From positions 806,001 through 870,000 of the forward strand of contig OZ237758.1 of NCBI GenBank assembly GCA_965178125.1: a stretch of 64,000 nt of DNA, read 5' to 3'. The notes under the pieces are model-generated. The model had not been told where the DNA came from and did not search any database. It worked only from the letters and a program-made list of their open reading frames with translations. This document shows positions 1-64,000 of this stretch, piece by piece (position 1 is the stretch's first letter; every line of letters begins with the position of its first letter). A program made the translations under genes and the position numbers. Source of the DNA: Bilabrum cf. latius (taxonomy: Eukaryota).

Positions 1-2
1 TT

Positions 3-3000
3 GCTAGAGAGGAGAGGAAGCTGGCCGCGAGGTACGTGCAGCTGGAGGAGAGGCGCCTCCTCGAGACCTCACGAGTGCTCGTTCAGGCAGCCGAGCGCGA
101 GAGGCAGCTGCTCCGATCCTCGTATTCAGAGGTTGCAACAGCCCTGACCAAGGCCAAGGAGGTGTCCCCGTCCAGGGAACTGGGCCTGTTTCAGCGCAAG
201 GCGGTCGCTAGGCTGGTCAGGGATCGGGTCGTGTCACAGCACGCCCACCTGGCGGCACTGCCTGATGACCCACGCAAGAAGGCGCAAGAGGAGCAACAGC
301 GCCGCGCAGAGGCGGCTGCGGAACTGCAGCGGGCGGCGGAGCGGCGGCAAGAAGCGCAGAGAAGCCGGTGGGCCGCCGTGGCGGGTCAGGCCGAGGCGGG
401 AGGGCGGCAGCTGTTGACCTGGCTGGAGGGAAGGGACGGCAGCTCGGCGGCAGCTGTGGCCAGTGGAGGTGTTGATGCAGGTGCTGGCGCCGATGCTGGT
501 GGCGACGGCTCTAGTACATCCCAGTCCGGACGCGCGATCGAATCTTCATCGTCACCATAGGAAACCCCGAGTGACGGCGCCGCCACAGGCTCAGCGGCCG
601 TGCTTCCAGGGAGGATGGATCACACGGCAGCGGCTCTTGCACGTGCGCTGACCGTGCGACCCTCACGCCCCGACACGTCAGTGGTCGTAGTATAGGCACG
701 CTCGTCGCACGATTCCAGCGCGCTGAATCGGAGCATGGAGGCTGTGCTTGGGCCACTGAGGGTGGCCTGTTTCGAGACATTCGTGCTGGGCAGCGACCAG
801 GTGCAGGACACTGCGCTGTCGAGCATGCACCTAGTACCTGATGGGGACACTGCGCCTGGCGTGCGATTCAGGGCCACGAGACACGCGGCTGCCACGCTGG
901 GAGTGACGCGGCAGCAGAAGCACCTGCTGCCGGATCTGCTGAAGCTGAGCGTAAAGCACCTCCGGCAAGAGGCCAGCGACAAGAAGCGCGGCGCGAAGCC
1001 CGGTGCCGGCACAGATGCTCATTCGCATCAGCTTCTCCCCCGCTTGCTCAGAGACTCCGTTCGATTGCGACTGCACATGCTCAACGAGACGGCAACATCG
1101 GCAGTGACGATGCGGCGCTAGGGTACCAGGCGTCATGCCATCGTTGTGTGCTGCGCGCTGCAGGCTCTGCTGGCTCAGGTACTGGATCAATCGAGTCCAC
1201 CGGCTGGGAAAGCCGAGGAGGAGAAGGGCACTGCCACAGAGCTGCAGTCGGAGGCGAAAGGGCTCAGAACGGCGCTGTCTGGTCTGTGGACTCGCATATT
1301 CAAAGCCACCGAGGAACCAGACGACGCAGACGCAGGCGGTACAGCTGGCCCAGACGCAGACGCTGACAGCTCGTCTTCGGCAAAAGGCAAGTCGAAGGCA
1401 AAGGGCAAAGGCAAGGCCGGCAAGACCAAGCGCGGCTCAATGGGTGGCAAGAAAGCAGCCGCTGAGGACGAAATCAAAGCAAAGGGGCAGTCGGGCAGTG
1501 CCAAGGGCAGCAAGGTGAGGAGGGGGTCGATTACGAGACCTAGGCGACTTTCCTCGGCGGTTTCCGTGGAAGGCCTAGCCAAGGAGCTGCACGGTCTCGC
1601 CGACGGCGTGTGTGCACTGGTGGCGCGAGTGAGACGACGGGCTGCTTCTGGAGGGGACGGAAGCAGCGACGATGAAGGGAATGGGGGGACCGAAGATGAT
1701 CATTCGCTGGCATCGTACTGCATCTCGCTGGAACCGCTACCTCTGGGGCTGCGATCCATTATGCTTAGCGTGTTTCTGGGCTGCACTGCCCTGGAATTGC
1801 GAGCTGCAACTGCCGTCACTGGCGTTGCACCCGCTGGTGCTTCCTCGGGAATTGCCACCCCTAGTGGAGCGTCAGGTACAGGCACGCACAACTGCATACT
1901 CGTGGAGAGTCCACATCATCGCGCTACAGACCCAGCAGCGACCGTTGCCGATGCTGCCGGCAGCAAGACTACACCTGGTGCAGATGGCAGCGATGCTGAT
2001 CCTGCAGGGCTGGCTGCAAACACGGCAGGCGATCAAGCCACTAACCAGTCACCGCCAGGTCCAGGCCGTGCCGCAGTAGGGGTTCTGCAGGCGCATCCGG
2101 ACGTCGGGCGGCTTGCCGTCGCAGGGCCAGCCCTGTCGGGGTTTGCCGTCCCCAAGGGTGTGCTGGCCGCGGAGCTTGTAGCCACAGCCAGGGCAATCGA
2201 AAGGGCGATGGGCCATCCGCTTCAGCTACTGCCAGGACTGTTGCACGCAACAAACGTTGCTGATAGCAGTGGCTCCGATGGATCCAGTTCAACCGCAGGA
2301 CCCGAAGCAGCCGCCGGTGCTGTGGCGCCCGGCCAGCAGCTCGCCACACTGCCATCCGTTGAGCAATCTGCCGCCGTGTTCCAAGGGAAAACGCCCCTGG
2401 GCGCTGTGCCTGCCGCCGGTTTCGTGGCGTCAATCAACGAAGGATCCGTGGTGGATCAAGTCGCCAAAGAGGTAGAGGAGGCTGGAGCCGATCACAGCAG
2501 CCTGGTGCCAGTGGCGGTGCAGGAAGCGGTGCCTCTCGCCACCGTGAGCGCTGCCGCTGCTGAGGCTGCTTGTGCTGCTGTGGCGGCGGCAGACACGGCG
2601 CGCGATATCTCACTCGTCATGCGTAGACTGCAGCCGCACGGTGGTGACTCGGGTGGGCCAAGTGCAGGCAGTTTCGCCGTCTATGAACTCCGGGAGGCGT
2701 GGCGGGATGCGGTAGAGAAGGAGGAGCAGAAGCACCCAGACGTGGACGGTGCTTTGGCAGGCACCATGGTCCGCAAGGGTGCAGCGCACGGTGGCGAAGG
2801 ACACGGCGCGGTCAAGGGTCTCGAGGGTGAGGACTGGTCCGCCACGTCCATCGCCGCCAAGTTCGGAGCCAAGCTGAGGAAGAGGGCCAAGAGCAGCAAG
2901 ATGAAGAAAAGGAAATCAGAGGAGGAGGAGCAGGCTGCGAGGCAGGCAGATGCTGCTGGTCAGAGGACAGCAGGCAAGAAGGGTGGTGGTGACGAGGGCA

Positions 3001-6000
3001 ATGACGATGCACCTGGGGCAGCAGCAGTGCCCGAAACACCGGAGATGCGACGCTCCAGAGAGCAGTGGAGGAGCGTGGCTCTGCTGACTGCCCGTCTGCA
3101 GCAGTCCGTTGCCCAGTTTGGGAGTGCTGTCTCACTGCTGTCTGGCTGGGCTTCTGACTCGGAATCGCAATGCACGACCCGCGCACGGTCGCACGCATCC
3201 ACCGCGATGCAGGTTCTCGCCGACGCGATCATGCAACTTGGCGGTCTGCCAGCGGAAGACGCCGGACGCACAACTACCGGTGCCACTAAGCCGTCCGCCG
3301 ATGGGTCCGCCCAGGATGGAGTCACTCCAGAATCGCTCCAGGGTCACTTGTTCGCAGCCATCGGATCTGTATCTGCCCGGGCATTGCACGCACAAGTGGA
3401 AAAGGAGTCCATGTCAGGTCCCATGGGGCAGCTTCCGCCGTCAAAGGCCGTGCTGCAGCCATTGCAGCTCGCTGGGCTGGTGGGAAGGCAGCTCGCCGGC
3501 GCGTTGGAAGACCTTGTCCTGGCCGTTGGCGCATCGCACGCCGCAGCTAGTGGAAGTGCAGGCTCGGCGGCCTCGGCAGCGACTTGGCTTAGAGGTGGAT
3601 TTCGGTGGCGTGCGCGACAGTGCATCGGAGACAGTGCGGAAGCGTGCATGGCTCGCGCTCACGCAGCGCAGGAGGAAAAGCAGCAGAGCCAGGTAGGGGA
3701 GGCTGGCGCAGGAATGGGTGCGCAAGGGCCCGCGAGTGCAGGTGCTAGTCCAGCCACTGCCACCTCCGGTGGGGCCGCCTAGCAGGGCAGTGACGAAGGT
3801 GGCGAGCTGGACGATGCGGATGAGGAAGAAGAGGAGCCTCCATCGCTGGATGAGATCGTTAGTGCTCTCGCCCAGCTGCCCTCTATTGCCCTGCTAGACG
3901 ATCCAGCGATAGTGACTAGTAGCTCGCATGCGCCTGCTGAGGAGTCTGCCAGCTCCGGCGCTGGCGCTGGCGCTAGTCCTGATGCGTCGGCGCCATCTGC
4001 AGCCGGTGGAGGTGTCAACTTGCTTGCGCTGCAGTCTCTGGGGCCTCGTGATCGCGCGGCCGAAGCTCTGGACTCTCACGTTGCAGATGCCATCCGAGCC
4101 GGCATGGACGTGGTAGCAGATGAGGCCAGAGATGCGTATGCCAAGCAGCTGCAGCTGTGGCGCAGGGTGGAGCGGCAGCACGGGTTCGGCATGCGCTTTG
4201 AGATTGTGGGGGACGTGCGCACCGGTCTAGAGCGAGCGTTGGCGGCTGGCGCCGGTGCTGGTGCCGGTGCTGGCGATGGTGAGAGGCAAAGGCAAGAGGC
4301 AGAAGGGAGCGCGGGTGCGGATGGCAGTGGCAGCGAATCGTCGGGATTCGGTGGAGAGGGTGCAGGGAACGGTAGTGCGGGCGATGCCGGGGAAGAGGAT
4401 GCGTCTGAAACTAGGGTACAGCAGCTCGACGCACTGGTCGGCAGGCTCGTGCGTGCAGGGGCTCTGCCACACGACCTGAACATTTCAGTCGCGGTCCCAG
4501 GGAGGGCCGAGGTCGTGGCTCTGTCTGACGCCGGAGCAGCCGTCTTCAGCAGCCTGTCGCTGCTGCTCGCGCGGCTCCGCGCGTCGACTCGGGCCAACCT
4601 TCGGTTGGGCGGATGGGATAGCAGTTCCATAGACACGAGCCCAAGAGGTCACGCCGTGGCGCAAGAGCCCGGTTCGTACCCCTGGCAGTGGATACCCGCG
4701 ATACACAGGTCCGCAGTTATGGTAGCTAGCGAAGTATCGCTGCCGGGGGACAGCGCGGCTGTTGATGCAGGTGCCGTGCAAGGCACAACCGAGGGGCTGG
4801 ATTCCATCGACCGTTCTGCATCTGCTGCCGCCCTGGCCATAGCAAACTCTTCGAGCGTAGCTCTACCTGTATCCACGCCTGTCTTGCAGCGACTGGGCGG
4901 TCTCTTGCTAGGCTCTAGTTTCGTCGGGCGAGGTACCGGCACTGGAGTGGCGGCACCGCCCGAGCTCCCGCTGGGTGTCTTTGGACCATTGAGCCAAGAA
5001 TCCACCCGTGGGCCAGAAAGCGTGCTCATCCGATGCCCATTGCCGCGACACTCAAGCGAGGCGGTCTCACAAGGGGTGCACAAAGTGGTCGGGCGCTGCA
5101 TCGAGGTACTCGCAGCCGGAATGGCGCCGTCAGATGCCGACAGGTTGGTGGGCAGGCTGCCAAGAGAACCAGCCATGATTGCGGCTGCCAGGCACGGATC
5201 ATTGTTTGGGGGAACACCGGGGTCGGCTGCCACTCCTGGAGCGCCTGCTTCCGCGAAACCGCCGCAGTCACCAGGCCGTGCGCCACAGGCAGCGGGCGGG
5301 GCCAACACGACGGGTGGGCAAACCCGCGGTGGTGCTCCGGCAGCCGCACCCGGCCGGGATGGAACCGGCACTGGCGCGGCTAGCGGCGGCATGTTTGCTC
5401 GATTCACGGCATTTGCCCAGAACGTGATCGCTTCCGCCACCACAGAGTCGGGCGGGGACGCACAGCAGCAGCACGCAGGTCAAGCGGGGGCGGCCCAACG
5501 GGGGGCTGCAGGGGCTTCTGCTGCTGCTGCTGCTGCTGCTGCAGGTGGCAGCGGTCGTGGTTCTAGCAGACCGCGTGAGATGAGGCGGCTGGGCACCCGG
5601 GCCAGTGCAGCTGTGCTCCTTACGATGCTTGCCCGGGTGAACGACATCGTGGGCCTGCGAGACAGGCTGCCTCTGCTGCTTGAGGCTCTGGCAGCTTCCA
5701 ACGGGACCTCTGCTTCAGAGACACATAGCAATGAAGGTGGTGACGGTCATCATGCTGTAGGATACATGCCGCTGCTATTGTCCACAACTGTGGCAGGCAA
5801 CGCGCAAAAGAAATCCTCGGCCCACGGCCTGTCAGTGCCACCGTCCAATGCTACCGGACTGGTTAAGAACCTCTTCGGATCCACGCATGCCCGTCTAAGC
5901 CGTGCTGCGGCTGCGCTGTGCGGTTTTATCGCCGTGCACCTCGTGTTCGTGCAAGTGGGTGAGCTGGCTCGGCGGCTGTACGTGCCCGACCCGTCGTCTC

Positions 6001-6665
6001 CTGAAAGGCGGCTGGCAGCACTGGTGGGTCGGGTCGCAGGCAGCATCAGCCTTGTGCGGCACAGAGTGGCAAGAGTAGCCGTGGATGCGTTCTTGTTCCG
6101 ATCCATGGAGTCTGTTCTTGAAGCCTGGTGCCGTGCGGTGCTGTTCCCGCCACCATCGGCCAAGCCGCTTGAACCGGGCTTCGCCTACATGCTTCGGCAG
6201 GATCTAGACTGCGTGAAGGGGGCTTTCAGCGCCGAGGAAGTGGTGCCGGGATCTGTCAGTGATGGTGGTAGCAGGCAAGGCTTGCCGCCGCGCATCGTTG
6301 CAGGCATGGTGTAGCAGCTGCAGGCGCTTGTGACTTCGTCTGTTGCCCTGGATGCCGGCAAGCTGGCTGATGCGTACATGGCAGCGAGAGAGACAGCGCG
6401 CCGGGACGCGCATGCGGGCAAGGAGGCTGGGTCGGATGGCATTGGCGTGATGCTTGAGGATGCTGCGGAGGACGAGGCGATGTTGCTGGGGATGCCGTCT
6501 CTGCGCAGCTTCCGCGCAGTGTCAGCGGGACGATCTTCGCAGACTTCGTTTGCTCTGGTGCTGCTGCGACGCGGCGAGGCTGAGGCCCGTCGTTTCGTGA
6601 CTTCTGCGAAATTGGCGGAAGATGTGTACGGGTCATTCGTGCGCGGGGCTGCCAAGTAGGGCTGA
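3..6665 (+). CDS. Large Munc13/unc-13 homology (MUN/MHD, PATROL1-like) protein, 5'-truncated by the window; needs TAG read as sense
   Basis: ORFs 36-560, 735-1121, 1146-3782, 3912-6314 and 6330-6659 share one frame, separated only by TAG (558, 693, 1119, 3780, 6312, 6657). First TGA at 6663-6665. C-terminal motifs (HLVFVQV..LYVPDP, MESVLEAW..VL, RQDLDCVKGAF..GLP, VLLRRGEAEARRFV) resemble the MHD2 region of plant-type unc-13 homologues (recalled, not searched). Confidence 0.6.
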
Positions 6666-6860
6666 TTGCTGGTGGATATGGTTGGATCTGGAGCTGATTC
6701 ATCCGGAATCCAGGGGATCCAGATTCCGGATTGCATGGCAAGTTCGGCAGTTGTTGCGCAGGTAATCCATGGATGGTGATTAACTTTGACGGTAACCGAG
6801 AGAAAATATAACAACAATCAATATTCTAGTCGATAAATACGTTAGAAACGCTTCACCCCA

Positions 6861-7687
6861 TCAGTTGCCTGCCCCAATGGAGCCAGGTGGAGGCGGTGCA
6901 GAGGATGGTCCAGTGTCAGGCTGATGCGAGTGTCCTGGAGGCTTGCTTTGTCCACCTTGCTGCTGGTTGGCAGCTGCTGGCAGCACGTTAGGCCCAGGCA
7001 CAACCGGTGCGATCCCACTCTGCATCGGCGTCTGAGCCGGGCCCACCATGCCCGAAGGAGATGAGTGCGACCTCGGAAGCGCTGCCACCGGCACAGGGGG
7101 TCCTATCTGTCCGGTCGATGGCTGCAGCAAGGGGGCCTGGGACGGCTGCCCCCACAGCGGGACCGGGCCGTGAGGAGTCATCACCATGTACATTTGCATG
7201 CCCATCGGCATGCCCGGCGGGAGTCCGACTGGCATGGGCGGAATCGTTCCAACGCCGGCAGCAAATGGCGCTGAAGATCCCGAGGCGGCGATGGCACTCG
7301 ACGCGCTGGTGCTAGTTGGTACGGTCCCGCCGGGCACTGGCACAGACCCCATCGCTGCGGGGCTGCCCGCCGCTGTTGCCAACACCTCGACAGCGGCTGC
7401 CGCGTCGCGAGCTGACGTCTGCATGCTGCTTGGAGGAGCAGCTGAGCCACCTGCACCACCTGCTGAGCTAGCTGGGGGCAGCGCGTACAAATAAGAGGCG
7501 GCCTGCCCCGGTGCCCCCGCATGCTGTGTGATACCATTGGCAGCAGTCTACCGTGACATTGGGACCATCCCAGCGCTGGGCGGGAACTACCGCATGGGCT
7601 GCGACTGATACATCGATGCATAGGCATTCTGAAGAGGGGCTGATCCGACAGGGACCATGTACGGCCCTCCTCCAGGGTACGGTGGCA

Positions 7688-7733
<46 letters not shown>

Positions 7734-10700
7734 TCCAGGTGGAATGGACGTGCCAAACGAAGACTGCTATTGCTGCTGGTCGGCAGCCGCACCCGCAGCC
7801 GCGAGAGCCTACAACCCGGCAAACGCGGATGAACCGGAGAACGAGCCTCCCCCCATCGCAGTGTCCTCCTGCACCCGCGCTCGCTTGGACGGCGGCCCCA
7901 GGTCAGACAGAGCCAGCTCCGGCAGGTCAGCGGCCACCTCTGTCATTCGGTCGCTCCTGAAACCACGGACAGTCTGCCCGCTGCACAGCCGCAGCACCAC
8001 GTTCGCCACCTCGTACTTGTTCCCTGTGGCTTCCAGCAGGCTCCTGCAACGGAAGAGGATCTCCGTGCTTGACCTGTCCTTCCTGATCTGGTGCGTGGCC
8101 AGCTTCCTCGTGGCGGCCCTCCACTCTGCGATCCTCCATGGCCTCACACCTTTGCTCCTGAGGACGCGGTTGTTGAACGCCAGCAGGAAGTGCCCCTGGG
8201 CAGTCGAGGTCTCCAGCTGCAGGCCATCGCCGTAGGTCCTCCGTGCCGCGAACGTGATCACCTCAGTGAGATATCCCGTGTCTCCTCGGACTCTGCGGTT
8301 ACTGCCGCGCTTCCGGCTGACCTGCTGGGTGCTACCGAGCCTGCCGCGGGTCCGCATGTGACCAGCGGCACTTCCTGCCGTCGCATCTGTCGCGCTGCCC
8401 GTGCTCCCGGCATCGCTGCTGATATCCTGGTAGGCCCCTGGTATGCGCTGGTGCACACCGTCGAGGCCTCCGGCGAGGGTGCCTCCTGCCCCGCTGGCAC
8501 CCATGCCAGACCACACCGAGGAGTTGCTCCCCGCAGCCAGCATGGAGGAGGGTGCGGTGCCTGCCCTCATTGCCGCGTCTGTCGCAGTGCTCGCAGCAGA
8601 GCCTGCCGCCGAGTTGGCGGACGAAGCCCCCTCCGTGCCAAAGACCGCACTGGCACCGTTCTGCACATTTGGTCCACCGATTGAGGCGGCACCCGGGCCC
8701 GTTGCAGGCAGCACGTGGTGGTATTGCGCCGAGGCACCCAGTGCAGGGCGTTTGGAGGCTGCCGCACGCCGCGCGGGCTGCGGGACTGTACCAGCCCCAG
8801 TCGCAGTCGACGTCGCATCGGCTGACAGCTGCGGGGCTTCCGCTGCAGGCGATGACGACGACGATGGCAGCTGCTGAGCTTGAGGTGTCTGCCCGCTGCT
8901 AGCTGCCCGGACGTCTAGATCGGTTGCGCTGCCATCTGTGTCCGATTCCATCACCGATTGCCCTCCCAGGCTGACTCTCACCTTGAGCTTCTGCTTCTTG
9001 TTCGGTTCTGCATCGCTCGTGTCGGGATCGTCGACGGGCCCGCCGTTCGTTTCGTCGTCACTGTTGTTCGGGCTAGTGTCATCTCCGCCGTTGGCACCGC
9101 CTGCCGGGGCTGAGCCCTGGCTGCTCCCCACCTGCGCACTGGCTCGGGTGCGCCTCGTGGAACGGCCCTGATCTCCCTTGCCGGACCCACCCGCATCGTT
9201 CGAAGTGGACTGCCCATTTGATGACGACCCGCCGCCCGTTCTGCTTGACCCACCTGCACGAGCTAGGGCTGCGCGGAGATCGTCGGGATGCACGCCAGCG
9301 CCCCCCAATGGAGCCGAGCCAGTGTTCAACGTCCCCGCAAGTGCCCTCGTCCGGCCGGCTGCATCCCTGTCCTTGCTGTATCTGGGCCCACCAAGCGGAC
9401 TGGTGTCCATGTCAGCTGCAAGGCTGCTGCGTACTGCAGAACAACCGTTCTGCAGGTGCTGGGCAGCGTTTTCCGATGAGGCACGGCGGATTGGTTCGTT
9501 CTGCTGCTGCGGGGTCCCAGCCCGCAGCTGACTGTTTAGCAACAGCTCCTGCTGCAGCTTCCGCTAACTGCGTTCCTTGCGGAGCAGCGCGCCCTGCATT
9601 GCCAGCTGCTGGGGCATGATGTACGGCGGAACAGGCGCGTGCATCGGTGCCACCATCCCAGCGAGTGAGGCGTGGCCAGTCATGCCCACCGAGTTGGCAG
9701 CCATAGTGGGCTGCACCACGCGATACGTCTGCATGTGCTGCACTTGAGCCTGCAAGTCAGCCAGGCTCATGCTACCGTATGCAGTAGCCCCGGCTGCAAC
9801 TGCCAAACGTGGGCTCTGCCACTGAGGGCCCACCCAACGGCCGGCATGCATGCCAAACGACATGGGATGGTTAAGTACGAATGGAGAGTACCCCCCCGCG
9901 TGCAGGCCACTGGGGAACACAAATTGCGACGATGTTGGCCTTTGGTGGGTAGGGCCGGCCTTTGCGTTTCCTCGTGGTTCTCCAGCCGCAACAGGAAGGC
10001 GGTACTGGTACTCTTTGATCGCACTTCCTGTGTGCTTTGCAGGCTACTTGCCCTGCTTCTTGGCAGCAACTGCTGCAACTGCAGCTGCCAGTTTGCTGGG
10101 CACTGGTAGCCTCAGCGACTGGCCTGCGACAGGTTTAACGGGATGGGCAACCGGCTCCATGGGCTTGGAGGCTCCTGCGTGCTGATGGGCTGGCGTTGGA
10201 TCCGTATCGTTGCCTTCGCGTTTCCGAGACACGGACACCGCCGGGCGGGCCGAGCCAACGCTGGCAGGCTCTGGCACACTGTTCGTGCGCTGCGGTGTCG
10301 CCAGCGGGTCCTGCTCCTCCTCTCTTGCCGTGGCCTTGGCAGCTTGTTGGCCTTGCTCTCCTGCTGTCCCAAACGAGCCGCTACCGGTCGCCACTGTCGG
10401 AAAGTGCCCAAGCCTGAAGGCAGGGCCCTTCCGCCGCCGGCTGCCTTTCGGTGCGATCCCAGCAGGGGTTTCTATCCTACCGCTTCCCCCTGAAGGCCCC
10501 TTGGCCTTGTGCCCGGACCGGCCCTTTCCGCCCGGCAGGTCCTCCCGCGTGCCTGGCAATAGCAGAGAGCCCTTCGCCCGCGCCTAGGCCTGTGCCGCAA
10601 TGCGAGCGGTGGGGTCACTGGGCATCCCCGATGCGTTTGAATGCTGCAGTGACATGAGCCGCACCATCGTGGATGCCTGGTAGCCTGCCTATCGGGCCAT

Positions 10701-11616
10701 GGGACTATCCGTGCCCCTGGATCCCCCTTCGACCTCTCTCTGCAGAGACACCCCGTTGAAGCCTGGACCGACCAGAACAACGGAAGAGGTCCCGTCGCTG
10801 GAGTCTCCAGACTCCGAGGTGGTGTCGAGAAGGTCCACCTGCTCCATGGCCCGCCGCGCCCGGGCCCGCCTCGTCTCCCTCTTGCCGCCGTACTGCAGCG
10901 TTTGCCAGCGCTGGGCGGAGGGCGACGAGATGCGGCGGCCCTTGGGTGCCCCGACAGGGCGGCTCTTGGGACTCTGAGCGGGCTTCGACCTGGCCGGCAT
11001 GGTTCGGGAGGCGGGACGTGTTGTCACGCTTCTGCTCGGAGGTGCCATACCGCCCTTGCCCTTGCCGCGTACCCTGCGCTGGCCCTTGCCCTTGCCCTTG
11101 CCTTTGCCCTTGCCGGTCCGAGCCGCCCTGCCCCATGACTTGCCCTTGCCCTTGCCACCGCGAGGCCTGCCAGCATCCGACCCGCTCGAGTCCTCGGAAT
11201 CCGAGCCCGATCCCGATGCAAATTCATCACTAGAGCTCTCGTCCTTCATGGCTGCGCCCCCGCTTCCGTGCCTTGCACTTGCCCCGACAAGGGGCCCTCT
11301 GGCTAGGCGCTCGGCGGCCGGGGCCAGCTCGATGCCACTGAGCTCGCGCTGCTTCCTGCTGATAGGCTCGTTCGAGAGAGGGACGGCCCGCGGTGACTTT
11401 CCGCTGCCAGAGGCGACGCCCACCTCTGCTGCTGCCTCTCTCCTCCACCCGTCCAGCAGGGCACCAACGGTCGGCGGAAGGCCGGCATCGGCGTCCAGGC
11501 TCTGCAGCCAGGCGGGTCGCTGCCTCGCTGCGTGCCTCCAGTGGTACGTGTAGCAGGCGTCGTTGAGCTCCCCTGGATCGGTCTTCGCTGTTTCCCGGAT
11601 CTTTGCCTTGGCTGCC

Positions 11617-11650
<34 letters not shown>

Positions 11651-12674
11651 AGGGTGTACCAGCGGCGGCAGAGGGCTGGCTCGGGTGCAGCGGACCTCCA
11701 GGCTGCAGCAGCAGATGCATCCACCTCTTGCGGAACACCAGATCCCCGTGCAAGTCGCTCATCGAGGCTTCTTCTGCTCTCCAATCGGACATTCCACCGC
11801 TCTTGCTTGCGCTGCTAGTGGCCCCTGAGGCCCGAGCCCTGCTGGCAAGGACGTCGGAAGCCTCCGTCTGGCTGTCCTCGTCGCTATCACTAGACACAAC
11901 CGCAGGGGGCGACGGACAAATGCTAGTAGATGCCGATCCCATGGCTGCATCATTTAGCGACCGGGATTTGCCAGCTAGGGGCTTGGAGGCCCCTGACGTG
12001 CCGGGAGATCTTGCGCTGCCTTTCTGTCCTCGCAAGGAGCGCTTGAGCGCTGCACGAACCCTGTTCGACTCATCGACCGCTCTATGGCGTCGACGGCTAC
12101 GAGAAATTGATGCGCTCGATTTGGCATGGCCATTCTACGCCCACCTATCGATGCTCCAGAGCTCCAAGACCTCGTGCGTGTGCTTTAGCTGCGGTTCCAC
12201 TTTGGCAGCGTTGCCCTCGACTCTTTGCTGGGAATCAAACCATTCTCGATATCCATCATATGCAGAAGAGTAGACCTGACCGGTAGCCGCAAACTAGGCA
12301 GCTTGCTTGGCCCGGATATGCCGCGGACAGAACTCGATCGTGAATAAGAGACAGCACTGCTCGCACACATCTCTTGAGCACCCCTTGTCTTTTGGCCGAG
12401 AGCACCATGGGTTCAAGCACGATCCATTTCGACCTGAGCCGGTCATTGCTTTCGACACTGCACGGTGTTTACCTGCGACGCTGGAGCGAGCAGATGCCGC
12501 TGCACCTCGGCTGGCCCGCTTCCCCGTGCTCTTGCCTCCAGGGGACAGCTTTTGGCTGACTGCACGGGAAGATACACTACTATCACCCATTCGACTCTAT
12601 TGGTGATCCAGCGGTAGCTGCCAGAGCACGCCTCCGCCTGCCGCTACCGGGTCGGCCAGCGAGTGGACTGACAT
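6861..12674 (-). CDS. ~1940-aa low-complexity protein with an N-terminal Cys/His cluster and polyQ/polyS tracts; function unknown
   Basis: Seven listed ORFs lie in one minus frame from ATG 12674 to TGA 6861-6863, broken only by TAG (7548, 7809, 9564, 10044, 10584, 10689, 11649, 12135, 12294, 12597). Confidence 0.75.
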
Positions 12675-12943
12675 GCTCACTCCAGCTTCACGCTGTTTTG
12701 ATCGATTCATCACGAACGAAAATGTAACAAGATCAAACTAACAATAAACAAAAACTCAAATCAGCGGAGTTGTACAGAATACGCACCGACAAGAGCTGTA
12801 AAATTGGCCAGGAAACAAAGTGTCGAGTCGTCGACCGCTGTGTATACCAGACGGATGGATTGCGACACGTTACTTTAAATGTAACGTGTAAATACGCTTT
12901 AAAGCTGTTGGCGCCAGTTGAGCCACGGATAACTGTTGCAAAC
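12675..12943. promoter_or_regulatory. Short AT-richer divergent promoter region with an inverted repeat
   Basis: 269 bp between head-to-head ATGs (12674 minus, 12944 plus). Perfect 9-bp arms ACACGTTAC-N7-GTAACGTGT at 12865-12889. Confidence 0.5.
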
Positions 12944-15533
12944 ATGTCTGGGGTAGAGGAGCTAGCAAAGTAGACAAACGATACGCTGATATCGCTATGG
13001 CAGGAGATGGGTGTGGAGGATGCAGAGAGAGAGGAGATATTGGAGCGCCTCCAGGATAGCGTTCGCGGCGTGTACGCAAAGTTTGTAGAAGATGAGGAGG
13101 GCCGGAAGTCTTCCATCGAAAACAAAACTAAGGAATTTAAGGATACGATTCACTAGCTTGCACAATCACTTTTGATTTCAGATGAGACGGTGAGGAGCTT
13201 TGCAGGCTGCAGTTGCCGTTGCAGCCCGAGAATCCAGTGAAGCGCCAAGCATTTTCTCTGTTGCATCTTTCTTATCGCAGCCGGAAAGGGAATCTAGCAC
13301 TCTTATCAAGCACATGGGTGAAGTAGAGGCCCGTTGCAAGGTGCTGCAAGGTATTTTTGACGAGAGGCAGCGCACCCTGTCGCAGCTGCAGGCCGAGTTG
13401 CACGGCCTCTGGGGAGAGCTAGACGCCGAGCACGACACTTCCCTGGAATCAATCGGTGATAAGCTTACAACAACCCGCATGCAGCAGTTCCGCAGCGCCA
13501 TTGCCGCCTCTAAGCAGGAAAAGGAGCAGAGGATCGCAGAGGTGGAGCAGTTGCGCGAGGCCGCGGCGGCTCTGTGGGAGGACTTGGACTGGGAGGCGGG
13601 GACTCCAGCTGTCCCGAAGGAAACGAGCACTGTATCACAATTGTCTACTTCTTCTTCTTCTCCGTCTTCTTCTTCTTCGGATGCGGCAGTGGAGGGAGCC
13701 CCCGCTGCAGCTCCTATCACCACTCAACCTGAAGCCGAGGGTGAGAGCCAGGGTGAGATCAAGGGTGAGAGCCAGCCGGAAGCTGCACTGCCAGCAATGG
13801 AGGAGGAGGGGAAGGCGAAGGAAGAGGGCGAGGAGCAGGAGGAGACCAAGTCCGAGGGGGAGGCAGACGAGGAGGAGGCAGCAGACGCGGAGGAATCCAA
13901 GGACTCGGAGCCAGCAGCCGCGAGCGGGGCCGGGGCCGGTTCCACTGAAGAACTGGAGTCGGCACCAGCCCAAAGTGAGGAGGCAGCCGGCGTGGAACAA
14001 GCGGCAGCCGAGACCGAGGCCGAGGCCGGGGCCGGGGCAAGCACAGCCAGTGCCGCCACGAGCACCGCTGCAATCAGCAAGGAGGCCATCGCTGCGGTTG
14101 CAACCGCAGCAGCGGAGAGCACGGAGGCGGTGGGCGTGTCTCCCTCGAGCATCGCCGCCCTGCACGCCCTGGTCACGGGGCTCGAGGACGAGAAGCAGGA
14201 GCGGGAAGGCGTGATCAAGGGCCTGGGGGAGAGCATCACCGCCCTGTGGGGCAAGCTCAGGACGCCAGCAGAGGACCAGCATGCGTTCCTCGAGTCCCAT
14301 GAGGGCGTGGGCGACTCTACCCTCGCGGCTGTGCGGGGATACCTCCGGGGCCTGGAGGCGGATTTCTCGGCCAAGGTGGTTGAGCTGACGGGCAAGTGCA
14401 GGGAGAGGATCGGTGAGCTGTTCGTGAAGATGAGGGTGGAGGGCGGGGACAGGGAGGACCTGCTCCCCGAGGCCGCCATCCCCCTGCTGGAGGGGCAGAT
14501 CACGGAGGAGATCTACGAGAAGCACATCGCGTTCGAGAAGACGATCGAGGCCAGGCATGCCGTGCTGGCCCCCGCGATCTCTCTCTGGGATAAGAGGCAG
14601 CAGCTGCTGCAGGAGAGGGAAGAGTACCTGCAGATCATTTCGGACCCCAAGCGTCTGCTTTCTCGAGGGGGCGGCGCGGCGCGATTGAGGGAGGAAAAGC
14701 TGGAAAAGAGGATCAAGAAGCTTCTTCCCAACGTCTGCAAGCAGCTGCGCAAGGCTGCAGAGGAGGCCGAGAAGACCAATGGGTTCGAGGTGAGACTCGG
14801 TGGGTGCCGGGTCATTGACGCGCTGGACGAGTTCGAGGCGAGCCAGGCCAAGGGAGCGCAGAAGAAGAAGCAGGAGAAGGAGCAGGCCAAGGCGAGGAGG
14901 AAGAGAGAGACCATGGCGGGGGGAGCAGAAGGGGCCGGCGGGGCTGCGGCTGGCGGTGCTGCCCGCAGGGGCCGCGCCTCTGTGAAGCCGCGCCCGTCCG
15001 CCCGTGCATCTGTGGCCGGCGGTACCTCCGGCACCTCGGCCTCTTCCTCTCTGGCCCGGGCCGGCAGGGGTAGGGCCAGGTCCAGGAGCACGTCCAGCGC
15101 CAGGCAGAGAAAGACGGGCGGCGGAGGTTCGGGTGCTGGCGCGGGCGCCCAGGGGAACAAGAAGGGACCGGTGAAGGCGGCCCTGCGAGCCACGCAGCTG
15201 GGGAACAAGCAGGGGCCCGCCACGGGAGGGCATGGGTCTACCACCGCTGCGGCAGGGGCCAGCAAGGCGGCCGTCCCTCCCGTCGCGAAGAGGAGCGGTG
15301 GCCCTGGTGCTGCTGGCACAAAGGCGAAGGTGCAGGGGGCCAAGAAGAGGAGCGGTGCGAGCAGTGGCACGGCTTCTTCGGATGCCTCTCACTCCGTGGC
15401 GGGGAAGGGAGTGTCCAAGAAGGCAGCTGCGGGGGCTGCGGCTGGCACGCCAGCGGGCGCAGCCACCGACGTCCACGTGACGGACGAGGCTCGCAAGTCG
15501 GCCGCCAAGATCGTGTCTAGCCTTGAGGTGTGA
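12944..15533 (+). CDS. PRC1: PRC1/MAP65/Ase1 microtubule cross-linker; join(12944..13189,13281..15533)
   Basis: N-terminal LISLWQEMGV..ER and the signature DPKRLLSRGG..RLREEKLEKRIKKLLP. GT-AG intron at 13190-13280. In-frame TAG at 12971 and 13154. Ends TGA. Confidence 0.85.
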
Positions 15534-16252
15534 CGAGAGGCTTGGTTGGATCAGCGTCGCAGTGGTGAGGAAGCTGGGTGGGATTGGGCAGGAGCGGTGT
15601 TGGATTGAAGAGCGGTGAGTGTTAGATCAGACATAAACTACCATACCATTCAATGCTGGTGGGGATCGGAGAACTATGGTACTAGGTACTGGTATTAAGG
15701 AGACAGAGTCTGATTCGTTGTTGACGTCAAATGAGATGATAAGCGTCTGTGCGATGAGGATGGCTCTGCGAAGAAGGAGAACGCCGCAACACCTTGTCCG
15801 TAGGTGGGAAGAGGAATTGTAGCGTTAGACATCGTAATCTGATTAACGGAAGAGGCAGGCCACGAAGAGTGGAGGTTGGCATTTCTCCAGTCAATCGCCT
15901 CCATTCGGGGTGGAAGAGCTCAGGACTGACAGATCGTCTTGAATTCTTTTTGTTGTGGTCTCATGTCTTCGGGTGCGGGTGCAGATACAGTTCAGCCGGA
16001 GCGCTAGGGCGTAAAAGAAGCTTTCATGGAAGTCACGATGTCAATTTATTCCTTCTTCGCATACCGCCAGCGTTTGCCGGCTGCTTGCCACGTGGATCCT
16101 GAGCTGCACAACGTGAGCCAAGTCTACCTTACACATACCATGTGTGAAAGCCCGCGCTAATTTCGGATCCCAGCGTCCTTTGTACGGTTGGGTTTTATGC
16201 AACATTAAGTTGGCAATTCGGATTTTCTCAAATCATAGGCCTAGATCTACGG

Positions 16253-16300
16253 TATCTGTGAGCCATATATCTGTGAGCCGTATATCTGTGAGCCGTATAT
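16253..16300. repeat. 15-bp tandem repeat (TATCTGTGAGCCRTA) x3
   Basis: Directly visible in the intergenic DNA upstream of the kinase-like gene. Confidence 0.9.
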
Positions 16301-16513
16301 GTGAGGACTGTATAGTTGTAGCGTTTCATCCGTGATTTGAGCTTCAAATGGCAGCCGTGTACCAGCTATACTTGCGATAGGGTGCTGTGTACAACGTGTG
16401 ATCTCAGCGATACTTGTAGAGAGAGTTATTTTGCAAGATACCTGTCAATGCCACAGATCCGTATAGAACAAACATGACAGCAGGTCGTTTTGCTGCTGAT
16501 TATTGTCCGCAGG

Positions 16514-18691
16514 ATGGCTTTGCCTCCACAGTTCCCGCCGCTGATTGCTAGAATCCACGCTTTTACGAGGATTGGAACGCGCCAACAACGGCGAAGCTGC
16601 GGCAAGCAATTCCTCCAGCGCTGCTCAAACCCTGTACAGCTTTCTTATAGCGAGAATGGGGTTGTGTACAAGGTTCTGGTGGGCATGGGCGGACCGGACA
16701 GGGGTGTGTCCCACATTGCCATCAAGGCTGTCCAGGAGGGTAGACTCACAAGGCTTGGAATCGAGACGGTCGATTAGGAAAAAGAGTACCAGGTTCTCAC
16801 CAAGCTTGGTGTTCACCGAAACGTCATGCGAATCGTCTTTGAATGCATCGCAGAACCGCCGCAGTGGTTGCCAGTGGACGAAGCACAGCCTCGCAGATAG
16901 GCTAGCACTTTGCCATCGGACACAGAGCCGCATGGCCACACGGGCCCCCCTAGCCTCGACTTGGATCCAGTAGACCGCGAACATCCAGCGGACGCCCGTG
17001 TCTAGCTGATTGGTACCGAGCTGTTTGATAAGCGGATGAGCGAGCACATGAAGACCTTCGACGGAGGCAAAATACCGTCAAGAATCCTGTTGCATCTGTC
17101 GTGCGACATCGCGGAGGGCTTGCACCACCTCCTCAAGCACGGTGTAGTGCATCGCGACCTGAATCTAAGCAAGGTCATGTGGGACTCGAAGGGGGGTCCG
17201 GAGGGCGTTGGTCGGGCGGTGCTGATCGACCTAGCGCGCAGCCTTCGCATTACTAGCCAAGGCGATGAAATCACAGTGCGTAGAGCGCTCGATAAAGTCA
17301 CCTTCAAGTACCTGGAACAGCACAAAGATGGGCTGGGCGGCAATCAGGCCCACCTGGCCCCAGAGGTGCTGGACGGGTGGAGCAAGGGCTAGGACGGGGA
17401 TGCCGCAGCGATAGTGCCGTTCGGGATGCAGTCGTCGTGGGAATTGGGCGTGGTGCTGCACGAGCTGGCCACGGGAGGGCAGCACCCATTCGGGGAATAG
17501 TATCCTCATAAGCTGCACGACGGCACATCACTACCAAAGGGAGGTGTCCTGGACACCCTTCGCTCCTGCACGACACCCGCGCCGAGCAGGCCGCTACTCA
17601 CCACAAGGCCGCCGGGGCTGGTTAGGGTGATAGATGGCCTGCTGAAAGTGGACCCGGCTAAGCGGATGAATGTAATGCAAGCTGTTGCGGCACTCCGGAA
17701 TGAAATCAACCCACCGAGTGATGCTTCTCGGCGGACGTGCAGCTGGGCGGTGATGATCATGTGGTTGGGAGTCATCATGGTCTGCAGCATCTGTGCCATG
17801 CTATATCTCAGGAGCGATGCGATGAGCACGCTATTTCGCAGCGCGGCCCCTTGCGCGCCCGAGTCGATCGGCCGTCTCGTTGACGATATGCTCTAGTAGG
17901 ACGTGTTGGCCGCCGAAAAAGCGGTCATTTAGATGACAAGAATATGCAAGGATATCAGCCCAGATGCTCTCATCGGCGCGGAGGTAGGTCCTGGCCTGGT
18001 TCGACTGCTGCGTCAGGACCCAAATGCGCCCGCTAGCAGCCGGAGCGGGAAGGCACAGGCCGACGCTCTCTCGCTCATGAAGTTGCTTGCAGCAGACCAC
18101 AGATACATGCGGCGCATGCTGGTAGATGCGCAAGCAGCAAAACCGCTCGTCAATTTGCTTTAGCGCGGGCCGACTTTAGTGTCCAGGAATGCAGCTGCAG
18201 CCGTCGCTGAGATCGCCCTCGGCCCACGCGACCAGGTGCAGATTCTTCTGCAGGCGAACGTGTCCACGGCACTGGTTCAGCTGCTAGATTCTGGCAATGA
18301 GCACATCGTGAACCACGCTGCTGCTGCTCTCGACCGTCTTTCTGAGAAGGATCACGCGTGCAAGAGCCGGCTCGTCGCTTCCGGCGCTGTGCATGCCCTC
18401 GGTGAGGTGGTCAAGTTCTACCCCCGCTGGAATGCGTCCGCGCACGCAGAGTCAGCACTCACGCATTTGAAAGGGGTAACCGTAGATGAGGAGCCGTCTG
18501 AGTCCAAGCCCCAGTCCACGTCCTTGTCCTGGTTGTGGTCTTGGTTCTTGTCCAACCAAAAGGAGCTTTGGAAGGCCGCTGCCGTGCTTGTGGGTGCTGG
18601 CACATTATTACACGAATTCGTGCATAAGGGTAGTAGCATGCTGGTTGCGGTCAAAATGGCACGTGCGGTCTGGAGAGCTTGCAAGGACTGA
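16514..18691 (+). CDS. Protein kinase-like domain (PINK1-like features, likely pseudokinase) + TM helix + armadillo-like repeats; start uncertain
   Basis: One frame with 9 TAGs (16775, 16898, 17003, 17390, 17498, 17894, 17897, 17930, 18161), ending TGA. Kinase motifs in order across the TAGs: NGVVYKV, IAIK, HRNVMRI, HRDL, LIDLA, GGNQAHLAPE, WELGVVLHEL..HPF, DPAKR. Then a hydrophobic helix and ARM-like repeats. Confidence 0.75.
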
Positions 18692-18917
18692 TTCGCTCAG
18701 TAGATCAGTGCAGGGTATAGAACCTGGTGTCCAGCTCATGGGGGCTGCCTCCGTCCACGTCGCATTGCCGAGAGACAGCCGCTCAGCGCAGTGCACCCGA
18801 CTGGGCTTGCAGTGCTGCGACCACAACTTCAGTTCAAGATGAAGATAACAGAACCTAAGATTTGTTTACGCTCAACTTGCTCACGACTGCACGCCTCTTT
18901 ATTGTGCCGATTAGGCA

Positions 18918-21900
18918 ATGTGCAAGTCTAATTCTAAGCTGATCCTGGCCCCGAGGTATCCCGGGCCCAGATTTCCAGCCTTAGCTGTTGCCCTGACAGC
19001 AACGATACTTCTGTCGCTCGTTTATGAAGCTGACAGTTTCTCTACCAGCGGCCATGAACCTTACCTAAATGAGACCACTACTGCTCTCATTTAGACAGGA
19101 AGCGGAGATCCTGCAACCGCATCGGGCGTCGCTGCTATCGCTATAGCTGGCGTTGGCGCTGGTGTTGCAGTGCTGTCAACAACCCTCAAAATTGCTGGAG
19201 CAGTGGCTCACGCGGTTGAGGTGAGATTGAGGATATGTTTCAATTGCGTTTAAAAGTTGTGTTGCATTCATCGTGGAACTGGTGTTTGAAAAGCGTGCTC
19301 ATATGGCGAGCCAGTGTGCGCCGGCTCCTTGCATTGCGGTGTGAACTGGCGTCGTCAGCATGTATTTGCAGCGATTTATCAGGGACAAAACTAGATTTCG
19401 TACATAACGCAGCAAAACCACCGGAAAAAATCGATCCTAGGTGCTGTCAAGGCGATGCAGCAAGTAGGTGATCGGGTCGGCGACGTCGAGGTGAGGTGAA
19501 TGTTCGACATCATGCCATCTTGCACTATGCTAAACTAGAGATTCAGCGCATTGGCACCCTCAGATCTACGGCAAATACTCATCGTGATTCACGCAGGCAA
19601 GAACCGCACAGCTGTGCGGCAGGCTAGACGGCTTCCTGACCAACCGAGTATGGACGGGGGACGCCTCCAAGGACGCCGTGTTCGCTCGCGAAGCTATGGT
19701 GTCGTCTGCACTCTGCGGCGGCAAAGTCCACGAAGTCAGTGAGCTGCAGGAGCTGTACGAAGGCGTGCAGCAGCAGCTGCTGGACCGCACTGCGCTCGAG
19801 GCCGTGGTCACCAAGGCAGCCTCCAAGCAGTCCAAGCAGCTCCACGGCTCCAAACTTGAAGACAAGGACCCTACCCAGGACGAGGGCTACTTTCGCAGCG
19901 CGCTGAAAGACAGGTCGCCCACGGAACTAGCCGTTGAGATCCGCCGCAAGATGGTCGCAACTATCAGGCAGATGGACCTGGCGGGCGGCGGGGCAGCGGG
20001 GACCTTCCGCGCCCGTAGTCTCATGTTCTTTGCCAGCGCAAGGGAGGCCGCCATCTCCAGATCTGCGCTGGAATCTGCAGGCATGACGGCCCCGAACAGC
20101 GGGCTCCTCACCGCTGAAACGATGCAGGCAGCAACTCGCACGCTGCAGCGTAGGCTGAAACAAGCAGAATATGAACTGGGCGACTATGAGGAACTGGACG
20201 GGGACGACATGGAGAACCACGCGTACTACCTGGTAAAAGACCACCCAGGAAGAGACCTGTCTTTCTACGAACGGAACCAGTTCAAACACGTCGGTGTCGA
20301 GGCGCTCAGGGAGCCGCCCGCTGAACCGGAGGAACAAGACAGCGGCAAGCTGGCCAAGATCAAGAGAAAGCTGAGGAACGGGCTCAACAGCGTGAAGAGC
20401 GCCCTGAGCAGGGCGCCCTCCTACTTGGCGAAGGCGGTCGCACCGGCCACCATGGCAGAGGGGTACTACTACCAGCAGACTGGCTACAACTTCGACAGGG
20501 CTGCATTCGCCGAGGAGGTCCTAGGCTCGGAAGCCGCCACTGCCAACGGCGTGCTCACTGCCCCCGTGGACGATATGCGCGAGGAGTACGTTGGATGGTG
20601 CGGAAGCATCGCCGCGAATGCAGTGTACAGCTCCTCCATGTCGAAGAAAGAGAAGGCTGCGAGCCCCTTCCACAAGCAGCTGCCCGTGAGGCGAGCCGAG
20701 TTGCAGAAGCTCTTTACGGTGCCGCTGCGAGAGCTCCTGTCGTCAGAGGCCGACACCACCTTGAGAGCTTTGAAGAGGCACTTTAAAGCCTAGGGGGAGC
20801 CTTTTTCAGTGGACCAGAGCGTCAGCCTGCTGCCGCTCCTCTACGAGTCAGGAAGGGCGCTCCCGTCCTTCGACCTCGCGCGCACGTGCCCCGGCGCTTC
20901 CTCCGCGTCTGTGCTCCAGGCCGTGCGGTCCTCCCTCGCCTCTCTGAGCTCCGTGGGCGGGACAAACCCACCGACGATCAGCAAGAAAGACGTCTTCGTT
21001 GATGCAGGGACGGAGCTCGGTATCGCGGTGGCGACAACTCTGATGTCAAAGGCGTCTTCCATTGGGTTTGCCGCAGCCCAGGCTGCAGTGCTTGGCAAAG
21101 ACGTGGGCCAAGCCGTGGTAGTCGGGCTGACTAATTCTGTGACGCAGGTGACGATGGGCGGTAACCCGTACGTAGCTGCTGCGTCATTGCTGTACAGCCT
21201 GGTAGGCTTGCTCGAGACATCCATGGAGCTGGGCAAGCAGGTGAAAACTGACATCAAGCTGAGCCAAGCACTCTCGATGCACCTTCTCGACCTAAAAGAA
21301 AAGTCGGCCTACGTATCGTGCGTCCAGCTGGAGGGCTATCGCGCCGACTTGTTGGGCGTCCTCCACGGCTTGGATGCTGTGGGCTCGGACGGCAAGCGGC
21401 TCGGATTCGACTCAAAGACGGCGCTAGATCGCGGCTCCCCCCTGCTGTCCACGCACTTGGACATGGGAGAGCCGGCGGACACGTGCGGACCCGACTCAAA
21501 TGGAGGTCAAGGCAGATCGACCTACACGTTCAACACCATGGCAGGCAAGCAGGCAGCGGCCGGACCTGTCCGCTCGCTGCTTCGGCTGGTGCAGGACGTG
21601 CTGCTGGACCTGGGCTGCCACGCAACGTACGCAGGCAGGAAGGCGCTGCCTGAGGGTCTGGGGTACGACGGAGTCGATGCTACGGGCGAGAAGAAACGAA
21701 CCACGTTCGGCAGCAGCTACTGGAACAAGATCAAGCAGTACACTACGGCTGACAGCACGCCCATCCTGGGCGGGAGGTCCGTCGTGTTCAATGCCGCCAA
21801 GTCCATCGCGGTCACAGAGCAGGGCAATCATGCCGCCAAGCATGACGCGGTGCACGTGCGGTCGAAGGTGCCTGGAATTGACTCGGACAGGCAGTTCCAG

Positions 21901-24900
21901 GTGCACAGGGTCGTTGACGTGATGGCATACCGATTCGATGATCCTCGTCTGTCCACGGATGCCTCAGCACTCGACCGGAGCCTTCGCGACGTGTGGTCGA
22001 ACAAGGGCAACGCGCTCGGGTTGCGACTCGTCGAGCGCCTGAACGAGGACAAGTACGCCACGATCGAGGTCCCCGCCATCGGACTGAAAAAAGGGGACAG
22101 GGGCTACGTTGGCAAGGTCAAGACCGAGGGCGGCCACTCTTACGCGCTTCCCCTTGGCCTCCTGTCAGTGCGATACGAGACCAAAGGAGAGGCAAAGGCA
22201 CGTGGCACCCCGCTGGATGCCGCGCTGCAGGACCTCGGGATGCAGGCAGTCCCGGTGAAATCACGCCCTGCCATCACAGGTCTCGTGGGCGGGGACGTTG
22301 CCCGATACGGGAAGCAGTCCATCTGGACCAAGCTGAAGAAGCTGCCGGTCATTGGGATTGCTAGCGGATCCATGCGGCGAGGCATCGCACAGAAGATGCC
22401 TTTGCTTGGCAAGAACCTGGAGCACAAGCACATGTACAAGTCTGACCACGTCAGTGCGATGGATCTATTCGGGATCGGGCATCCTGCCTGGCACAGCGCG
22501 GCATACACGGGCGAGGGCACGGGCGACGTCCCCATCAGCGACTTGCACATGTTCATGGCTCAGTTTATCGATAGCAGCTCGGAGAGCGGGCAGGGCGGCT
22601 TACCGGGCGCATTCAGCCCCAGCTACAGGGCCTACGGCCAGGCGCAGTGGTACGCAGCGACGAGCCCGGCGGACGCCAATATGGAGGACGGCCTCCTCGA
22701 GTTTGTGGAAGCGGCCTCCGTCATGGACAATTACTACATGGGCAGCGCCGGTGACGAGTAGATCTTCACTCCGACTGGATTCAGCCGCGCTGTACCCTAC
22801 GGGAAGTACGCCGGCGAGCAGGACGTGGCCAAGGAGGACTATCACGATTTGAGCCAGGCACTGGTGGGACTGCTGGCGAACGGGCCGCCGGTCGTGCGTC
22901 TAGAGCTGTCGAAGAAACCCGCGCCCCTGCCGTGGTCATCGGAGGCACGGGGGGACAGGAAGAAGGGCCTAAGGACCTACAGCATCCGGTGGAGGCTCCC
23001 ACGTGTCTCCACCACTGTGGGGGACAAGCTTAAGTCCTGGTTCAAGGGGGCGAAAATAGAAAAATTCGAGTCTAGAGGGCAGCGCACCTCGAACGACATT
23101 CCGGTGTACCTTCACGTCACTCGCGATTATTCCGTGCCTCGGCTGCAGCCTGAAGACATCAAGACCCGAGCCGACGCATTCGTGAAGCACGCTCCCGTAG
23201 CTCAGTGCATCGCGGCATCGGACCGGCGTCTTGAAGACGATCTCGAAAATCTGGAGATCATTGAGCTCATGCAGCGTGATGGACACGGAGCAGGATCCCA
23301 GGGCGGCCTGCAAGTGTGCTCGGGGCATGGCCGCTGCTCCTTCGTCCCGGCAGGCAGAGCCTCCCTGGTGGCACAGATTCAGGTGCCCCAATCGCACGGC
23401 TCTCTGCGCATGCTGTGTGACTGCGATGCAGGGTACGAGGGAGTCCATTGCGAGAAGCAGTCAGCACCTCTCGGGTTTGCCGCCCTTGTTCCTGGTTGGC
23501 AGTCCATCGTGGGGCGCGGGCGGATGGAAGATTCCTACTGGATGGCGGGGCCTCTCAATGGCAAGGAGAACCAAGCTAGCAAGTATGCCTTCCACCGCGG
23601 TGTGGCCACGCTCATGGCCGTGGTGGGCGGGACGGATCTAGCGGCAGACCCCTCTACTGGAAAGCCCCTCAAGGGCGACTCTGAAAATGTGAAGGCTCGG
23701 TTGGGAACCGGGTTGCAGCTGCATCAGACAGCGATGCGGGCGAGAGAAGCGATGCTTGCGGATCTGGCGTGGTCGCAAGAGCCGTCATGCAGCTTGATTG
23801 GCATGAAGGCGTTTACCGGTGACAGCGTCAGCAACGATGATGACGACGATAGTGCAGAGGAAGAAGACAGCGTCGCCGTCGTGCACCGGGCCCTCCGTGT
23901 AGCAATGACTTCTGCAGCCAAGGCTGTGGCCAGCAGCAAGCTGGATGGCGCGTCGCTGATGGCCACCCGTAAGATTTTGGAAGGAGGCGACAAGGCCAGG
24001 GCGATGGTAGGGGGCATTGCAGGCACGCTGCAGGCCAGCATAGAGCAAGCGAACGACCAGGCAGCGCGAACGTTTTGGCAGCGATGCGCACGGAAATGGA
24101 GTGGTCAGTCTGGGCTGTCACTGTTTGATCCTGCAAGCAGCAAGTCGATCGATGGGAAGAAGGTCGATGCAGCGCCCAAAGCGCTGCCGAATGGGCCCGA
24201 GCAGGTGGGCCTGGATACTGTCCGCGTGGCCGTCCTGCACCTGGCCAAAGCCATCGAGACGGGGCTGAATCGGGATGCAGAAGACAAATCAGGCAAAGTG
24301 AGTGCTGCCACGGGCGGACTGGCACACCTGGGCAAAGTGGTGCTCGGGCTGGATCCGACCAAGGCCATCGAGACGAAGAAGTTGTCCGTGGTGGAGAGCG
24401 ACAAAGAAGAACACAGCAGCGAAACATCCCGAGAGTAGGAGGAGAGCATCGTCGAGGAGCAAGAGAAAGAAGACGAAAAGAGTCTCATCGATGAGTCCAT
24501 CAAGCTGATGCAGGTGCAGGCTGGTGCTACTAGGCTCGCTCGCAAGAACCGCCATCGCGGCTCAGAGGACCATTCCGCCAGCACAAGCCATGCTACTGCG
24601 AGCGAGACGAAGATTGTTGCTGAGTATCTTCGCTTGTACGCATCGGGCCTGGCAATGCTCGCCAAGTCTGATGCCATTTCCAATGCCGATGCCCGACAAG
24701 TCACCGAGCACGCCCTGTCGTCTCCCCTCGCTCGTGCGGGGGATCTCCTAGCGATCTCAATGCTGCACAAGCAGTCGCCGTATCTCATCCTGTCCTCTGA
24801 CGCTTCGAAGAAGAGAAAGGAGGAGGGGAGGATCCTTGCGTTTGCGGGGCCATTCGACCTAGTGATGGCGCTCACTGGCACGGATCCAGAGCAAGCCAGC

Positions 24901-26124
24901 GACTTGATGAATACGATCCTGCCCGAGCGGGCCGTCGTGTCGGCCAAGAAGACGAATGGGGATAAGGTTCGGGGATCGCTGTCCGTCAGGCGGCGAGACC
25001 TCATGCCCCTCGTGGTGCACGCGCACGTGACGGAGAGCAAGTCCGGCCCTGAGGCCTTCTTCGGCGTGCTGCAAGATGGCGAGCCTGGTGCCATGGCCGT
25101 GCACGCAATGACCGACATACTACGCGAGAAGGACAGCATTATTGATGATATTACGTCGGCAGAGGTGCTGAAGCGGTTTGATCCCTCTGAATCGCGACGA
25201 AGCGTTGTGCGCCTCGTGTCGGAGCAGGAGGTGCTGGACGACCTGCTTGCCGCCAACGTCATTCCCGATGCGGCCTAGGAGCTCGTCCGGAGCAGCAACT
25301 CAGCCGAGAATCCCAGCCAGCCCGACGCCGACCAGTGGGAGGGTTGCGGGTACCAGCCTCTGCATGAGGTGGGCGGGCTCAACGCGCTGATGGACGTGCT
25401 GGGTGGGGCTGCCGCTGGTGTGGCAGACTCGGTGCAGGCGAAGAACGAGCAAAAAGGACCCAATCAGCAGGCACGAGATGTCGTATCGCAGCAACTAAGG
25501 CAGCTAGGCGGGAGCACATTGATCAGTGGGGTTGACGAGAAGCAAGTGGATGTGGTCGACGATAAGAAAGTGGATGTGGTCGACGATAAGAAAGTGGATG
25601 TGGTTGACAAGAAGGACACGGTGAGATCTCTCGTCCTCCCGAAAGGTGTCACGAAGGGGAAGGCTGCCTCCGACGGGAACTGCCTCTTCGATTCCCTCGG
25701 CCAGGTCATCAAGGGCGTCAAGCAGCTGCACGACAAGAGCAAGCTGAGCCCAACGAGCGTACGCAATGCCGCTGTGGGCCGACTCAGCGAAGTCCTCTCG
25801 GATGGCATGCTGTCGCTGCTGGGCGTTGAGACCCTGAGAACGAAGAAGGGCCTGAAGACCGTGGCGGACCTGAAGCAGTACAAAAGCTCGATGAAGAAGG
25901 ACGGGACGTGGGGCGGTGAGCCCGAGGTGGCAGCTGCAGCGCTTGCGTTTGACGTGACGGTGGTGGTCTTCGCAAGCGACCTGCGCAAGCCAGTGGTGTA
26001 CAACTATGACGCCAAGGCAAAGGAGAAGAAAGATATCGTGGCGGTTTGCCTCAAGGGAGACCACTACAGCCCGTGCTTCGCCACGCAGGATGTGCTCGAG
26101 AACGCCATCCAGTCAGCGCAGTGA
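18918..26124 (+). CDS. ~2320-aa putative secreted protein with an EGF-like module and a C-terminal OTU cysteine protease; join(18918..19220,19359..19490,19597..26124)
   Basis: Five ORFs in one frame, separated by TAG (20791, 22759, 24436, 25276). Two frame-preserving GT-AG introns and a signal-like N-terminus. CSGHGRC..CDCDAGYEGVHCE at ~23317-23455. OTU motifs DGNCLF (25672), WGGEPE and HY (26062). Ends TGA. The 5' exons are less certain. Confidence 0.75.
25546..25614 (+). repeat. 24-bp coding tandem repeat (VDVVDDKK) x~3
   Basis: GTGGATGTGGTCGACGATAAGAAA is repeated just before the OTU domain. Confidence 0.85.
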
Positions 26125-26336
26125 GTCGGGCAGGCGAGAGGCTTTAGCCAGGGTCTGCATGGCGCTGCGCCCTGGCGCCAGTACGGCTGTGAAAAGCGCT
26201 TTCCTAAACATTCAGAATCAATAACGATCAATGATTTGCTATCCATTTTCTGTCTAATTCAGCGAGTATCCAACCTGGCACGCGTCTCATGGATCGGATT
26301 ACTAGATTCACTCGGAATCAGAACGGACCGCGCTGT

Positions 26337-27739
26337 TCATTGCCGCCCCTCCCCCCCCTGCCCGTCACCCTCCTCCGCCTCCCCCGCTCGTTTCGCCCTC
26401 CACCTCCTCTCCCTGTCCCTGGCAAGCACCTCCCTGGCCCACGCCTTCTTCTCCTCGGCTCTCGCTGCCTCCTCCAGCGTGATGGTGGCAAATGTCACGT
26501 CGTCGTCACCATCCCTCAGCCGCTACCGCTGGGACCGCTCCCCGACCGCCTCCTCGCCCAGAGTCTCCTCCACGTCCGCCCTGGTCAGCGACTCCCGGAC
26601 CAGCTCCATCTCCTCCTCGGTGGCCTCCCCCGCCCGGGCCCTGGCTCCGATGGCCAGCGGCGAGTCGGGCACGAGGGTCGGCATCGGCTACCTCTGCCTC
26701 GCACCCGCCAACACAGCTCGCTTGAACCTGCCCTGCCGCGTGGGGTCATACTCGAACGGCTTGGCTAGCTCCACGTCGTCTTCCTTCCCCGCCAGGATGA
26801 CCTTCGCCTTCATGACCTCGTCGTAGTCTGCCAGCCGCTGCCGCTGCTCGGCCAGCTCTTCGGCGTACACGCTCTCGTCCTTAGGGTCGTTGATGCTGCC
26901 GATCTTTACGGCAAGTTCGCCGTTTGCTACCGAGCCGGGGGTGGCCAGCAGGTTACGGAAGGGTTCTCGCAGGAGCGTCTCCATCGGGACGATGCCGGTG
27001 TAGGGCGTCGCCTTTTTGGCTCCGAGTGCCTTCTCGCGCATCTGCAGCTGCCTTCGCTTCCAGGCCAGGTACTCCTCTTCGATTCCCGGGAACGTGACCT
27101 TGGTGGCTTCCTCGGGGGCGGTGTCGGAGGGCCCCGGCCCGCGCCTGGGCCTGCGGCGCTTGCCGTGGTCCTCGGGCCACGGGATGGTAGCACCCGATAC
27201 GCTCGCTATCCTGATTTTGTCCCCGGCCTCGTCTTTGCCGTATCTAACTCTAGTAGCCATGCTGCAAAGGTTGGGTTCAGGCGGGTTGAAAACGAAGGGG
27301 AGCCAGTGGTGCGGCCCGTCTGCGAGTGGACGGCAGTGGGCGAGCAGGCAGAGCCAAGTTCCTACGGTCCTGCTTACTTGGTCTCTGGGCAGACAAGCTG
27401 CACGTTGCTATAGTGAATTGCCTATTCTTGGCGAACAATACCGCCTGGTTCATTGCCCTTCGGACGGACGTGCTTTGCAATGTAGTTGACGCCTTGCACG
27501 TATACCCTGTTCTTCTTCCGGTCAACGCGAAGTACCTTCCCACTCCTACTGGTCTCATGGCCTGCAATTACAACAACAGTATCACCACGAACGATGCGCC
27601 ATCGTTTGTTAACAGGCTTTGGCGGCTATGTGGTTCGGAGCTTCATGGCCTTCTCTTTTAGGATATTTCTCCACGGCCTGGGAGCCATCTATCGCTGCAT
27701 CTGGCGCATCGCACTACCAGCACTCTATCCAGCAGACAT
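26337..27739 (-). CDS. MRPL24: Mitochondrial-type ribosomal protein uL24 with a long C-terminal extension; complement(join(26337..27261,27378..27739))
   Basis: RWRIVRGDTVVVIAG..GKVLRVDRKKNRVYVQGVN..KH..GGIVRQE*AIHYSNVQLVCP..TRV is a KOW/L24 pattern. In-frame TAG at 27725, 27689, 27626, 27422, 26688 and 26523. GT-AG intron at 27262-27377. Ends TGA. Confidence 0.85.
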
Positions 27740-27902
27740 GATCTAGCACTAGACTTTGGAATAGCGCTCTAGATTGTACACATCGGATTGGGGTTCACGG
27801 TGTTATTATAACGTGTAGATAAGACCAGAACTCTGGATTAAAATTCTGGGAACACGACGACGATGAGCACCTTTGGAGATTTAGCAGTAAAGCTAGCCAA
27901 TC

Positions 27903-28948
27903 ATGTCGGTCGTCAGCTTCTCGTTCGATGTAGCTAGCAAGGAGGGACTTAAGCAGCTGGATGCTTTCCTGGTTTCTCGCAGCTACGTGGTAGGGTGAGG
28001 GCAGATTGGTGATGAACTGCGACGCAGCAGGTCCAGTGGAATCGACTTTTCCTGCCGGTGTCACTGGTGATTTGAGCGCTGCGCGGCGCATTGGTTGCAT
28101 CAATACTGTAGATAGCCTGGACATTGGATTCTTGGCGGAGGAAGGTTGCTGTGGGGCCCCGTGGCCTGGGATGCGACTGGCCAGAAGCCGGGCCGAATGG
28201 CAATCGTGCTGCTTTTTCATTGGAGTGGCGAACGATTGGATGGAGCGCTACCTATTTCTTTTAGATTTCTAACCAACTGATTGGACGAAGCGATGCTGGC
28301 GCACATTCGTTGCCTCTTGACATTCTACAAGCTCCGTATCGCAGTTTCACGCCGACCAAGGCCGACATCGCCCTCAAGAACGCGATCGGCAAGGCCCCCA
28401 GCAAGGAGGAGTTCCCCAACGTGTTCAGGTACTTCAACCACATTGCTTCCATCCATGAGGCACGCGTGAAGTCTCTTCCCCAGGGTGTGGCTATCGCCGT
28501 GGGCGCCGCTGGCGCCGCCGCCGCCGCTGCCGGTGGCAAGGCCGCCGCTGATTCGGATGATGAGGATGACGACGACGACGATGACATGTTCGGTGACGAT
28601 TCCGACGACGATGCCGTGGCCGCCGCCGCCGCCGCCGCCGCCCAGAAGGCCGCTGACAAGAAGAAGAAGGCCAAGAAGATCGAGCGCTCGCAGGTGGTGT
28701 ACGACCTCTCCCCCGAGGAGGAGGACACCAAGCTGGAGGACATCGAGGCCGCCGTGCGCGCCATCGACATGGACTCGCTCGTGTGGGGCGAGGCTTTCGG
28801 CAAGAACCACGTGGTGGCGTCCATCTACGCCCTGCGCATCCAGGCCGTGATGGAGGACGAGAAGGTCGGCCTGTACGACCTCGAGGACGCACTCGAGGCC
28901 ATCGAGGGCGTGCAGTCCGTGCGCCAGGTGGCGCACAACAAGCTCTGA
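27903..28948 (+). CDS. EEF1B: Translation elongation factor 1-beta; join(27903..27994,28345..28948)
   Basis: GLKQLDAFLVSRSYVVGFTPTKAD N-terminus, acidic DDDDMFGDD linker and a C-terminal GEF domain (RAIDMDSLVWGE..VQSV..HNKL). No TAG. Ends TGA. Confidence 0.93.
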
Positions 28949-29314
28949 GCAGAGTTGCACGCGGCGTCGCGCTGTGCTGCCGGGGCATGCGCCCACTATT
29001 TTGGGCGATGGCTCGGTGGACTTCGGAGTTGCATCCCGCTCGGGGGATGGCGGGGCACACGAAGGCAGGTGCGCTTGACTCGATTTTATTGCTTGCGTCA
29101 CATGCCCGAGTTCCGCTATTGATAGGACTATCGTCTACCACGTTCAATGTCATGTATGCATGGCACTCTTGCCACAAGGTCAAACTGAATACAGTGCGTT
29201 TTACAGCCGCAGCAACGGTGACAACAGAGATCTAGTCGTACGCAAGGCAATACCGACAAACTGTTCCTGTGATCGATGCAGCGCAGCGCTCGCGATAATC
29301 TTTGCACCTCGCTC

Positions 29315-31423
29315 TCACGTATCCGCGTCGCCTCTCTCGAACCCGAGCCCCCGCGCCTCTGCTGAAGACAGCCGATCCGGGCGTGCAGCCACACCCCTTA
29401 CCGTGCCACCCGCAGGGGAGGAACGTCCCCGATGAGACCCCTCCGCACCGCCGTCCCCACCTCGGGACGCACTGTTCCCTGCCGCTGCCGCCGCCGTCAT
29501 TCCCGAGGCCCTCCCCATCCTGTCCCCGTCACTCCCATCAGCATGACCTCCAGGACTCCCCGCATCCCCTTTGATCCTCCTCCTGAGCCGCTGCACCAGC
29601 TCCCTTTGTTCCCTGTATGCCTGCACGGCGGACTGCTGCGCGGCCATCACCCGCACGTTGATGGATTCCTGCCGGTGCACCTCGTTCTCCAGCAAGCGAA
29701 CTTTCCTTATCTGAGCGAAGAGTTTCCTCGCCACCGAATCCCTCTCTTCCGTCACCGCCGCCAACTGCTGGTCTCTCCTCTCGAGCGCCTGCGTGGCCCG
29801 CGCCTGCATGCCCGACACGAGATCCAGGGACATCCTCACCTCCTCGATGGCGCGCTGGGCCGCCGCCCCATCCCGCTCCAGAGCGAGCAGCCTGGGTCGC
29901 CAGGACTCCGCGTTCTTCTCCTTGGTTGCAACCGCGGAGTCGCGCTGCTGCCGCAGGGAGGCGGACTGGTCCAGGGCCAGGCCGAGCTTCGCTTCCAGCC
30001 TGGACGAACGTTCCCTCTCCTGCCGAAGCTCGGCCTCGAGCTGCCTTGCGTTGGACAAGGCTTCTTCCAGCCGGATCGTCTGCTGCCCGCCGGTGCCTAG
30101 GAGCTCACTGCCTCCTGACTTCCCCCCCTTTGCTGAGGAAGAGGAGGAGGAGGAAGATGACCCGCCCGCCTTCCTGCTCCCGCCCGCCGCCCCACCATGG
30201 TGGTGGTGACCCCCCGCCTCCACCTTCGCCTGCAGCTCCTGAGACTTGGCCCGCTCCTCCAGCAACTGTGCCTTCAGCCGATCGCGCTCCGCCTCTAGGC
30301 CTAAAATCGCGTCGGCATCCGTCAGGCCTTCCTCCGCTAGCCGGGCCCGCCTCACGATCTGCTCCAAGTCCAGGAACCCGCGCGCCACCTACAGCAGTCG
30401 ACGCACCTCGAGAGAGGCCTGCGCCTCCGTAGATCGCCCTCCCTCCGCGTCTGCCTGCGCGCCCACCTACCTCTGTATGCTGGATGCCAGCAGTTGAGCA
30501 TCGGACATGATTCCCAGGCTGAGATCGAGCCGCTGCTTGCGCTGGATCAAGAAATCGAACAGCCTCACCAGCAGCGAGCTCCGTATCTCAAGCAGCCGAA
30601 CCACCGAAGGCAAAGCTTGCGGGCCGCCTGCAGACGAACCAAATGCTACAGCGGGCGCCCCGGCCCCGTCCGCGCCCGATCCACCGGTGGATCCACCGCC
30701 GGTCTTGCCCTCCGAGGATTCGCCCGCCCGCCCCCCCAAACCATGCAGCATGCGCCGCTGCGCCCGAACAGACCCCGCACCTCCCGCGACAGCACGTCTG
30801 CTGGAGCCCCCGCTGGCACCGGCCCTGCCCCTGCCCCTGCCTGCACCCCTGAAGCCGCCGTCATCCTCAGCGTCATCGACCCCAGCCACGGTGATGGATC
30901 TGAGCTGCTTCTCCAGCTGAGCCACCTCGTGGTCTGCGGCCGGCATCGAGGGAACAGCAGGCTCGCTCGCGGCCGTTCGCACTGCCTTGGGCCTGCCTCC
31001 ATTGGCAGCCGTGCTCGTCTCTCCCAGCTCGTCCCCCGTTAATTTCAAGCCCGCCATCAAGGCGCGGCGCTTTCGTTGCTCCCTTTCCTTCTCGGGCTAA
31101 AATACGTGGGTAGACAGCTCTCCTAGCACAATGCGAGCGTCTGCTTTAGTTCTCAGCACGAAGTCTAGCAGCATCTTGCGATGCTTGCTAGCCGGGTCCT
31201 CGCTAAGCAACCTCTCAACGTCCTCTGCCGTCCTGAGCCGCCGGCACGCGGCAAGCTGCTGGCTTACCACTGATGTCAAGCGCTCAGCATCCTGCTGAAA
31301 TGAGCCCACCAGCCGACGAGAAGCCAGTGGACCTTCAGTTTCGGACGCGCCGCTGCGCATGTCCTTAACTGCATCGGTCATTCGACGTGAAATGGCCAAT
31401 GCACCGCGTTCAGGCTCTGCCAT
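29315..31423 (-). CDS. ~700-aa coiled-coil protein, function unknown
   Basis: Three ORFs in one frame, joined through TAG at 31097, 30467 and 30389. E/R/Q/L-rich heptads. Ends TGA. Confidence 0.7.
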
Positions 31424-31628
31424 ACTACCTATTTATTCAAAATATCGGTCAGCACCGGGAAATTATTGCGCTTGCAAGGGAAACTGCCGCTTCAAGCACG
31501 TTCAGTCAGCAACGGCACTGTGGGGTCGCGAGGTTCCGCTTAAGCGCGGCGCCGCTGGGTGGTCGCACGAACATGTCCCGGAAGAGGCCAGACTGCAACA
31601 GCTACCTGGCGCCACAGCTCAGCGAATT

Positions 31629-32260
31629 ATGAGCTACAAAGAAGAGAACACGCTCGGTAAGATGTTGGAAACTTAGAATTCTTGCCGCAACTGCTGTTGC
31701 GATGTGTAGAAGTCCCTTCTTGCCGTGCTATATACTTGCCGCTGCAGACGAGCGAAAGGAGGAGTCCGCAAAGATTCGAGAACGCTTCGCCGATCGAGTT
31801 CCAGTGAGTGCTGTACATTAAGCCTTTCTCTTCTTGGTTTGTGCTGTCTGGACTCTGATTCCAACAACTGCATAGCCACTTGCCGTCTGCAGGTGATCGT
31901 GGAGAAAGCTGCTGGAACCGACGCGCCTGACATCGACAAGAAAAAGTTCCTGGTCCCTGGGGACCTCAGCTGCGGCCAATTCCTATACGTGGTGCGGAAG
32001 CGGCTGGACATGTCGCAGGAACAAGCATTGTTCATTTTCGTCGGCAGCTCGATGCCTGCAAACTGTTAGTATTCACGTGGTAGTGCTCGCATGTGTCCCC
32101 AAGCTCCTGATTGATCGACACTTGTTGAGAAGTTTTTGATTTCTTGGCACTACACGCAGCTTCGCTTATGGCTGAGCTGGACGAGAGATATCGCGACGAG
32201 GACGGCTTCCTCTACATGTCGTACAGCGGCGAGAACACTTTCGGGGGAGGCCACGCATGA
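31629..32260 (+). CDS. ATG8: Autophagy protein ATG8; join(31629..31656,31748..31803,31893..32064,32160..32260)
   Basis: The spliced 118-aa product contains [54 protein letters not shown]. Three GT-AG introns. Ends TGA. Confidence 0.95.
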
Positions 32261-32568
32261 CACTAATGCGCGCTAAGATGAATACAATGCGATTTTGGTC
32301 GTACAAATACTTCCGCGAGGAGATTCCTGCCGTGATGCGCGGACAGTAACCCGACCTGGCCAATCGCTTGCTTAGGTCCTCCGGCCTCCACCGTGATAGA
32401 CTACTGGGAACCGAGAACCAAGCAATTGAGGAAGTTAAACAGAGCGTTAAGTACACTTCACAATGGGCGGAAGACATCACAAATCGGCGCGCTACTCTAC
32501 TCGTGCTGCCAGCGACACGTGACACTGGGGGTGAGGGCGAGAGGGGAGTTGCGTGCAAAGGGTGTCTA

Positions 32569-32747
32569 CTAGGCCGGGGAACAGGAGCATGAAGCCATGT
32601 AGCGACGAAGCCAGTCGGCGTGTATTGGGAAAGCGGTGTGTAAATTCGTAGTGTCAGATGAATACCGCATTCAGGTGGGCTGGTGAAGAACCAGTCGTTC
32701 GGGGTGAAGCCCAGTGGGTCCGCGGGACCGGGGGCAGGAATTTTGAG
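32569..32747 (-). repeat. Partial, diverged copy of the ~515-bp zinc-finger-associated repeat
   Basis: Reverse-complement match to ~33463-33641 and direct match to ~48761-48937. Lies just 3' of the ZF-A stop codon. Confidence 0.85.
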
Positions 32748-32756
32748 ATGGGTATC

Positions 32757-34838
32757 TCAGTGTATCTGTGACATGTGTCTCTTGAGATGGCCTGGTTGCC
32801 CGAAGCGCTTGCCGCACACGCTGCACTCGTGCTTGCGCTCCCCCAGATGCACGGTGGTCATGTGCCTCTTGAGATGGCCTGCCACCCCGAAGCGCTTGCC
32901 GCACACCGTGCACTCGTGCTTGCGCTCCCCAAGATGCACGGTGCTCATGTGCGTCTTGAGATCACCTGCCACCCCGAAGCGCTTGCCACACACCATACAC
33001 TCGTGCTCGCGCTCCCCCAGATGTACGGTGCTCATATGCGTCTTCAGATTGCCTGCCTCCCCAAAGCGCTTGCCGCACACCATGCACTCATGATTGCGCT
33101 CCCCCAGATGCACTGTGCTCGTGTGCCTCTTGAGAGTGCCTGCCTCCCCAAAGCGCTTGCCGCACACGCTGCACTCGTGCTTGCGCTCCCCCAGATGCAC
33201 GGTGGTCATGTGCCTCTTGAGATGGCCTGCCACCCCGAAGCGCTTGCCGCACACCGTGCACTCGTGCTTGCGCTCCCCAAGATGCACGGTGCTCATGTGC
33301 GTCTTGAGATCACCTGCCACCCCGAAGCGCTTGCCACACACCATACACTCGTGCTCGCGCTCCCCCAGATGTACGGTGCTCATATGCGTCTTCAGATTGC
33401 CTGCCTCCCCAAAGCGCTTGCCGCACACCATGCACTCATGATTGCGCTCACCAAGATTGAACCTCAAAAATTCCTGCCCCCGGTCCCGCGGACCCACTGG
33501 GCTTCACCCCGAACGACTGGTTCTTCACCGGTCCACCTGAATGCGGTATTCATCTGACACTACGAATGTACACACCACTTTCCCCATGCACCCGACTGGC
33601 CTCGTCGCCACATGGCTTCCTGTTCCTGTTCCCCGCCCTAGGGACCGTGTGCTTTGCTCCCAGCATCGCCACCTTGGCCCTATCCTTTCAGCTTGCACGC
33701 GCCGGTCCTGGCCGACCTGCCGTGCGCCCCATCTGTCCACCCACCTGTTGGCCTTCTGCGTGCTGCTGGCCATGCAGTCCGCTGCCACCCGCGTCTCCCT
33801 CGTGCCTTGCACCTGGAGCCCCCATTCCTCCCGTTGTGTTCTCCCTGTTGACACCGCACTGTCGTCGCCTGTGCCGGTGTCCCCCTCTTCTTCTCCACCT
33901 CCTGTCCTCCCGCCTCGTCTTCCGTCTCACCTCTGCTCCCCGTTGCTTCAATCCTGATGTCCGAGTACATATAACAGCACCACAGTCATGTGTGTCTTGA
34001 GATGGCCTGCCACCCCGAAGCGCTTCCCGCACACCATGCACTCATGATTGCGCTCCCCCAGATGCACTGTGCTCGTGTGCCTCTTGAGAGTGCCTGCCTC
34101 CCCAAAGCGCTTGCCGCACACGCTGCACTCGTGCTTGCGCTCCCCCAGATGCACGGTGGTCATGTGCGTCTTGAGATGGCCTGCCTCCCCGAAGCGCTTG
34201 CCGCACACGCTGCACTCGTGCTTGCGCTCCCCCAGATGCACCGTGCTCATGTGTGTCTTGAGATGGCCTGCCTTCCCGAAGCGCTTCCCGCACTCGATGC
34301 ACTCGTGCTTGCGCTCCCCATGATGCACAACAGACACGTGCCGCCTCAAGTTTCTCATCGATCCCAGTGCCTTGCCGCATATCTCGCACATGTACCGATG
34401 CGGATGATTACCATGCTCGATGCGCCGTCTCTTGGACCCGGAGAGACTGCTCGATTTCTAGACCCCCGTGTGTCTGTTGCGCTTCTGCCCAGCGGATGCT
34501 GAGCCCGATTCGCCCCATCGGCCAGCAGGCATTGCATCGGCGGCATCATCTTCCAGCTCGAAACGGCCCGACATCGTACCACAAGACTCAGACTGAACGG
34601 CACCAGCAGCTCGTGGTTCACTTGTGTCATTCCTCTGCAAGCGGCTTGCATCGGGCTGCATCGCAACCGGTGCTTGTAGGCCACTACTTGAAGACACATC
34701 CGATACAGTCAAGGCCGACCCGGACACCGCACGAACCTCATCCTCCTCGCTATCACTGCCTGATGAATCGCTGACTAGATCGATCACTTCGTCAGACTCA
34801 GCGCTTACTCCTGCCATGCGGACACCAGTTTTTGACAA
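32757..34838 (-). pseudogene. C2H2 zinc-finger array gene ZF-A (~13 fingers), interrupted by an insertion; paralogue of 35679-37046
   Basis: The N-terminus is near-identical to ZF-B. In-frame TAG at 34458 where the paralogue has AAG. Five fingers, then the 33465-33976 insert (brings a TGA at 33948), then eight fingers with a 348-bp internal duplication. May still give a truncated product. Confidence 0.7.
33465..33976 (+). mobile_element. ~512-bp dispersed repeat, putative non-autonomous element or LTR-like fragment
   Basis: Near-identical inverted copy at 48420-48937. It interrupts a zinc finger. No terminal inverted repeat, clear target-site duplication or transposase seen. Confidence 0.55.
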
Positions 34839-34993
34839 AGTGCTTCTCGAGTCTAAAAGTTGGTCCCTAGAATATCAAGAATGCCAGAAATATGCTACCT
34901 CTCCCGCCAACACGAGACAATCCAGGATCCTGCATTCATCTTCGATCCTTGCAAGCCCCACTGGCTTGGCAAAGGCCGCTTCCCACAGCCTCA

Positions 34994-35617
34994 TCACCCT
35001 TCCAGAGCCCGCACTTCATCCACAGACAGACCCACTGGCATCGTCACCAACACACACAGCAACGGACGCACCAACCCACCAGCCGACCCATCCAGAGCCA
35101 GAGGATCCCGCGCAAGCAGCGCCCGGATACGAGCCCCGGGGGCCCCTCCCGCATCGAGGCACGACAGCCCGAACCGCACCACGTGCGTCTGCTGAGGCAC
35201 CAGCACAGGCACCGCCTGCACGGGCCCCTCCGCTCCCCCCTCCCCATCCCCCACGCGGTACTGAGCCGGGTCCCACTCAAGCGCAAGCACCATCCCGCGC
35301 ACCATCCGCGCCCCGGCGTTCGTCAGCGACACCGTCAGCAGGAAGCGAGGACCCAGCCCAGTCACCTCCGCGCTGGCCCGCACCTGACCCCCCGCCGCCC
35401 CCGCCGTCCCATCTGCTGCCCCCGCCCCCGCTGCCTGCGCCCCCACGAATGCCCTGGCCACTTTCAGCCGGAGCCGCGCCAGGTCCCTCTGGAAGGCCGC
35501 GTGCATGGCGGCGGGCTCCTCCCGCTCCCTGGCCGCCAGTTCCACGAAGAGCTTGGTCTTGGGCTTGATGGGCAGGGGCACGTCCTGCTCGGAGGGGGCG
35601 CCCGTCTTGGACAGCAG
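34994..35617 (-). pseudogene. Duplicated 3' fragment of BBS1
   Basis: Near-identical to 37222-37845 (offset 2228). Identity stops abruptly at 35617. Confidence 0.9.
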
Positions 35618-35678
35618 AGATACAGCTCCGTGTCGTTTGGAACAAGTTGCAAACAATAACATGAGCTTGCGAGCTATC

Positions 35679-37046
35679 TCAGTGTATCCGCGACATGTGT
35701 TTCTTCAGATCACTTCCTTGCCCGAAGTGCTTCCCGCACACGCTGCATTCGTGATTGCGCTCCCCAAAATGCACGGTGATCATGTGCTTCTTGACATCAC
35801 CTGCCTGCCCGAAGCGCTTCCCGCACACGCTGCACTCGTGATTGCGCTCCCCCAGATGCACGGTGGTCATGTGCCTCTTGAGACTGCCTGCCACCCCGAA
35901 GCGCTTCCCGCACACCATGCACTCGTGCTTGCGCTCCCCCAGATGCACGGTGGTCATGTGCTTCTTGAGATTGCCTGCCACGCCGAAGCGCTTCCCGCAC
36001 ACCATGCATTCGTGCTTGCGCTCCCCAAGATGCACAGTGGTCATGTGCTTCTTGAGATTGCTTGCCCGCCCGAAGTGCTTCCCGCACTCAATGCACTCGT
36101 GATTGCGCTCCCCAAGATGCACTACGCTCATGTGCGTCTTGAGACCACCTGCCTTCCCGAAGCGCTTGCCGCACACGCTGCATTCGTGCTTGCGCTCCCC
36201 AAGATGCACGGTGGTCATGTGTGTCTTGAGACTGCCTGCCTCCCCGAAGCGCTTCCCGCACACCATGCACTCGTGATTGCGCTCACCCAGATGTACGGTG
36301 GTCATGTGCCTCTTGAGATCACTTCCTTGCCCGAAGCGCTTCCCGCACACGCTGCACTCGTGCTTGCGCTCCCCCAGATGCACGGTGCTCATGTGCGTCT
36401 TGAGACCACCTGCCTCGGCGAAGCGCTTCCCGCACACCATGCACTCGTGCTTGCGCTCCCCAAGATGCACCGTGGTCATGTGTTTCTTGAGATCACCTGC
36501 CTCCCCGAAGCGCTTCCCGCACACGCTGCACTCGTGCTTGCGCTCCCCCAGATGCACAATAGATACGTGCCGCCTCAAGTTTCTCATCGATCCCAGTGCC
36601 TTGCCACATATTTCACACATGTACGCATGTCGATGAATACCATGCTCGATGCGCCGTCTCTTGGATCCGGAGAGACTGCTCGATTCCTTGACCCCTATGT
36701 GTCTGTTGCGCTTTTGCCCAGCGGATGCTGAGCCCGATTCGCCCCATCGGCTAGGATGCATACCATCGGCGGCATCATCTCCCAGCTCGAAACGGTCCGA
36801 AATCGTACCACGAAACTCAGACTGAGCGGCACCCGGAGCTCGCGGTCCACTTGTGTCATTCCTCTGCAAGCGGCTTGCATCGGGCTGCATCGCAACCGGT
36901 GCTTGTAGGCCAGCACTGGAAGACACATCCCATACAGTCAAGGCCGACCCGGACACCGCACGAACCTCATCCTCATCGCTGTCGCTGCCTGAAAAATCGC
37001 TGACTAGATCGATCACGTCGTCAGACTCAGCGCTTACTCCTGCCAT
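35679..37046 (-). CDS. C2H2 zinc-finger array protein ZF-B (11 fingers, 29-aa unit)
   Basis: Intact 455-aa ORF of HECxxCGKRFGxAGxLKxHMxTVHLGERK repeats. N-terminal DVIDLVSD followed by an acidic run, and KRRR. Ends TGA. Confidence 0.92.
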   Translation of the reverse strand: MAGVSAESDDVIDLVSDFSGSDSDEDEVRAVSGSALTVWDVSSSAGLQAPVAMQPDASRLQRNDTSGPRAPGAAQSEFRGTISDRFELGDDAADGMHPSRWGESGSASAGQKRNRHIGVKESSSLSGSKRRRIEHGIHRHAYMCEICGKALGSMRNLRRHVSIVHLGERKHECSVCGKRFGEAGDLKKHMTTVHLGERKHECMVCGKRFAEAGGLKTHMSTVHLGERKHECSVCGKRFGQGSDLKRHMTTVHLGERNHECMVCGKRFGEAGSLKTHMTTVHLGERKHECSVCGKRFGKAGGLKTHMSVVHLGERNHECIECGKHFGRASNLKKHMTTVHLGERKHECMVCGKRFGVAGNLKKHMTTVHLGERKHECMVCGKRFGVAGSLKRHMTTVHLGERNHECSVCGKRFGQAGDVKKHMITVHFGERNHECSVCGKHFGQGSDLKKHMSRIH

Positions 37047-37221
37047 GCCGACACCAGCTTACACAAACTGCTTCTTGAGTCTTAAAGTTGGTCCCTAGAC
37101 AATCAAGAATGCCAGAAATATGCTACCTCTCCCGCCAACAGGAGACAATCCAGGATCCTGCCTTCATCTTCAATCCTTGCAAGCCCCAAAGGCTTGGCAG
37201 ACGCCGCTTCCCACAGCCTCA

Positions 37222-39439
37222 TCACCCTTCCAGAGCCCGCACTTCATCCACAGACAGACCCACTGGCATCGTCACCAACACACACAGCAACGGACGCACC
37301 AACCCACCAGCCGACCCATCCAGAGCCAGAGGATCCCGCGCAAGCAGCGCCCGGATACGAGCCCCGGGGGCCCCTCCCGCATCGAGGCACGACAGCCCGA
37401 ACCGCACCACGTGCGTCTGCTGAGGCACCAGCACAGGCACCGCCTGCACGGGTCCCTCCGCTCCCCCCTCCCCATCCCCCACGCGGTACTGAGCCGGGTC
37501 CCACTCAAGCGCAAGCACCATCCCGCGCACCATCCGCGCCCCGGCGTTCGTCAGCGACACCGTCAGCAGGAAGCGAGGACCCAGCCCAGTCACCTCCGCG
37601 CTGGCCCGCACCTGACCCCCCGCCGCCCCCGCCGTCCCATCTGCCGCCCCCGCCCCCGCTGCCTGCGCCCCCACGAATGCCCTGGCCACTTTCAGCCGGA
37701 GCCGGGCCAGGTCCCTCTGGAAGGCCGCGTGCATGGCGGCGGGCTCCTCCCGCTCCCTGGCCGCCAGTTCCACGAAGAGCTTGGTCTTGGGCTTGATGGG
37801 CAGGGGCACGTCCTGCTCGGAGGGGGCGCCCGTCTTGGACAGCAGGGAGAACTTTGTTCTCCGGGGCAAAACCCTCACCCTCACTGCACCGCTGCCGTAT
37901 AGCGCCACGAGGCACCTCTCCTCCCTTCCAAAAGGGCCGAACCGAAGGCAACGGACAGGGTCTGCGAGCTCCACCGCCCCGCCGGTAGCAGGGCCTGCAG
38001 CCCTCCCGGCTTCGACCCCAGACCTGCGCGTTGACAGCAAGCCGTCTTCCCCGGCAGCCGCAGCCACCGCGGCCACTGCAGCGCTAGGGGGCCGTCCTGA
38101 CGTCGTCCCTGCAGCCCCGGCCCCGGGCCCGGGCCCGGGGTCAGGTCCGTCGCCCTCCACCCACGCAGGGCCCGTGGCCATGAGAAGCACCCTGTGTGCG
38201 GGTGCGTACAGGCGTATGTCCCCGTCGGCCAGCGCGAGAGCGACGCCCTCCACCGTCTGCGCGTCGTGAATCTCCACCTGACAGGCCGCCGTAACGGCAC
38301 ACGGCACTCTCACAGACCATGTGATCCTGCCTTTGTGGGAGTACGACCGGACCCATCCGTCCTGCGTGGCTGCCACACAGCCTGTCTTGAGCGCGACCAG
38401 ATGGGTCACGGGCGCAGAGGGCTCTATCACGGAGGGGCTGACCACGCCCCCGCGCTTCACCTGGTATATCTTGTGGTTGCGGCAGGCCACAAACACCCGG
38501 TATTCCACGGCCGCGTTGCCGGTGCTCGCCAGCAGAGCGGGGACGCTGGGCAGCTTCGAGGAGTGCTGCACGGCGTTCGCCTCCCGTACCAGCAGCAGGA
38601 GCTCCCCCGCCTCGGTGCCTATCAACAGCTGCTTGGGGGCATCGCCCACCATCTCGCGCTGGTCCAGGGAACACATGCAGGTCACGACGGATGCTCGCTT
38701 CAGCGTGCTCGCTGCCTTGCCGTGCATGGCGACGTACCTGGTGAGCGCACCCACGGCCGGGTCATCATCACTAGGAGACGAAGAAGCAGAGGAGGCTGCA
38801 CTCGGCGCAGGTCCTCCCGCAGAGGATGCTGCGACTGCGCCCGAATGTGAGGGCGGCTCCAGTGCCAGAAGGTTTGCAGAGGTCACGGTCAGGTCGACGC
38901 CTTCGGTCCGCCGGAGCTGCCCCAGTCCGTGGTACAGATCCGTGACAGAGACCCCGCCAGAAAGTGCATCTGACCACTGCAAGGCAAGGAGCAGGTAAAC
39001 GAGGCAATGCATTGAAGTTGAGGGCAGAAGAGTTTGTATGAAGCCCTGCGCACTTCGAATCGCTGCTCACTAATTTCTGCTCGTCTGCATTCACGAGCCT
39101 TGCTGGAAGCTAGAACTTAAAGAACGGTTTCAAGTTGCGGTACACAAATACAAACGATCCGCTGGCTATAGCAACGGCTGGAGTAGTGCCGGGACTTTCA
39201 TCTGTTCGAAACGCGCAGCACGCAGTTGGCGTATCGATCAGATTGACAACTCTCTCCATCACCATGCGAGCATTCAGGACTCGCAATTTCTTGTCTTCAC
39301 ATGCAGCAATCAATCGATAATCTGAATCGCCTTTCAAGTCAAGGCCGTCTACACAAGAGTTCGAAGGGACGCAAAGGTTAGCGAGAGGGTCGTAGACTGC
39401 GTTCAGCCATCTGGGCTTCGCTGCAGCACCGGCAGCCAT
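37222..39439 (-). CDS. BBS1: Bardet-Biedl syndrome 1 (BBSome subunit); complement(join(37222..38976,39071..39439))
   Basis: WLNAVYDPLANL, DLKGDSDYRL, PAVAIASGSFVFVYRNLKPFFKF*LP, LIGTEAG, EYRVFVACR, FGPFGREE, PKTKLFVE..RERE..MH..FQRDL..LRL and TMPV. One TAG (39110). Intron at 38977-39070. Ends TGA. Confidence 0.93.
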
Positions 39440-39744
39440 CTTAGGCGACACCCACTATTCGTATCAACTGGATACAAAAGTATGACGCGTGGAAGCAAAT
39501 CAAAGTGCTTCGCAGGCGCGAGCAATTGTAGCCGCGGCACCCGTTGAATTCGGAGCTGAAAGTCCAGGGTTGGGGTCGCATCGAACGGTCGCACAAACGA
39601 TGAAACTTTGATTATCTGTTCAATCACAGTGATCTCGCTACGCAAACCCACGAAAAACACAGCCTGGGTCGGATGTGCGGCCTAATTCTACCGCTGGGTG
39701 TGCTCTCGTCGAAGCGCGACGACTGCCGGGCTCACGGCTCTTCG

Positions 39745-40466
39745 TCATCTGGTTCGGTCCGTCCTGCTCTCCGATTTCTTCTCTCCGATCCCACCTTGTA
39801 GAGGGATACCAAGATCGGACATTACACCGCCGTCCCGAAGCGAGTCCGATGACTCTTCGCCAATTTTCTGGTCCCCGTCGTTGCTTGCATCAGACGCGGA
39901 CACATCTGCAAGCTTCGCTCCATCCTTGCCCCACTCCGTCAGTCCACCATATCTGGAGCTCTCTGGTGTGAGCAGCGATGCTTCCAATAGCACTTTTAAC
40001 CACGCAGACATCCCAAGGCCGATCCAAAACGCAACACTGTTGCGAAGGATGGGACCCTGGCACGCATTAATGGTCCTCTAGTCCAGTCCAAAATACACCC
40101 GAACCCCATCCCGTCGAGCAGTACGGACCACATCATTCCATATGTCTGTGTTTTTCATAATAGTGCTCAAGAAACCCGACGTGGAGTACGCAAACATTGC
40201 ACTCATTGGGAGTGCCGACCAGCCAGCCAAAGTGACGCCAATGGGAATATCCCTATCCAATTTGAAACCTGCAATATAGAGCAAGAGCAAGCGAATATCT
40301 AGTTGACTGGGCAAGGATAGCATGCAAGGACGGATCACAGTCACGGACACGAACCTTTTCGAATTGCTCTTCTTCTCTGGAAATGGTGTATGGAACCGAA
40401 AACTATGCAGCCAATGCCCGAATTTATAATCATGAGATTGCGAACTGCTGGCGATATACTTGCCAT
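39745..40466 (-). CDS. Small multi-pass membrane protein, possibly Tim17/22/23-like; complement(join(39745..40268,40355..40466))
   Basis: An 86-nt GT-AG intron restores the frame. TAG at 40078. Three hydrophobic Gly-rich segments and DIWNDVV. Ends TGA. The family call is weak. Confidence 0.5.
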
Positions 40467-40605
40467 AGTGTGTTTTTTACTTGTAAGAATGCACGGCAAA
40501 CCGAGCTCAAGCGCACTTGTCACGGCAGCCGAGACGCCTGTGGATATAGCGGGCTGCACCATCAAACACAATGAACAAGGATCGCTAGCTTAGCGTTGGC
40601 TTCAA

Positions 40606-43600
40606 TCACCCAAGCACATCTCCGTGGGGACCCGACTCGGCAAGGAGCTCCGCCTTCCCGTCGCGAGCCCCCGCGTGCAGCGCCTTGGCCGCAGACACAG
40701 GAGTCGCCGATGCCAGTGGCGTATTGCCTCCAGAGCTGCCAGCAGCACCCTAAGCAGGGGCCGATGCAGAAGCGGGTGCGCCGTTGCCGGCCGCTGCCCC
40801 GCTGTCTTCCCCATCGCCGCCGCTGCTGCTGCTGCTGCTCCCGGCGTCACCTCCGTGATGCCCGGCCCCGGCCCCTGCAGTCGATCTAGACGCCAGTGGA
40901 GCGAGGGCGCGCTGCCTCGCACTCGTCACACCGGACCGACCCTCGGACGCACTCGAGGCGGTATAGCTGCTTGCACTCGTCACACCGGGGCGCCTCGAGG
41001 CAGGGGCCGAGGCCAGTCCCTCGCGCCGCGCCGCCGCTGTGCCGGCCGTAGTGGTGCTGCCTTGCGGCGGGGACACGGCGGTATACGGCGGCGAAGACGA
41101 AGACGAAGACGAAGATGACGATGAGGAGGTGGTGGTGGAAGTCTGGACGGATACCGGCGGGTGTGCCGCGGTCGGCATCGGCGGAGGGGAGGCCCCCGCT
41201 GATGAAGGTGCATCGCACGATCGCGCGGTGACACCCCCCCCGCTGCCTCGGCTGCTGCCTCCCTGGCTGTTGGACCCGCTGTCGTCACACCCCACCCTCG
41301 CCACTGTGTTCCCCCGCAGCCTCCTTGCCCTCAGCGCAGACTGCGCCACCCGCCCAGCAGTCGCACGGGCGGCCGACCTCGCACCGAGAGGTGTGGCAGA
41401 CACGATCAGCGCCTCCACGGCCGTGGCGTCCGCTGCGTCCACCGATCCACCGGTGGATCCGCGGGCGAGAGCTGAATTATCGCCCTCGCCGCTGCGCTCG
41501 TTACTCATCGGGAGCTATCCTACGCCCAGACCCTCCGTTGAATTGACAGCAGCGCCGACTCCTGCACCCCCGCTCCAGCCCCTCCCCCTGCCCCTGCCAA
41601 CAACAGCACCGTCCTCGTCCCCCACGCGCACGGACCGCCCCCCCACGCTCACCGCGCCCACAGAGGCCCCCCCACCGCCCTCCTCCATCAGGTTATTCCC
41701 CGACGCGAGGCGAGCCGCGGTCCTCGACCCCAGCGTGGAGACGCTGCCGGCCGAAGGGGTCGAGTGCGCGGCGCCCGACCTGGTTCCGCTCTCCTCCTGT
41801 CGGAGACTCCGAGTCATTGGCAGTGACCCTGGGAACAGCGCCGAAGTACTCAACAAACTGGCCTCCGATCCCAGGTTCCGCCGGGCTCCGCGCCTGCCCG
41901 CGAGCGCGGACTGCGTTGAGGACAGCGACGCGCCGCGCTTGCCGAGGGGTGACGAGTGCGCTGCGGAGCGTGAGGGAACAGCGGCAGACAGCTGCAGCAG
42001 CTGAGCCGCAGCCGTCGGGGCCGACGGAGTGAGCGCGATCGGGCTCCCTGCGGAACCAATGGATGCGCGGCGCCCGCGGAGCCGCAGGCTGGCGGGGGCC
42101 CCGCGCGTCCTGGGGGTGGCGGGGGCGGCGGAGGGCAGCATCGCGGGAGACGCGCCCGCGCCGGCGTGCAGCAGAGCCGCAAACCCCGTGGGGCCGTCCG
42201 AGCCACCCACCGCGACTCCGGCGCCGCGCATTTCGAATGCGGAACCAACCGGGGGAACAAGCACGCCCCCATCGTTCTCCTTCCAGCCCCTCTCCCTCAG
42301 CTGATCCAGCGCGTCCTGCAGCCCAGCCTCCACCGCCCGCGCCACAAGATCCTCGAAGGGGCCCGAATGCGCGGCGCCCCCAAGGAACGGAACTTCACCC
42401 CCGGCCTCCCCATCGGTGGGCAGCCCTGTCCCGTGCGCCTGCACAGCTCCCGACTCGGAGTGCGCAGACGCGCCCGCCCCTCCGCCCACGCCCATTCCAG
42501 AGCCTGACGAGGAGCTCTCACCACCTCCCGACAGCCCGGGCCCCGAGACCGCCTCCCCACCGGCGCTCCGGCTCGAACCAACGGTGCCCGTAGGGTGGCT
42601 GCTGCCTGCCGAGAGAGTGTTGGTCCCCGTCTCGCTGTTCCCCGAACCTTGTTCCCCGGACCCGCTCGGCTTGATACCCTCGGCTGTGCTGCTTCCGGTA
42701 CCAGCACCACTTCCGGTACCATTGCCACTGCCATTATTATTACCATTACCGCTGCTGCTGGTGGTGCTGCCTCCTCCTTCACCGGAGGACTGGAACAGAC
42801 GCACGCCCACGGTGGTGGACTGGCTCTCGCTGCCCACGGCACCACCAGCGCCCCCGCCCAGTTGCTACTCCAGCAACGCCACCGCCAGCGTCGTGGGCGA
42901 GGGCTGCTTCTGCTTGGACTTGGACGCATCGGTGGCGTCTCCTCCGCCTTCCTTGTGTTCCTCCTCTGCCCTCTCACCCTACTCCCCCCCCTCCCCATCC
43001 TTGCCTTGTTCCCCGCTGCTTCCTTCGCCCTCCCCCTCCCCACTGCCCTGTCCTGTCCTCCTCCTCATCCTCCTCGTGCCGGTCCGCCTGCCCGACGTCT
43101 GCCGCGCACTCCCGCCTGCCCCCCGCCCCCCCTGGCCGCCCATGGACCGCGTGCTCTTGCCCGCAGGCGTCCGGGCGTCCGCCCAGGCTGAGGCAGAGGA
43201 GGCGCTGCCCGTGCTGCCGCCCTCCTGTGCCCCCCCCTCGCTCACGAAGCTCTCGTCTCCCCCGCCGTCCATCCAGCCGCCAGACCCGTCCTCCTCCATC
43301 GGCTTGCTGGGAGTCACCGCGAAGCCTCCAGAGAGGACGGATGAGGCCGCTCCGGGACCCCTGGATCGCCGAAGGGATGCCCGAGATGCCTGGAGATCCA
43401 GTCCGGCCCCCGGGCTCGCCTACATCGAAGGCCCCGAGAGTGGCCCCAGGGCCCCCCTCCTGCTCATGTCTGCAGAGGAGACCAGCCCGTGCCTCGTGGG
43501 GTCGTCTCCCTCACTTGACAAAGGCACGTTCGAGCTGGAGGCTGACCCGTTCGCACCCGAGAGCCCACCCCCATGTGATGACCCCCTAGAGTCCGGTCGC

Positions 43601-46600
43601 AAGCCCGAACCGCTGCCAGATGCCGACCCATGCGCCCCGCCCGAGTCACCCCCTCGACCATCGCCAGTTCCATCTGCCGCCCGGCCATCCCTGCCAGCGT
43701 CCGCGCCGGAGCTAGAGCTGCCACGAGATGCACCCGGTGCAGGCGTGGTGGCGATGGCCCGGATGCTCCCCCCAGATGAAGACAGCCTCCCGGCGCTGCC
43801 CGCCCCGCTGCTGGTGCGGGCCATGCGCGCCGCCGCCTGGGAGTTCACCGGGAGGGCCGGCAGCGAACCTTCGCCGTCCCCTGAGTGCCCCGCCAGCGGC
43901 CCCGGCGGGCCCCCGGGGGACATGAGCCTGGAGATACCGCTTGCCGCTGACTGCCCCATCTGACTGCCCCTGCTACCAGCGAGACCAAGGGCGCTGTTGT
44001 CGTCCCCCGCTGCCCCACGGCTTGCGTTGCTGCGGCTGAGGCTGGACCCCTGCGCCCATGCATCCCCGCTGGTGCTGCCGCTGCTCCGCAGGCTGCCCGC
44101 CCCCAGGGACCCCGCACCCCCAGAGTTCGAGGGAACAAACGGCCTGTCGATCACCGCGGTGGGGGCGTCCACTCCGGCAGCACCAGAACCAGCACCAGCA
44201 CCAGCACCAGCAGCCGATCCAGAGGCAGCAGACCCTGCCCCCCGCATCGAGGACGAAGCCATCGACTTACTCCCGCCGCCACCACCACCACCGAGAGCAT
44301 CCAGAGTCAGTCCCCTCCTCCCGCCCTCCAGCACATCCACGGAATCTGCACCTGCACCTGCGCTGGCGCCGACCCCCCCGTGGCCTCCGGAGACGCCCCC
44401 CCTCCGTGCAAACGCCCCACCGGGGGCGCCCATGGCCGCTGTGGGAGACGCGCCCCTCAGCTGCATCGCACTGCCGGACGCGCCCGCCGCAGCGGCTGCC
44501 TGCAGCGCGACGCCCGGCATTGTCGACATACCCGCCCTTACCCCTGTCCCCGTGTCTTCCCCAAGCGCCGCTGCTAGAGCAGCCTCCTTGGCCGTTGCCC
44601 TCACCCGCTCCAGGCTGTCCTCCTGCCCCGACGACCCCTCGAAATTGAGGACGACGGGGGAGGGCCTGTCCACGGGCTGCCCCCCGGCCCCCCCCCCGGT
44701 CGTGAGGGCGTTCTGCGGGGTGGTAGACTGAGCCGTGGCCCGGCTGCTGGCTGACGCGGCGCCCGCGCGAGAGGAGTGGCCCATGCCCATGCCCATGCTC
44801 ATGCCCATCGAGCCCATGGCCGCCACGTCAGGGGGGGTATGCGCCTGGTCGCCTCCGTGGCTCGCAACCAGGCCGGCCGCCGCCTGCTGCGCCGCGCTCC
44901 GCATCCCACCGGTGGTGACCCGCCGCACCCGGGTCGCCAGCGCGGGGGTTTCCGGGGCGAGGCCCCTGAACAGCTTCGTGTGCGGGCCGCCGTCCAAACC
45001 TGCCGCCTCCATCGCCGCATGTTCCGCAGCCAAGCGCGCGGCGCCGCCCCCGATCGCGTGGTCCACGCCGAAGACGGCTTGCAAATATGCCCCATCGCTC
45101 AGTGCGTTCAGACCGGAGCTGCTCCCGTCACCCGCGCCCGACACGCTGTTCCCTGCGGACCCACCGTACCCCGCGGCCCCCGTGGCAACAGCCGCTGCCT
45201 GGGCCCGCGCTGTCCTCGACCTGCTCCTGGCCGACCTCCTGGCAGTGCTCTGGGCAGGGGCGGGGGAGGGCGTGACCGAAGCAGAGGCGCCGACGGTGCC
45301 GCCGCGCCTGCCCCCCCTCGGCCTGGACCTGGCCTGGGCGCCTGCAGAGGAGAAAGACTACGAGGAGGACGTGCCAGCTGCTGCGCTGGTAGCAGAAGCA
45401 GCCGCCCCGCCCCTCCCCCTGGCTCCCCCCCTGGCCCCTCCCTTGGATCCACCGGTGGACACATGCATGAGCGCGGCCCGAATCAGCAGCGCGCTGGGGA
45501 CCGTATGGTTCGCCTGCCGGGAGTTGGGGCGCGCAGTGCCGCCCTCCTCGGCCGCCCGTTGTGCGGCAGGCACGGCCTTGCTGGGACTCCTCAGCATCTC
45601 ATCCGTGATGCTCGGGTCCAGGGACCCGTCCTCCCTGGGCTGCACCTTGCCCGTGCGGACCAGAGCCTTGGCTCGCCTCACTGCAGAGTTCCAGCGGTTC
45701 TTGCACGCGTTCTCTGGTCGCCCCGGGACGACTTTGGCCACCTCTGTCCATCGCGTGCCCACCTGCGCCACCCCGTGACAGAGCGTCTCGTCCTCCGCGT
45801 CTGTCCACGGCCCGTGCTTGATGTCCGGGCACAGCTGGTTGAACCACCGCTCCCTGCACTGCTTGCCGAGTCTGCCTCTGCGAGTGTTTGAGAAAACGGG
45901 GTGGACAGTCGGCGGTGGCAGATAGCGAGAATAAAAGGGTGCGATCGATAGATTCGAGGCATCGTGCTCCTGCTCCTAGCTCAGCTCAATCAGTTGACAG
46001 TCAGTGGACTTCAAGTGGGCGACACAATGCACCGAGACCCTCGGAGCAGCAGCACCTGAAGAGAACCGCAGCTTCCCAAAGAACGAGAGAGATGCAAAAT
46101 ACAACTTGCGGTACACCTGGAAAGCTTGGCTCTGCAGCTCGCACGAATTCAGAGCAATCCTTCCGGGGAGCATCTGCTCGTCTTTACCATTTGTGGGTCG
46201 CTCAGCCAGACAAGCAGGATAACAAGCAGCAACAGAGCAGGGCAATCGCACAGTGTGGGTCCCGATCAAGTCTCACGGTATTTTAGCTGCTATCTAGCTC
46301 CATTTCGCAATGCCCGCTGCTTTGCTCTCCACGATGATACGGTCCTCTTCCGCAGTCCAGGGTCCCTTCACGAGTCCGGGCTTGAGCACCTTTTGCCAGC
46401 GGTGCAAGCACTAAACGTCGGTTCTTCCGTTGTCCAGGTACTCTGTTGCAATCTATTTCCACTATCTGGGGCCGTACCGTTCGACTCCATCGCGAAGAGC
46501 TTGATCTTCCTCCGTAGTCCACTTGCCAGTCCTTGCCTGGCCATTGCTTCCGCATGACGCAGCGACTGAAACTACTGATCGGCGCTGAGGTGCTGCCTTA

Positions 46601-46785
46601 GAACCCCTGGGGCTACCTTCATCACCGGTGGAACCATCGTCCCCAGTGTAGACCGCACGACCGCCCTCAACTCGAGCCCTCGTGCGCCGTCGAGGTCGCT
46701 CAGAAGCTGCTGTAGCACCACCGGGCGCCACAGCCGTTTGCCCTGACGAATCTGCCTCTAATTCAGATCGAGACCGCTTTGGCAT
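40606..46785 (-). CDS. MYB3R: R1R2R3 (3R) MYB transcription factor with a long low-complexity tail, ~1930 aa; complement(join(40606..45877,46277..46785))
   Basis: GKWTTEED..W K*IA..RTDV*CLHRWQKVLKPGLVKGPWTAEED..KWS*IAAKIP/GRLGKQCRERWFNQLCPDIKHGPWTDAED..RWTEVAKVVPGRPENACKNRWNS. TAGs at 46462, 46453, 46411, 46294, 45358, 43420, 42979, 42865, 41515 and 40750. TGA at 40606-40608. Confidence 0.92.
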
Positions 46786-47206
46786 CGCCAGGTTTTTCTT
46801 GCCTGCTCGGTTCGGTCACGAGGGCGAGGCTGATTCAGCGACGTTTAAGATTTGGGACTTTCAACAGCAATATCGCTGGCGTTCGGAATACTACAGAACA
46901 ACCCAATGGCTCAGTGGTACTTGATGATTAATCTAATATGGATTTACCAATGATGTGTGATTTTGTGCTTTATTTGCACGACCACACTCCGGAAAAGTTT
47001 GGCCTGCTCACCCTGTTCGTTCGGTTGTAAAGTAACGTACACTTCTGACAAACTCCGGGAAAACAGATTTTCAACAGCCGGTTCGATGTCCACAGAGCCC
47101 ATGCAGCAAAGCTACTAAGTATTACGGCGCCGGGGTTCCAAACCGCTGATGTCCCACTGACGGCTTTTCAAACTGACCAGCGGGATGCTGAGTTGGGCAC
47201 TCGTAT

Positions 47207-47395
47207 CCCGCCCTCCCGCCGCAGCAGCCGATGGTGCGCCCTCACGGCCTCCCCCGCCAGCCGCTCCAGCACGGCCAGCAGCCGCGCCACCTTGCGCACG
47301 GCCCAGTGAACCTTCCTCGGAAGTTCCCTCTCGAAGGACGGCATCTGTTCCCCGGACACGTCCTGCCCCTCCCTCTCCCTCCGGCGCATGTCCTG
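47207..47395. repeat. 189-bp duplicate of the 3' coding region of the giant gene (49778-49966)
   Basis: Near-identical direct copy at offset 2571, on the other side of ZF-C. Confidence 0.9.
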
Positions 47396-47508
47396 TGGCT
47401 TGAGCAAGGAGCCAGAGGAGCCTGCAGCATAGAGAGCTCTACAAGTAGACTCACATGATGCACATGCACACACATCTTATCTGTGGTCTAGGTTCAATGC
47501 GCTGACAA

Positions 47509-49301
47509 TCAGCTTGACTCCCCATGTACGGTACGCATGTGCCTCTTGAGACTGCCTGCCTCCCCGAAGCGCTTCCCGCACACCATGCACTCGTACTTGC
47601 GCTCCCCAATATGCACTACGTTCACATGCCTCTTGAGATCCCCAGCCTGCCCGAAGCGCTTCCCGCACTCGATGCATTCGTGCTTGCGCTCCCCCAGATG
47701 CACGGTGCTCATGTGCCTCTTGAGACTGCTTGCCTGCCCGAAGCGCTTCCCGCACTCGATGCATTCGTACTTGCGCTACACCAGATGCACCGTGCTCATG
47801 TGCCTCTTGAGACTGCTTGCCTGCCCGAAGCGCTTCCCGCACTCGATGCATTCGTACTTGCGCTACACCAGATGCACCGTGCTCATGTGCTTCTTGAGAT
47901 TGCCTGCCTGCCCGAAGCGCTTCCCGCACTCGATGCATTCGTGCTTGAGCTCCCCCAGATGCACCGTGCTCATGTGTGTCTTGAGACTGCCTGCCTGCCC
48001 GAAGCGCTTCCCGCACTCGATGCATTCGTGCTTGAGCTCCCCCAGATGCACCGTGCTCATGTGCGTCTTGAGACTGCTTGCTTGCCCGAAGCGCTTCCCG
48101 CACTCGATGCATTCGTGCTTGAGCTCCCCCAGATGCACCGTGCTCATGTGCGTCTTGAGATGGCCTGCCTTCCCGAAGCGCTTCCCGCACTCGATGCATT
48201 CGTGCTTGCGCTCCCCTAGATGCACCGTGCTCATGTGTGTCTTGAGACTGCTTGCTATTCCGAAGCGCTTCCCGCACTCGATGCATTCGTGCTTGCGCTC
48301 CCCCAGATGCACGGTGCTCATGTGCTTCTTAAGACTGCTTGCTTGCCCGAAGCGTTTGCCGCACTCGCTGCATTCGTGCTTGCGCTCCCCAAGATGCACC
48401 ACTGACACGTGCCCCCTCATGTTATATGGACTCGGACATCAGGATTGAAGCAACGGGGAGCAGAGGTGAGACGGAAGACGAGGTGGGCGCAGGAGGACAG
48501 GAGGTGGAGAAGAAGAGGGGGACACCGGCACAGGCGACGACAGTGCGGTGTCAACAGGGAGAACACAACGGGAGGAATGGGGGCTCCAGGTGCAAGGCAC
48601 GAGGGAGACACGGGTGGCAGCGGACTGCATGGCCAGCAGCACGCAGAAGGCCAACAGGTGGGTGGACAGGTGGGGCGCACGGCAGGTCGGCCAGGACCGG
48701 CGCGTGCAGGCTGAAAGGATAGGGCCAAGGTGGCAATGCTGGGAGCAAAGCACACGGTCCCTAGGGCGGGGAACAGGAACAGGAAGCCATGTGGCGACGA
48801 GGCCAGTCGGGTGCATGGGGAAAGTGGTGTGTACATTCGTAGTGTCAGATGAATACCGCATTCAGGTGGACCGGTGAAGAACCAGTCGTTCGGGGTGAAG
48901 CCCAGTGGGTCCGCGGGACCGGGGGCAGGAATTTTTGCCGAGCTCAGCACCTTCCCACACACCTCGCACTCAAGGCATCCTCCACTGTCGCCTGCCCCAG
49001 GTTCCTTCCTTGCTTCCGGTCCATATCGTGCTGAGCGCCTCCTCTTCTGTCCGAGTGCAGCACTGGAAGATGTACCTGCATCGATCCCATGTACGATGCC
49101 GTCGCCAGGAGCGGATGTGCCCGCCGATCTGGCGGCTGGTCGGCTTGCCACGGTCCTCTCGATGTTGCTATGAGATTGCTTGACTCCTGCACGCGAGACG
49201 CGACGACGCTTGGACACGCCATCATCCTAAGTTCTTGACTTTTCACACGGAGCCGGCAGAGGAATCTCGCCGTTGTCGCCCACCGCAGGCCCCGAAGACA
49301 T
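47509..49301 (-). CDS. C2H2 zinc-finger array gene ZF-C (10 intact fingers + 1 split by an insertion); possibly a pseudogene; start uncertain
   Basis: The first finger CEVCGKVLSSAK|NMRGHVSVVH is split by 48420-48937. The array 48420-47509 is open apart from TAG at 47863 and 47776 in duplicated linkers (LV*RK versus LGERK). Ends TGA. Confidence 0.7.
48420..48937 (-). mobile_element. Second full copy (~518 bp) of the dispersed repeat
   Basis: Reverse complement of 33465-33976 with few substitutions and one small indel. Confidence 0.55.
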
Positions 49302-49579
49302 TAGGGCGAGGTCCACAAGGGGGAAACTATCATTCACGAAGCAATACTCGATTGGGTTGAAGGGCCGACGTTCGTCCTGCTCTTCCCACTAGTGCTGCAG
49401 TGGGATCCGCGTACCGTACCGCCCGGACGCGCATTGCCACTGGCACTGCGGAACCTCAGGCTGGACGCCGTCATGCCGAAGCAAGGCAATCCTCTCACAT
49501 TCCAGCACAATACACACCTCTTCTTTCACACACCAACCAATACACACCAACCACCCCATATCAAAAACTACATATCACA

Positions 49580-52500
49580 TCACACCTTCGCCACCGCTCC
49601 CCCCTCCGACACGCCCAGCTGCACCGCCCCCACACACGCTCCCACCAGCATGCGCCTCTGTGCCCGAGTCAACAGCCCTGCCCGCATACCGGCCTGCACA
49701 GCCGCAGCGTCCCCCAAAACACCACCACCCCTGCCCCCCGCCCCCGCCCCCACCGCCCGAGCCGCCCCATCCACCGCCCCGCCCTCCCGCCGCAGCAGCC
49801 GACGGTGCGCCCTCACGGCCTCCCCCGCCAGCCGCTCCAGCACGGCCAGCAGCCGCGCCACCTTGCGCACGGCCCAGTGAACCTTCCTCGGAAGTTCCCT
49901 CTCGAAGGACGGCATCTGTTCCCCGGACACGTCCTGCCCCTCCCTCTCCCTCCGGCGCATGTCCTGGATGAATGCCCGCCGCTTCTCGGATCTCTGCGTC
50001 TCGCACATCTTCACCTTCGCCAAAGCATAGTCAGCCAGCAGCTGCGCGCAGCATCGAGGACCCCCCGCCGCCCCCAGTGTGGGGGACAACCCGTCGAGGA
50101 GGCCGGCGAACAGAGCCGCGCCAGCCGCGCCCGCCCCCAAGCGCTCCAGCCCGAGCTCGTGGCTGGGAGGTTCCGCAACCCCTCGCGCGGCGCCCCTCCC
50201 CCGCGTGGCCTGTCTGGCGGCCTCGACCAGCGCGAGGGGCGGCTCGAGCGCAGGTATGCCCACCGGCTGTGCCGTCAGGTCACCTAGGTCGGCAAGGTTC
50301 TCGCCGGGCCGGGTCCACCCCTTGACACCGCGCCCCGACTCCTCTTCTTCCGCCTCTTGCTGCTGCTTCTCTTCGTACCCATGCCGGTGGCGGTACTGGT
50401 ACTGGTCTGCATCACCGTGCCTCCCCCCGTGGCCCAGCATGCCCCCATACCCCGGCAAACGACTCGCCACACCGTATGCATCACCGCCGGCTCCGTCCCC
50501 CAGATCGTGATCATGCTCGTGATCGTGGCCCACCAGACGGTGCTGGGGGATCCGACCTGACCGACTGGGCCTCAGCCGCATGCTCTGCGCCCGCATGATG
50601 GCACGGCCCGCAGGCGCCGCCATCACATGCGCCCCTGCCCGCCCATCGCCGCCCTCGCCCTCTCTTTCTCCCTCACGCATGTGCTCGGACACCGCCACCG
50701 CCACCGTCCTCTTGTCCCGGCTGCTGCTGCTGCTGCCCCACATGGCAGACCTCGCCCTCGCTATGCCGCCCTCTTGTTCCCCCGCACCGCCGCCATCCTC
50801 TCCGTCCTTCTCGCCCAGCCGGAACCGCAGCTGGGGACCCCCGCCTCCACCACCACCGAGGGCCTCCTCGAGCGCAGCGGCATCCACGGGCAGAGCATCG
50901 GACAAGAGCGTGCCGCTGGACCGCCTCGAGTGGGTCTGGCTGGGACCCCTTCCGCTACCAGGAGTAGAGGAGCGACCCAGTGCCGCCTCTTTGTGTTCCC
51001 TGGGACCCGCCGGTTCGGAATGCAGGAGGAGAGCAAGACGGTGCACGGACTTTTGCCGCTGAGGGCCCCCCCGTGGCTTGCTTCCGCCGGCGGCACGACC
51101 GTGCGATGCACCAGTCACAAGGGCACCACCGGTGGCACGCACGGCCAGCGCGCCACCAGTCACGAAAGGTGTCCCGCCCTCGGGCCCGCCCTCGTCCTCC
51201 AGCCGACCCATAGGTGAGGCCCACCCGCTGCCATCATGACCCGCCGCGCCGCCCTGGTCGTGACCCGCCGCAGCACCGTCTGTTCCCTGCCCCGAGTCGC
51301 CACCCAGGATCTCTGCCAGGGCCCCCTCTCCCTCCCCCTACGACAGCTGCTTGAAATCCCGGAGGCTCTGCTGCAGCAGCGCCTCATAGGCGCCGAGCTA
51401 CCCCTCCTGAGACAAGGCCCCCCCCTCCCGCTCCCCCTCCTCTCCAGCCGCAGCCAAGGCGCCTTGCCCCAGCTCCTGCCCCGCCCAAGTCGCAAGCCAC
51501 CCGGCCTTGAGGTACGTCCGGTCCCTGTCCACGGTTGCAACCGCATCGTCCAGCGAGGTCTCTCTCCTCACGGAGGCCCCCTCCACCGTGTCCAGCCTCG
51601 TCCTCGGCCTGCCGTCCCACCCGAGGGGCAGACGTGCCAGCATCTTCCTCCTCTTCTACTGCTCCGACAGCTGCTCCATCTCGTCCTGCGTGAGCCAGTG
51701 CCCTTGTTCCCTGAGCCTCGAGTGCTCCTCCTCCATCTCGTCGTCCCAGTCCTCCACTTCGTCCTCGCCCACGTCCTCAAGGTCGTCAGGGTCGGCGGCG
51801 AGCGGGTTACTGGCGCTGTCGCGGCTACCGGCGGCACCGGAAATGATCTCGGTGCCCGGCGCCGGCACCACGTCGCACGTGTAGAGCCACCGCAGCCGAT
51901 TCACCAGCAGCCTGCTCGCCCACAGGCACCGCTCGATGCAGGCCTGCACCAGCGGCACAGGCGCGCACCCCTGCACGCGGGCCGGGGAACAGCGGGTGAT
52001 CCAGTGGGGCACCGGCTCGGGGATCACCTGCTGCTGGCCCTAAATACCTTGTTGTTCCCCAGAGTCGCCCCCCCCGAGGAGGGTACCCAGGGGCATGGGC
52101 AGAGGCAAAGTCTCACCGCTGCCAGGTGCCGCCGCAAGCGCATCCGATCCACCGGTGGATCCCACCGCCGCCAGAGCGATCTGCTCGTCGGTCGGGGCGG
52201 GACTCGCCACGAACCCGGCTATCCCGCTCCCCCGCCATGTGTTCCCCGCAGAGGGGCCGCCATCCAGCTCGAGCTCTAGGCAAACCACGGGCGAGGAGGC
52301 AAGGTTTGCCACCAAGGCATCTGCGTCGTCCCTCTTGTGGAACTTGCGGGCGAACACGGGCACCGAACCTTCGATCGGGTGTTCCCGGATGCTCTCGGGA
52401 GCCGCTTCCTCCCCACCCCCTAGTATTTCTTGCCCGCCGCTGCCTCCCCCCGGCTGTAGCCAGGGAACAGTGGCCGTCTGCCCCCTTGGCACCATCACCC

Positions 52501-55500
52501 GGAAGCACGTGGCCGAGGCTGCAGACTGCGAGGCCCCGGTGCGGTCGACGTCGAAGGCGGGGTACACGTAGATGTGCGCGGCGCCGGTTCCGCTAGCGGA
52601 ACCGCCTCCGCGTCGCATCGGCACAGCCACCGGTCCTCCGTCCCCCGAGGTGTGACGAGCGAGCACGACCCCGTCGGAGTCGGCCAGTGCCCCCGCCCCC
52701 AGGAAGCCCACCTGGCCCGCCCAAGCGTCCTCCTGGCCCCCCGACCCGCTCCCGCCCGAGGACCCGCGCCCCTCCTGGACCCCCTTGACCACGGTCACGG
52801 CGGTGTCTGGCCCCAGCACCACCGCGCCCGGGTGTGCCTCCGCCAGCTGGGCCACTAGGTGGTGCCCGCTCTAGCCCTCTTCCAGCCGGAACACGCGCCA
52901 GGCGGGGTTCGCGCTGCTGAAGCCAGACCCCGCGCCAGACCCCGCCGGGGTGAGGCCACCCACACCCCCACCTTGATCCTGATCCTGATCCTCATCTTGA
53001 TCTCGATCTCGATCTTGATCTTGATCTTGATCTTGATCTTGATCTTGATGTTCATCGCCAAGGTCCCAAGCGGGATCGAGGCCGCCATCCCACGGGCCGC
53101 AGCCCACGAACCCCACAGCGTAGTACACGGGCATCTGCTCGAGGGTCGCGCCGAACCGCCGCCTCATGCGCAGTGCCTCCTGAAGACTGCTGGCAGGGGA
53201 GGAGGGGGCGCCGCCCCGCTTCAACCCCTGCCCCTGCCCCTCGCCGTGCGGCTGTAGCGCCAGCAGCTTCTCCGACTCCCGCAGCTTGGCTATCCTCCTC
53301 TGCAGCGATTGCACCGCATCCCACTGCACCTTGGTCAGCGACTCCGCAGCGCTGGCAGCGGCAGGACCCACCGTCTGACCCAGCTGGCCCCGCGCAAGAG
53401 CAACTCCGCGACGGGGCGCAGGGCTCGCCGCCGCACCGCCCGCCTAGATTGCGCGCTCCAGCGCCGACTCAGCCTCGGCAGTCGTCAGCAGCGCCCTGCC
53501 CTCCACCTGCAGCCGGCACCGCAATGCAGTGCACAGAGCCACGGACAGGTCACTCTCCCCCGCGGCGTCCGCGCAGGCCACCGCCTCCGTGAAGGCCGCT
53601 CCCAGCCACGCGACCGCCTTGCTCGCAGGCCCGGCGCCCGCGTGCGTCCAGAGCGCGGGGCCGGAGCCCACCGCCGTCAGCATCCCAGAGCCGGGCACCT
53701 CCTGCCCGGGCCCCAGGCTGGGGCCCTCCTCCAGCCGAACTACCACAGCCGGATCCACCGGTGGATCGGAGCCGCCACCGCCACTGCCACTGCTTGCCGC
53801 CGCCTGCAGCAGCGAAGCCACGAGTGCCGCTGTTGCAGAACTCGCAGTGGCAGGGTGAGACCACGCCAGGCGCCTCTGCAGCGAGGGGCGCGCATCCAAG
53901 GCTGCTTGGGGGTCGGTCCTCCCGAGGGTGGAGGACGTGTTCCCTGAAAACGCATCGCTGGTCCCGGGGCCCTTCCCGAGAGTGGCGGCCAGCGACGGCG
54001 GATTCTCGGCGGTGGGGTAGGAGGACCCGCTGGTGCCCGCCTGGACCCCTTGCTGTTCCCCAGTGGACCCGTGCAGCGGCGCCAGCACCCGGGCCCACTC
54101 CAGCCAGCACCGAGCCACGACCCCTCCCGTGTCGAAGCCACCGGCTGGGATACCACCGGGCCTTGCCTTGCCGGAGCTGCTCGAGGCCGGGGGCTGGGCC
54201 GACGAGGGGCCGGCAGACCCGTGGGCGGGCACCGAAGCTTCGGTCTCCCAGGGAACAAGAGCACCGGAAGAAGGCCCAACCGACCCCTGGCTACCGTCCG
54301 TCCCATCGATGTCAGAAGCAGACCCCAGCCCTGCGAACTCCCCGCCTTGGAATCCATGCCCCCCGGCAGGCACCCACCCGCCGTCTCCCTCTCCCTCTCC
54401 CCCAGCGACAGCCACGAAACCTCGCACGCCGCACGCAGACCCGCCCCAGGCCCGCGCGCTCCACAGGCGCCCGAGCACCAGCGCCCGCAGAGCCTGCGCC
54501 TGGGCCACCATGAGCCCGTCGTCCAGCCCGCCCGCACCGCCGCGCGACTCGGGCAATCCACCGGTGGAGTGGTCCTCCGGGTCGGCAGAGCCGCGGGACC
54601 CGCGCTGTACCCCGGCCTGCGACTCGCCCAGCAGACCGGCGCCGCCCGCCACCCTCGCGATCGCGTCGCACAGCACGACGCAAGCGTCGGGCGCCACACC
54701 GCTGGCCAGCACTGCCAGCTGCCTCAAGGCCTCCACGGGGCCGTGGGAGGCCGACGAGGGCTGGAGAGCGGGCGGGGGTGGCAGCCCCAGAGGCACCGCG
54801 GCCGCGTGTTGAGCGCTGCCGCCATCGACCACCCTTTTCGCTGCAGCCACCGCGGCTCTCGTGGCAGGCGGCGCTGGCACCCCGAGGCGGGCCACGGCGG
54901 CACCACCGGCGCGTCCTTCACGGCCAGAGTCCCCCGCTGCACTGGACCTGAGCACGCCCGGGCTCTGCCCCGAGACCACGTAGGGGTGCCTCCCCGCCCC
55001 CACCGCCCCGGGGGGCACGAGGGCCAGTCCCTTGCGGAGGGTACCGCACACGGAGGCAAAGGAATCCGTCCATGAAGCCACCACCGACAGGGCCTGACGG
55101 GAGGATAGAGAACGTTCCTTGGAGGCTGCTCCCTCCAGCTCGGCCCGCAGCGAGTCCGAGACGGCAGCGGCCACGAGAGCCGCGCAGTCCATGGGCCTCA
55201 CGTCGAGCAGCAGAGCGTGCGCCGGGAGAGGGATCCAGCGACCCCCCCGCGCGCCCGCCCTGAAGGTCAACCCGCTGGCCGCCCTCACCCCGAGGCTGCT
55301 GCGGGGAGGCGCCAGGGCCCCGCAGGCCCACCGCAGCAGGCAGGCGAGCAGAGCGTGCGCGGTGGCGGGGCACCCGCCCGAGCCAGAGGCAGCGGACTCC
55401 GAGACGATGCACGCGGCCACAGCCTCGGCAGCCGACTGCACCTCACTTACAGCAGCAGCGGCTGCAGGTACTGTCCCGGAGCCCTGCCCAGCCCCAGCCC

Positions 55501-58500
55501 CCGTCCCCTGCTGCGCCGCAATCTGCACAAGTGACACGAACGCCAGCCCTGCCCGTCCCCTGGACGCCTCGTCCGCGCCCTCTGCATAGACCGCCGATGC
55601 CTGCCTCAGGGCCTCCTCCAGCATCTGCACCCGGGCCCGCTGGGATGTGGTGCTGGGTGCACCGCCACTTTGGCCACCCTCCTCCACCCCTGCTATGCCT
55701 GACGCGTCTGCCCCTTTACCACGGCCCGAGACGGGCACCAGAGCCAGCCCTGCGCCCTGCTTGTTCCCCGAGGAGGCCCCCTGCAGCCGGATGGTTGACA
55801 GCATCCGGCGGACTCCCCTCCCCCACGCTGTTCCTCGGGCGACGGAGGCCCCTGCCAGAAAGGCCCAGAAGCTCGAAGCTGCCTGCAGGGGCCCGCCGGT
55901 GGCAGAATGCCGCGCGGTCCAGGCCCAGGCCAGGGCGACAGGAACCGCCATGGCGTCATCTGCAGCGTCCGATTGTTCCCTGGACCGCCCGTCGCCCCTC
56001 CCGCCGCGGCCCCGCAGCTCCACCAGCGCACCCGCCACCGGTCCCACCAGAGACCCGAGCCCTGCCTGCCCCGTGCTCGTGCTCATGCTCGTCTGCGACA
56101 GGGAAGCAGCGACCTGGGTCGATGCGCCAGCACCTGACCAGGCTGACTCCCTGCTTCCAGCCGAGCGAGCGTCCTGCGGGCGGGTGAGGTCGCACCCCGC
56201 TGCAGCTAGCAGCAGGATCGATGCCTCTCCTGCCACGCCAGTTTGACCACCCTCTTGTTCCCTGTGGTCCTACCCCTGCAGCATCGGGAGGAGCTCGTCG
56301 GCGATCGACAGCCAGTCGCCGCTGCCGCCATCACCCCCCGAATGCCCGGGCGACCCCCCGATGGTGACCCGCACCGCCGGCCGCCTCTCCCCCGCGCGGG
56401 TCCCCGCAGCGCAGAGCGCGTCCAGAAGGACCGCCCCGAGGCCGCCCACCTCGCCCTCCATCGCGTCCAGCGACGCAGCGCCGGCCACGGAAGAGCCGCC
56501 AGACTACGGATCATCGTCCTCGTCCTCGTCCTCGTCCTTGTCTCCTCGACCCACAGTGGCCCCCTCGCCCTTCCACTGCTCCCTGAAACCACCTCCCGCT
56601 TCGTCATCCAGCGAACTCTTGGACTCGAGAGCGGCCTGCGAGCCCCTCCCGAGCCGGGGTGCCGGAGCACTCGTCACACTGCCAAGGGACGCGCGCAAGG
56701 CGCTCTCAGCAGCAACCCGTGCCCCATCCAGACCGCCCGATCGGCATCCCTCGCACGCGGCACTCGTCACACTCAGGCCAGCGGCAAGCCAGCTGGGGCC
56801 CCTCGCCCCTGTCGCCGAGCCATCGAGATCTCCCGTCGGCCCACGGGCGGCGTCCGTGAGGCATTTGGCCAGCGATCGGAGCGCCCCGGGCGGGACGTCT
56901 GACCTGCCCAGGTACCGCACCAGCTGGCCCGCGGCCTATTCGGCTCCGAGTCCGGCCCCCACCACCCCTCTCCTCGGAGACACAGCGTACCCCTTTCCTG
57001 TTCCCTCTCCCGCCAGCGCCCGCGCACCACCCCCGTCTCCCCGCAGGCCACCCCCCGATTCGTCCCCTGTCACCCCCCCGGTCGCGGCCCCCAGAATCCT
57101 GCGGAAGTGCAGCGCCAGCACGGCCGCGTGTGTGGCCACAGAGGCGCGCACCGCATCGTGCCACCACACCGGGGACCCGCCTCCCGATGATCGGATCAGG
57201 GATCGGATCAAACCCCAGCAGCGCGACCCCGCCGCAAGCAGGGACGGCAGCGCCCACGCCAGCCGCAGCCCCCGCCTCTGCCTCAGCAAACAGGCCCGAC
57301 TCGCGTCACCGGGCGCAGCACCCGCACCCTCACCCCTCCCCAGCAGTGAGTGCGTCATGCCGGCAAGCAGGTCACAGCAGGGGCCCAGCAGCGACTCGGC
57401 GTTCTGCCACGCAGCGCTCCACGCCCTGGCAGTGGAGCTGTCACTGTGATCAGACCCGCTCGCACCATCCATGCCCCGGCCGACTCGGGCATCGGAGCTC
57501 ACCGGCAGCTAACCCGCCCCGAGTGCAAGCAGGACGGTCGCGGCGCGAACCGCTGCAGGCACCGCAATGCCCTGCAGGCTGGCCTGCGCGCTGGCCACTG
57601 GCAGCAACCGCCGGTGCGCGGGTCCGGCGTGCAGTGCCGAAGCAAGGCTGGCAGGGCTGGGGTCGAGGCAGAGCACCCGGGCGGTGACACCTGCGAGTGC
57701 CCCCGCGAGGGCCCGGCGCTCGGGGCACGACGCCCAGAGCCTTTGCAGATCCGCGCGGGCGTCTGCAGCAGCGGCGGCGGTAGCAGACGGGAGTGGCTGA
57801 TCGCATGCAGGGGGCACCGGCACGGCGGCAGCAGCGAGGACCGTGGAGGGCCACGGGGCCGTGAGGCGCCGCCACGAGGCGAATGCAGAGGAGGCGGCGG
57901 TGGATGGTTGCGCGCTGCCGTGCAATGCATCCGACTCTGCCCGAGCCGTGCTCTCCCACCCAAACGCACCACCGTGCGCTGCAGTTGCACCAGCCGTCCT
58001 CTTCGCCCCAGGCGCATCACCCCCACCAAGCGAGGCACCCAGCACCGTCCCTCCACCAAGCTCGCCCTCGCCCTCGCCCTCGCCCTCGCCCTCGCCCTCG
58101 CCCTCGCCCTCGGCCCCTACCATCCCATCCCCCGCCCGACCCCCGCTGGGTGCCCCGGGGACCCCCAGCGCGCCCACTCTCGAGGTCCGGTACTTGTCCA
58201 GGAAGCTGCCCCCTCGGGAGGTGCTCCCCTTCCCCTTGGATGAATTCGCGCCTTGTGTGCCGCCACTAACACTGCGGCTGAAAGAGTGAGCCAGCGACGA
58301 CCCACCTCCCGCAAGCTGACCGGCCTCTGCTTGGCTTGGTGATGGGTGCGTCGTCGCACTGCCAACAACCACAGGCAAGCGCAAGGAAACCGCCTGGCTG
58401 CACGCCAAATCGCCAGCCACCGCCCCGGCAGCCGCGAGCACCTGCTGCGCCGCCTCCACAGCCGCCTAGCCCGGGGCCAGTGCACTCGCCCAAGGCAGCA

Positions 58501-61500
58501 TGGCTCCGGTCGCGAGCACGACCCGCCGCAGGGCCGCAGCGGCCGCCTCGGCGACGGCGTGCCACTGCGCCTGCGCCCGGCCCTCCTCCTCCGCTTGTTC
58601 CCCGAGACGAACGTTCCCTCGTCCCAGCGCATCCCCCGGCGACACCCACCGGCCGCGCACCCGCATGCCCCGACGGGCCCTCATCCCGGCGGCCACGGCG
58701 GCCTCACACGACGCGTTGGCGGCAGATGACAGTCGGAGCAGCACCCAGCGCGCGAGGCCCGCGGCAGCCTCCGCTGGCCTGTCCAGGGCGGGCCCTCCAT
58801 GCATCCCTTTCCTCTCTCTGCCTGTGGACGAGAAGGCAGCCGCCGAGTCTGCGCCGGCCCACGACCCGCCGCTCCCGGAGGCAGCATCCAGGGCTGCCTC
58901 CAGCCCCTCCCCGCACACGTGGCCGTGGGAAGCTGCGTGCCTCGCCGCAGATGCAGCCAGCCGGGCGCACCGCTCCAGTGCGGCCAATCCATCGGTGGAC
59001 GGCACGCACCGCCTGACGTCATGGGCGGACATGCGCCCCTCCAGCGCGCCCCGCCGCAGCGCCTCCCGCACGCTGGGCAGATCTGCACCGCCGTGCGATG
59101 CACCCGCGAGCTCCCCCCTCATCCTCAGTCTCCTCGCACGAGCCGTCGCTGCCTCGAACCCCACCGCCGCCATGGCCGCCTCGTGCGACTCGCTGAGCGC
59201 CGCGCTCGCCCTCCCTCGAGCCGCGCGCAGCACGCCGTCCACGAGCCCCATCATCTCGGCCGTCTCCTGCCGCTGGATGCTCGCGATGCCAGTCTCCTCC
59301 CCCTCGTCGTCTGTTCCCTCTCCCTCCTCATCGCCGCCCTCGTCCACCCTGCCCCACAGCCACGCGTCCACCACCGCCGCAGACAGGCCGTGCGCCGACT
59401 CGTCCGATCCGAGCAGCACGTCGAAGAAGTGCCCCGCCTCCCGGAGAACAAGGTTCTCGTGGCCAGCCGCACCACTGGCGCCATCGCTCTCATTCGTCAC
59501 ACCCACCCCGCCGCTCAGCACCGCCCTCACGTCCCTCGCCCGGGCCCGCCGAAGCAGGCGGCCGAGGAGGGGCACCAACACGCGGCGGCGGCGCAGGGCC
59601 CATCCGGAGCCACAATCCGACAGCAGGCGCCCCCCCGCGGCGCACAGAGTTGCAAGAGCGGCCGACTCGCCTTCCTCTGCCGCCAATCGGAGCAGCAGCT
59701 CCCCGCCGGTGCAGCTGCTGGGCGCATCGAGCGCTGGCATGCGGGTCGAATTCGAAGGAGAGCCGCCCCTGCTGGCCGCAACCGAGGCGACCGTCCTAGC
59801 TGTCTCGCCCAGGGCATCGTGCTCCGCCCCGCCGTGCGATGCACCTGTTGTTCCCCCCGGCAGGGCCAGCGAGGGCCCCTCCCGAGCCGCCAGCGGCCTC
59901 AGCTAAACCACCGCGGCAGCAGGGAACAGGCCGGCACCCTGCGCCCGAGCGACGTGCCTGGACGTTGCCCGGCCCGACGCCGATGCCACGGGATCCGGGT
60001 CCTCCTCGTCCCGCGCACCACCATGCGATGCACCCATCCCCGCCGCGGCTCGGAGTGCGGCCCCCCGGCTCGCCGCCAGGCTCCGAGGGAGAGGCAGCAG
60101 CGGCGAGGGGGTGCCCCTGAACCCGCTCACTGCCGCCTCGGCCTCCCCCTCCGTGGGTGCCTGGGGCATGGCAGCCAGGTCAGAAACTGGCCATGCCCCG
60201 CCCATGCCGTCTTCCTCACCCTGTCCACCACCACCACCACCTCCCTCGCGCAGCTGCTCTCCCGAAACCGCTCCCCAGGGCTCCTCCGCATCGGCGAAGA
60301 AGAGTCCCAGGTGCTCGGGCCGGCGGGTCAGGGCCTGTTTCGACTCCGGGTCCGAGGCTGCGCGCTGTTCCGCAGCGGCAGCCGCGAGCGGGAGCAGGCT
60401 AGCGGGTGCCCCAGGGAACAAGCGGAGGGGGAACAAGCCGGCTGCCGGGGCCAGGGGAGGCCCCGCCCCTGCTTGGCTGCTCCCATCCAGAGCCAGGCAC
60501 GCGTGGGCCACCACCACCGGGAGCCTTGCCCTGCTGGCGGGATCGGATCGGCTTGGCTCGCCCAGCAACCATACCATCAGACGGGTGGCGCGGTGGCTGC
60601 TGCGGGGGTCTGCGCTCCCCCCTGTGACCCCGCCCTGGGGTCCTGCAGCCAGGGGCACAGCCACGGCGGGAATCGCGCTCGCCCTCCACCGCCCGTCCCT
60701 CCCCACCGCGGCCTACCCGCACGGGAACGGCCCCGACACCAGCCTGCCGCACTCGTCACACGTCCCCACCAGCGCGCGCACGGACCCGAGCCGCAGCGGC
60801 AGCACCCGCTCCGTGCTGGCACTGGCTTTAGCCCCGCCCCCGCCCTCCCTCGGCTCGAGGGGGGGCTGCCGCAGCGCCGACCACCCAGGCACCTGCCCCG
60901 CCTGCAGCAGCGCCCTCAGCGAAACGAGCACCTCTGTTCTGGGGGGCACGAGCAGGTGCTCGGGCCGGAGGTAGGCAGGCACCGAGGCCACGCCGGGGAG
61001 CGAGCCCCGAGTTTCGGCTCCGATTCCCCCTGTTCTCCGCAGCAGGAGGCCCACGGGAGCCCCCAGCAGCACCTCGCCGCCCCTCGCCATCCCCAGCACG
61101 TCCTCGTCAGCGGCCCCTGGCCGAAGGTTCGCTGAGGGTCCCCGCAGCGCCAAGGTCAGCCGGGCCGGGATGCCAATTCGCAGGGAGGCGGGCGACTCTG
61201 GGACGGGCATCGCAGAATTTATTCCGACTCCGAGTGACGAGAATGAGATTTCCTGCCTGGCGAATGCTACTGCTTCATGGCCCGCAGTGCCTTTGGCCTG
61301 GACTGCAAGACGGACTCGAAGCTGCGGGGTCCAGGCCCCAGCGCGAGACAGCCCAGCCACTGACGCTGCCAACAACCAATCGGGGATTTCGATTCGCACC
61401 GTGCGGCACCGTTTGCCCGGCTGGGCCTGGCTCGTGGCGGGCGCGGCGGCGTCGCACGACACCCGTCTTGCGCCGTGCGATGCGGATACCAGCCAAAGGG

Positions 61501-62470
61501 ACACGCTCCAGTGCATAGACGGGTTTTCAAGTGGCAAGTGCACCCCCTTGCGCTCCAGCACGCTATTCGGGAGCTCAACCAGCAATTCGTGCTTGGCTGC
61601 CTGCCTGGGCCACGCGGATGACGACGCATCCGTGTGTATAGCGCGGCCCAAATCTTGCCCACCGGTCCATGAAGACGGGATCAGCTATGATGATGGACCA
61701 TGAATCAGTGATGATCCCTGAAGTGCGGGAGAGGGCGGCACAACCGCCGTAGGGTTCGCCATAGCGGCTGATGTGGACGGCGGAGCTGACCAATCAGCGC
61801 CGCCCTGCTTCTGCGAGGGAATCCGCAGCTGCTCTAATCTTGACCTAGTTCGGCTGCTATAGGCAGAATATTCACCAAATGGGGACTGCATCTCTGTGCA
61901 GGCCTAGATTTGTCTTTGGATCAACGACTCGAGGTCTGATTTTGGGTAACGTGCAGTATTGCAGCAAGCTGTAGCCCGTAGCCCAGAGCAGGCTAGACTA
62001 GTCTAGGGCACATGCCGGAGATGCAGCACAGTACAATGCAGCAGATAATCAAGGCGCACCTTCGTGTCCGCGTCCGAAGGCCACGTGCGACGATGGACCC
62101 TGAAGACAACGGAGACGAAGAGTGGAAGGCCAGCGGTCAGTGCGGTCCCGAGATGCCCCCCGGCGTGGACTAGAGGAGATGCCAAGGAACAGTGCTTCTT
62201 TATGCGGGAGAGCGGAACATCGAACCGCCCTCCTCTCCTGGCCTGGAACAGGTCGCTGACGCGGCGCAGAGGTGGGTGCAGTGCTTCTTGGCACACCAGC
62301 GGAGCACCTGCTCCCTCCTGCCTCTCAGCGGGCGGTTCTCTCCTCTCCACTGGCACGGTCTCGTCGGGGGCGAGAGTGGCCATGATCGCCGCTGAAACAC
62401 CTAGCTGCGTCAGGGCTGGGGCAAGCACCAGCGGAAGCACCGGCACTAGCGCCACCGCGGACCCGTGCAT
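49580..62470 (-). CDS. Giant (~4300-codon) protein, possibly a divergent DOCK-family Rho GEF; 5' end and possible 5' introns unresolved
   Basis: Fifteen listed ORFs lie in one frame over 12.9 kb, interrupted only by TAG (51338, 51398, 51656, 52040, 52871, 53444, 56270, 56504, 56936, 57509, 58466, 59903, 60713, 61685, 61904, 62003). TGA at 49580. PVYYAVGFVG..WRVFR..HIYVYP resembles the DHR-2 start, and there is a C2-like segment near 61200-61600. The CDS is well supported but the family call is tentative. Confidence 0.65.
52973..53049 (-). repeat. Hexamer microsatellite (GATCAA/GATCAG/GATCGA)n encoding DQ/DR dipeptides
   Basis: Visible tandem TCTTGA/TCCTGA/TCTCGA units on the plus strand. Confidence 0.85.
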
Positions 62471-63496
62471 GTATGCTCGGCTGGGATTCGCGTGCGCAGG
62501 CCCGCGGGTGGAGGTAGGTAGGGTAGAAGTGGTGGGGGGAGCGCGAGCGCAGGGGATGCCGAGTCAGGTGGGGGCATCGTGAGTGCGGGAAGATACTCCA
62601 CGGACCCAGACTGATCCATGATGGACAGCCCACTAGCCGGGATGCGGTCAAGCGGCAGTCATCGGGCGCGCAGTGCCAAGCTGCGGCAGCAGCGAGCGGC
62701 CGGACGCGAGGACGAGGACGCCGTCATCGATAGGGACATAAGGAACACGCTGTTCGACATGATGAGGGTCCAGCGCACGGCCCAGCAGCGGGCTCCGCAG
62801 AAGCTCCGCAGAAGGCCAGGCGGGACGCAGCCATCGCGGCGAAGAGCGCCCGGCTGCGGACCCTGCGGGATATCAAGGAGGGGCTTGGGGCGACCGGGGG
62901 GGGGGGCGTGGGTTGTGCAGGCGGGTGCAAGCAAGAGGAAGACTGGTAAGAGTCTAATTTACAATCCAATCGGATGAAGGTGGCGGGGGCGGCGATGCGC
63001 CGGCGAAGGGCGGAGGGAAGAAGGAGGATACGGATGATCTGGCAGGGCTACTTGACGAAGGGAGCTGGTGCAAAGGCGAAGGCAGGGAGTGCATCCTGTT
63101 GCCGTGGGGCTGATATCTGCTGCCAGACTCGCACAGGATCTAGCAGCACGTGAGTACGGGTACCACGAGCAACTGTGCGACCTTAAAGCTAAAAAGTAGG
63201 TTACGTTGAATTTGAATCGAATTAGCCGTCGCCGTGAAAGGTCGGATTTGGCCGACCGACCGGTATCGCCTGATCGCCGAGCTGAACTGTGTCAGGGTCA
63301 CTCTGCGGCAAATGCGACACAAAAAGTGCAAGAACATGCCTTGACTGACGGGATGTCTTCATCATTCAAGGTCAAGCGAATAGATCGAAAGGATGCACTG
63401 CTGCAGTGCAGGAGATGTACTCGGGCCGGAAACCATCAGGCAGGATCTACATCGGATCCCTTACCGTACATTGCCTGCCTTCTTCCTTCTGATTCC

Positions 63497-64000
63497 TCAG
63501 GATGGAGAGTCACCTTGGGAATTCGGGCCGTGTGCCGAGCTAGGGCTGGGGCTCTCGCTAGGCTCAGCGGCATCGACTCCTCTTTCCTCGCCAACAGGCT
63601 CGGCTGCATCGCGGCTTCCGACGAAAGTTGCACCAACTGTGCGCCACGTCCCCTTTGGGATCTTCTTGCCACTCGGCAACGTCACCTCGCTGAACGTGCT
63701 GTTGCGAAACATTCTGGCCATGGCAATATCTTGCGGGTCGGTCAATCGGATGATCTCTTCTTGTGGAACAGGCTCGGCTGCATCGCGGCTTCCGACGAAA
63801 GTTGCACCAACTGTGCGCCACGTCCCCTTTGGGATCTTCTTGCCACTAGGCAACGTCACCTCGCTGAACGTGCTGTTGCGAAACATTCTGGCCATGGCAA
63901 TATCTTGCGGGTCGGTCAATCGGATGATCTCTTCTCGTGGGGACGACGTACCAGTACGAAACAGCTTCAACAACGAAGTTATCTAGTCTAGGATCGACCT
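63497..64000 (-). CDS. Possible 3' part of a gene with a duplicated 58-aa unit; runs off the window
   Basis: The frame is open to the window edge if TAG 63983-63985 is sense. Ends TGA at 63497. No homology recognised. Confidence 0.35.
63593..63940. repeat. 174-bp near-perfect tandem duplication (x2)
   Basis: 63593-63766 versus 63767-63940 differ by about two bases. The unit length is a multiple of three. Confidence 0.92.

Follow-up and report, generated by a model that had tools for sequence, protein, structure and literature searches.

Nuclear codes that split UAA from UAG are few, and they bear on release-factor specificity and on suppressor tRNA co-evolution. Joint reassignment of both codons to Gln, as in NCBI table 6, is recorded for many ciliates and for Dasycladales, Cladophorales, Trentepohliales, Hexamita, Streblomastix and Amoeboaphelidium in the portions of two papers drawn upon here (PMC11687900, PMC8271138). 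According to the same portions, UAG alone has become Gln in the ciliates Hartmannula sinica, Trochilia petrani and Protocruzia tuzeti (PMC11687900) and also in Iotanema spirale, a fornicate in which UAA is still a stop (as cited in PMC11687900), Leu in a rhizarian and in TARA ciliates (PMC11687900, PMC8271138), and Ser in the green alga Scotinosphaera, which keeps TAA and TGA as stops (PMC8271138). An earlier note on the DNA analysed here had called UAG-only cases rare, which these further examples from ciliates, a rhizarian and Scotinosphaera show to be an overstatement (PMC11687900, PMC8271138). Where stop usage is reported, in five phyllopharyngean taxa with reassigned UAG, UAA ends 86.9-98.3% of genes and UGA is the rarest stop (PMC11687900). 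Most known cases are AT-rich ciliates that rely on UAA for termination.

The locus compared with these systems is a 64-kb window (the whole stretch of DNA that was analysed) from Bilabrum cf. latius. Its eukaryotic traits comprise spliceosomal introns, polyadenylated mRNA, a mitoribosomal protein and a gene of the cilium, BBS1, and we consider it highly probable that it represents nuclear DNA of a GC-rich eukaryote whose cytoplasmic translation treats UAG as sense, most probably as Gln, with UGA terminating every gene seen and UAA not sense. So far as testable, the codon table is the same as NCBI table 15, labelled as that of Blepharisma nuclei and some phages, with TAG as Gln, TGA as stop and TAA not sense. 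Such a code is already known from Iotanema and a few ciliates, and its carrier here is probably neither; table 15 is a formal codon table that takes its name from a ciliate, whereas the window has a GC content of 0.56-0.73 per 4 kb, genes of many kb and introns of 89-350 nt. The phyllopharyngeans, by comparison, have a GC content of 27.4-53.6% in the part of the source consulted (PMC11687900). Like Hartmannula, Trochilia and Protocruzia as there described, the window has UAG alone as Gln, with a tRNA(CUA) presumed that would not read UAA. It shares with the UAR codes, as listed in those sources, Gln as the new meaning and TGA as a working stop, but in the window TAA is not sense. With Scotinosphaera, as summarised in its source, it has in common a UAG-only reassignment in a non-ciliate eukaryote, although Ser is not supported here. 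Iotanema spirale, as cited, is likewise a non-ciliate flagellate with UAG alone reassigned to Gln; unlike it, the window is GC-rich and encodes mitoribosomal uL24. The mitochondrion-related organelle of fornicates is not known to have a genome, and a mitoribosomal uL24 is not expected there. No report of a GC-rich non-ciliate with UAG as Gln was found in the literature searched.

In-frame stop codons and gene ends

Eleven long gene models, together 15,982 codons, form the basis of the in-frame counts. They hold 59 TAG codons, no TAA and no TGA other than the terminal codon, which is TGA in all eleven. Eight of the models carry the TAGs (A 6, B 12, D 9, E 4, G 3, K 7, L 2, M 16), with none in models C, I and J, and four more genes, namely uL24m, BBS1 (exon 1), MAP65 (exon 1) and one zinc-finger gene, add another 8 to 12, for a window total of 66-71 TAGs across 12 genes. 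The earlier note had put the number at about 70 TAGs in at least 13 genes. Under the standard code the longest stop-to-stop frame is 2,823 nt; with TAG as sense the longest frames reach 12,981, 6,660, 6,534, 5,892 and 5,664 nt, the first four matching those previously put at 12.9, 6.7, 6.5 and 5.8 kb, while TAA as sense leaves frame lengths almost unchanged. Since many frames of this GC-rich DNA open up as well when TGA is taken as sense, open frames by themselves are no proof, and the argument was built instead on codon bias, homology and RNA, all of which agree with the proposal that UAG is a sense codon in the window. A codon model classes the long frames as coding, and Pfam domains occur in them (kinase/ARM, OTU, Myb, C2H2, MAP65 and BBS1).

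Expected counts were derived from the stop-codon density of the two off-frames over the same 15,982 codons. The off-frames predict 29.5 TAA and 234 TGA, against none of either in frame (P=1.5e-13 and P=2e-102, respectively), and 86.5 TAG, against 59. If TAA also encoded Gln, 14.6 would be expected at the CAA/CAG ratio and none was observed (P=5e-7); TAA is not a sense codon. With no reassignment of UAA alongside UAG, the code is UAG-only, as the earlier note had it, and the table 6 type, with both codons as Gln, is at odds with 59 TAGs against no TAA. The share of TAG among Gln-family codons is about 8.5%. In contrast to the phyllopharyngeans, as far as their source was drawn upon, TGA closes 16 of 16 genes in the window and TAA not a single one; a metagenomic relative (L001) has one ORF that does end in TAA.

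The TAG-bearing genes differ widely in character. Gene A (3..6665, + strand), which is open at its 5' end and has no Pfam family, has TAGs at 558, 693, 1119, 3780, 6312 and 6657, the last of them two codons upstream of its TGA. Gene B (6861..12710, - strand) encodes a protein of low complexity that is Cys-rich in its N-terminal part, and two of its TAGs (11651 and 7769) lie at or inside poly-Gln runs. Exon 1 of a MAP65/PRC1 gene (12944..13189, + strand) contains TAGs at 12971 and 13154 and a Pfam MAP65_ASE1 match (aa 14-73), a PDB search with it having returned chance matches only; its donor, GTGAGG, is predicted to join exon 2 at 13281, partly from the 246 leading bases of one contig of run X5. 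Gene G (29315..31423, - strand) specifies a coiled-coil-like protein with TAGs at 31099, 30469 and 30391, and a C2H2 zinc-finger gene copy (33951..34874, - strand) has a single TAG at 34460, where its paralogue, gene I, has Lys. Gene K (40606..46173, - strand) covers the R2R3 part of a Myb protein and a long low-complexity tail, with all of its TAGs outside the Myb repeats and the first (45978) probably intronic. In gene L (47509..48420, - strand), a C2H2 zinc-finger array, the TAGs at 47865 and 47778 occupy two duplicated linkers in which every paralogous repeat has Glu. The longest, gene M (49580..62470, - strand), comprises 4,296 codons and has no Pfam family. As TAG-free control genes, all ending in TGA, the window offers MAP65/PRC1 exon 2 (13281..15533, + strand), the highly expressed EF-1 beta (27903..28948, + strand, one intron at 27995-28344, poly(A) site at 29122) and ATG8 (31629..32260, + strand, three introns by RNA joints), the latter two with high RNA-contig depth.

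Transcripts and homologues across the TAGs

Contigs from three runs (X5, X6 and X7) of two studies, both other than that of the DNA run, were taken as RNA on account of splice joints, uneven depth and the poly(A) tail of one contig, as none of the runs is recorded as RNA. Five GT..AG introns are removed in these contigs, four of them in X5, X6 and X7 alike, and a DNA-like run (X1) has none of those splice joints. With at least three further introns predicted, the locus is not especially intron-poor, contrary to what had been suggested. The gene for mitoribosomal uL24, uL24m (26339..27766, - strand, one intron at 27262-27377, TGA end at 26339), has eight TAGs in its mRNA frame (27751, 27745, 27727, 27691, 27628, 27424, 26690 and 26525), four of them downstream of the last codon that could serve as a start. 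Spliced contigs occur in all three runs, and the spliced uL24m contig retains the eight TAGs with no difference from the DNA. Gene D (16514..18691, + strand) encodes a protein kinase with a transmembrane segment and armadillo repeats and includes the tandem TAG-TAG that had been noticed at 17894-17899; RNA contigs over 17458-18771 cover five of its TAGs, again with no difference. The same is true of gene E (19696..26124, + strand), which has a C-terminal OTU protease domain and in which one unspliced X5 contig over 20187-25573 covers all four TAGs (20791, 22759, 24436 and 25276). Taking spliced and unspliced contigs together, RNA and DNA are identical at at least 17 TAGs. At the RNA-covered sites the TAGs are present and unedited in mature mRNA, so that the check on RNA that the earlier note had proposed excludes splicing, editing and assembly error there. 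The poly(A) tail of run X5 is at 29122; TGTAA is the green-algal polyadenylation signal, and neither it nor AATAAA occurs upstream of this one mapped site. Where the 5' end of the EF-1 beta mRNA maps, the sequence continues into an adapter and not into a spliced leader.

Homology that continues past in-frame TAGs, another element of the original description, is seen in BBS1, in the KOW core of uL24, in the kinase of gene D and in gene M. The KOW core contains TAG 27424, which is passed without a gap in five of five PDB alignments among the matches listed, each with Ala in that column. BBS1 (37222..39439, - strand, ending in TGA) consists of a main exon without TAG (37222-39012) and an exon 1 (approximately 39059-39439), whose single TAG at 39112 lies within the motif FFKF-x-LP and is passed without a gap in all three PDB alignments, the residues there being Val, Ser and Ser. 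In close relatives, each of 13 aligned TAG sites has a residue and not a gap. L001 has Gln at the BBS1 TAG of the window and a BBS1 TAG of its own, at which the window protein and the three matched PDB BBS1 sequences all have Gln. Relatives that share in-frame TAG are about 70% identical in BBS1, and as they have in-frame TAGs of their own the trait belongs to a clade. The kinase of gene D has relatives (P0003, P0004 and P0153) at 81-83% identity, and gene M is identical to a relative's protein fragments at 2,418 of 2,730 aligned positions. Given the whole kinase as query, a word-indexed search for homologues returned two distant matches only, the close relatives, too short for its length window, having come from an exhaustive search; a scan of JGI metagenomes with the kinase found no relative.

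Meaning of UAG and rival explanations

Comparison with related proteins makes Gln the most likely meaning of UAG. Gln is found in relatives at 7 of 14 aligned TAG sites, namely the 13 close-relative sites (Q 6, E 3, S 2, H 1 and R 1) and the BBS1 site in L001. Under an empirical substitution table built from the same close-relative alignments (3,091 positions), the likelihood is best for Gln, which leads the runner-up (Lys or His) by at least 18 lnL units, with Glu at least 24.8 units behind and Ser outside the best eight; Glu, Ser, Lys, His and Leu were rejected on this measure. Together with the reciprocal TAG/Gln pairs in BBS1, this upholds the Gln meaning first proposed, with a support that is weaker than genome-wide studies give, as few TAG sites fall in conserved columns. 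The nine TAG columns of gene D, over 154 proteins, are too variable to be diagnostic except for D164, at which Gln is the commonest residue (4 of 9 well-aligned homologues). A likelihood based on neighbouring context also places Gln first at all four window sizes, by a margin of only 1-7 lnL units, and the TAGs that head or interrupt poly-Gln runs in gene B likewise speak for Gln. Gln is retained in relatives at 6 of 13 TAG sites compared with 94 of 113 ordinary Gln positions (Fisher P=0.005), which hints at a young or mildly disfavoured codon. Counting against Gln, besides this lower retention, are the PDB residues at the TAGs of the conserved families, Ala in uL24 and Val, Ser and Ser in BBS1.

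One rival explanation is a different residue: Glu, as in peritrichs and Blastocrithidia, Ser, as in Scotinosphaera, Lys or Leu. The Glu of a close relative at three sites, with D550 and M3605 in perfectly conserved surroundings, and the zinc-finger linkers in which TAG stands in for an otherwise invariant Glu speak for such a reading, as does Ser at two sites and in two of three PDB sequences at the BBS1 site. Nonetheless, ordinary Glu is kept at 156 of 176 positions of the same alignments, which makes 3 of 13 far too low for a Glu codon; a placement of UAG at conserved Glu positions, or at conserved Ser positions with Ser at 2 of 13, is not borne out. The Glu, Lys and Ser counterparts are one-base neighbours of TAG, as expected of weakly constrained sites, and in view also of the likelihoods and the reciprocal BBS1 pairs we regard another residue as quite unlikely. 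A context-dependent UAG, both stop and sense as in Condylostoma and karyorelict ciliates, is unlikely too, if the likeliest of the rivals. Frames in the 64 kb were delimited by TAA and TGA only, a procedure under which a TAG also acting as terminator is undetectable, and the TAG near the end of gene A could be a real stop. Against this, TGA is reached soon after the homology or coding signal stops in 16 of 16 supported genes, RNA contigs extend beyond TAGs, and counts by gene decile (8, 10, 1, 4, 10, 4, 4, 5, 10 and 3) show no depletion toward gene ends, on a sample of 16 such ends.

Near-cognate readthrough of UAG inserts Gln in standard-code organisms, and no tRNA(CUA) was seen in the window; both fit a standard code with highly efficient readthrough, no dedicated tRNA and an unchanged eRF1. 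Programmed readthrough, though, involves a single site in a special context, unlike genes with up to 16 TAGs and one tandem TAG-TAG, for which readthrough would have to be near-complete everywhere. Base frequencies 3' of TAG do not depart from the overall ones (chi-square P=0.59), TAGs are scattered over the length of the genes, and a readthrough-favouring context is absent. The in-frame density of TAG, moreover, comes close to its off-frame density, with TAA and TGA missing from the frames, and the trait is common to relatives with BBS1 about 70% identical, all of which renders readthrough very improbable. The least credible explanation, which we hold to be extremely improbable, is that the TAGs are artefacts of unrecognised introns, RNA editing, C-to-T assembly errors or pseudogenes. 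Several genes do have introns, and TAG 45978 probably lies in one, but the RNA contigs of two studies, a spliced transcript included, match the DNA at the TAGs that they cover, relatives align without gaps through TAG sites, and TAA and TGA are fully excluded from the same frames. Protein identity of 84-90% over 2,730 residues argues against pseudogenes in decay. All four kinds of artefact were rejected on the RNA contigs and the relatives' alignments.

Decoding and distribution of the code

For UAG read as Gln, established knowledge of stop-codon reassignment suggests a tRNA-Gln with anticodon CUA that would decode UAG; as this anticodon cannot read UAA, it would explain the uncoupling of the two codons. 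By the same reasoning, eRF1 would no longer recognise UAG, or would do so less strongly, and would still recognise UGA and probably UAA. The tRNA gene had been placed outside the window, in agreement with the absence of any tRNA gene in the 64 kb by ARAGORN and of any match by Rfam, and the eRF1 gene is absent from the 64 kb as well. A broader reading, for and against which we see about even chances, combines an independent and undescribed origin of UAG-only reassignment to Gln in a clade of aerobic flagellates that are GC-rich and bear introns (three or more taxa sampled, with BBS1 identity down to approximately 70%), UGA as practically the sole terminator, UAA as neither sense nor, in the window, stop, and a turnover of UAG faster than that of ordinary Gln codons.

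The combination of high GC content with UGA as every stop seen sets this locus apart from the AT-rich ciliate cases. GC pressure should eliminate UAA rather than UAG, which makes the case useful for testing codon capture against the ambiguous-intermediate model. Standard-code gene prediction fragments the proteins of the Bilabrum cf. latius window, and annotation with table 15 is called for in assemblies of the same clade. Public protein collections show the relatives only in pieces, which start or stop at TAG positions.

Reading frames and stop triplets

Under the standard genetic code, stop-to-stop frames in the window (GC fraction 0.56-0.73 per 4 kb) reach at most 2,823 nt, while reading TAG as a sense codon yields frames of 12,981, 6,660, 6,534, 5,892 and 5,664 nt, in line with the earlier note's description of long frames broken only by TAG. 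Frame lengths remain nearly unchanged when TAA is read as sense. Many frames also open on either strand when TGA is treated as sense, as expected of the most frequent stop triplet of GC-rich DNA, and open frames alone are therefore no evidence. Eleven long gene models have been defined, comprising 15,982 codons, and 59 in-frame TAGs occur in them: six in gene A, 12 in B, nine in D (kinase/armadillo), four in E (OTU), three in G, seven in K (Myb), two in L (zinc-finger) and 16 in the 4,296-codon gene M, with none in C, I and J. No in-frame TAA or TGA is present in any model. A further eight TAGs lie in the uL24m mRNA frame, four of which lie past the last codon that could serve as a start, with two in MAP65/PRC1 exon 1, one in BBS1 exon 1 and one in a zinc-finger gene. 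The recount, 66-71 TAGs in 12 genes, is thus close to the hand count of about 70 in at least 13; the tandem TAG-TAG at 17894-17899 is indeed there.

The density of each triplet in the two sense-strand off-frames of the same 11 models served as the expectation by chance. TAA and TGA are absent in frame against 29.5 and 234 predicted, respectively (P=1.5e-13 and P=2e-102), and TAG shows only a mild depletion, with 59 in frame against 86.5 predicted. A codon-usage model trained on in-frame versus off-frame sequence selects the same frames, a check that is partly circular because these very models are the training set. Pfam domains have been detected for kinase and armadillo, OTU, Myb, C2H2, MAP65, BBS1, EF-1 beta and ATG8; a Pfam search of genes A, B, G and M returned no family. 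Nonetheless, judged by its identity to a relative's fragments (1070/1202, 364/417, 760/846 and 224/265 positions), gene M is a conserved protein.

The proposal that only UAG is reassigned agrees with these data, given that TAA, if it too encoded Gln and stood to TAG as CAA does to CAG (0.247), should appear in frame 14.6 times and is not seen (P=5e-7). TGA terminates all 16 supported genes, namely the 11 models, uL24m, EF-1 beta, ATG8 and two further zinc-finger ORFs (for example at 6663, 6861, 15531, 18689, 26122, 26339, 28946 and 32258). No gene of the window ends in TAA, so that UAA, absent in frame as well, looks almost unused here in any role; one putative ORF on L001, a metagenomic contig of a relative, does end in it. 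UGA terminates, and UAA is not a sense codon. Because TAA and TGA alone were used to bound the frames, a gene ending in TAG would have escaped notice. Gene A is the sole locus of the window at which TAG may yet be a real terminator: it has TAG two codons before the TGA (TAG GGC TGA, 6657-6665). The base following TAG is distributed as after any other codon (P=0.59) and TAGs occur throughout the genes, so that neither a readthrough context nor a thinning-out towards the 3' end is apparent.

TAG codons in DNA and mature transcripts

Twelve public sequencing runs contain at least part of the searched stretch, and four of these were compared over 12700-32699. Run X1 has even depth and no splice joints, thus behaving like DNA. 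In the contigs of X5, X6 and X7, which come from two studies other than that of X1, GT..AG introns at 31657-31747, 31804-31892 and 32065-32159 and a minus-strand intron at 27262-27377 have been removed, and a GT..AG intron at 27995-28344 is removed in X5 and X6 only. Considering also a poly(A) tail at 29122 in an X5 contig and very uneven depth in all three runs, we infer that they are RNA-derived and treat them as such, with an automatic guess labelling X5 as probably DNA.

The possibility that the TAGs are spliced out, edited or artefacts of assembly can be judged from these contigs. The spliced uL24m contig carries no other letter than the window, retaining all eight TAGs in X5 and X6 and, in X7, those six that lie in exon 1. 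The gene D TAGs at 17498, 17894, 17897, 17930 and 18161 lie within contigs of X5 and X6 without any difference, and all four TAGs of gene E are inside a single unspliced X5 contig (20187-25573). Base differences were reported only at 15853-15914, in an intergenic repeat. Among the contig pieces listed, therefore, TAG is kept at all 17 sites covered, which excludes splicing-out, editing and assembly error for those 17. The repeat, at 15368-16034, is probably a dispersed element separating the genes for MAP65 and the kinase: the X1 word depth jumps to about 867, compared with 7-22 elsewhere, and all nine reported base variants fall within it. The EF-1 beta mRNA has a 5' UTR of apparently only about 10 nt (27893-27903), with adapter sequence abutting 27893.

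Translation of UAG, encoded residue and distribution among relatives

Homology in the same frame past the TAGs, claimed from the sequence alone, has been recovered in PDB alignments. A TAG in the KOW core of uL24m (27424, GGIVRQE-x-AIHYSN) is aligned without a gap in 5/5 of the alignments listed, out of 88 matches, with Ala as the aligned residue in all five, and the BBS1 exon 1 TAG (39112, FFKF-x-LP) is aligned through by 3/3 sequences carrying Val, Ser and Ser. These sites indicate that TAG is translated and do not tell the encoded residue; few TAG sites lie within deeply conserved columns.

The residue was approached through close relatives. With the kinase gene as query, exhaustive HMMER searching returned 276 proteins, the two best being short fragments with 83% and 81% identity, and parts of gene M, used as queries in two word-indexed searches, added four more fragments. 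Over 13 TAG sites of genes D and M, the counterparts in these fragments (P0003, P0004 and P0155-P0158) are Gln at six, Glu at three, Ser at two, and His and Arg at one each. Substitution frequencies were taken from the 3,091 positions without TAG in these alignments, where ordinary Gln is kept at 94/113 and Glu at 156/176. Under this empirical table Gln is the best assignment; Lys or His, whichever the pseudocount places second, trails by at least 18 lnL units. Glu might be favoured by two of its counterparts, found within perfectly conserved surroundings, and by two zinc-finger linker TAGs standing at otherwise invariant Glu, but its likelihood is at least 24.8 units below that of Gln; Ser falls outside the best eight residues. 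Gln is less conserved at TAG sites than at ordinary Gln codons (6/13 versus 94/113, P=0.005), suggesting rapid gain and loss of UAG codons. We read these departures from Gln as fast turnover at weakly constrained sites; the non-Gln counterparts (E, K, S) are nearly all one base away from TAG. Weaker support for Gln comes from codon D164, where it is the commonest residue (4/9 well-aligned family members), from gene B, where 11 Gln codons in a row are headed by a TAG and another run is interrupted by one, and from a neighbour-context likelihood in which Gln leads at each of four window sizes by a margin of only 1-7 lnL units.

Reciprocal sites in BBS1 also uphold the Gln reading. L001 (3,818 nt, GC fraction 0.54) was retrieved in a second scan of metagenomes, for which the BBS1 main exon, free of TAG, served as query. 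Its BBS1 is identical to that of the window at 92/125 exon 1 positions and at 387/564 main-exon positions. The window BBS1 TAG corresponds to Gln in L001, and an in-frame TAG of L001 itself (SE-x-KQV) corresponds to Gln in the window gene and in 3/3 PDB BBS1 sequences; the remaining three L001 BBS1 TAGs align with His, Gly and Gln of the window gene. UAG is translated, and its meaning is probably Gln.

The L001 BBS1 main-exon frame holds three TAGs and no other stop, with one more TAG in exon 1. The ends of other relatives' predicted protein fragments track TAG positions: P0004 ends at the tandem TAG of gene D, P0003 and P0153 begin at the Met directly after TAG D473, P0158 begins five codons after M1845 and P0157 11 codons after M262. 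These breaks presumably mark TAGs in the relatives. Three collinear fragments come from source contigs of 6,907 nt each, probably one contig. The use of UAG as sense thus belongs to a clade. Upstream of BBS1 on L001, an ORF at 3-1316 contains four in-frame TAGs, ends in TAA and belongs to no Pfam family; it has no evident likeness to the region upstream of BBS1 in the window.

Relation to known codes and other features of the window

The genes have spliceosomal GT..AG introns of 89-350 nt and poly(A) tails. No spliced leader was seen at the mapped EF-1 beta mRNA 5' end, and neither TGTAA nor AATAAA lies upstream of its poly(A) site at 29122, the one mapped. A cilium gene is present and the mitoribosomal uL24 has long extensions; such gene content would speak against an affinity with fornicates like Iotanema. 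A ciliate is disfavoured by GC content and gene architecture, phyllopharyngean ciliates having GC contents of 27.4-53.6% (PMC11687900). Decoding of UAG would require a tRNA-Gln(CUA) and an eRF1 that no longer competes at this codon; neither gene lies within the 64-kb window. A CUA anticodon would not read UAA (PMC11687900), which would explain the uncoupling of UAA and UAG.

As far as the data go, the codon table is equal to NCBI table 15. Reassignment of UAG alone to Gln has been reported in Iotanema spirale, Protocruzia tuzeti, Hartmannula sinica and Trochilia petrani, to Leu in a rhizarian and some TARA ciliates, and to Ser in Scotinosphaera (PMC11687900 and PMC8271138). Ciliates with reassigned UAG rely on UAA, with 86.9-98.3% of genes ending in it in the phyllopharyngean cases, whereas UAA is nearly unused in the window and 16/16 genes end in TGA. 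In the incomplete body of literature searched, no description of a GC-rich non-ciliate with UAG=Gln was found. An independent, undescribed origin of this code is the boldest reading that the evidence allows.

Gene D (16514-18691) combines its kinase with a transmembrane segment and with armadillo repeats. A GGNQAHLAPEVL-like motif is conserved in the family of this kinase, whose members P0001, P0002 and P0005-P0010 were retrieved solely from assemblies of ENA and Logan. C2H2 zinc-finger genes are clustered at 32683-36687, where an 87-nt (29-residue) repeat occurs in 22 copies, grouped into three arrays inside 4 kb; another C2H2 array occurs in gene L (47509-48420). A segmental duplication (34835-35134 and 37063-37362) has a spacing of 2,228 nt and 96% identity, and a copy of the last ~200 BBS1 codons, at 34997-35704, adjoins a second zinc-finger gene copy. 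At 63593-63940, where no gene is recognised, a 174-nt unit is tandemly duplicated in perfect register with 99% identity.

What the first reader, a model, noticed from the sequence alone, without database searches (positions are those of the whole stretch)
46280..46530. Diagnostic site: TAG at the conserved Gln of the MYB motif RTDV[Q]CLHRWQKVL
The minus strand reads AGA ACC GAC GTT TAG TGC TTG CAC CGC TGG CAA AAG (TAG at 46411-46413). 3R-MYB and c-Myb R1 have RTDVQC(L/Q)HRWQKVL, and the equivalent position in R2 of this same protein is CAG (GKQCRERW). Three more TAGs within 170 bp sit at polar surface positions. This is the best single-site evidence that the amino acid is Gln rather than Leu, Glu, Tyr or pyrrolysine.
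Basis: partly seen in the sequence, partly recalled or inferred. Interest (0 to 1): 0.85.

Follow-up and report, generated by a model that had tools for sequence, protein, structure and literature searches.

The report
TAG read as glutamine, MYB gene
In this GC-rich protist genome the usual stop codon TAG is used inside genes as an amino-acid codon, and one TAG in a MYB transcription-factor gene sits exactly where all close relatives have glutamine, which is the best single clue in the window that TAG means glutamine.

Summary
On the minus strand, TAG codons lie in frame at 46462-46464, 46453-46455, 46411-46413 and 46294-46296 of a three-repeat MYB gene.

With TAG masked as X, the 46411-46413 codon aligns to the Gln of c-Myb RTDVQC. 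It also aligns to Gln in 64 of 64 close 3R-MYB-type hits and in 137 of the 150 best hits.

TAG is a sense codon throughout the window. Eleven ORFs (15,779 codons) hold 63 in-frame TAG, 0 TAA and no internal TGA, and 10 of 10 complete ORFs end in TGA. A contig from another study joins the two MYB exons across the predicted 399-nt GT..AG intron and keeps the TAGs.

Gln is the best reading (about 0.85). TAG also abuts poly-Gln runs, 2 observed against 0.06 expected. The case is thin, though. The other three MYB TAGs face variable columns (N; R/K; E/F/L), and two zinc-finger TAGs face GAG (Glu) in 29 paralogous fingers.

TAA is not a sense codon, so the code looks TAG-only, like Iotanema. No tRNA, eRF1 or genome was available, and the organism is unidentified.

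The parts
46783..46785 (-). ATG start codon of the MYB gene
   Evidence: First ATG after the upstream in-frame TGA. Coordinates verified. A contig of run X5 extends to 46979, so a 5' UTR exists.
46277..46785 (-). Exon 1 (509 nt): N-terminal region, MYB repeat 1 and most of repeat 2
   Evidence: Pfam Myb_DNA-binding 1.4e-19 with TAG=X. c-Myb 1h88_C scores 1.2e-30.
46462..46464 (-). In-frame TAG, codon 108 (GPR-TAG-W)
   Evidence: Homologue column: N 58, S 4, Q 1, K 1 of 64.
46453..46455 (-). In-frame TAG, codon 111 (WK-TAG-IA)
   Evidence: Homologue column: R 24, K 23, Q 4 of 64, rest mixed.
46411..46413 (-). Diagnostic in-frame TAG, codon 125 (RTDV-TAG-CLHRWQKVL)
   Evidence: Opposite Gln of c-Myb R1. 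Gln in 64 of 64 close hits and 137 of 150 best hits.
46294..46296 (-). In-frame TAG, codon 164 (KWS-TAG-IAAKIP, repeat 2)
   Evidence: Homologue column: E 33, F 17, L 6, Q 2 of 64.
45878..46276 (-). Intron, 399 nt, GTGAGA...TCGCAG, splitting repeat 2 (IAAKIP|GRLGKQCRERW)
   Evidence: Predicted from the sequence. Contigs of runs X5 (depth 21.7) and X6 (depth 2.19) join 45877 to 46277, skipping exactly 399 nt. The X1 contig keeps the intron.
45859..45861 (-). CAG (Gln) at the equivalent position of repeat 2 (GK-CAG-CRERW)
40609..45877 (-). Exon 2 (5269 nt): end of repeat 2, repeat 3, and a long Ala/Gly/Ser-rich tail. Six more in-frame TAGs at 45358-45360, 43420-43422, 42979-42981, 42865-42867, 41515-41517 and 40750-40752
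   Evidence: Pfam Myb_DNA-binding 1.8e-18. Codon list. X5 contigs lie colinear over 40556-45877 with 0 other letters, with uncovered gaps between contigs.
40606..40608 (-). TGA stop codon of the MYB gene
47776..47865 (-). Counter-site: two adjacent C2H2 fingers with TAG (47776-47778 and 47863-47865) in the linker HLV-TAG-RKYEC, where the other fingers read HLG-GAG-RKHEC
   Evidence: GGG GAG becomes GTG TAG. The aligned codon is GAG in 29 distinct paralogous finger units of four arrays.
11649..11651 (-). TAG heading a (CAG)10 tract (CCC TAG CAG x10) in the 1964-aa ORF 6864-12755
7767..7769 (-). TAG inside a Gln run (CAG CAG CAA TAG CAG) in the same ORF
39110..39112 (-). In-frame TAG in the first BBS1 exon (NLKPFFKF-TAG-LP)
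   Evidence: Pfam BBS1 7.2e-29. Opposite V, S and S in the 3 solved BBS1 chains.

Best explanation
The window is nuclear DNA of a GC-rich, intron-poor, flagellated eukaryote in which UAG has been reassigned from stop to a sense codon, most probably glutamine. UGA is the working terminator, and UAA is kept out of coding frames. The flagged site is codon 125 of a 1926-codon three-repeat MYB gene. That gene has two exons and ten in-frame TAGs, and codon 125 occupies the invariant Gln at the start of the third helix of repeat 1 (RTDVQCLHRWQKVL).

Shown here: TAG is in frame in many genes. It persists in an intron-less, and therefore most likely spliced, molecule. It faces an invariant Gln. It is embedded in poly-Gln tracts. 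TAA is never in frame.

Inferred, not shown: the mechanism. That would be a tRNA with anticodon CUA charged by glutaminyl-tRNA synthetase (typically a mutated tRNA-Gln CUG), together with an eRF1 that no longer recognises UAG but still recognises UGA and probably UAA.
For: TAG is a sense codon:
- Eleven ORFs (15,779 codons) hold 63 in-frame TAG, 0 TAA and 0 internal TGA, and 10 of 10 complete ORFs end in TGA.
- Reading TAG as sense raises the longest ORFs from 941 aa to 4327, 2220, 2178, 1964 and 1888 aa. Reading TAA as sense changes none of these.
- TAGs lie inside Pfam-recognised domains of three unrelated genes: MYB, the kinase ORF and BBS1.
- A 1139-nt contig of run X5 (another study than X1; 0 other letters) covers 45442-45877 joined to 46277-46979. 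It lacks exactly the 399-nt GT..AG intron and keeps all four TAGs. X6 shows the same joint. X1 holds the unspliced form.

The residue is Gln:
- With TAG masked as X, codon 125 faces Gln of c-Myb.
- It faces Gln in 64 of 64 close hits and in 137 of 150 best hits. Over every domain alignment the figure is 477 of 543.
- The log10 likelihood over the four MYB sites is Q -4.44 against R -6.51, K -6.53, N -6.61, L -6.72 and E -6.85 in the close set.
- TAG sits next to Gln runs of 3 or more at 2 of 16 such positions, against 0.06 expected (Poisson P 0.002). For Glu runs the count is 0 of 22.
- Repeat 2 of the same protein has CAG at the same spot.

TAA is not a sense codon: there are 0 in-frame TAA where about 15 would be expected at the CAA share of 0.195 (P about 1e-6).
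Against: - The Gln call rests on one invariant site plus two poly-Gln sites.
- In the broader 150-hit set Lys is only 0.42 log10 units behind Gln (Q -3.89, K -4.31).
- Among columns at least 90% conserved, only one of three faces Gln. The others are N (58 of 64) and the zinc-finger Glu, which is GAG in 29 of 29 paralogous fingers.
- MYB codon 164 faces Glu in 33 of 64 hits, and faces Glu in 4 and Arg in 1 of the five closest hits whose sequences were read.
- A zinc-finger paralogue has AAG (Lys) opposite another TAG.
- The one kinase orthologue has Ser opposite one TAG. A second site there is ambiguous: only the ungapped register gives Gln.
- The poly-Gln P value is not corrected for the 15 residues tested.
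- No tRNA gene lies in the window, there are no Rfam hits, and no genome is held, so the decoding machinery is unseen.
- The library type of X5 and X6 is not on record, and the tool marks X5 'RNA? (probably DNA)'. The joint could be an intron-less DNA allele rather than mRNA.
Confidence: 0.82

Rival explanations
1. UAG is a sense codon but encodes glutamate, as UAG does in one oligohymenophorean ciliate and UAR does in Blastocrithidia.
For: Two zinc-finger TAGs replace a GAG that is present in 29 of 29 paralogous finger units. MYB codon 164 faces Glu in 33 of 64 close hits.
Against: At the invariant MYB site Glu is 0 of 64 and 1 of 150. The four-site likelihood puts E 2.4 log10 units below Q. 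No TAG abuts a Glu run of 3 or more (0 of 22 positions), while 2 abut Gln runs. The finger TAGs are one mutational event (GGGGAG to GTGTAG, with a Gly-to-Val change beside it) copied into two recent repeats, so the 'conservation' there reflects how young the copies are.
Confidence: 0.06
2. UAG encodes another residue: Lys, Asn, Leu, Tyr or pyrrolysine.
For: Lys is second in the 150-hit likelihood (-4.31 against -3.89 for Q), and R/K dominate MYB codon 111. N dominates codon 108 (58 of 64). A zinc-finger paralogue has AAG opposite a TAG. UAG = Leu exists in a rhizarian and in some ciliates (abstracts).
Against: At the invariant site K, N, L and Y are each 0 of 64. In the 150-hit set K is 4, L is 1, and N and Y are 0. 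None explains the poly-Gln embedding. Pyrrolysine machinery is unknown in eukaryotes (established knowledge, not tested here).
Confidence: 0.05
3. Both UAA and UAG encode Gln (the classic ciliate/dasycladalean code, NCBI table 6), and TAA is simply rare in this GC-rich genome.
For: All 10 observed terminators are TGA, as expected when TGA is the sole stop.
Against: There are 0 in-frame TAA against 63 TAG, where the CAA:CAG ratio predicts about 15 (P about 1e-6). Allowing TAA as sense merges only an antisense frame and a short upstream extension. Ten of 10 TGA is also what base composition alone gives 28% of the time, since the off-frame TGA share among TGA+TAA is 0.88.
Confidence: 0.05
4. Standard code: the TAGs are nonsense mutations in pseudogenes, sequencing errors, sites edited in the RNA, or sites of low-level readthrough.
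For: None specific. The zinc-finger gene alone could be a decaying copy.
Against: There are 63 in-frame TAGs in 9 of 11 ORFs, with no TAA or internal TGA. Contigs from two studies agree with the window, with 0 other letters. The intron-less contig keeps TAG, so the sites are not edited if that contig is RNA. Sixteen TAGs in one 4327-codon frame rule out useful readthrough.
Confidence: 0.02

Closest known systems
Iotanema spirale nuclear code (UAG = Gln; UAA and UGA stop), Panek et al. 2017, PMC5304391 (abstract and section 7 read)
   Same: UAG alone is reassigned, is never seen as a terminator, and UAA is never in frame. The residue is inferred from conserved columns. Even there, only about 41% of 90%-conserved columns opposite UAG were Gln-dominated, which is about the rate for ordinary Gln codons (44%). 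A mix of Gln and non-Gln columns, as seen here, is therefore expected.
   Different: In Iotanema UAA is the main terminator (104 of 119 complete transcripts). Here 10 of 10 terminators are TGA and the DNA is 55-73% GC. Their call rests on 28 hyperconserved sites. This one rests on one invariant site plus two poly-Gln sites. The organism here is unidentified.
UAG = Gln in the ciliates Hartmannula sinica and Trochilia petrani, McGowan et al. 2024, PMC11687900 (abstract only)
   Same: UAG-only reassignment putatively to Gln, found by mining genome data.
   Different: Those are ciliates with UAA as the preferred stop. This window has long genes, a spliceosomal GT..AG intron and high GC, and its closest named MYB relative is from the stramenopile Cafeteria roenbergensis (55% identity over repeats 1-2). 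That is a weak pointer, not a placement.
NCBI table 6 (UAA and UAG = Gln) of ciliates, dasycladalean and cladophoralean green algae and hexamitin diplomonads. The table number is recalled; the code and lineages are from abstracts seen (PMC2984419 seen as a search listing only).
   Same: A stop codon is captured by Gln, and TGA terminates.
   Different: TAA is not used as a sense codon here: 0 observed against about 15 expected.
c-Myb / plant MYB3R three-repeat MYB proteins (PDB 1h88, 1h8a)
   Same: Three Myb repeats are present, and repeat 1 carries the RTDVQCLHRWQKVL motif.
   Different: A 1926-codon protein with a roughly 1600-residue low-complexity tail, a two-residue insertion (NG) before RTDV that is shared with the closest unnamed hit P0085, and a TAG at the invariant Gln.

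Membership tests
Three-repeat (3R) MYB / c-Myb family | Three tandem Myb DNA-binding repeats | tested here: met
   PF00249 scores 1.4e-19 (two stretches, repeats 1 and 2) on the exon-1 piece and 1.8e-18 (repeat 3) on the exon-2 piece. c-Myb R1R2R3 chain 1h88_C scores 1.2e-30.
Three-repeat (3R) MYB / c-Myb family | Repeat-1 signature (R/K)(T/S)DVQCLHRWQKVL | tested here: met
   Every residue of RTDV-x-CLHRWQKVL matches, with the TAG at the Q. The Q column is Gln in 64 of 64 close hits, most of which carry this motif in the rows printed.
UAG-only reassignment to Gln (Iotanema-type code) | In-frame UAG in conserved, expressed genes | tested here: met
   63 in-frame TAGs in 11 ORFs. TAGs lie in MYB and BBS1 domains and in the kinase ORF. 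They are retained in the intron-less contig (library type not on record).
UAG-only reassignment to Gln (Iotanema-type code) | Highly conserved columns opposite UAG are dominated by Gln | tested here: inconclusive
   One invariant Gln column (64 of 64). The two other columns at least 90% conserved are N (58 of 64) and the paralogue-only Glu (29 of 29). Too few sites in 64 kb.
UAG-only reassignment to Gln (Iotanema-type code) | UAA not used as a sense codon | tested here: met
   0 in-frame TAA in 15,779 codons, against about 15 expected.
UAG-only reassignment to Gln (Iotanema-type code) | UAA still used as a terminator | tested here: inconclusive
   0 of 10 terminators are TAA, but composition alone gives 10 of 10 TGA with probability about 0.28.
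UAG-only reassignment to Gln (Iotanema-type code) | UAG not used as a terminator | tested here: met
   0 of 10 ORFs end at TAG, by the ORF definition used. One TAG lies two codons before the TGA of ORF 3-6665, so a dual role there cannot be excluded.
UAG-only reassignment to Gln (Iotanema-type code) | tRNA gene with anticodon CUA and Gln identity; altered eRF1 | not testable with these tools
   No tRNA in the window, no Rfam match, and no genome held.
NCBI table 6 (UAR = Gln) | UAA read as Gln alongside UAG | tested here: not met
   0 TAA against 63 TAG in frame. Reading TAA as sense extends no credible gene.

The most novel reading that the evidence does not exclude
This is an unreported, independent UAG-to-Gln reassignment in a GC-rich, intron-poor, flagellated non-ciliate protist. 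UGA is the working terminator and UAA is almost unused. The closest named MYB relative is from the stramenopile Cafeteria. That lineage and codon-usage regime would differ from every described UAG-only code, all of which keep UAA as the main stop.
Probability: 0.3. Interest if true: 0.75.

Novelty: new member of a known kind. Interest (0 to 1): 0.6.

Why it matters
Nuclear codes in which UAG changes meaning while UAA does not are rare. Panek et al. 2017 called theirs the first such cases (abstract). A few ciliate cases followed (abstract).

A further case in a GC-rich genome that terminates on UGA would show that UAG and UAA can be uncoupled under quite different codon-usage regimes. It would also give a new natural eRF1 / tRNA-CUA pair to study.

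There is a practical consequence too. Any annotation of this genome with the standard code will truncate most long genes: 9 of the 11 ORFs examined carry in-frame TAGs. The MYB site is a convenient target for checking the residue by mass spectrometry.

Tried and rejected
- Whole genome: none is held, so no tRNA-CUA or eRF1 search was possible.
- ARAGORN found 0 tRNAs in the window, and Rfam gave 0 matches at gathering score.
- The look-up of sequencing runs listed no holder on record as RNA.
- Taxon affinity stayed unresolved. The protein atlas gave only family-level matches for MAP65 and BBS1. The BBS1 homologue search returned nothing, because low-complexity words swamped it. MAP65 gave 4 unnamed hits. 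Of 20 proteins looked up, only one cluster carried an organism name, Cafeteria roenbergensis.
- The kinase-ARM ORF had one orthologue, P0169 (43% identity). One TAG there faces Ser. Another is ambiguous: the gapped alignments give no residue, and the ungapped register gives Gln.
- Two metagenome scans for relatives' DNA found no orthologues. The first found none at all, and the second found only 30 generic kinases, L001-L030.
- Enrichment of Gln within two residues either side of a TAG is weak (1.49-fold, against 1.28-fold for Glu) and was not used.
- tabulated query position 88 by mistake. One search corrected this to position 89.
- Literature: five full-text searches turned up no UAG reassignment in a stramenopile, or in any lineage I could tie to this GC-rich non-ciliate window. 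The organism is unidentified, so this does not show the code is unpublished. Supplementary tables were not consulted.
- No structure or complex prediction was run, because none would bear on the residue's identity.
Full report
**1. The observation**

The minus strand of 45800-47200 reads ...GGA AGA ACC GAC GTT TAG TGC TTG CAC CGC TGG CAA AAG GTG CTC AAG..., with the TAG at 46411-46413. Three further in-frame TAGs lie at 46462-46464, 46453-46455 and 46294-46296, so all four fall within 171 bp. The equivalent codon in repeat 2 (GKQCRERW) is CAG at 45859-45861.

**2. The gene**

- The frame opens at ATG 46783-46785.
- Exon 1 ends at 46277 and is followed by GTGAGA.
- The frame resumes after TCGCAG at 45877, which gives IAAKIP|GRLGKQCRERW.
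- The spliced CDS has 1926 codons plus TGA (40606-40608). It holds ten TAGs, no TAA and no internal TGA.
- With TAG masked as X, the exon-1 piece hits Pfam Myb_DNA-binding at 1.4e-19 (two stretches) and the exon-2 piece at 1.8e-18.
- The best solved relative is c-Myb R1R2R3 (1h88_C, 1.2e-30).

It is therefore a three-repeat MYB with a long Ala/Gly/Ser-rich tail.

**3. Support from other sequencing runs**

- Four runs of one study (X1-X4) hold all sampled words of 45300-46900. Two runs of a second study (X5, X6) hold 0.65 and 0.27 of them.
- Laid on 40500-47400, an X1 contig covers 44224-47262 unspliced with 0 differences.
- A 1139-nt X5 contig (depth 21.7, 0 other letters) covers 45442-45877 joined directly to 46277-46979. 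It skips exactly 399 nt, with CT..AC ends on the plus strand, which is GT..AG on the gene strand.
- X6 shows the same joint at depth 2.19.
- X5 has zero depth in the intron bin 46044-46274.
- Other X5 contigs lie colinear over 40556-45877 and cover all six exon-2 TAGs without differences.

The predicted intron is real, and a second data set carries all ten TAGs.

One caution applies. The library types are not on record, and the tool labels X5 'RNA? (probably DNA)'. Spliced mRNA is the natural reading of an exact GT..AG deletion, but an intron-less DNA allele is not excluded. If the contig is RNA, the TAGs are not edited away.

**4. TAG is a sense codon across the window**

- Under the standard code the longest ORF is 941 aa. 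With TAG as sense the longest are 4327, 2220, 2178, 1964 and 1888 aa. Adding TAA as sense changes none of these.
- In eleven ORFs (15,779 codons) there are 63 in-frame TAG, 0 TAA and 0 internal TGA. All ten complete ORFs end in TGA. The two off-frames hold TAG 91/86, TAA 20/41 and TGA 236/209.
- At the off-frame TGA+TAA density, a 4327-codon frame free of both has probability about e^-69, yet that frame carries 16 TAGs.
- TAGs also lie within a kinase-ARM ORF (nine TAGs) and in the first BBS1 exon (PF14779, 7.2e-29).

Pseudogenes, sequencing errors and readthrough do not fit this picture.

**5. TAA**

- No TAA is in frame. The CAA share of CAR codons (0.195) predicts about 15 TAA beside 63 TAG, so the chance of seeing none is about 1e-6.
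- Reading TAA as sense merges only a frame antisense to the 4327-aa ORF, and a 23-codon upstream extension of one gene.
- TAA is thus excluded from coding frames the way a stop codon is.
- It is not seen as a terminator either (0 of 10). However, TGA makes up 0.88 of off-frame TGA+TAA, so ten TGA out of ten has a 28% chance from composition alone.

The code is best described as UAG-only, with the role of UAA unconfirmed.

**6. Which amino acid: the flagged site**

I searched 1.84 billion representative proteins with the 95-residue exon-1 piece, with X at each TAG. That gave 21,235 hits at E <= 0.001, of which the best 150 were returned. For each hit I took its best-scoring domain alignment.

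| MYB codon | Residues opposite the TAG, 64 close hits (best domain >= 85 bits) |
|---|---|
| 125 (flagged) | Gln 64 |
| 108 | N 58, S 4, Q 1, K 1 |
| 111 | R 24, K 23, Q 4, A 3, L 3, others 7 |
| 164 | E 33, F 17, L 6, Q 2, D 2, others 4 |

- In all 150 hits the flagged column is Gln in 137. The rest are K 4, R 2, and one each of H, W, P, E, A, D and L.
- Over every domain alignment the flagged column is Gln in 477 of 543.
- The log10 likelihood over the four sites in the close set is Q -4.44, R -6.51, K -6.53, N -6.61, L -6.72, E -6.85.
- In the full 150-hit set Q (-3.89) leads K (-4.31) only narrowly.

The other three TAGs sit at variable, mostly polar columns and do not speak for Gln.

**7. 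Which amino acid: other sites**

For Gln:
- Two TAGs in the 1964-aa ORF are embedded in Gln tracts: CCC TAG (CAG)10, and CAG CAG CAA TAG CAG.
- TAG occupies 2 of the 16 positions that abut a Gln run of three or more. The expectation is 0.06, giving Poisson P 0.002, uncorrected for the 15 residues tested.
- TAG occupies 0 of the 22 positions that abut Glu runs.

Against Gln, or neutral:
- In a C2H2 zinc-finger array, two adjacent fingers read GTG TAG where the others read GGG GAG. The aligned codon is GAG in 29 distinct finger units of four arrays in the window.
- This is one mutational event, with a Gly-to-Val change beside it, copied into two young repeats. Arrays within the window are 82-92% identical at the DNA level. 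I therefore weigh it lightly, but it is a genuine Glu-facing site.
- A paralogous zinc-finger gene has AAG (Lys) opposite another TAG in an unconserved linker.
- The BBS1 TAG faces V, S and S in the three solved chains.
- The single kinase orthologue has Ser at one TAG, and the alignment at another is ambiguous.
- Panek et al. (section 7) found that even ordinary Gln codons face Gln-dominated columns only about 44% of the time at 90% conservation. A mixed picture is therefore expected under Gln.

Overall I put Gln at about 0.85, Glu at about 0.06, and other residues at about 0.05.

**8. Mechanism (inferred)**

By analogy with described cases, decoding would need two things:
- a tRNA with anticodon CUA charged with Gln;
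- an eRF1 that has lost UAG recognition but keeps UGA.

Nothing in the window tests this.

**9. What organism**

This is unresolved.
- The DNA is 55-73% GC and gene-dense, with very long, almost intron-less ORFs.
- It encodes BBS1, so the organism has cilia or flagella, as well as MAP65, an OTU protease and many C2H2 fingers.
- The closest MYB hit, P0085 (68% identity), is unnamed.
- The only cluster that carried an organism name, among the 20 proteins looked up, is from Cafeteria roenbergensis (P0056, 55% identity). This is a weak pointer only.

**10. Comparison and novelty**

- The code matches the Iotanema spirale type: UAG = Gln while UAA is not reassigned.
- It also matches the putative UAG = Gln ciliates Hartmannula and Trochilia (abstract).
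- It differs from both in using TGA for every terminator seen, and in its high GC content.
- It fails the defining feature of table 6, which is TAA as a sense codon.
- Five literature searches found no report of such a code in a stramenopile or in any lineage I could tie to this window. Because the organism is unidentified, I cannot say the code is unpublished.

I file it as a new member of a known kind.

**Verdict**

Interest is 0.6.

Noticed in passing
47512-48438, 35682-37058, 33951-34874 and about 32772-33457 (all minus strand): Four arrays of near-identical 29-residue C2H2 zinc fingers (87-nt unit, 82-92% DNA identity between arrays). At least two belong to paralogous genes that share an N-terminal region. 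This looks like a young, expanding zinc-finger family clustered within 16 kb.
   Followed up: partly
47168-47476 and 49813-50030 (minus strand): The C-terminal end of the 4327-aa ORF (peptide ...MRRREREGQDVSGEQMPSFERELPRKVHWAVRKVARLLAVLERLAGEAVRAH...) is repeated about 2.5 kb away, between the zinc-finger gene and the MYB gene. It is a local segmental duplication.
   Followed up: no
49583-62563 (-), 3-6662 (+), 6864-12755 (-): Giant ORFs of 4327, 2220 (open at the window edge) and 1964 aa have no Pfam domain. They are rich in Ala/Gly/Ser low-complexity sequence and carry 16, 6 and 13 in-frame TAGs.
   Followed up: partly
6654-6665 (+): ORF 3-6665 has a TAG just two codons before its TGA (...AAK TAG GGN TGA). 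It is worth checking whether TAG can still terminate near gene ends, that is, whether it has a context-dependent dual meaning.
   Followed up: no
46276-46815 (-): MYB exon 1 is unusually TAG-rich: 4 TAGs in about 170 codons against 0.68 expected (P 0.005). Its GC3 (0.53) is lower than the 0.63-0.80 of the other ORFs. TAG makes up 4 of its 9 putative Gln codons.
   Followed up: partly
6663-6863: Two convergent long genes end in TGA only 195 bp apart, and neighbouring genes are a few hundred bp apart. This is a compact genome despite its very long genes.
   Followed up: no
44658-44888: Contig depth jumps to 268-537 in runs X1 and X5, against roughly 4-100 in the other bins. Many odd joints point here. 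The cause is probably a short low-complexity repeat in the MYB tail that is shared with many loci.
   Followed up: no
16478-18688 (+): A kinase-like domain is fused to a predicted membrane stretch and armadillo repeats, with nine TAGs including a TAG-TAG pair. Only one database orthologue exists (P0169, 43% identity). Its model diverges right after the conserved LAPEVLDGW motif, just past the point where the window has a TAG.
   Followed up: partly
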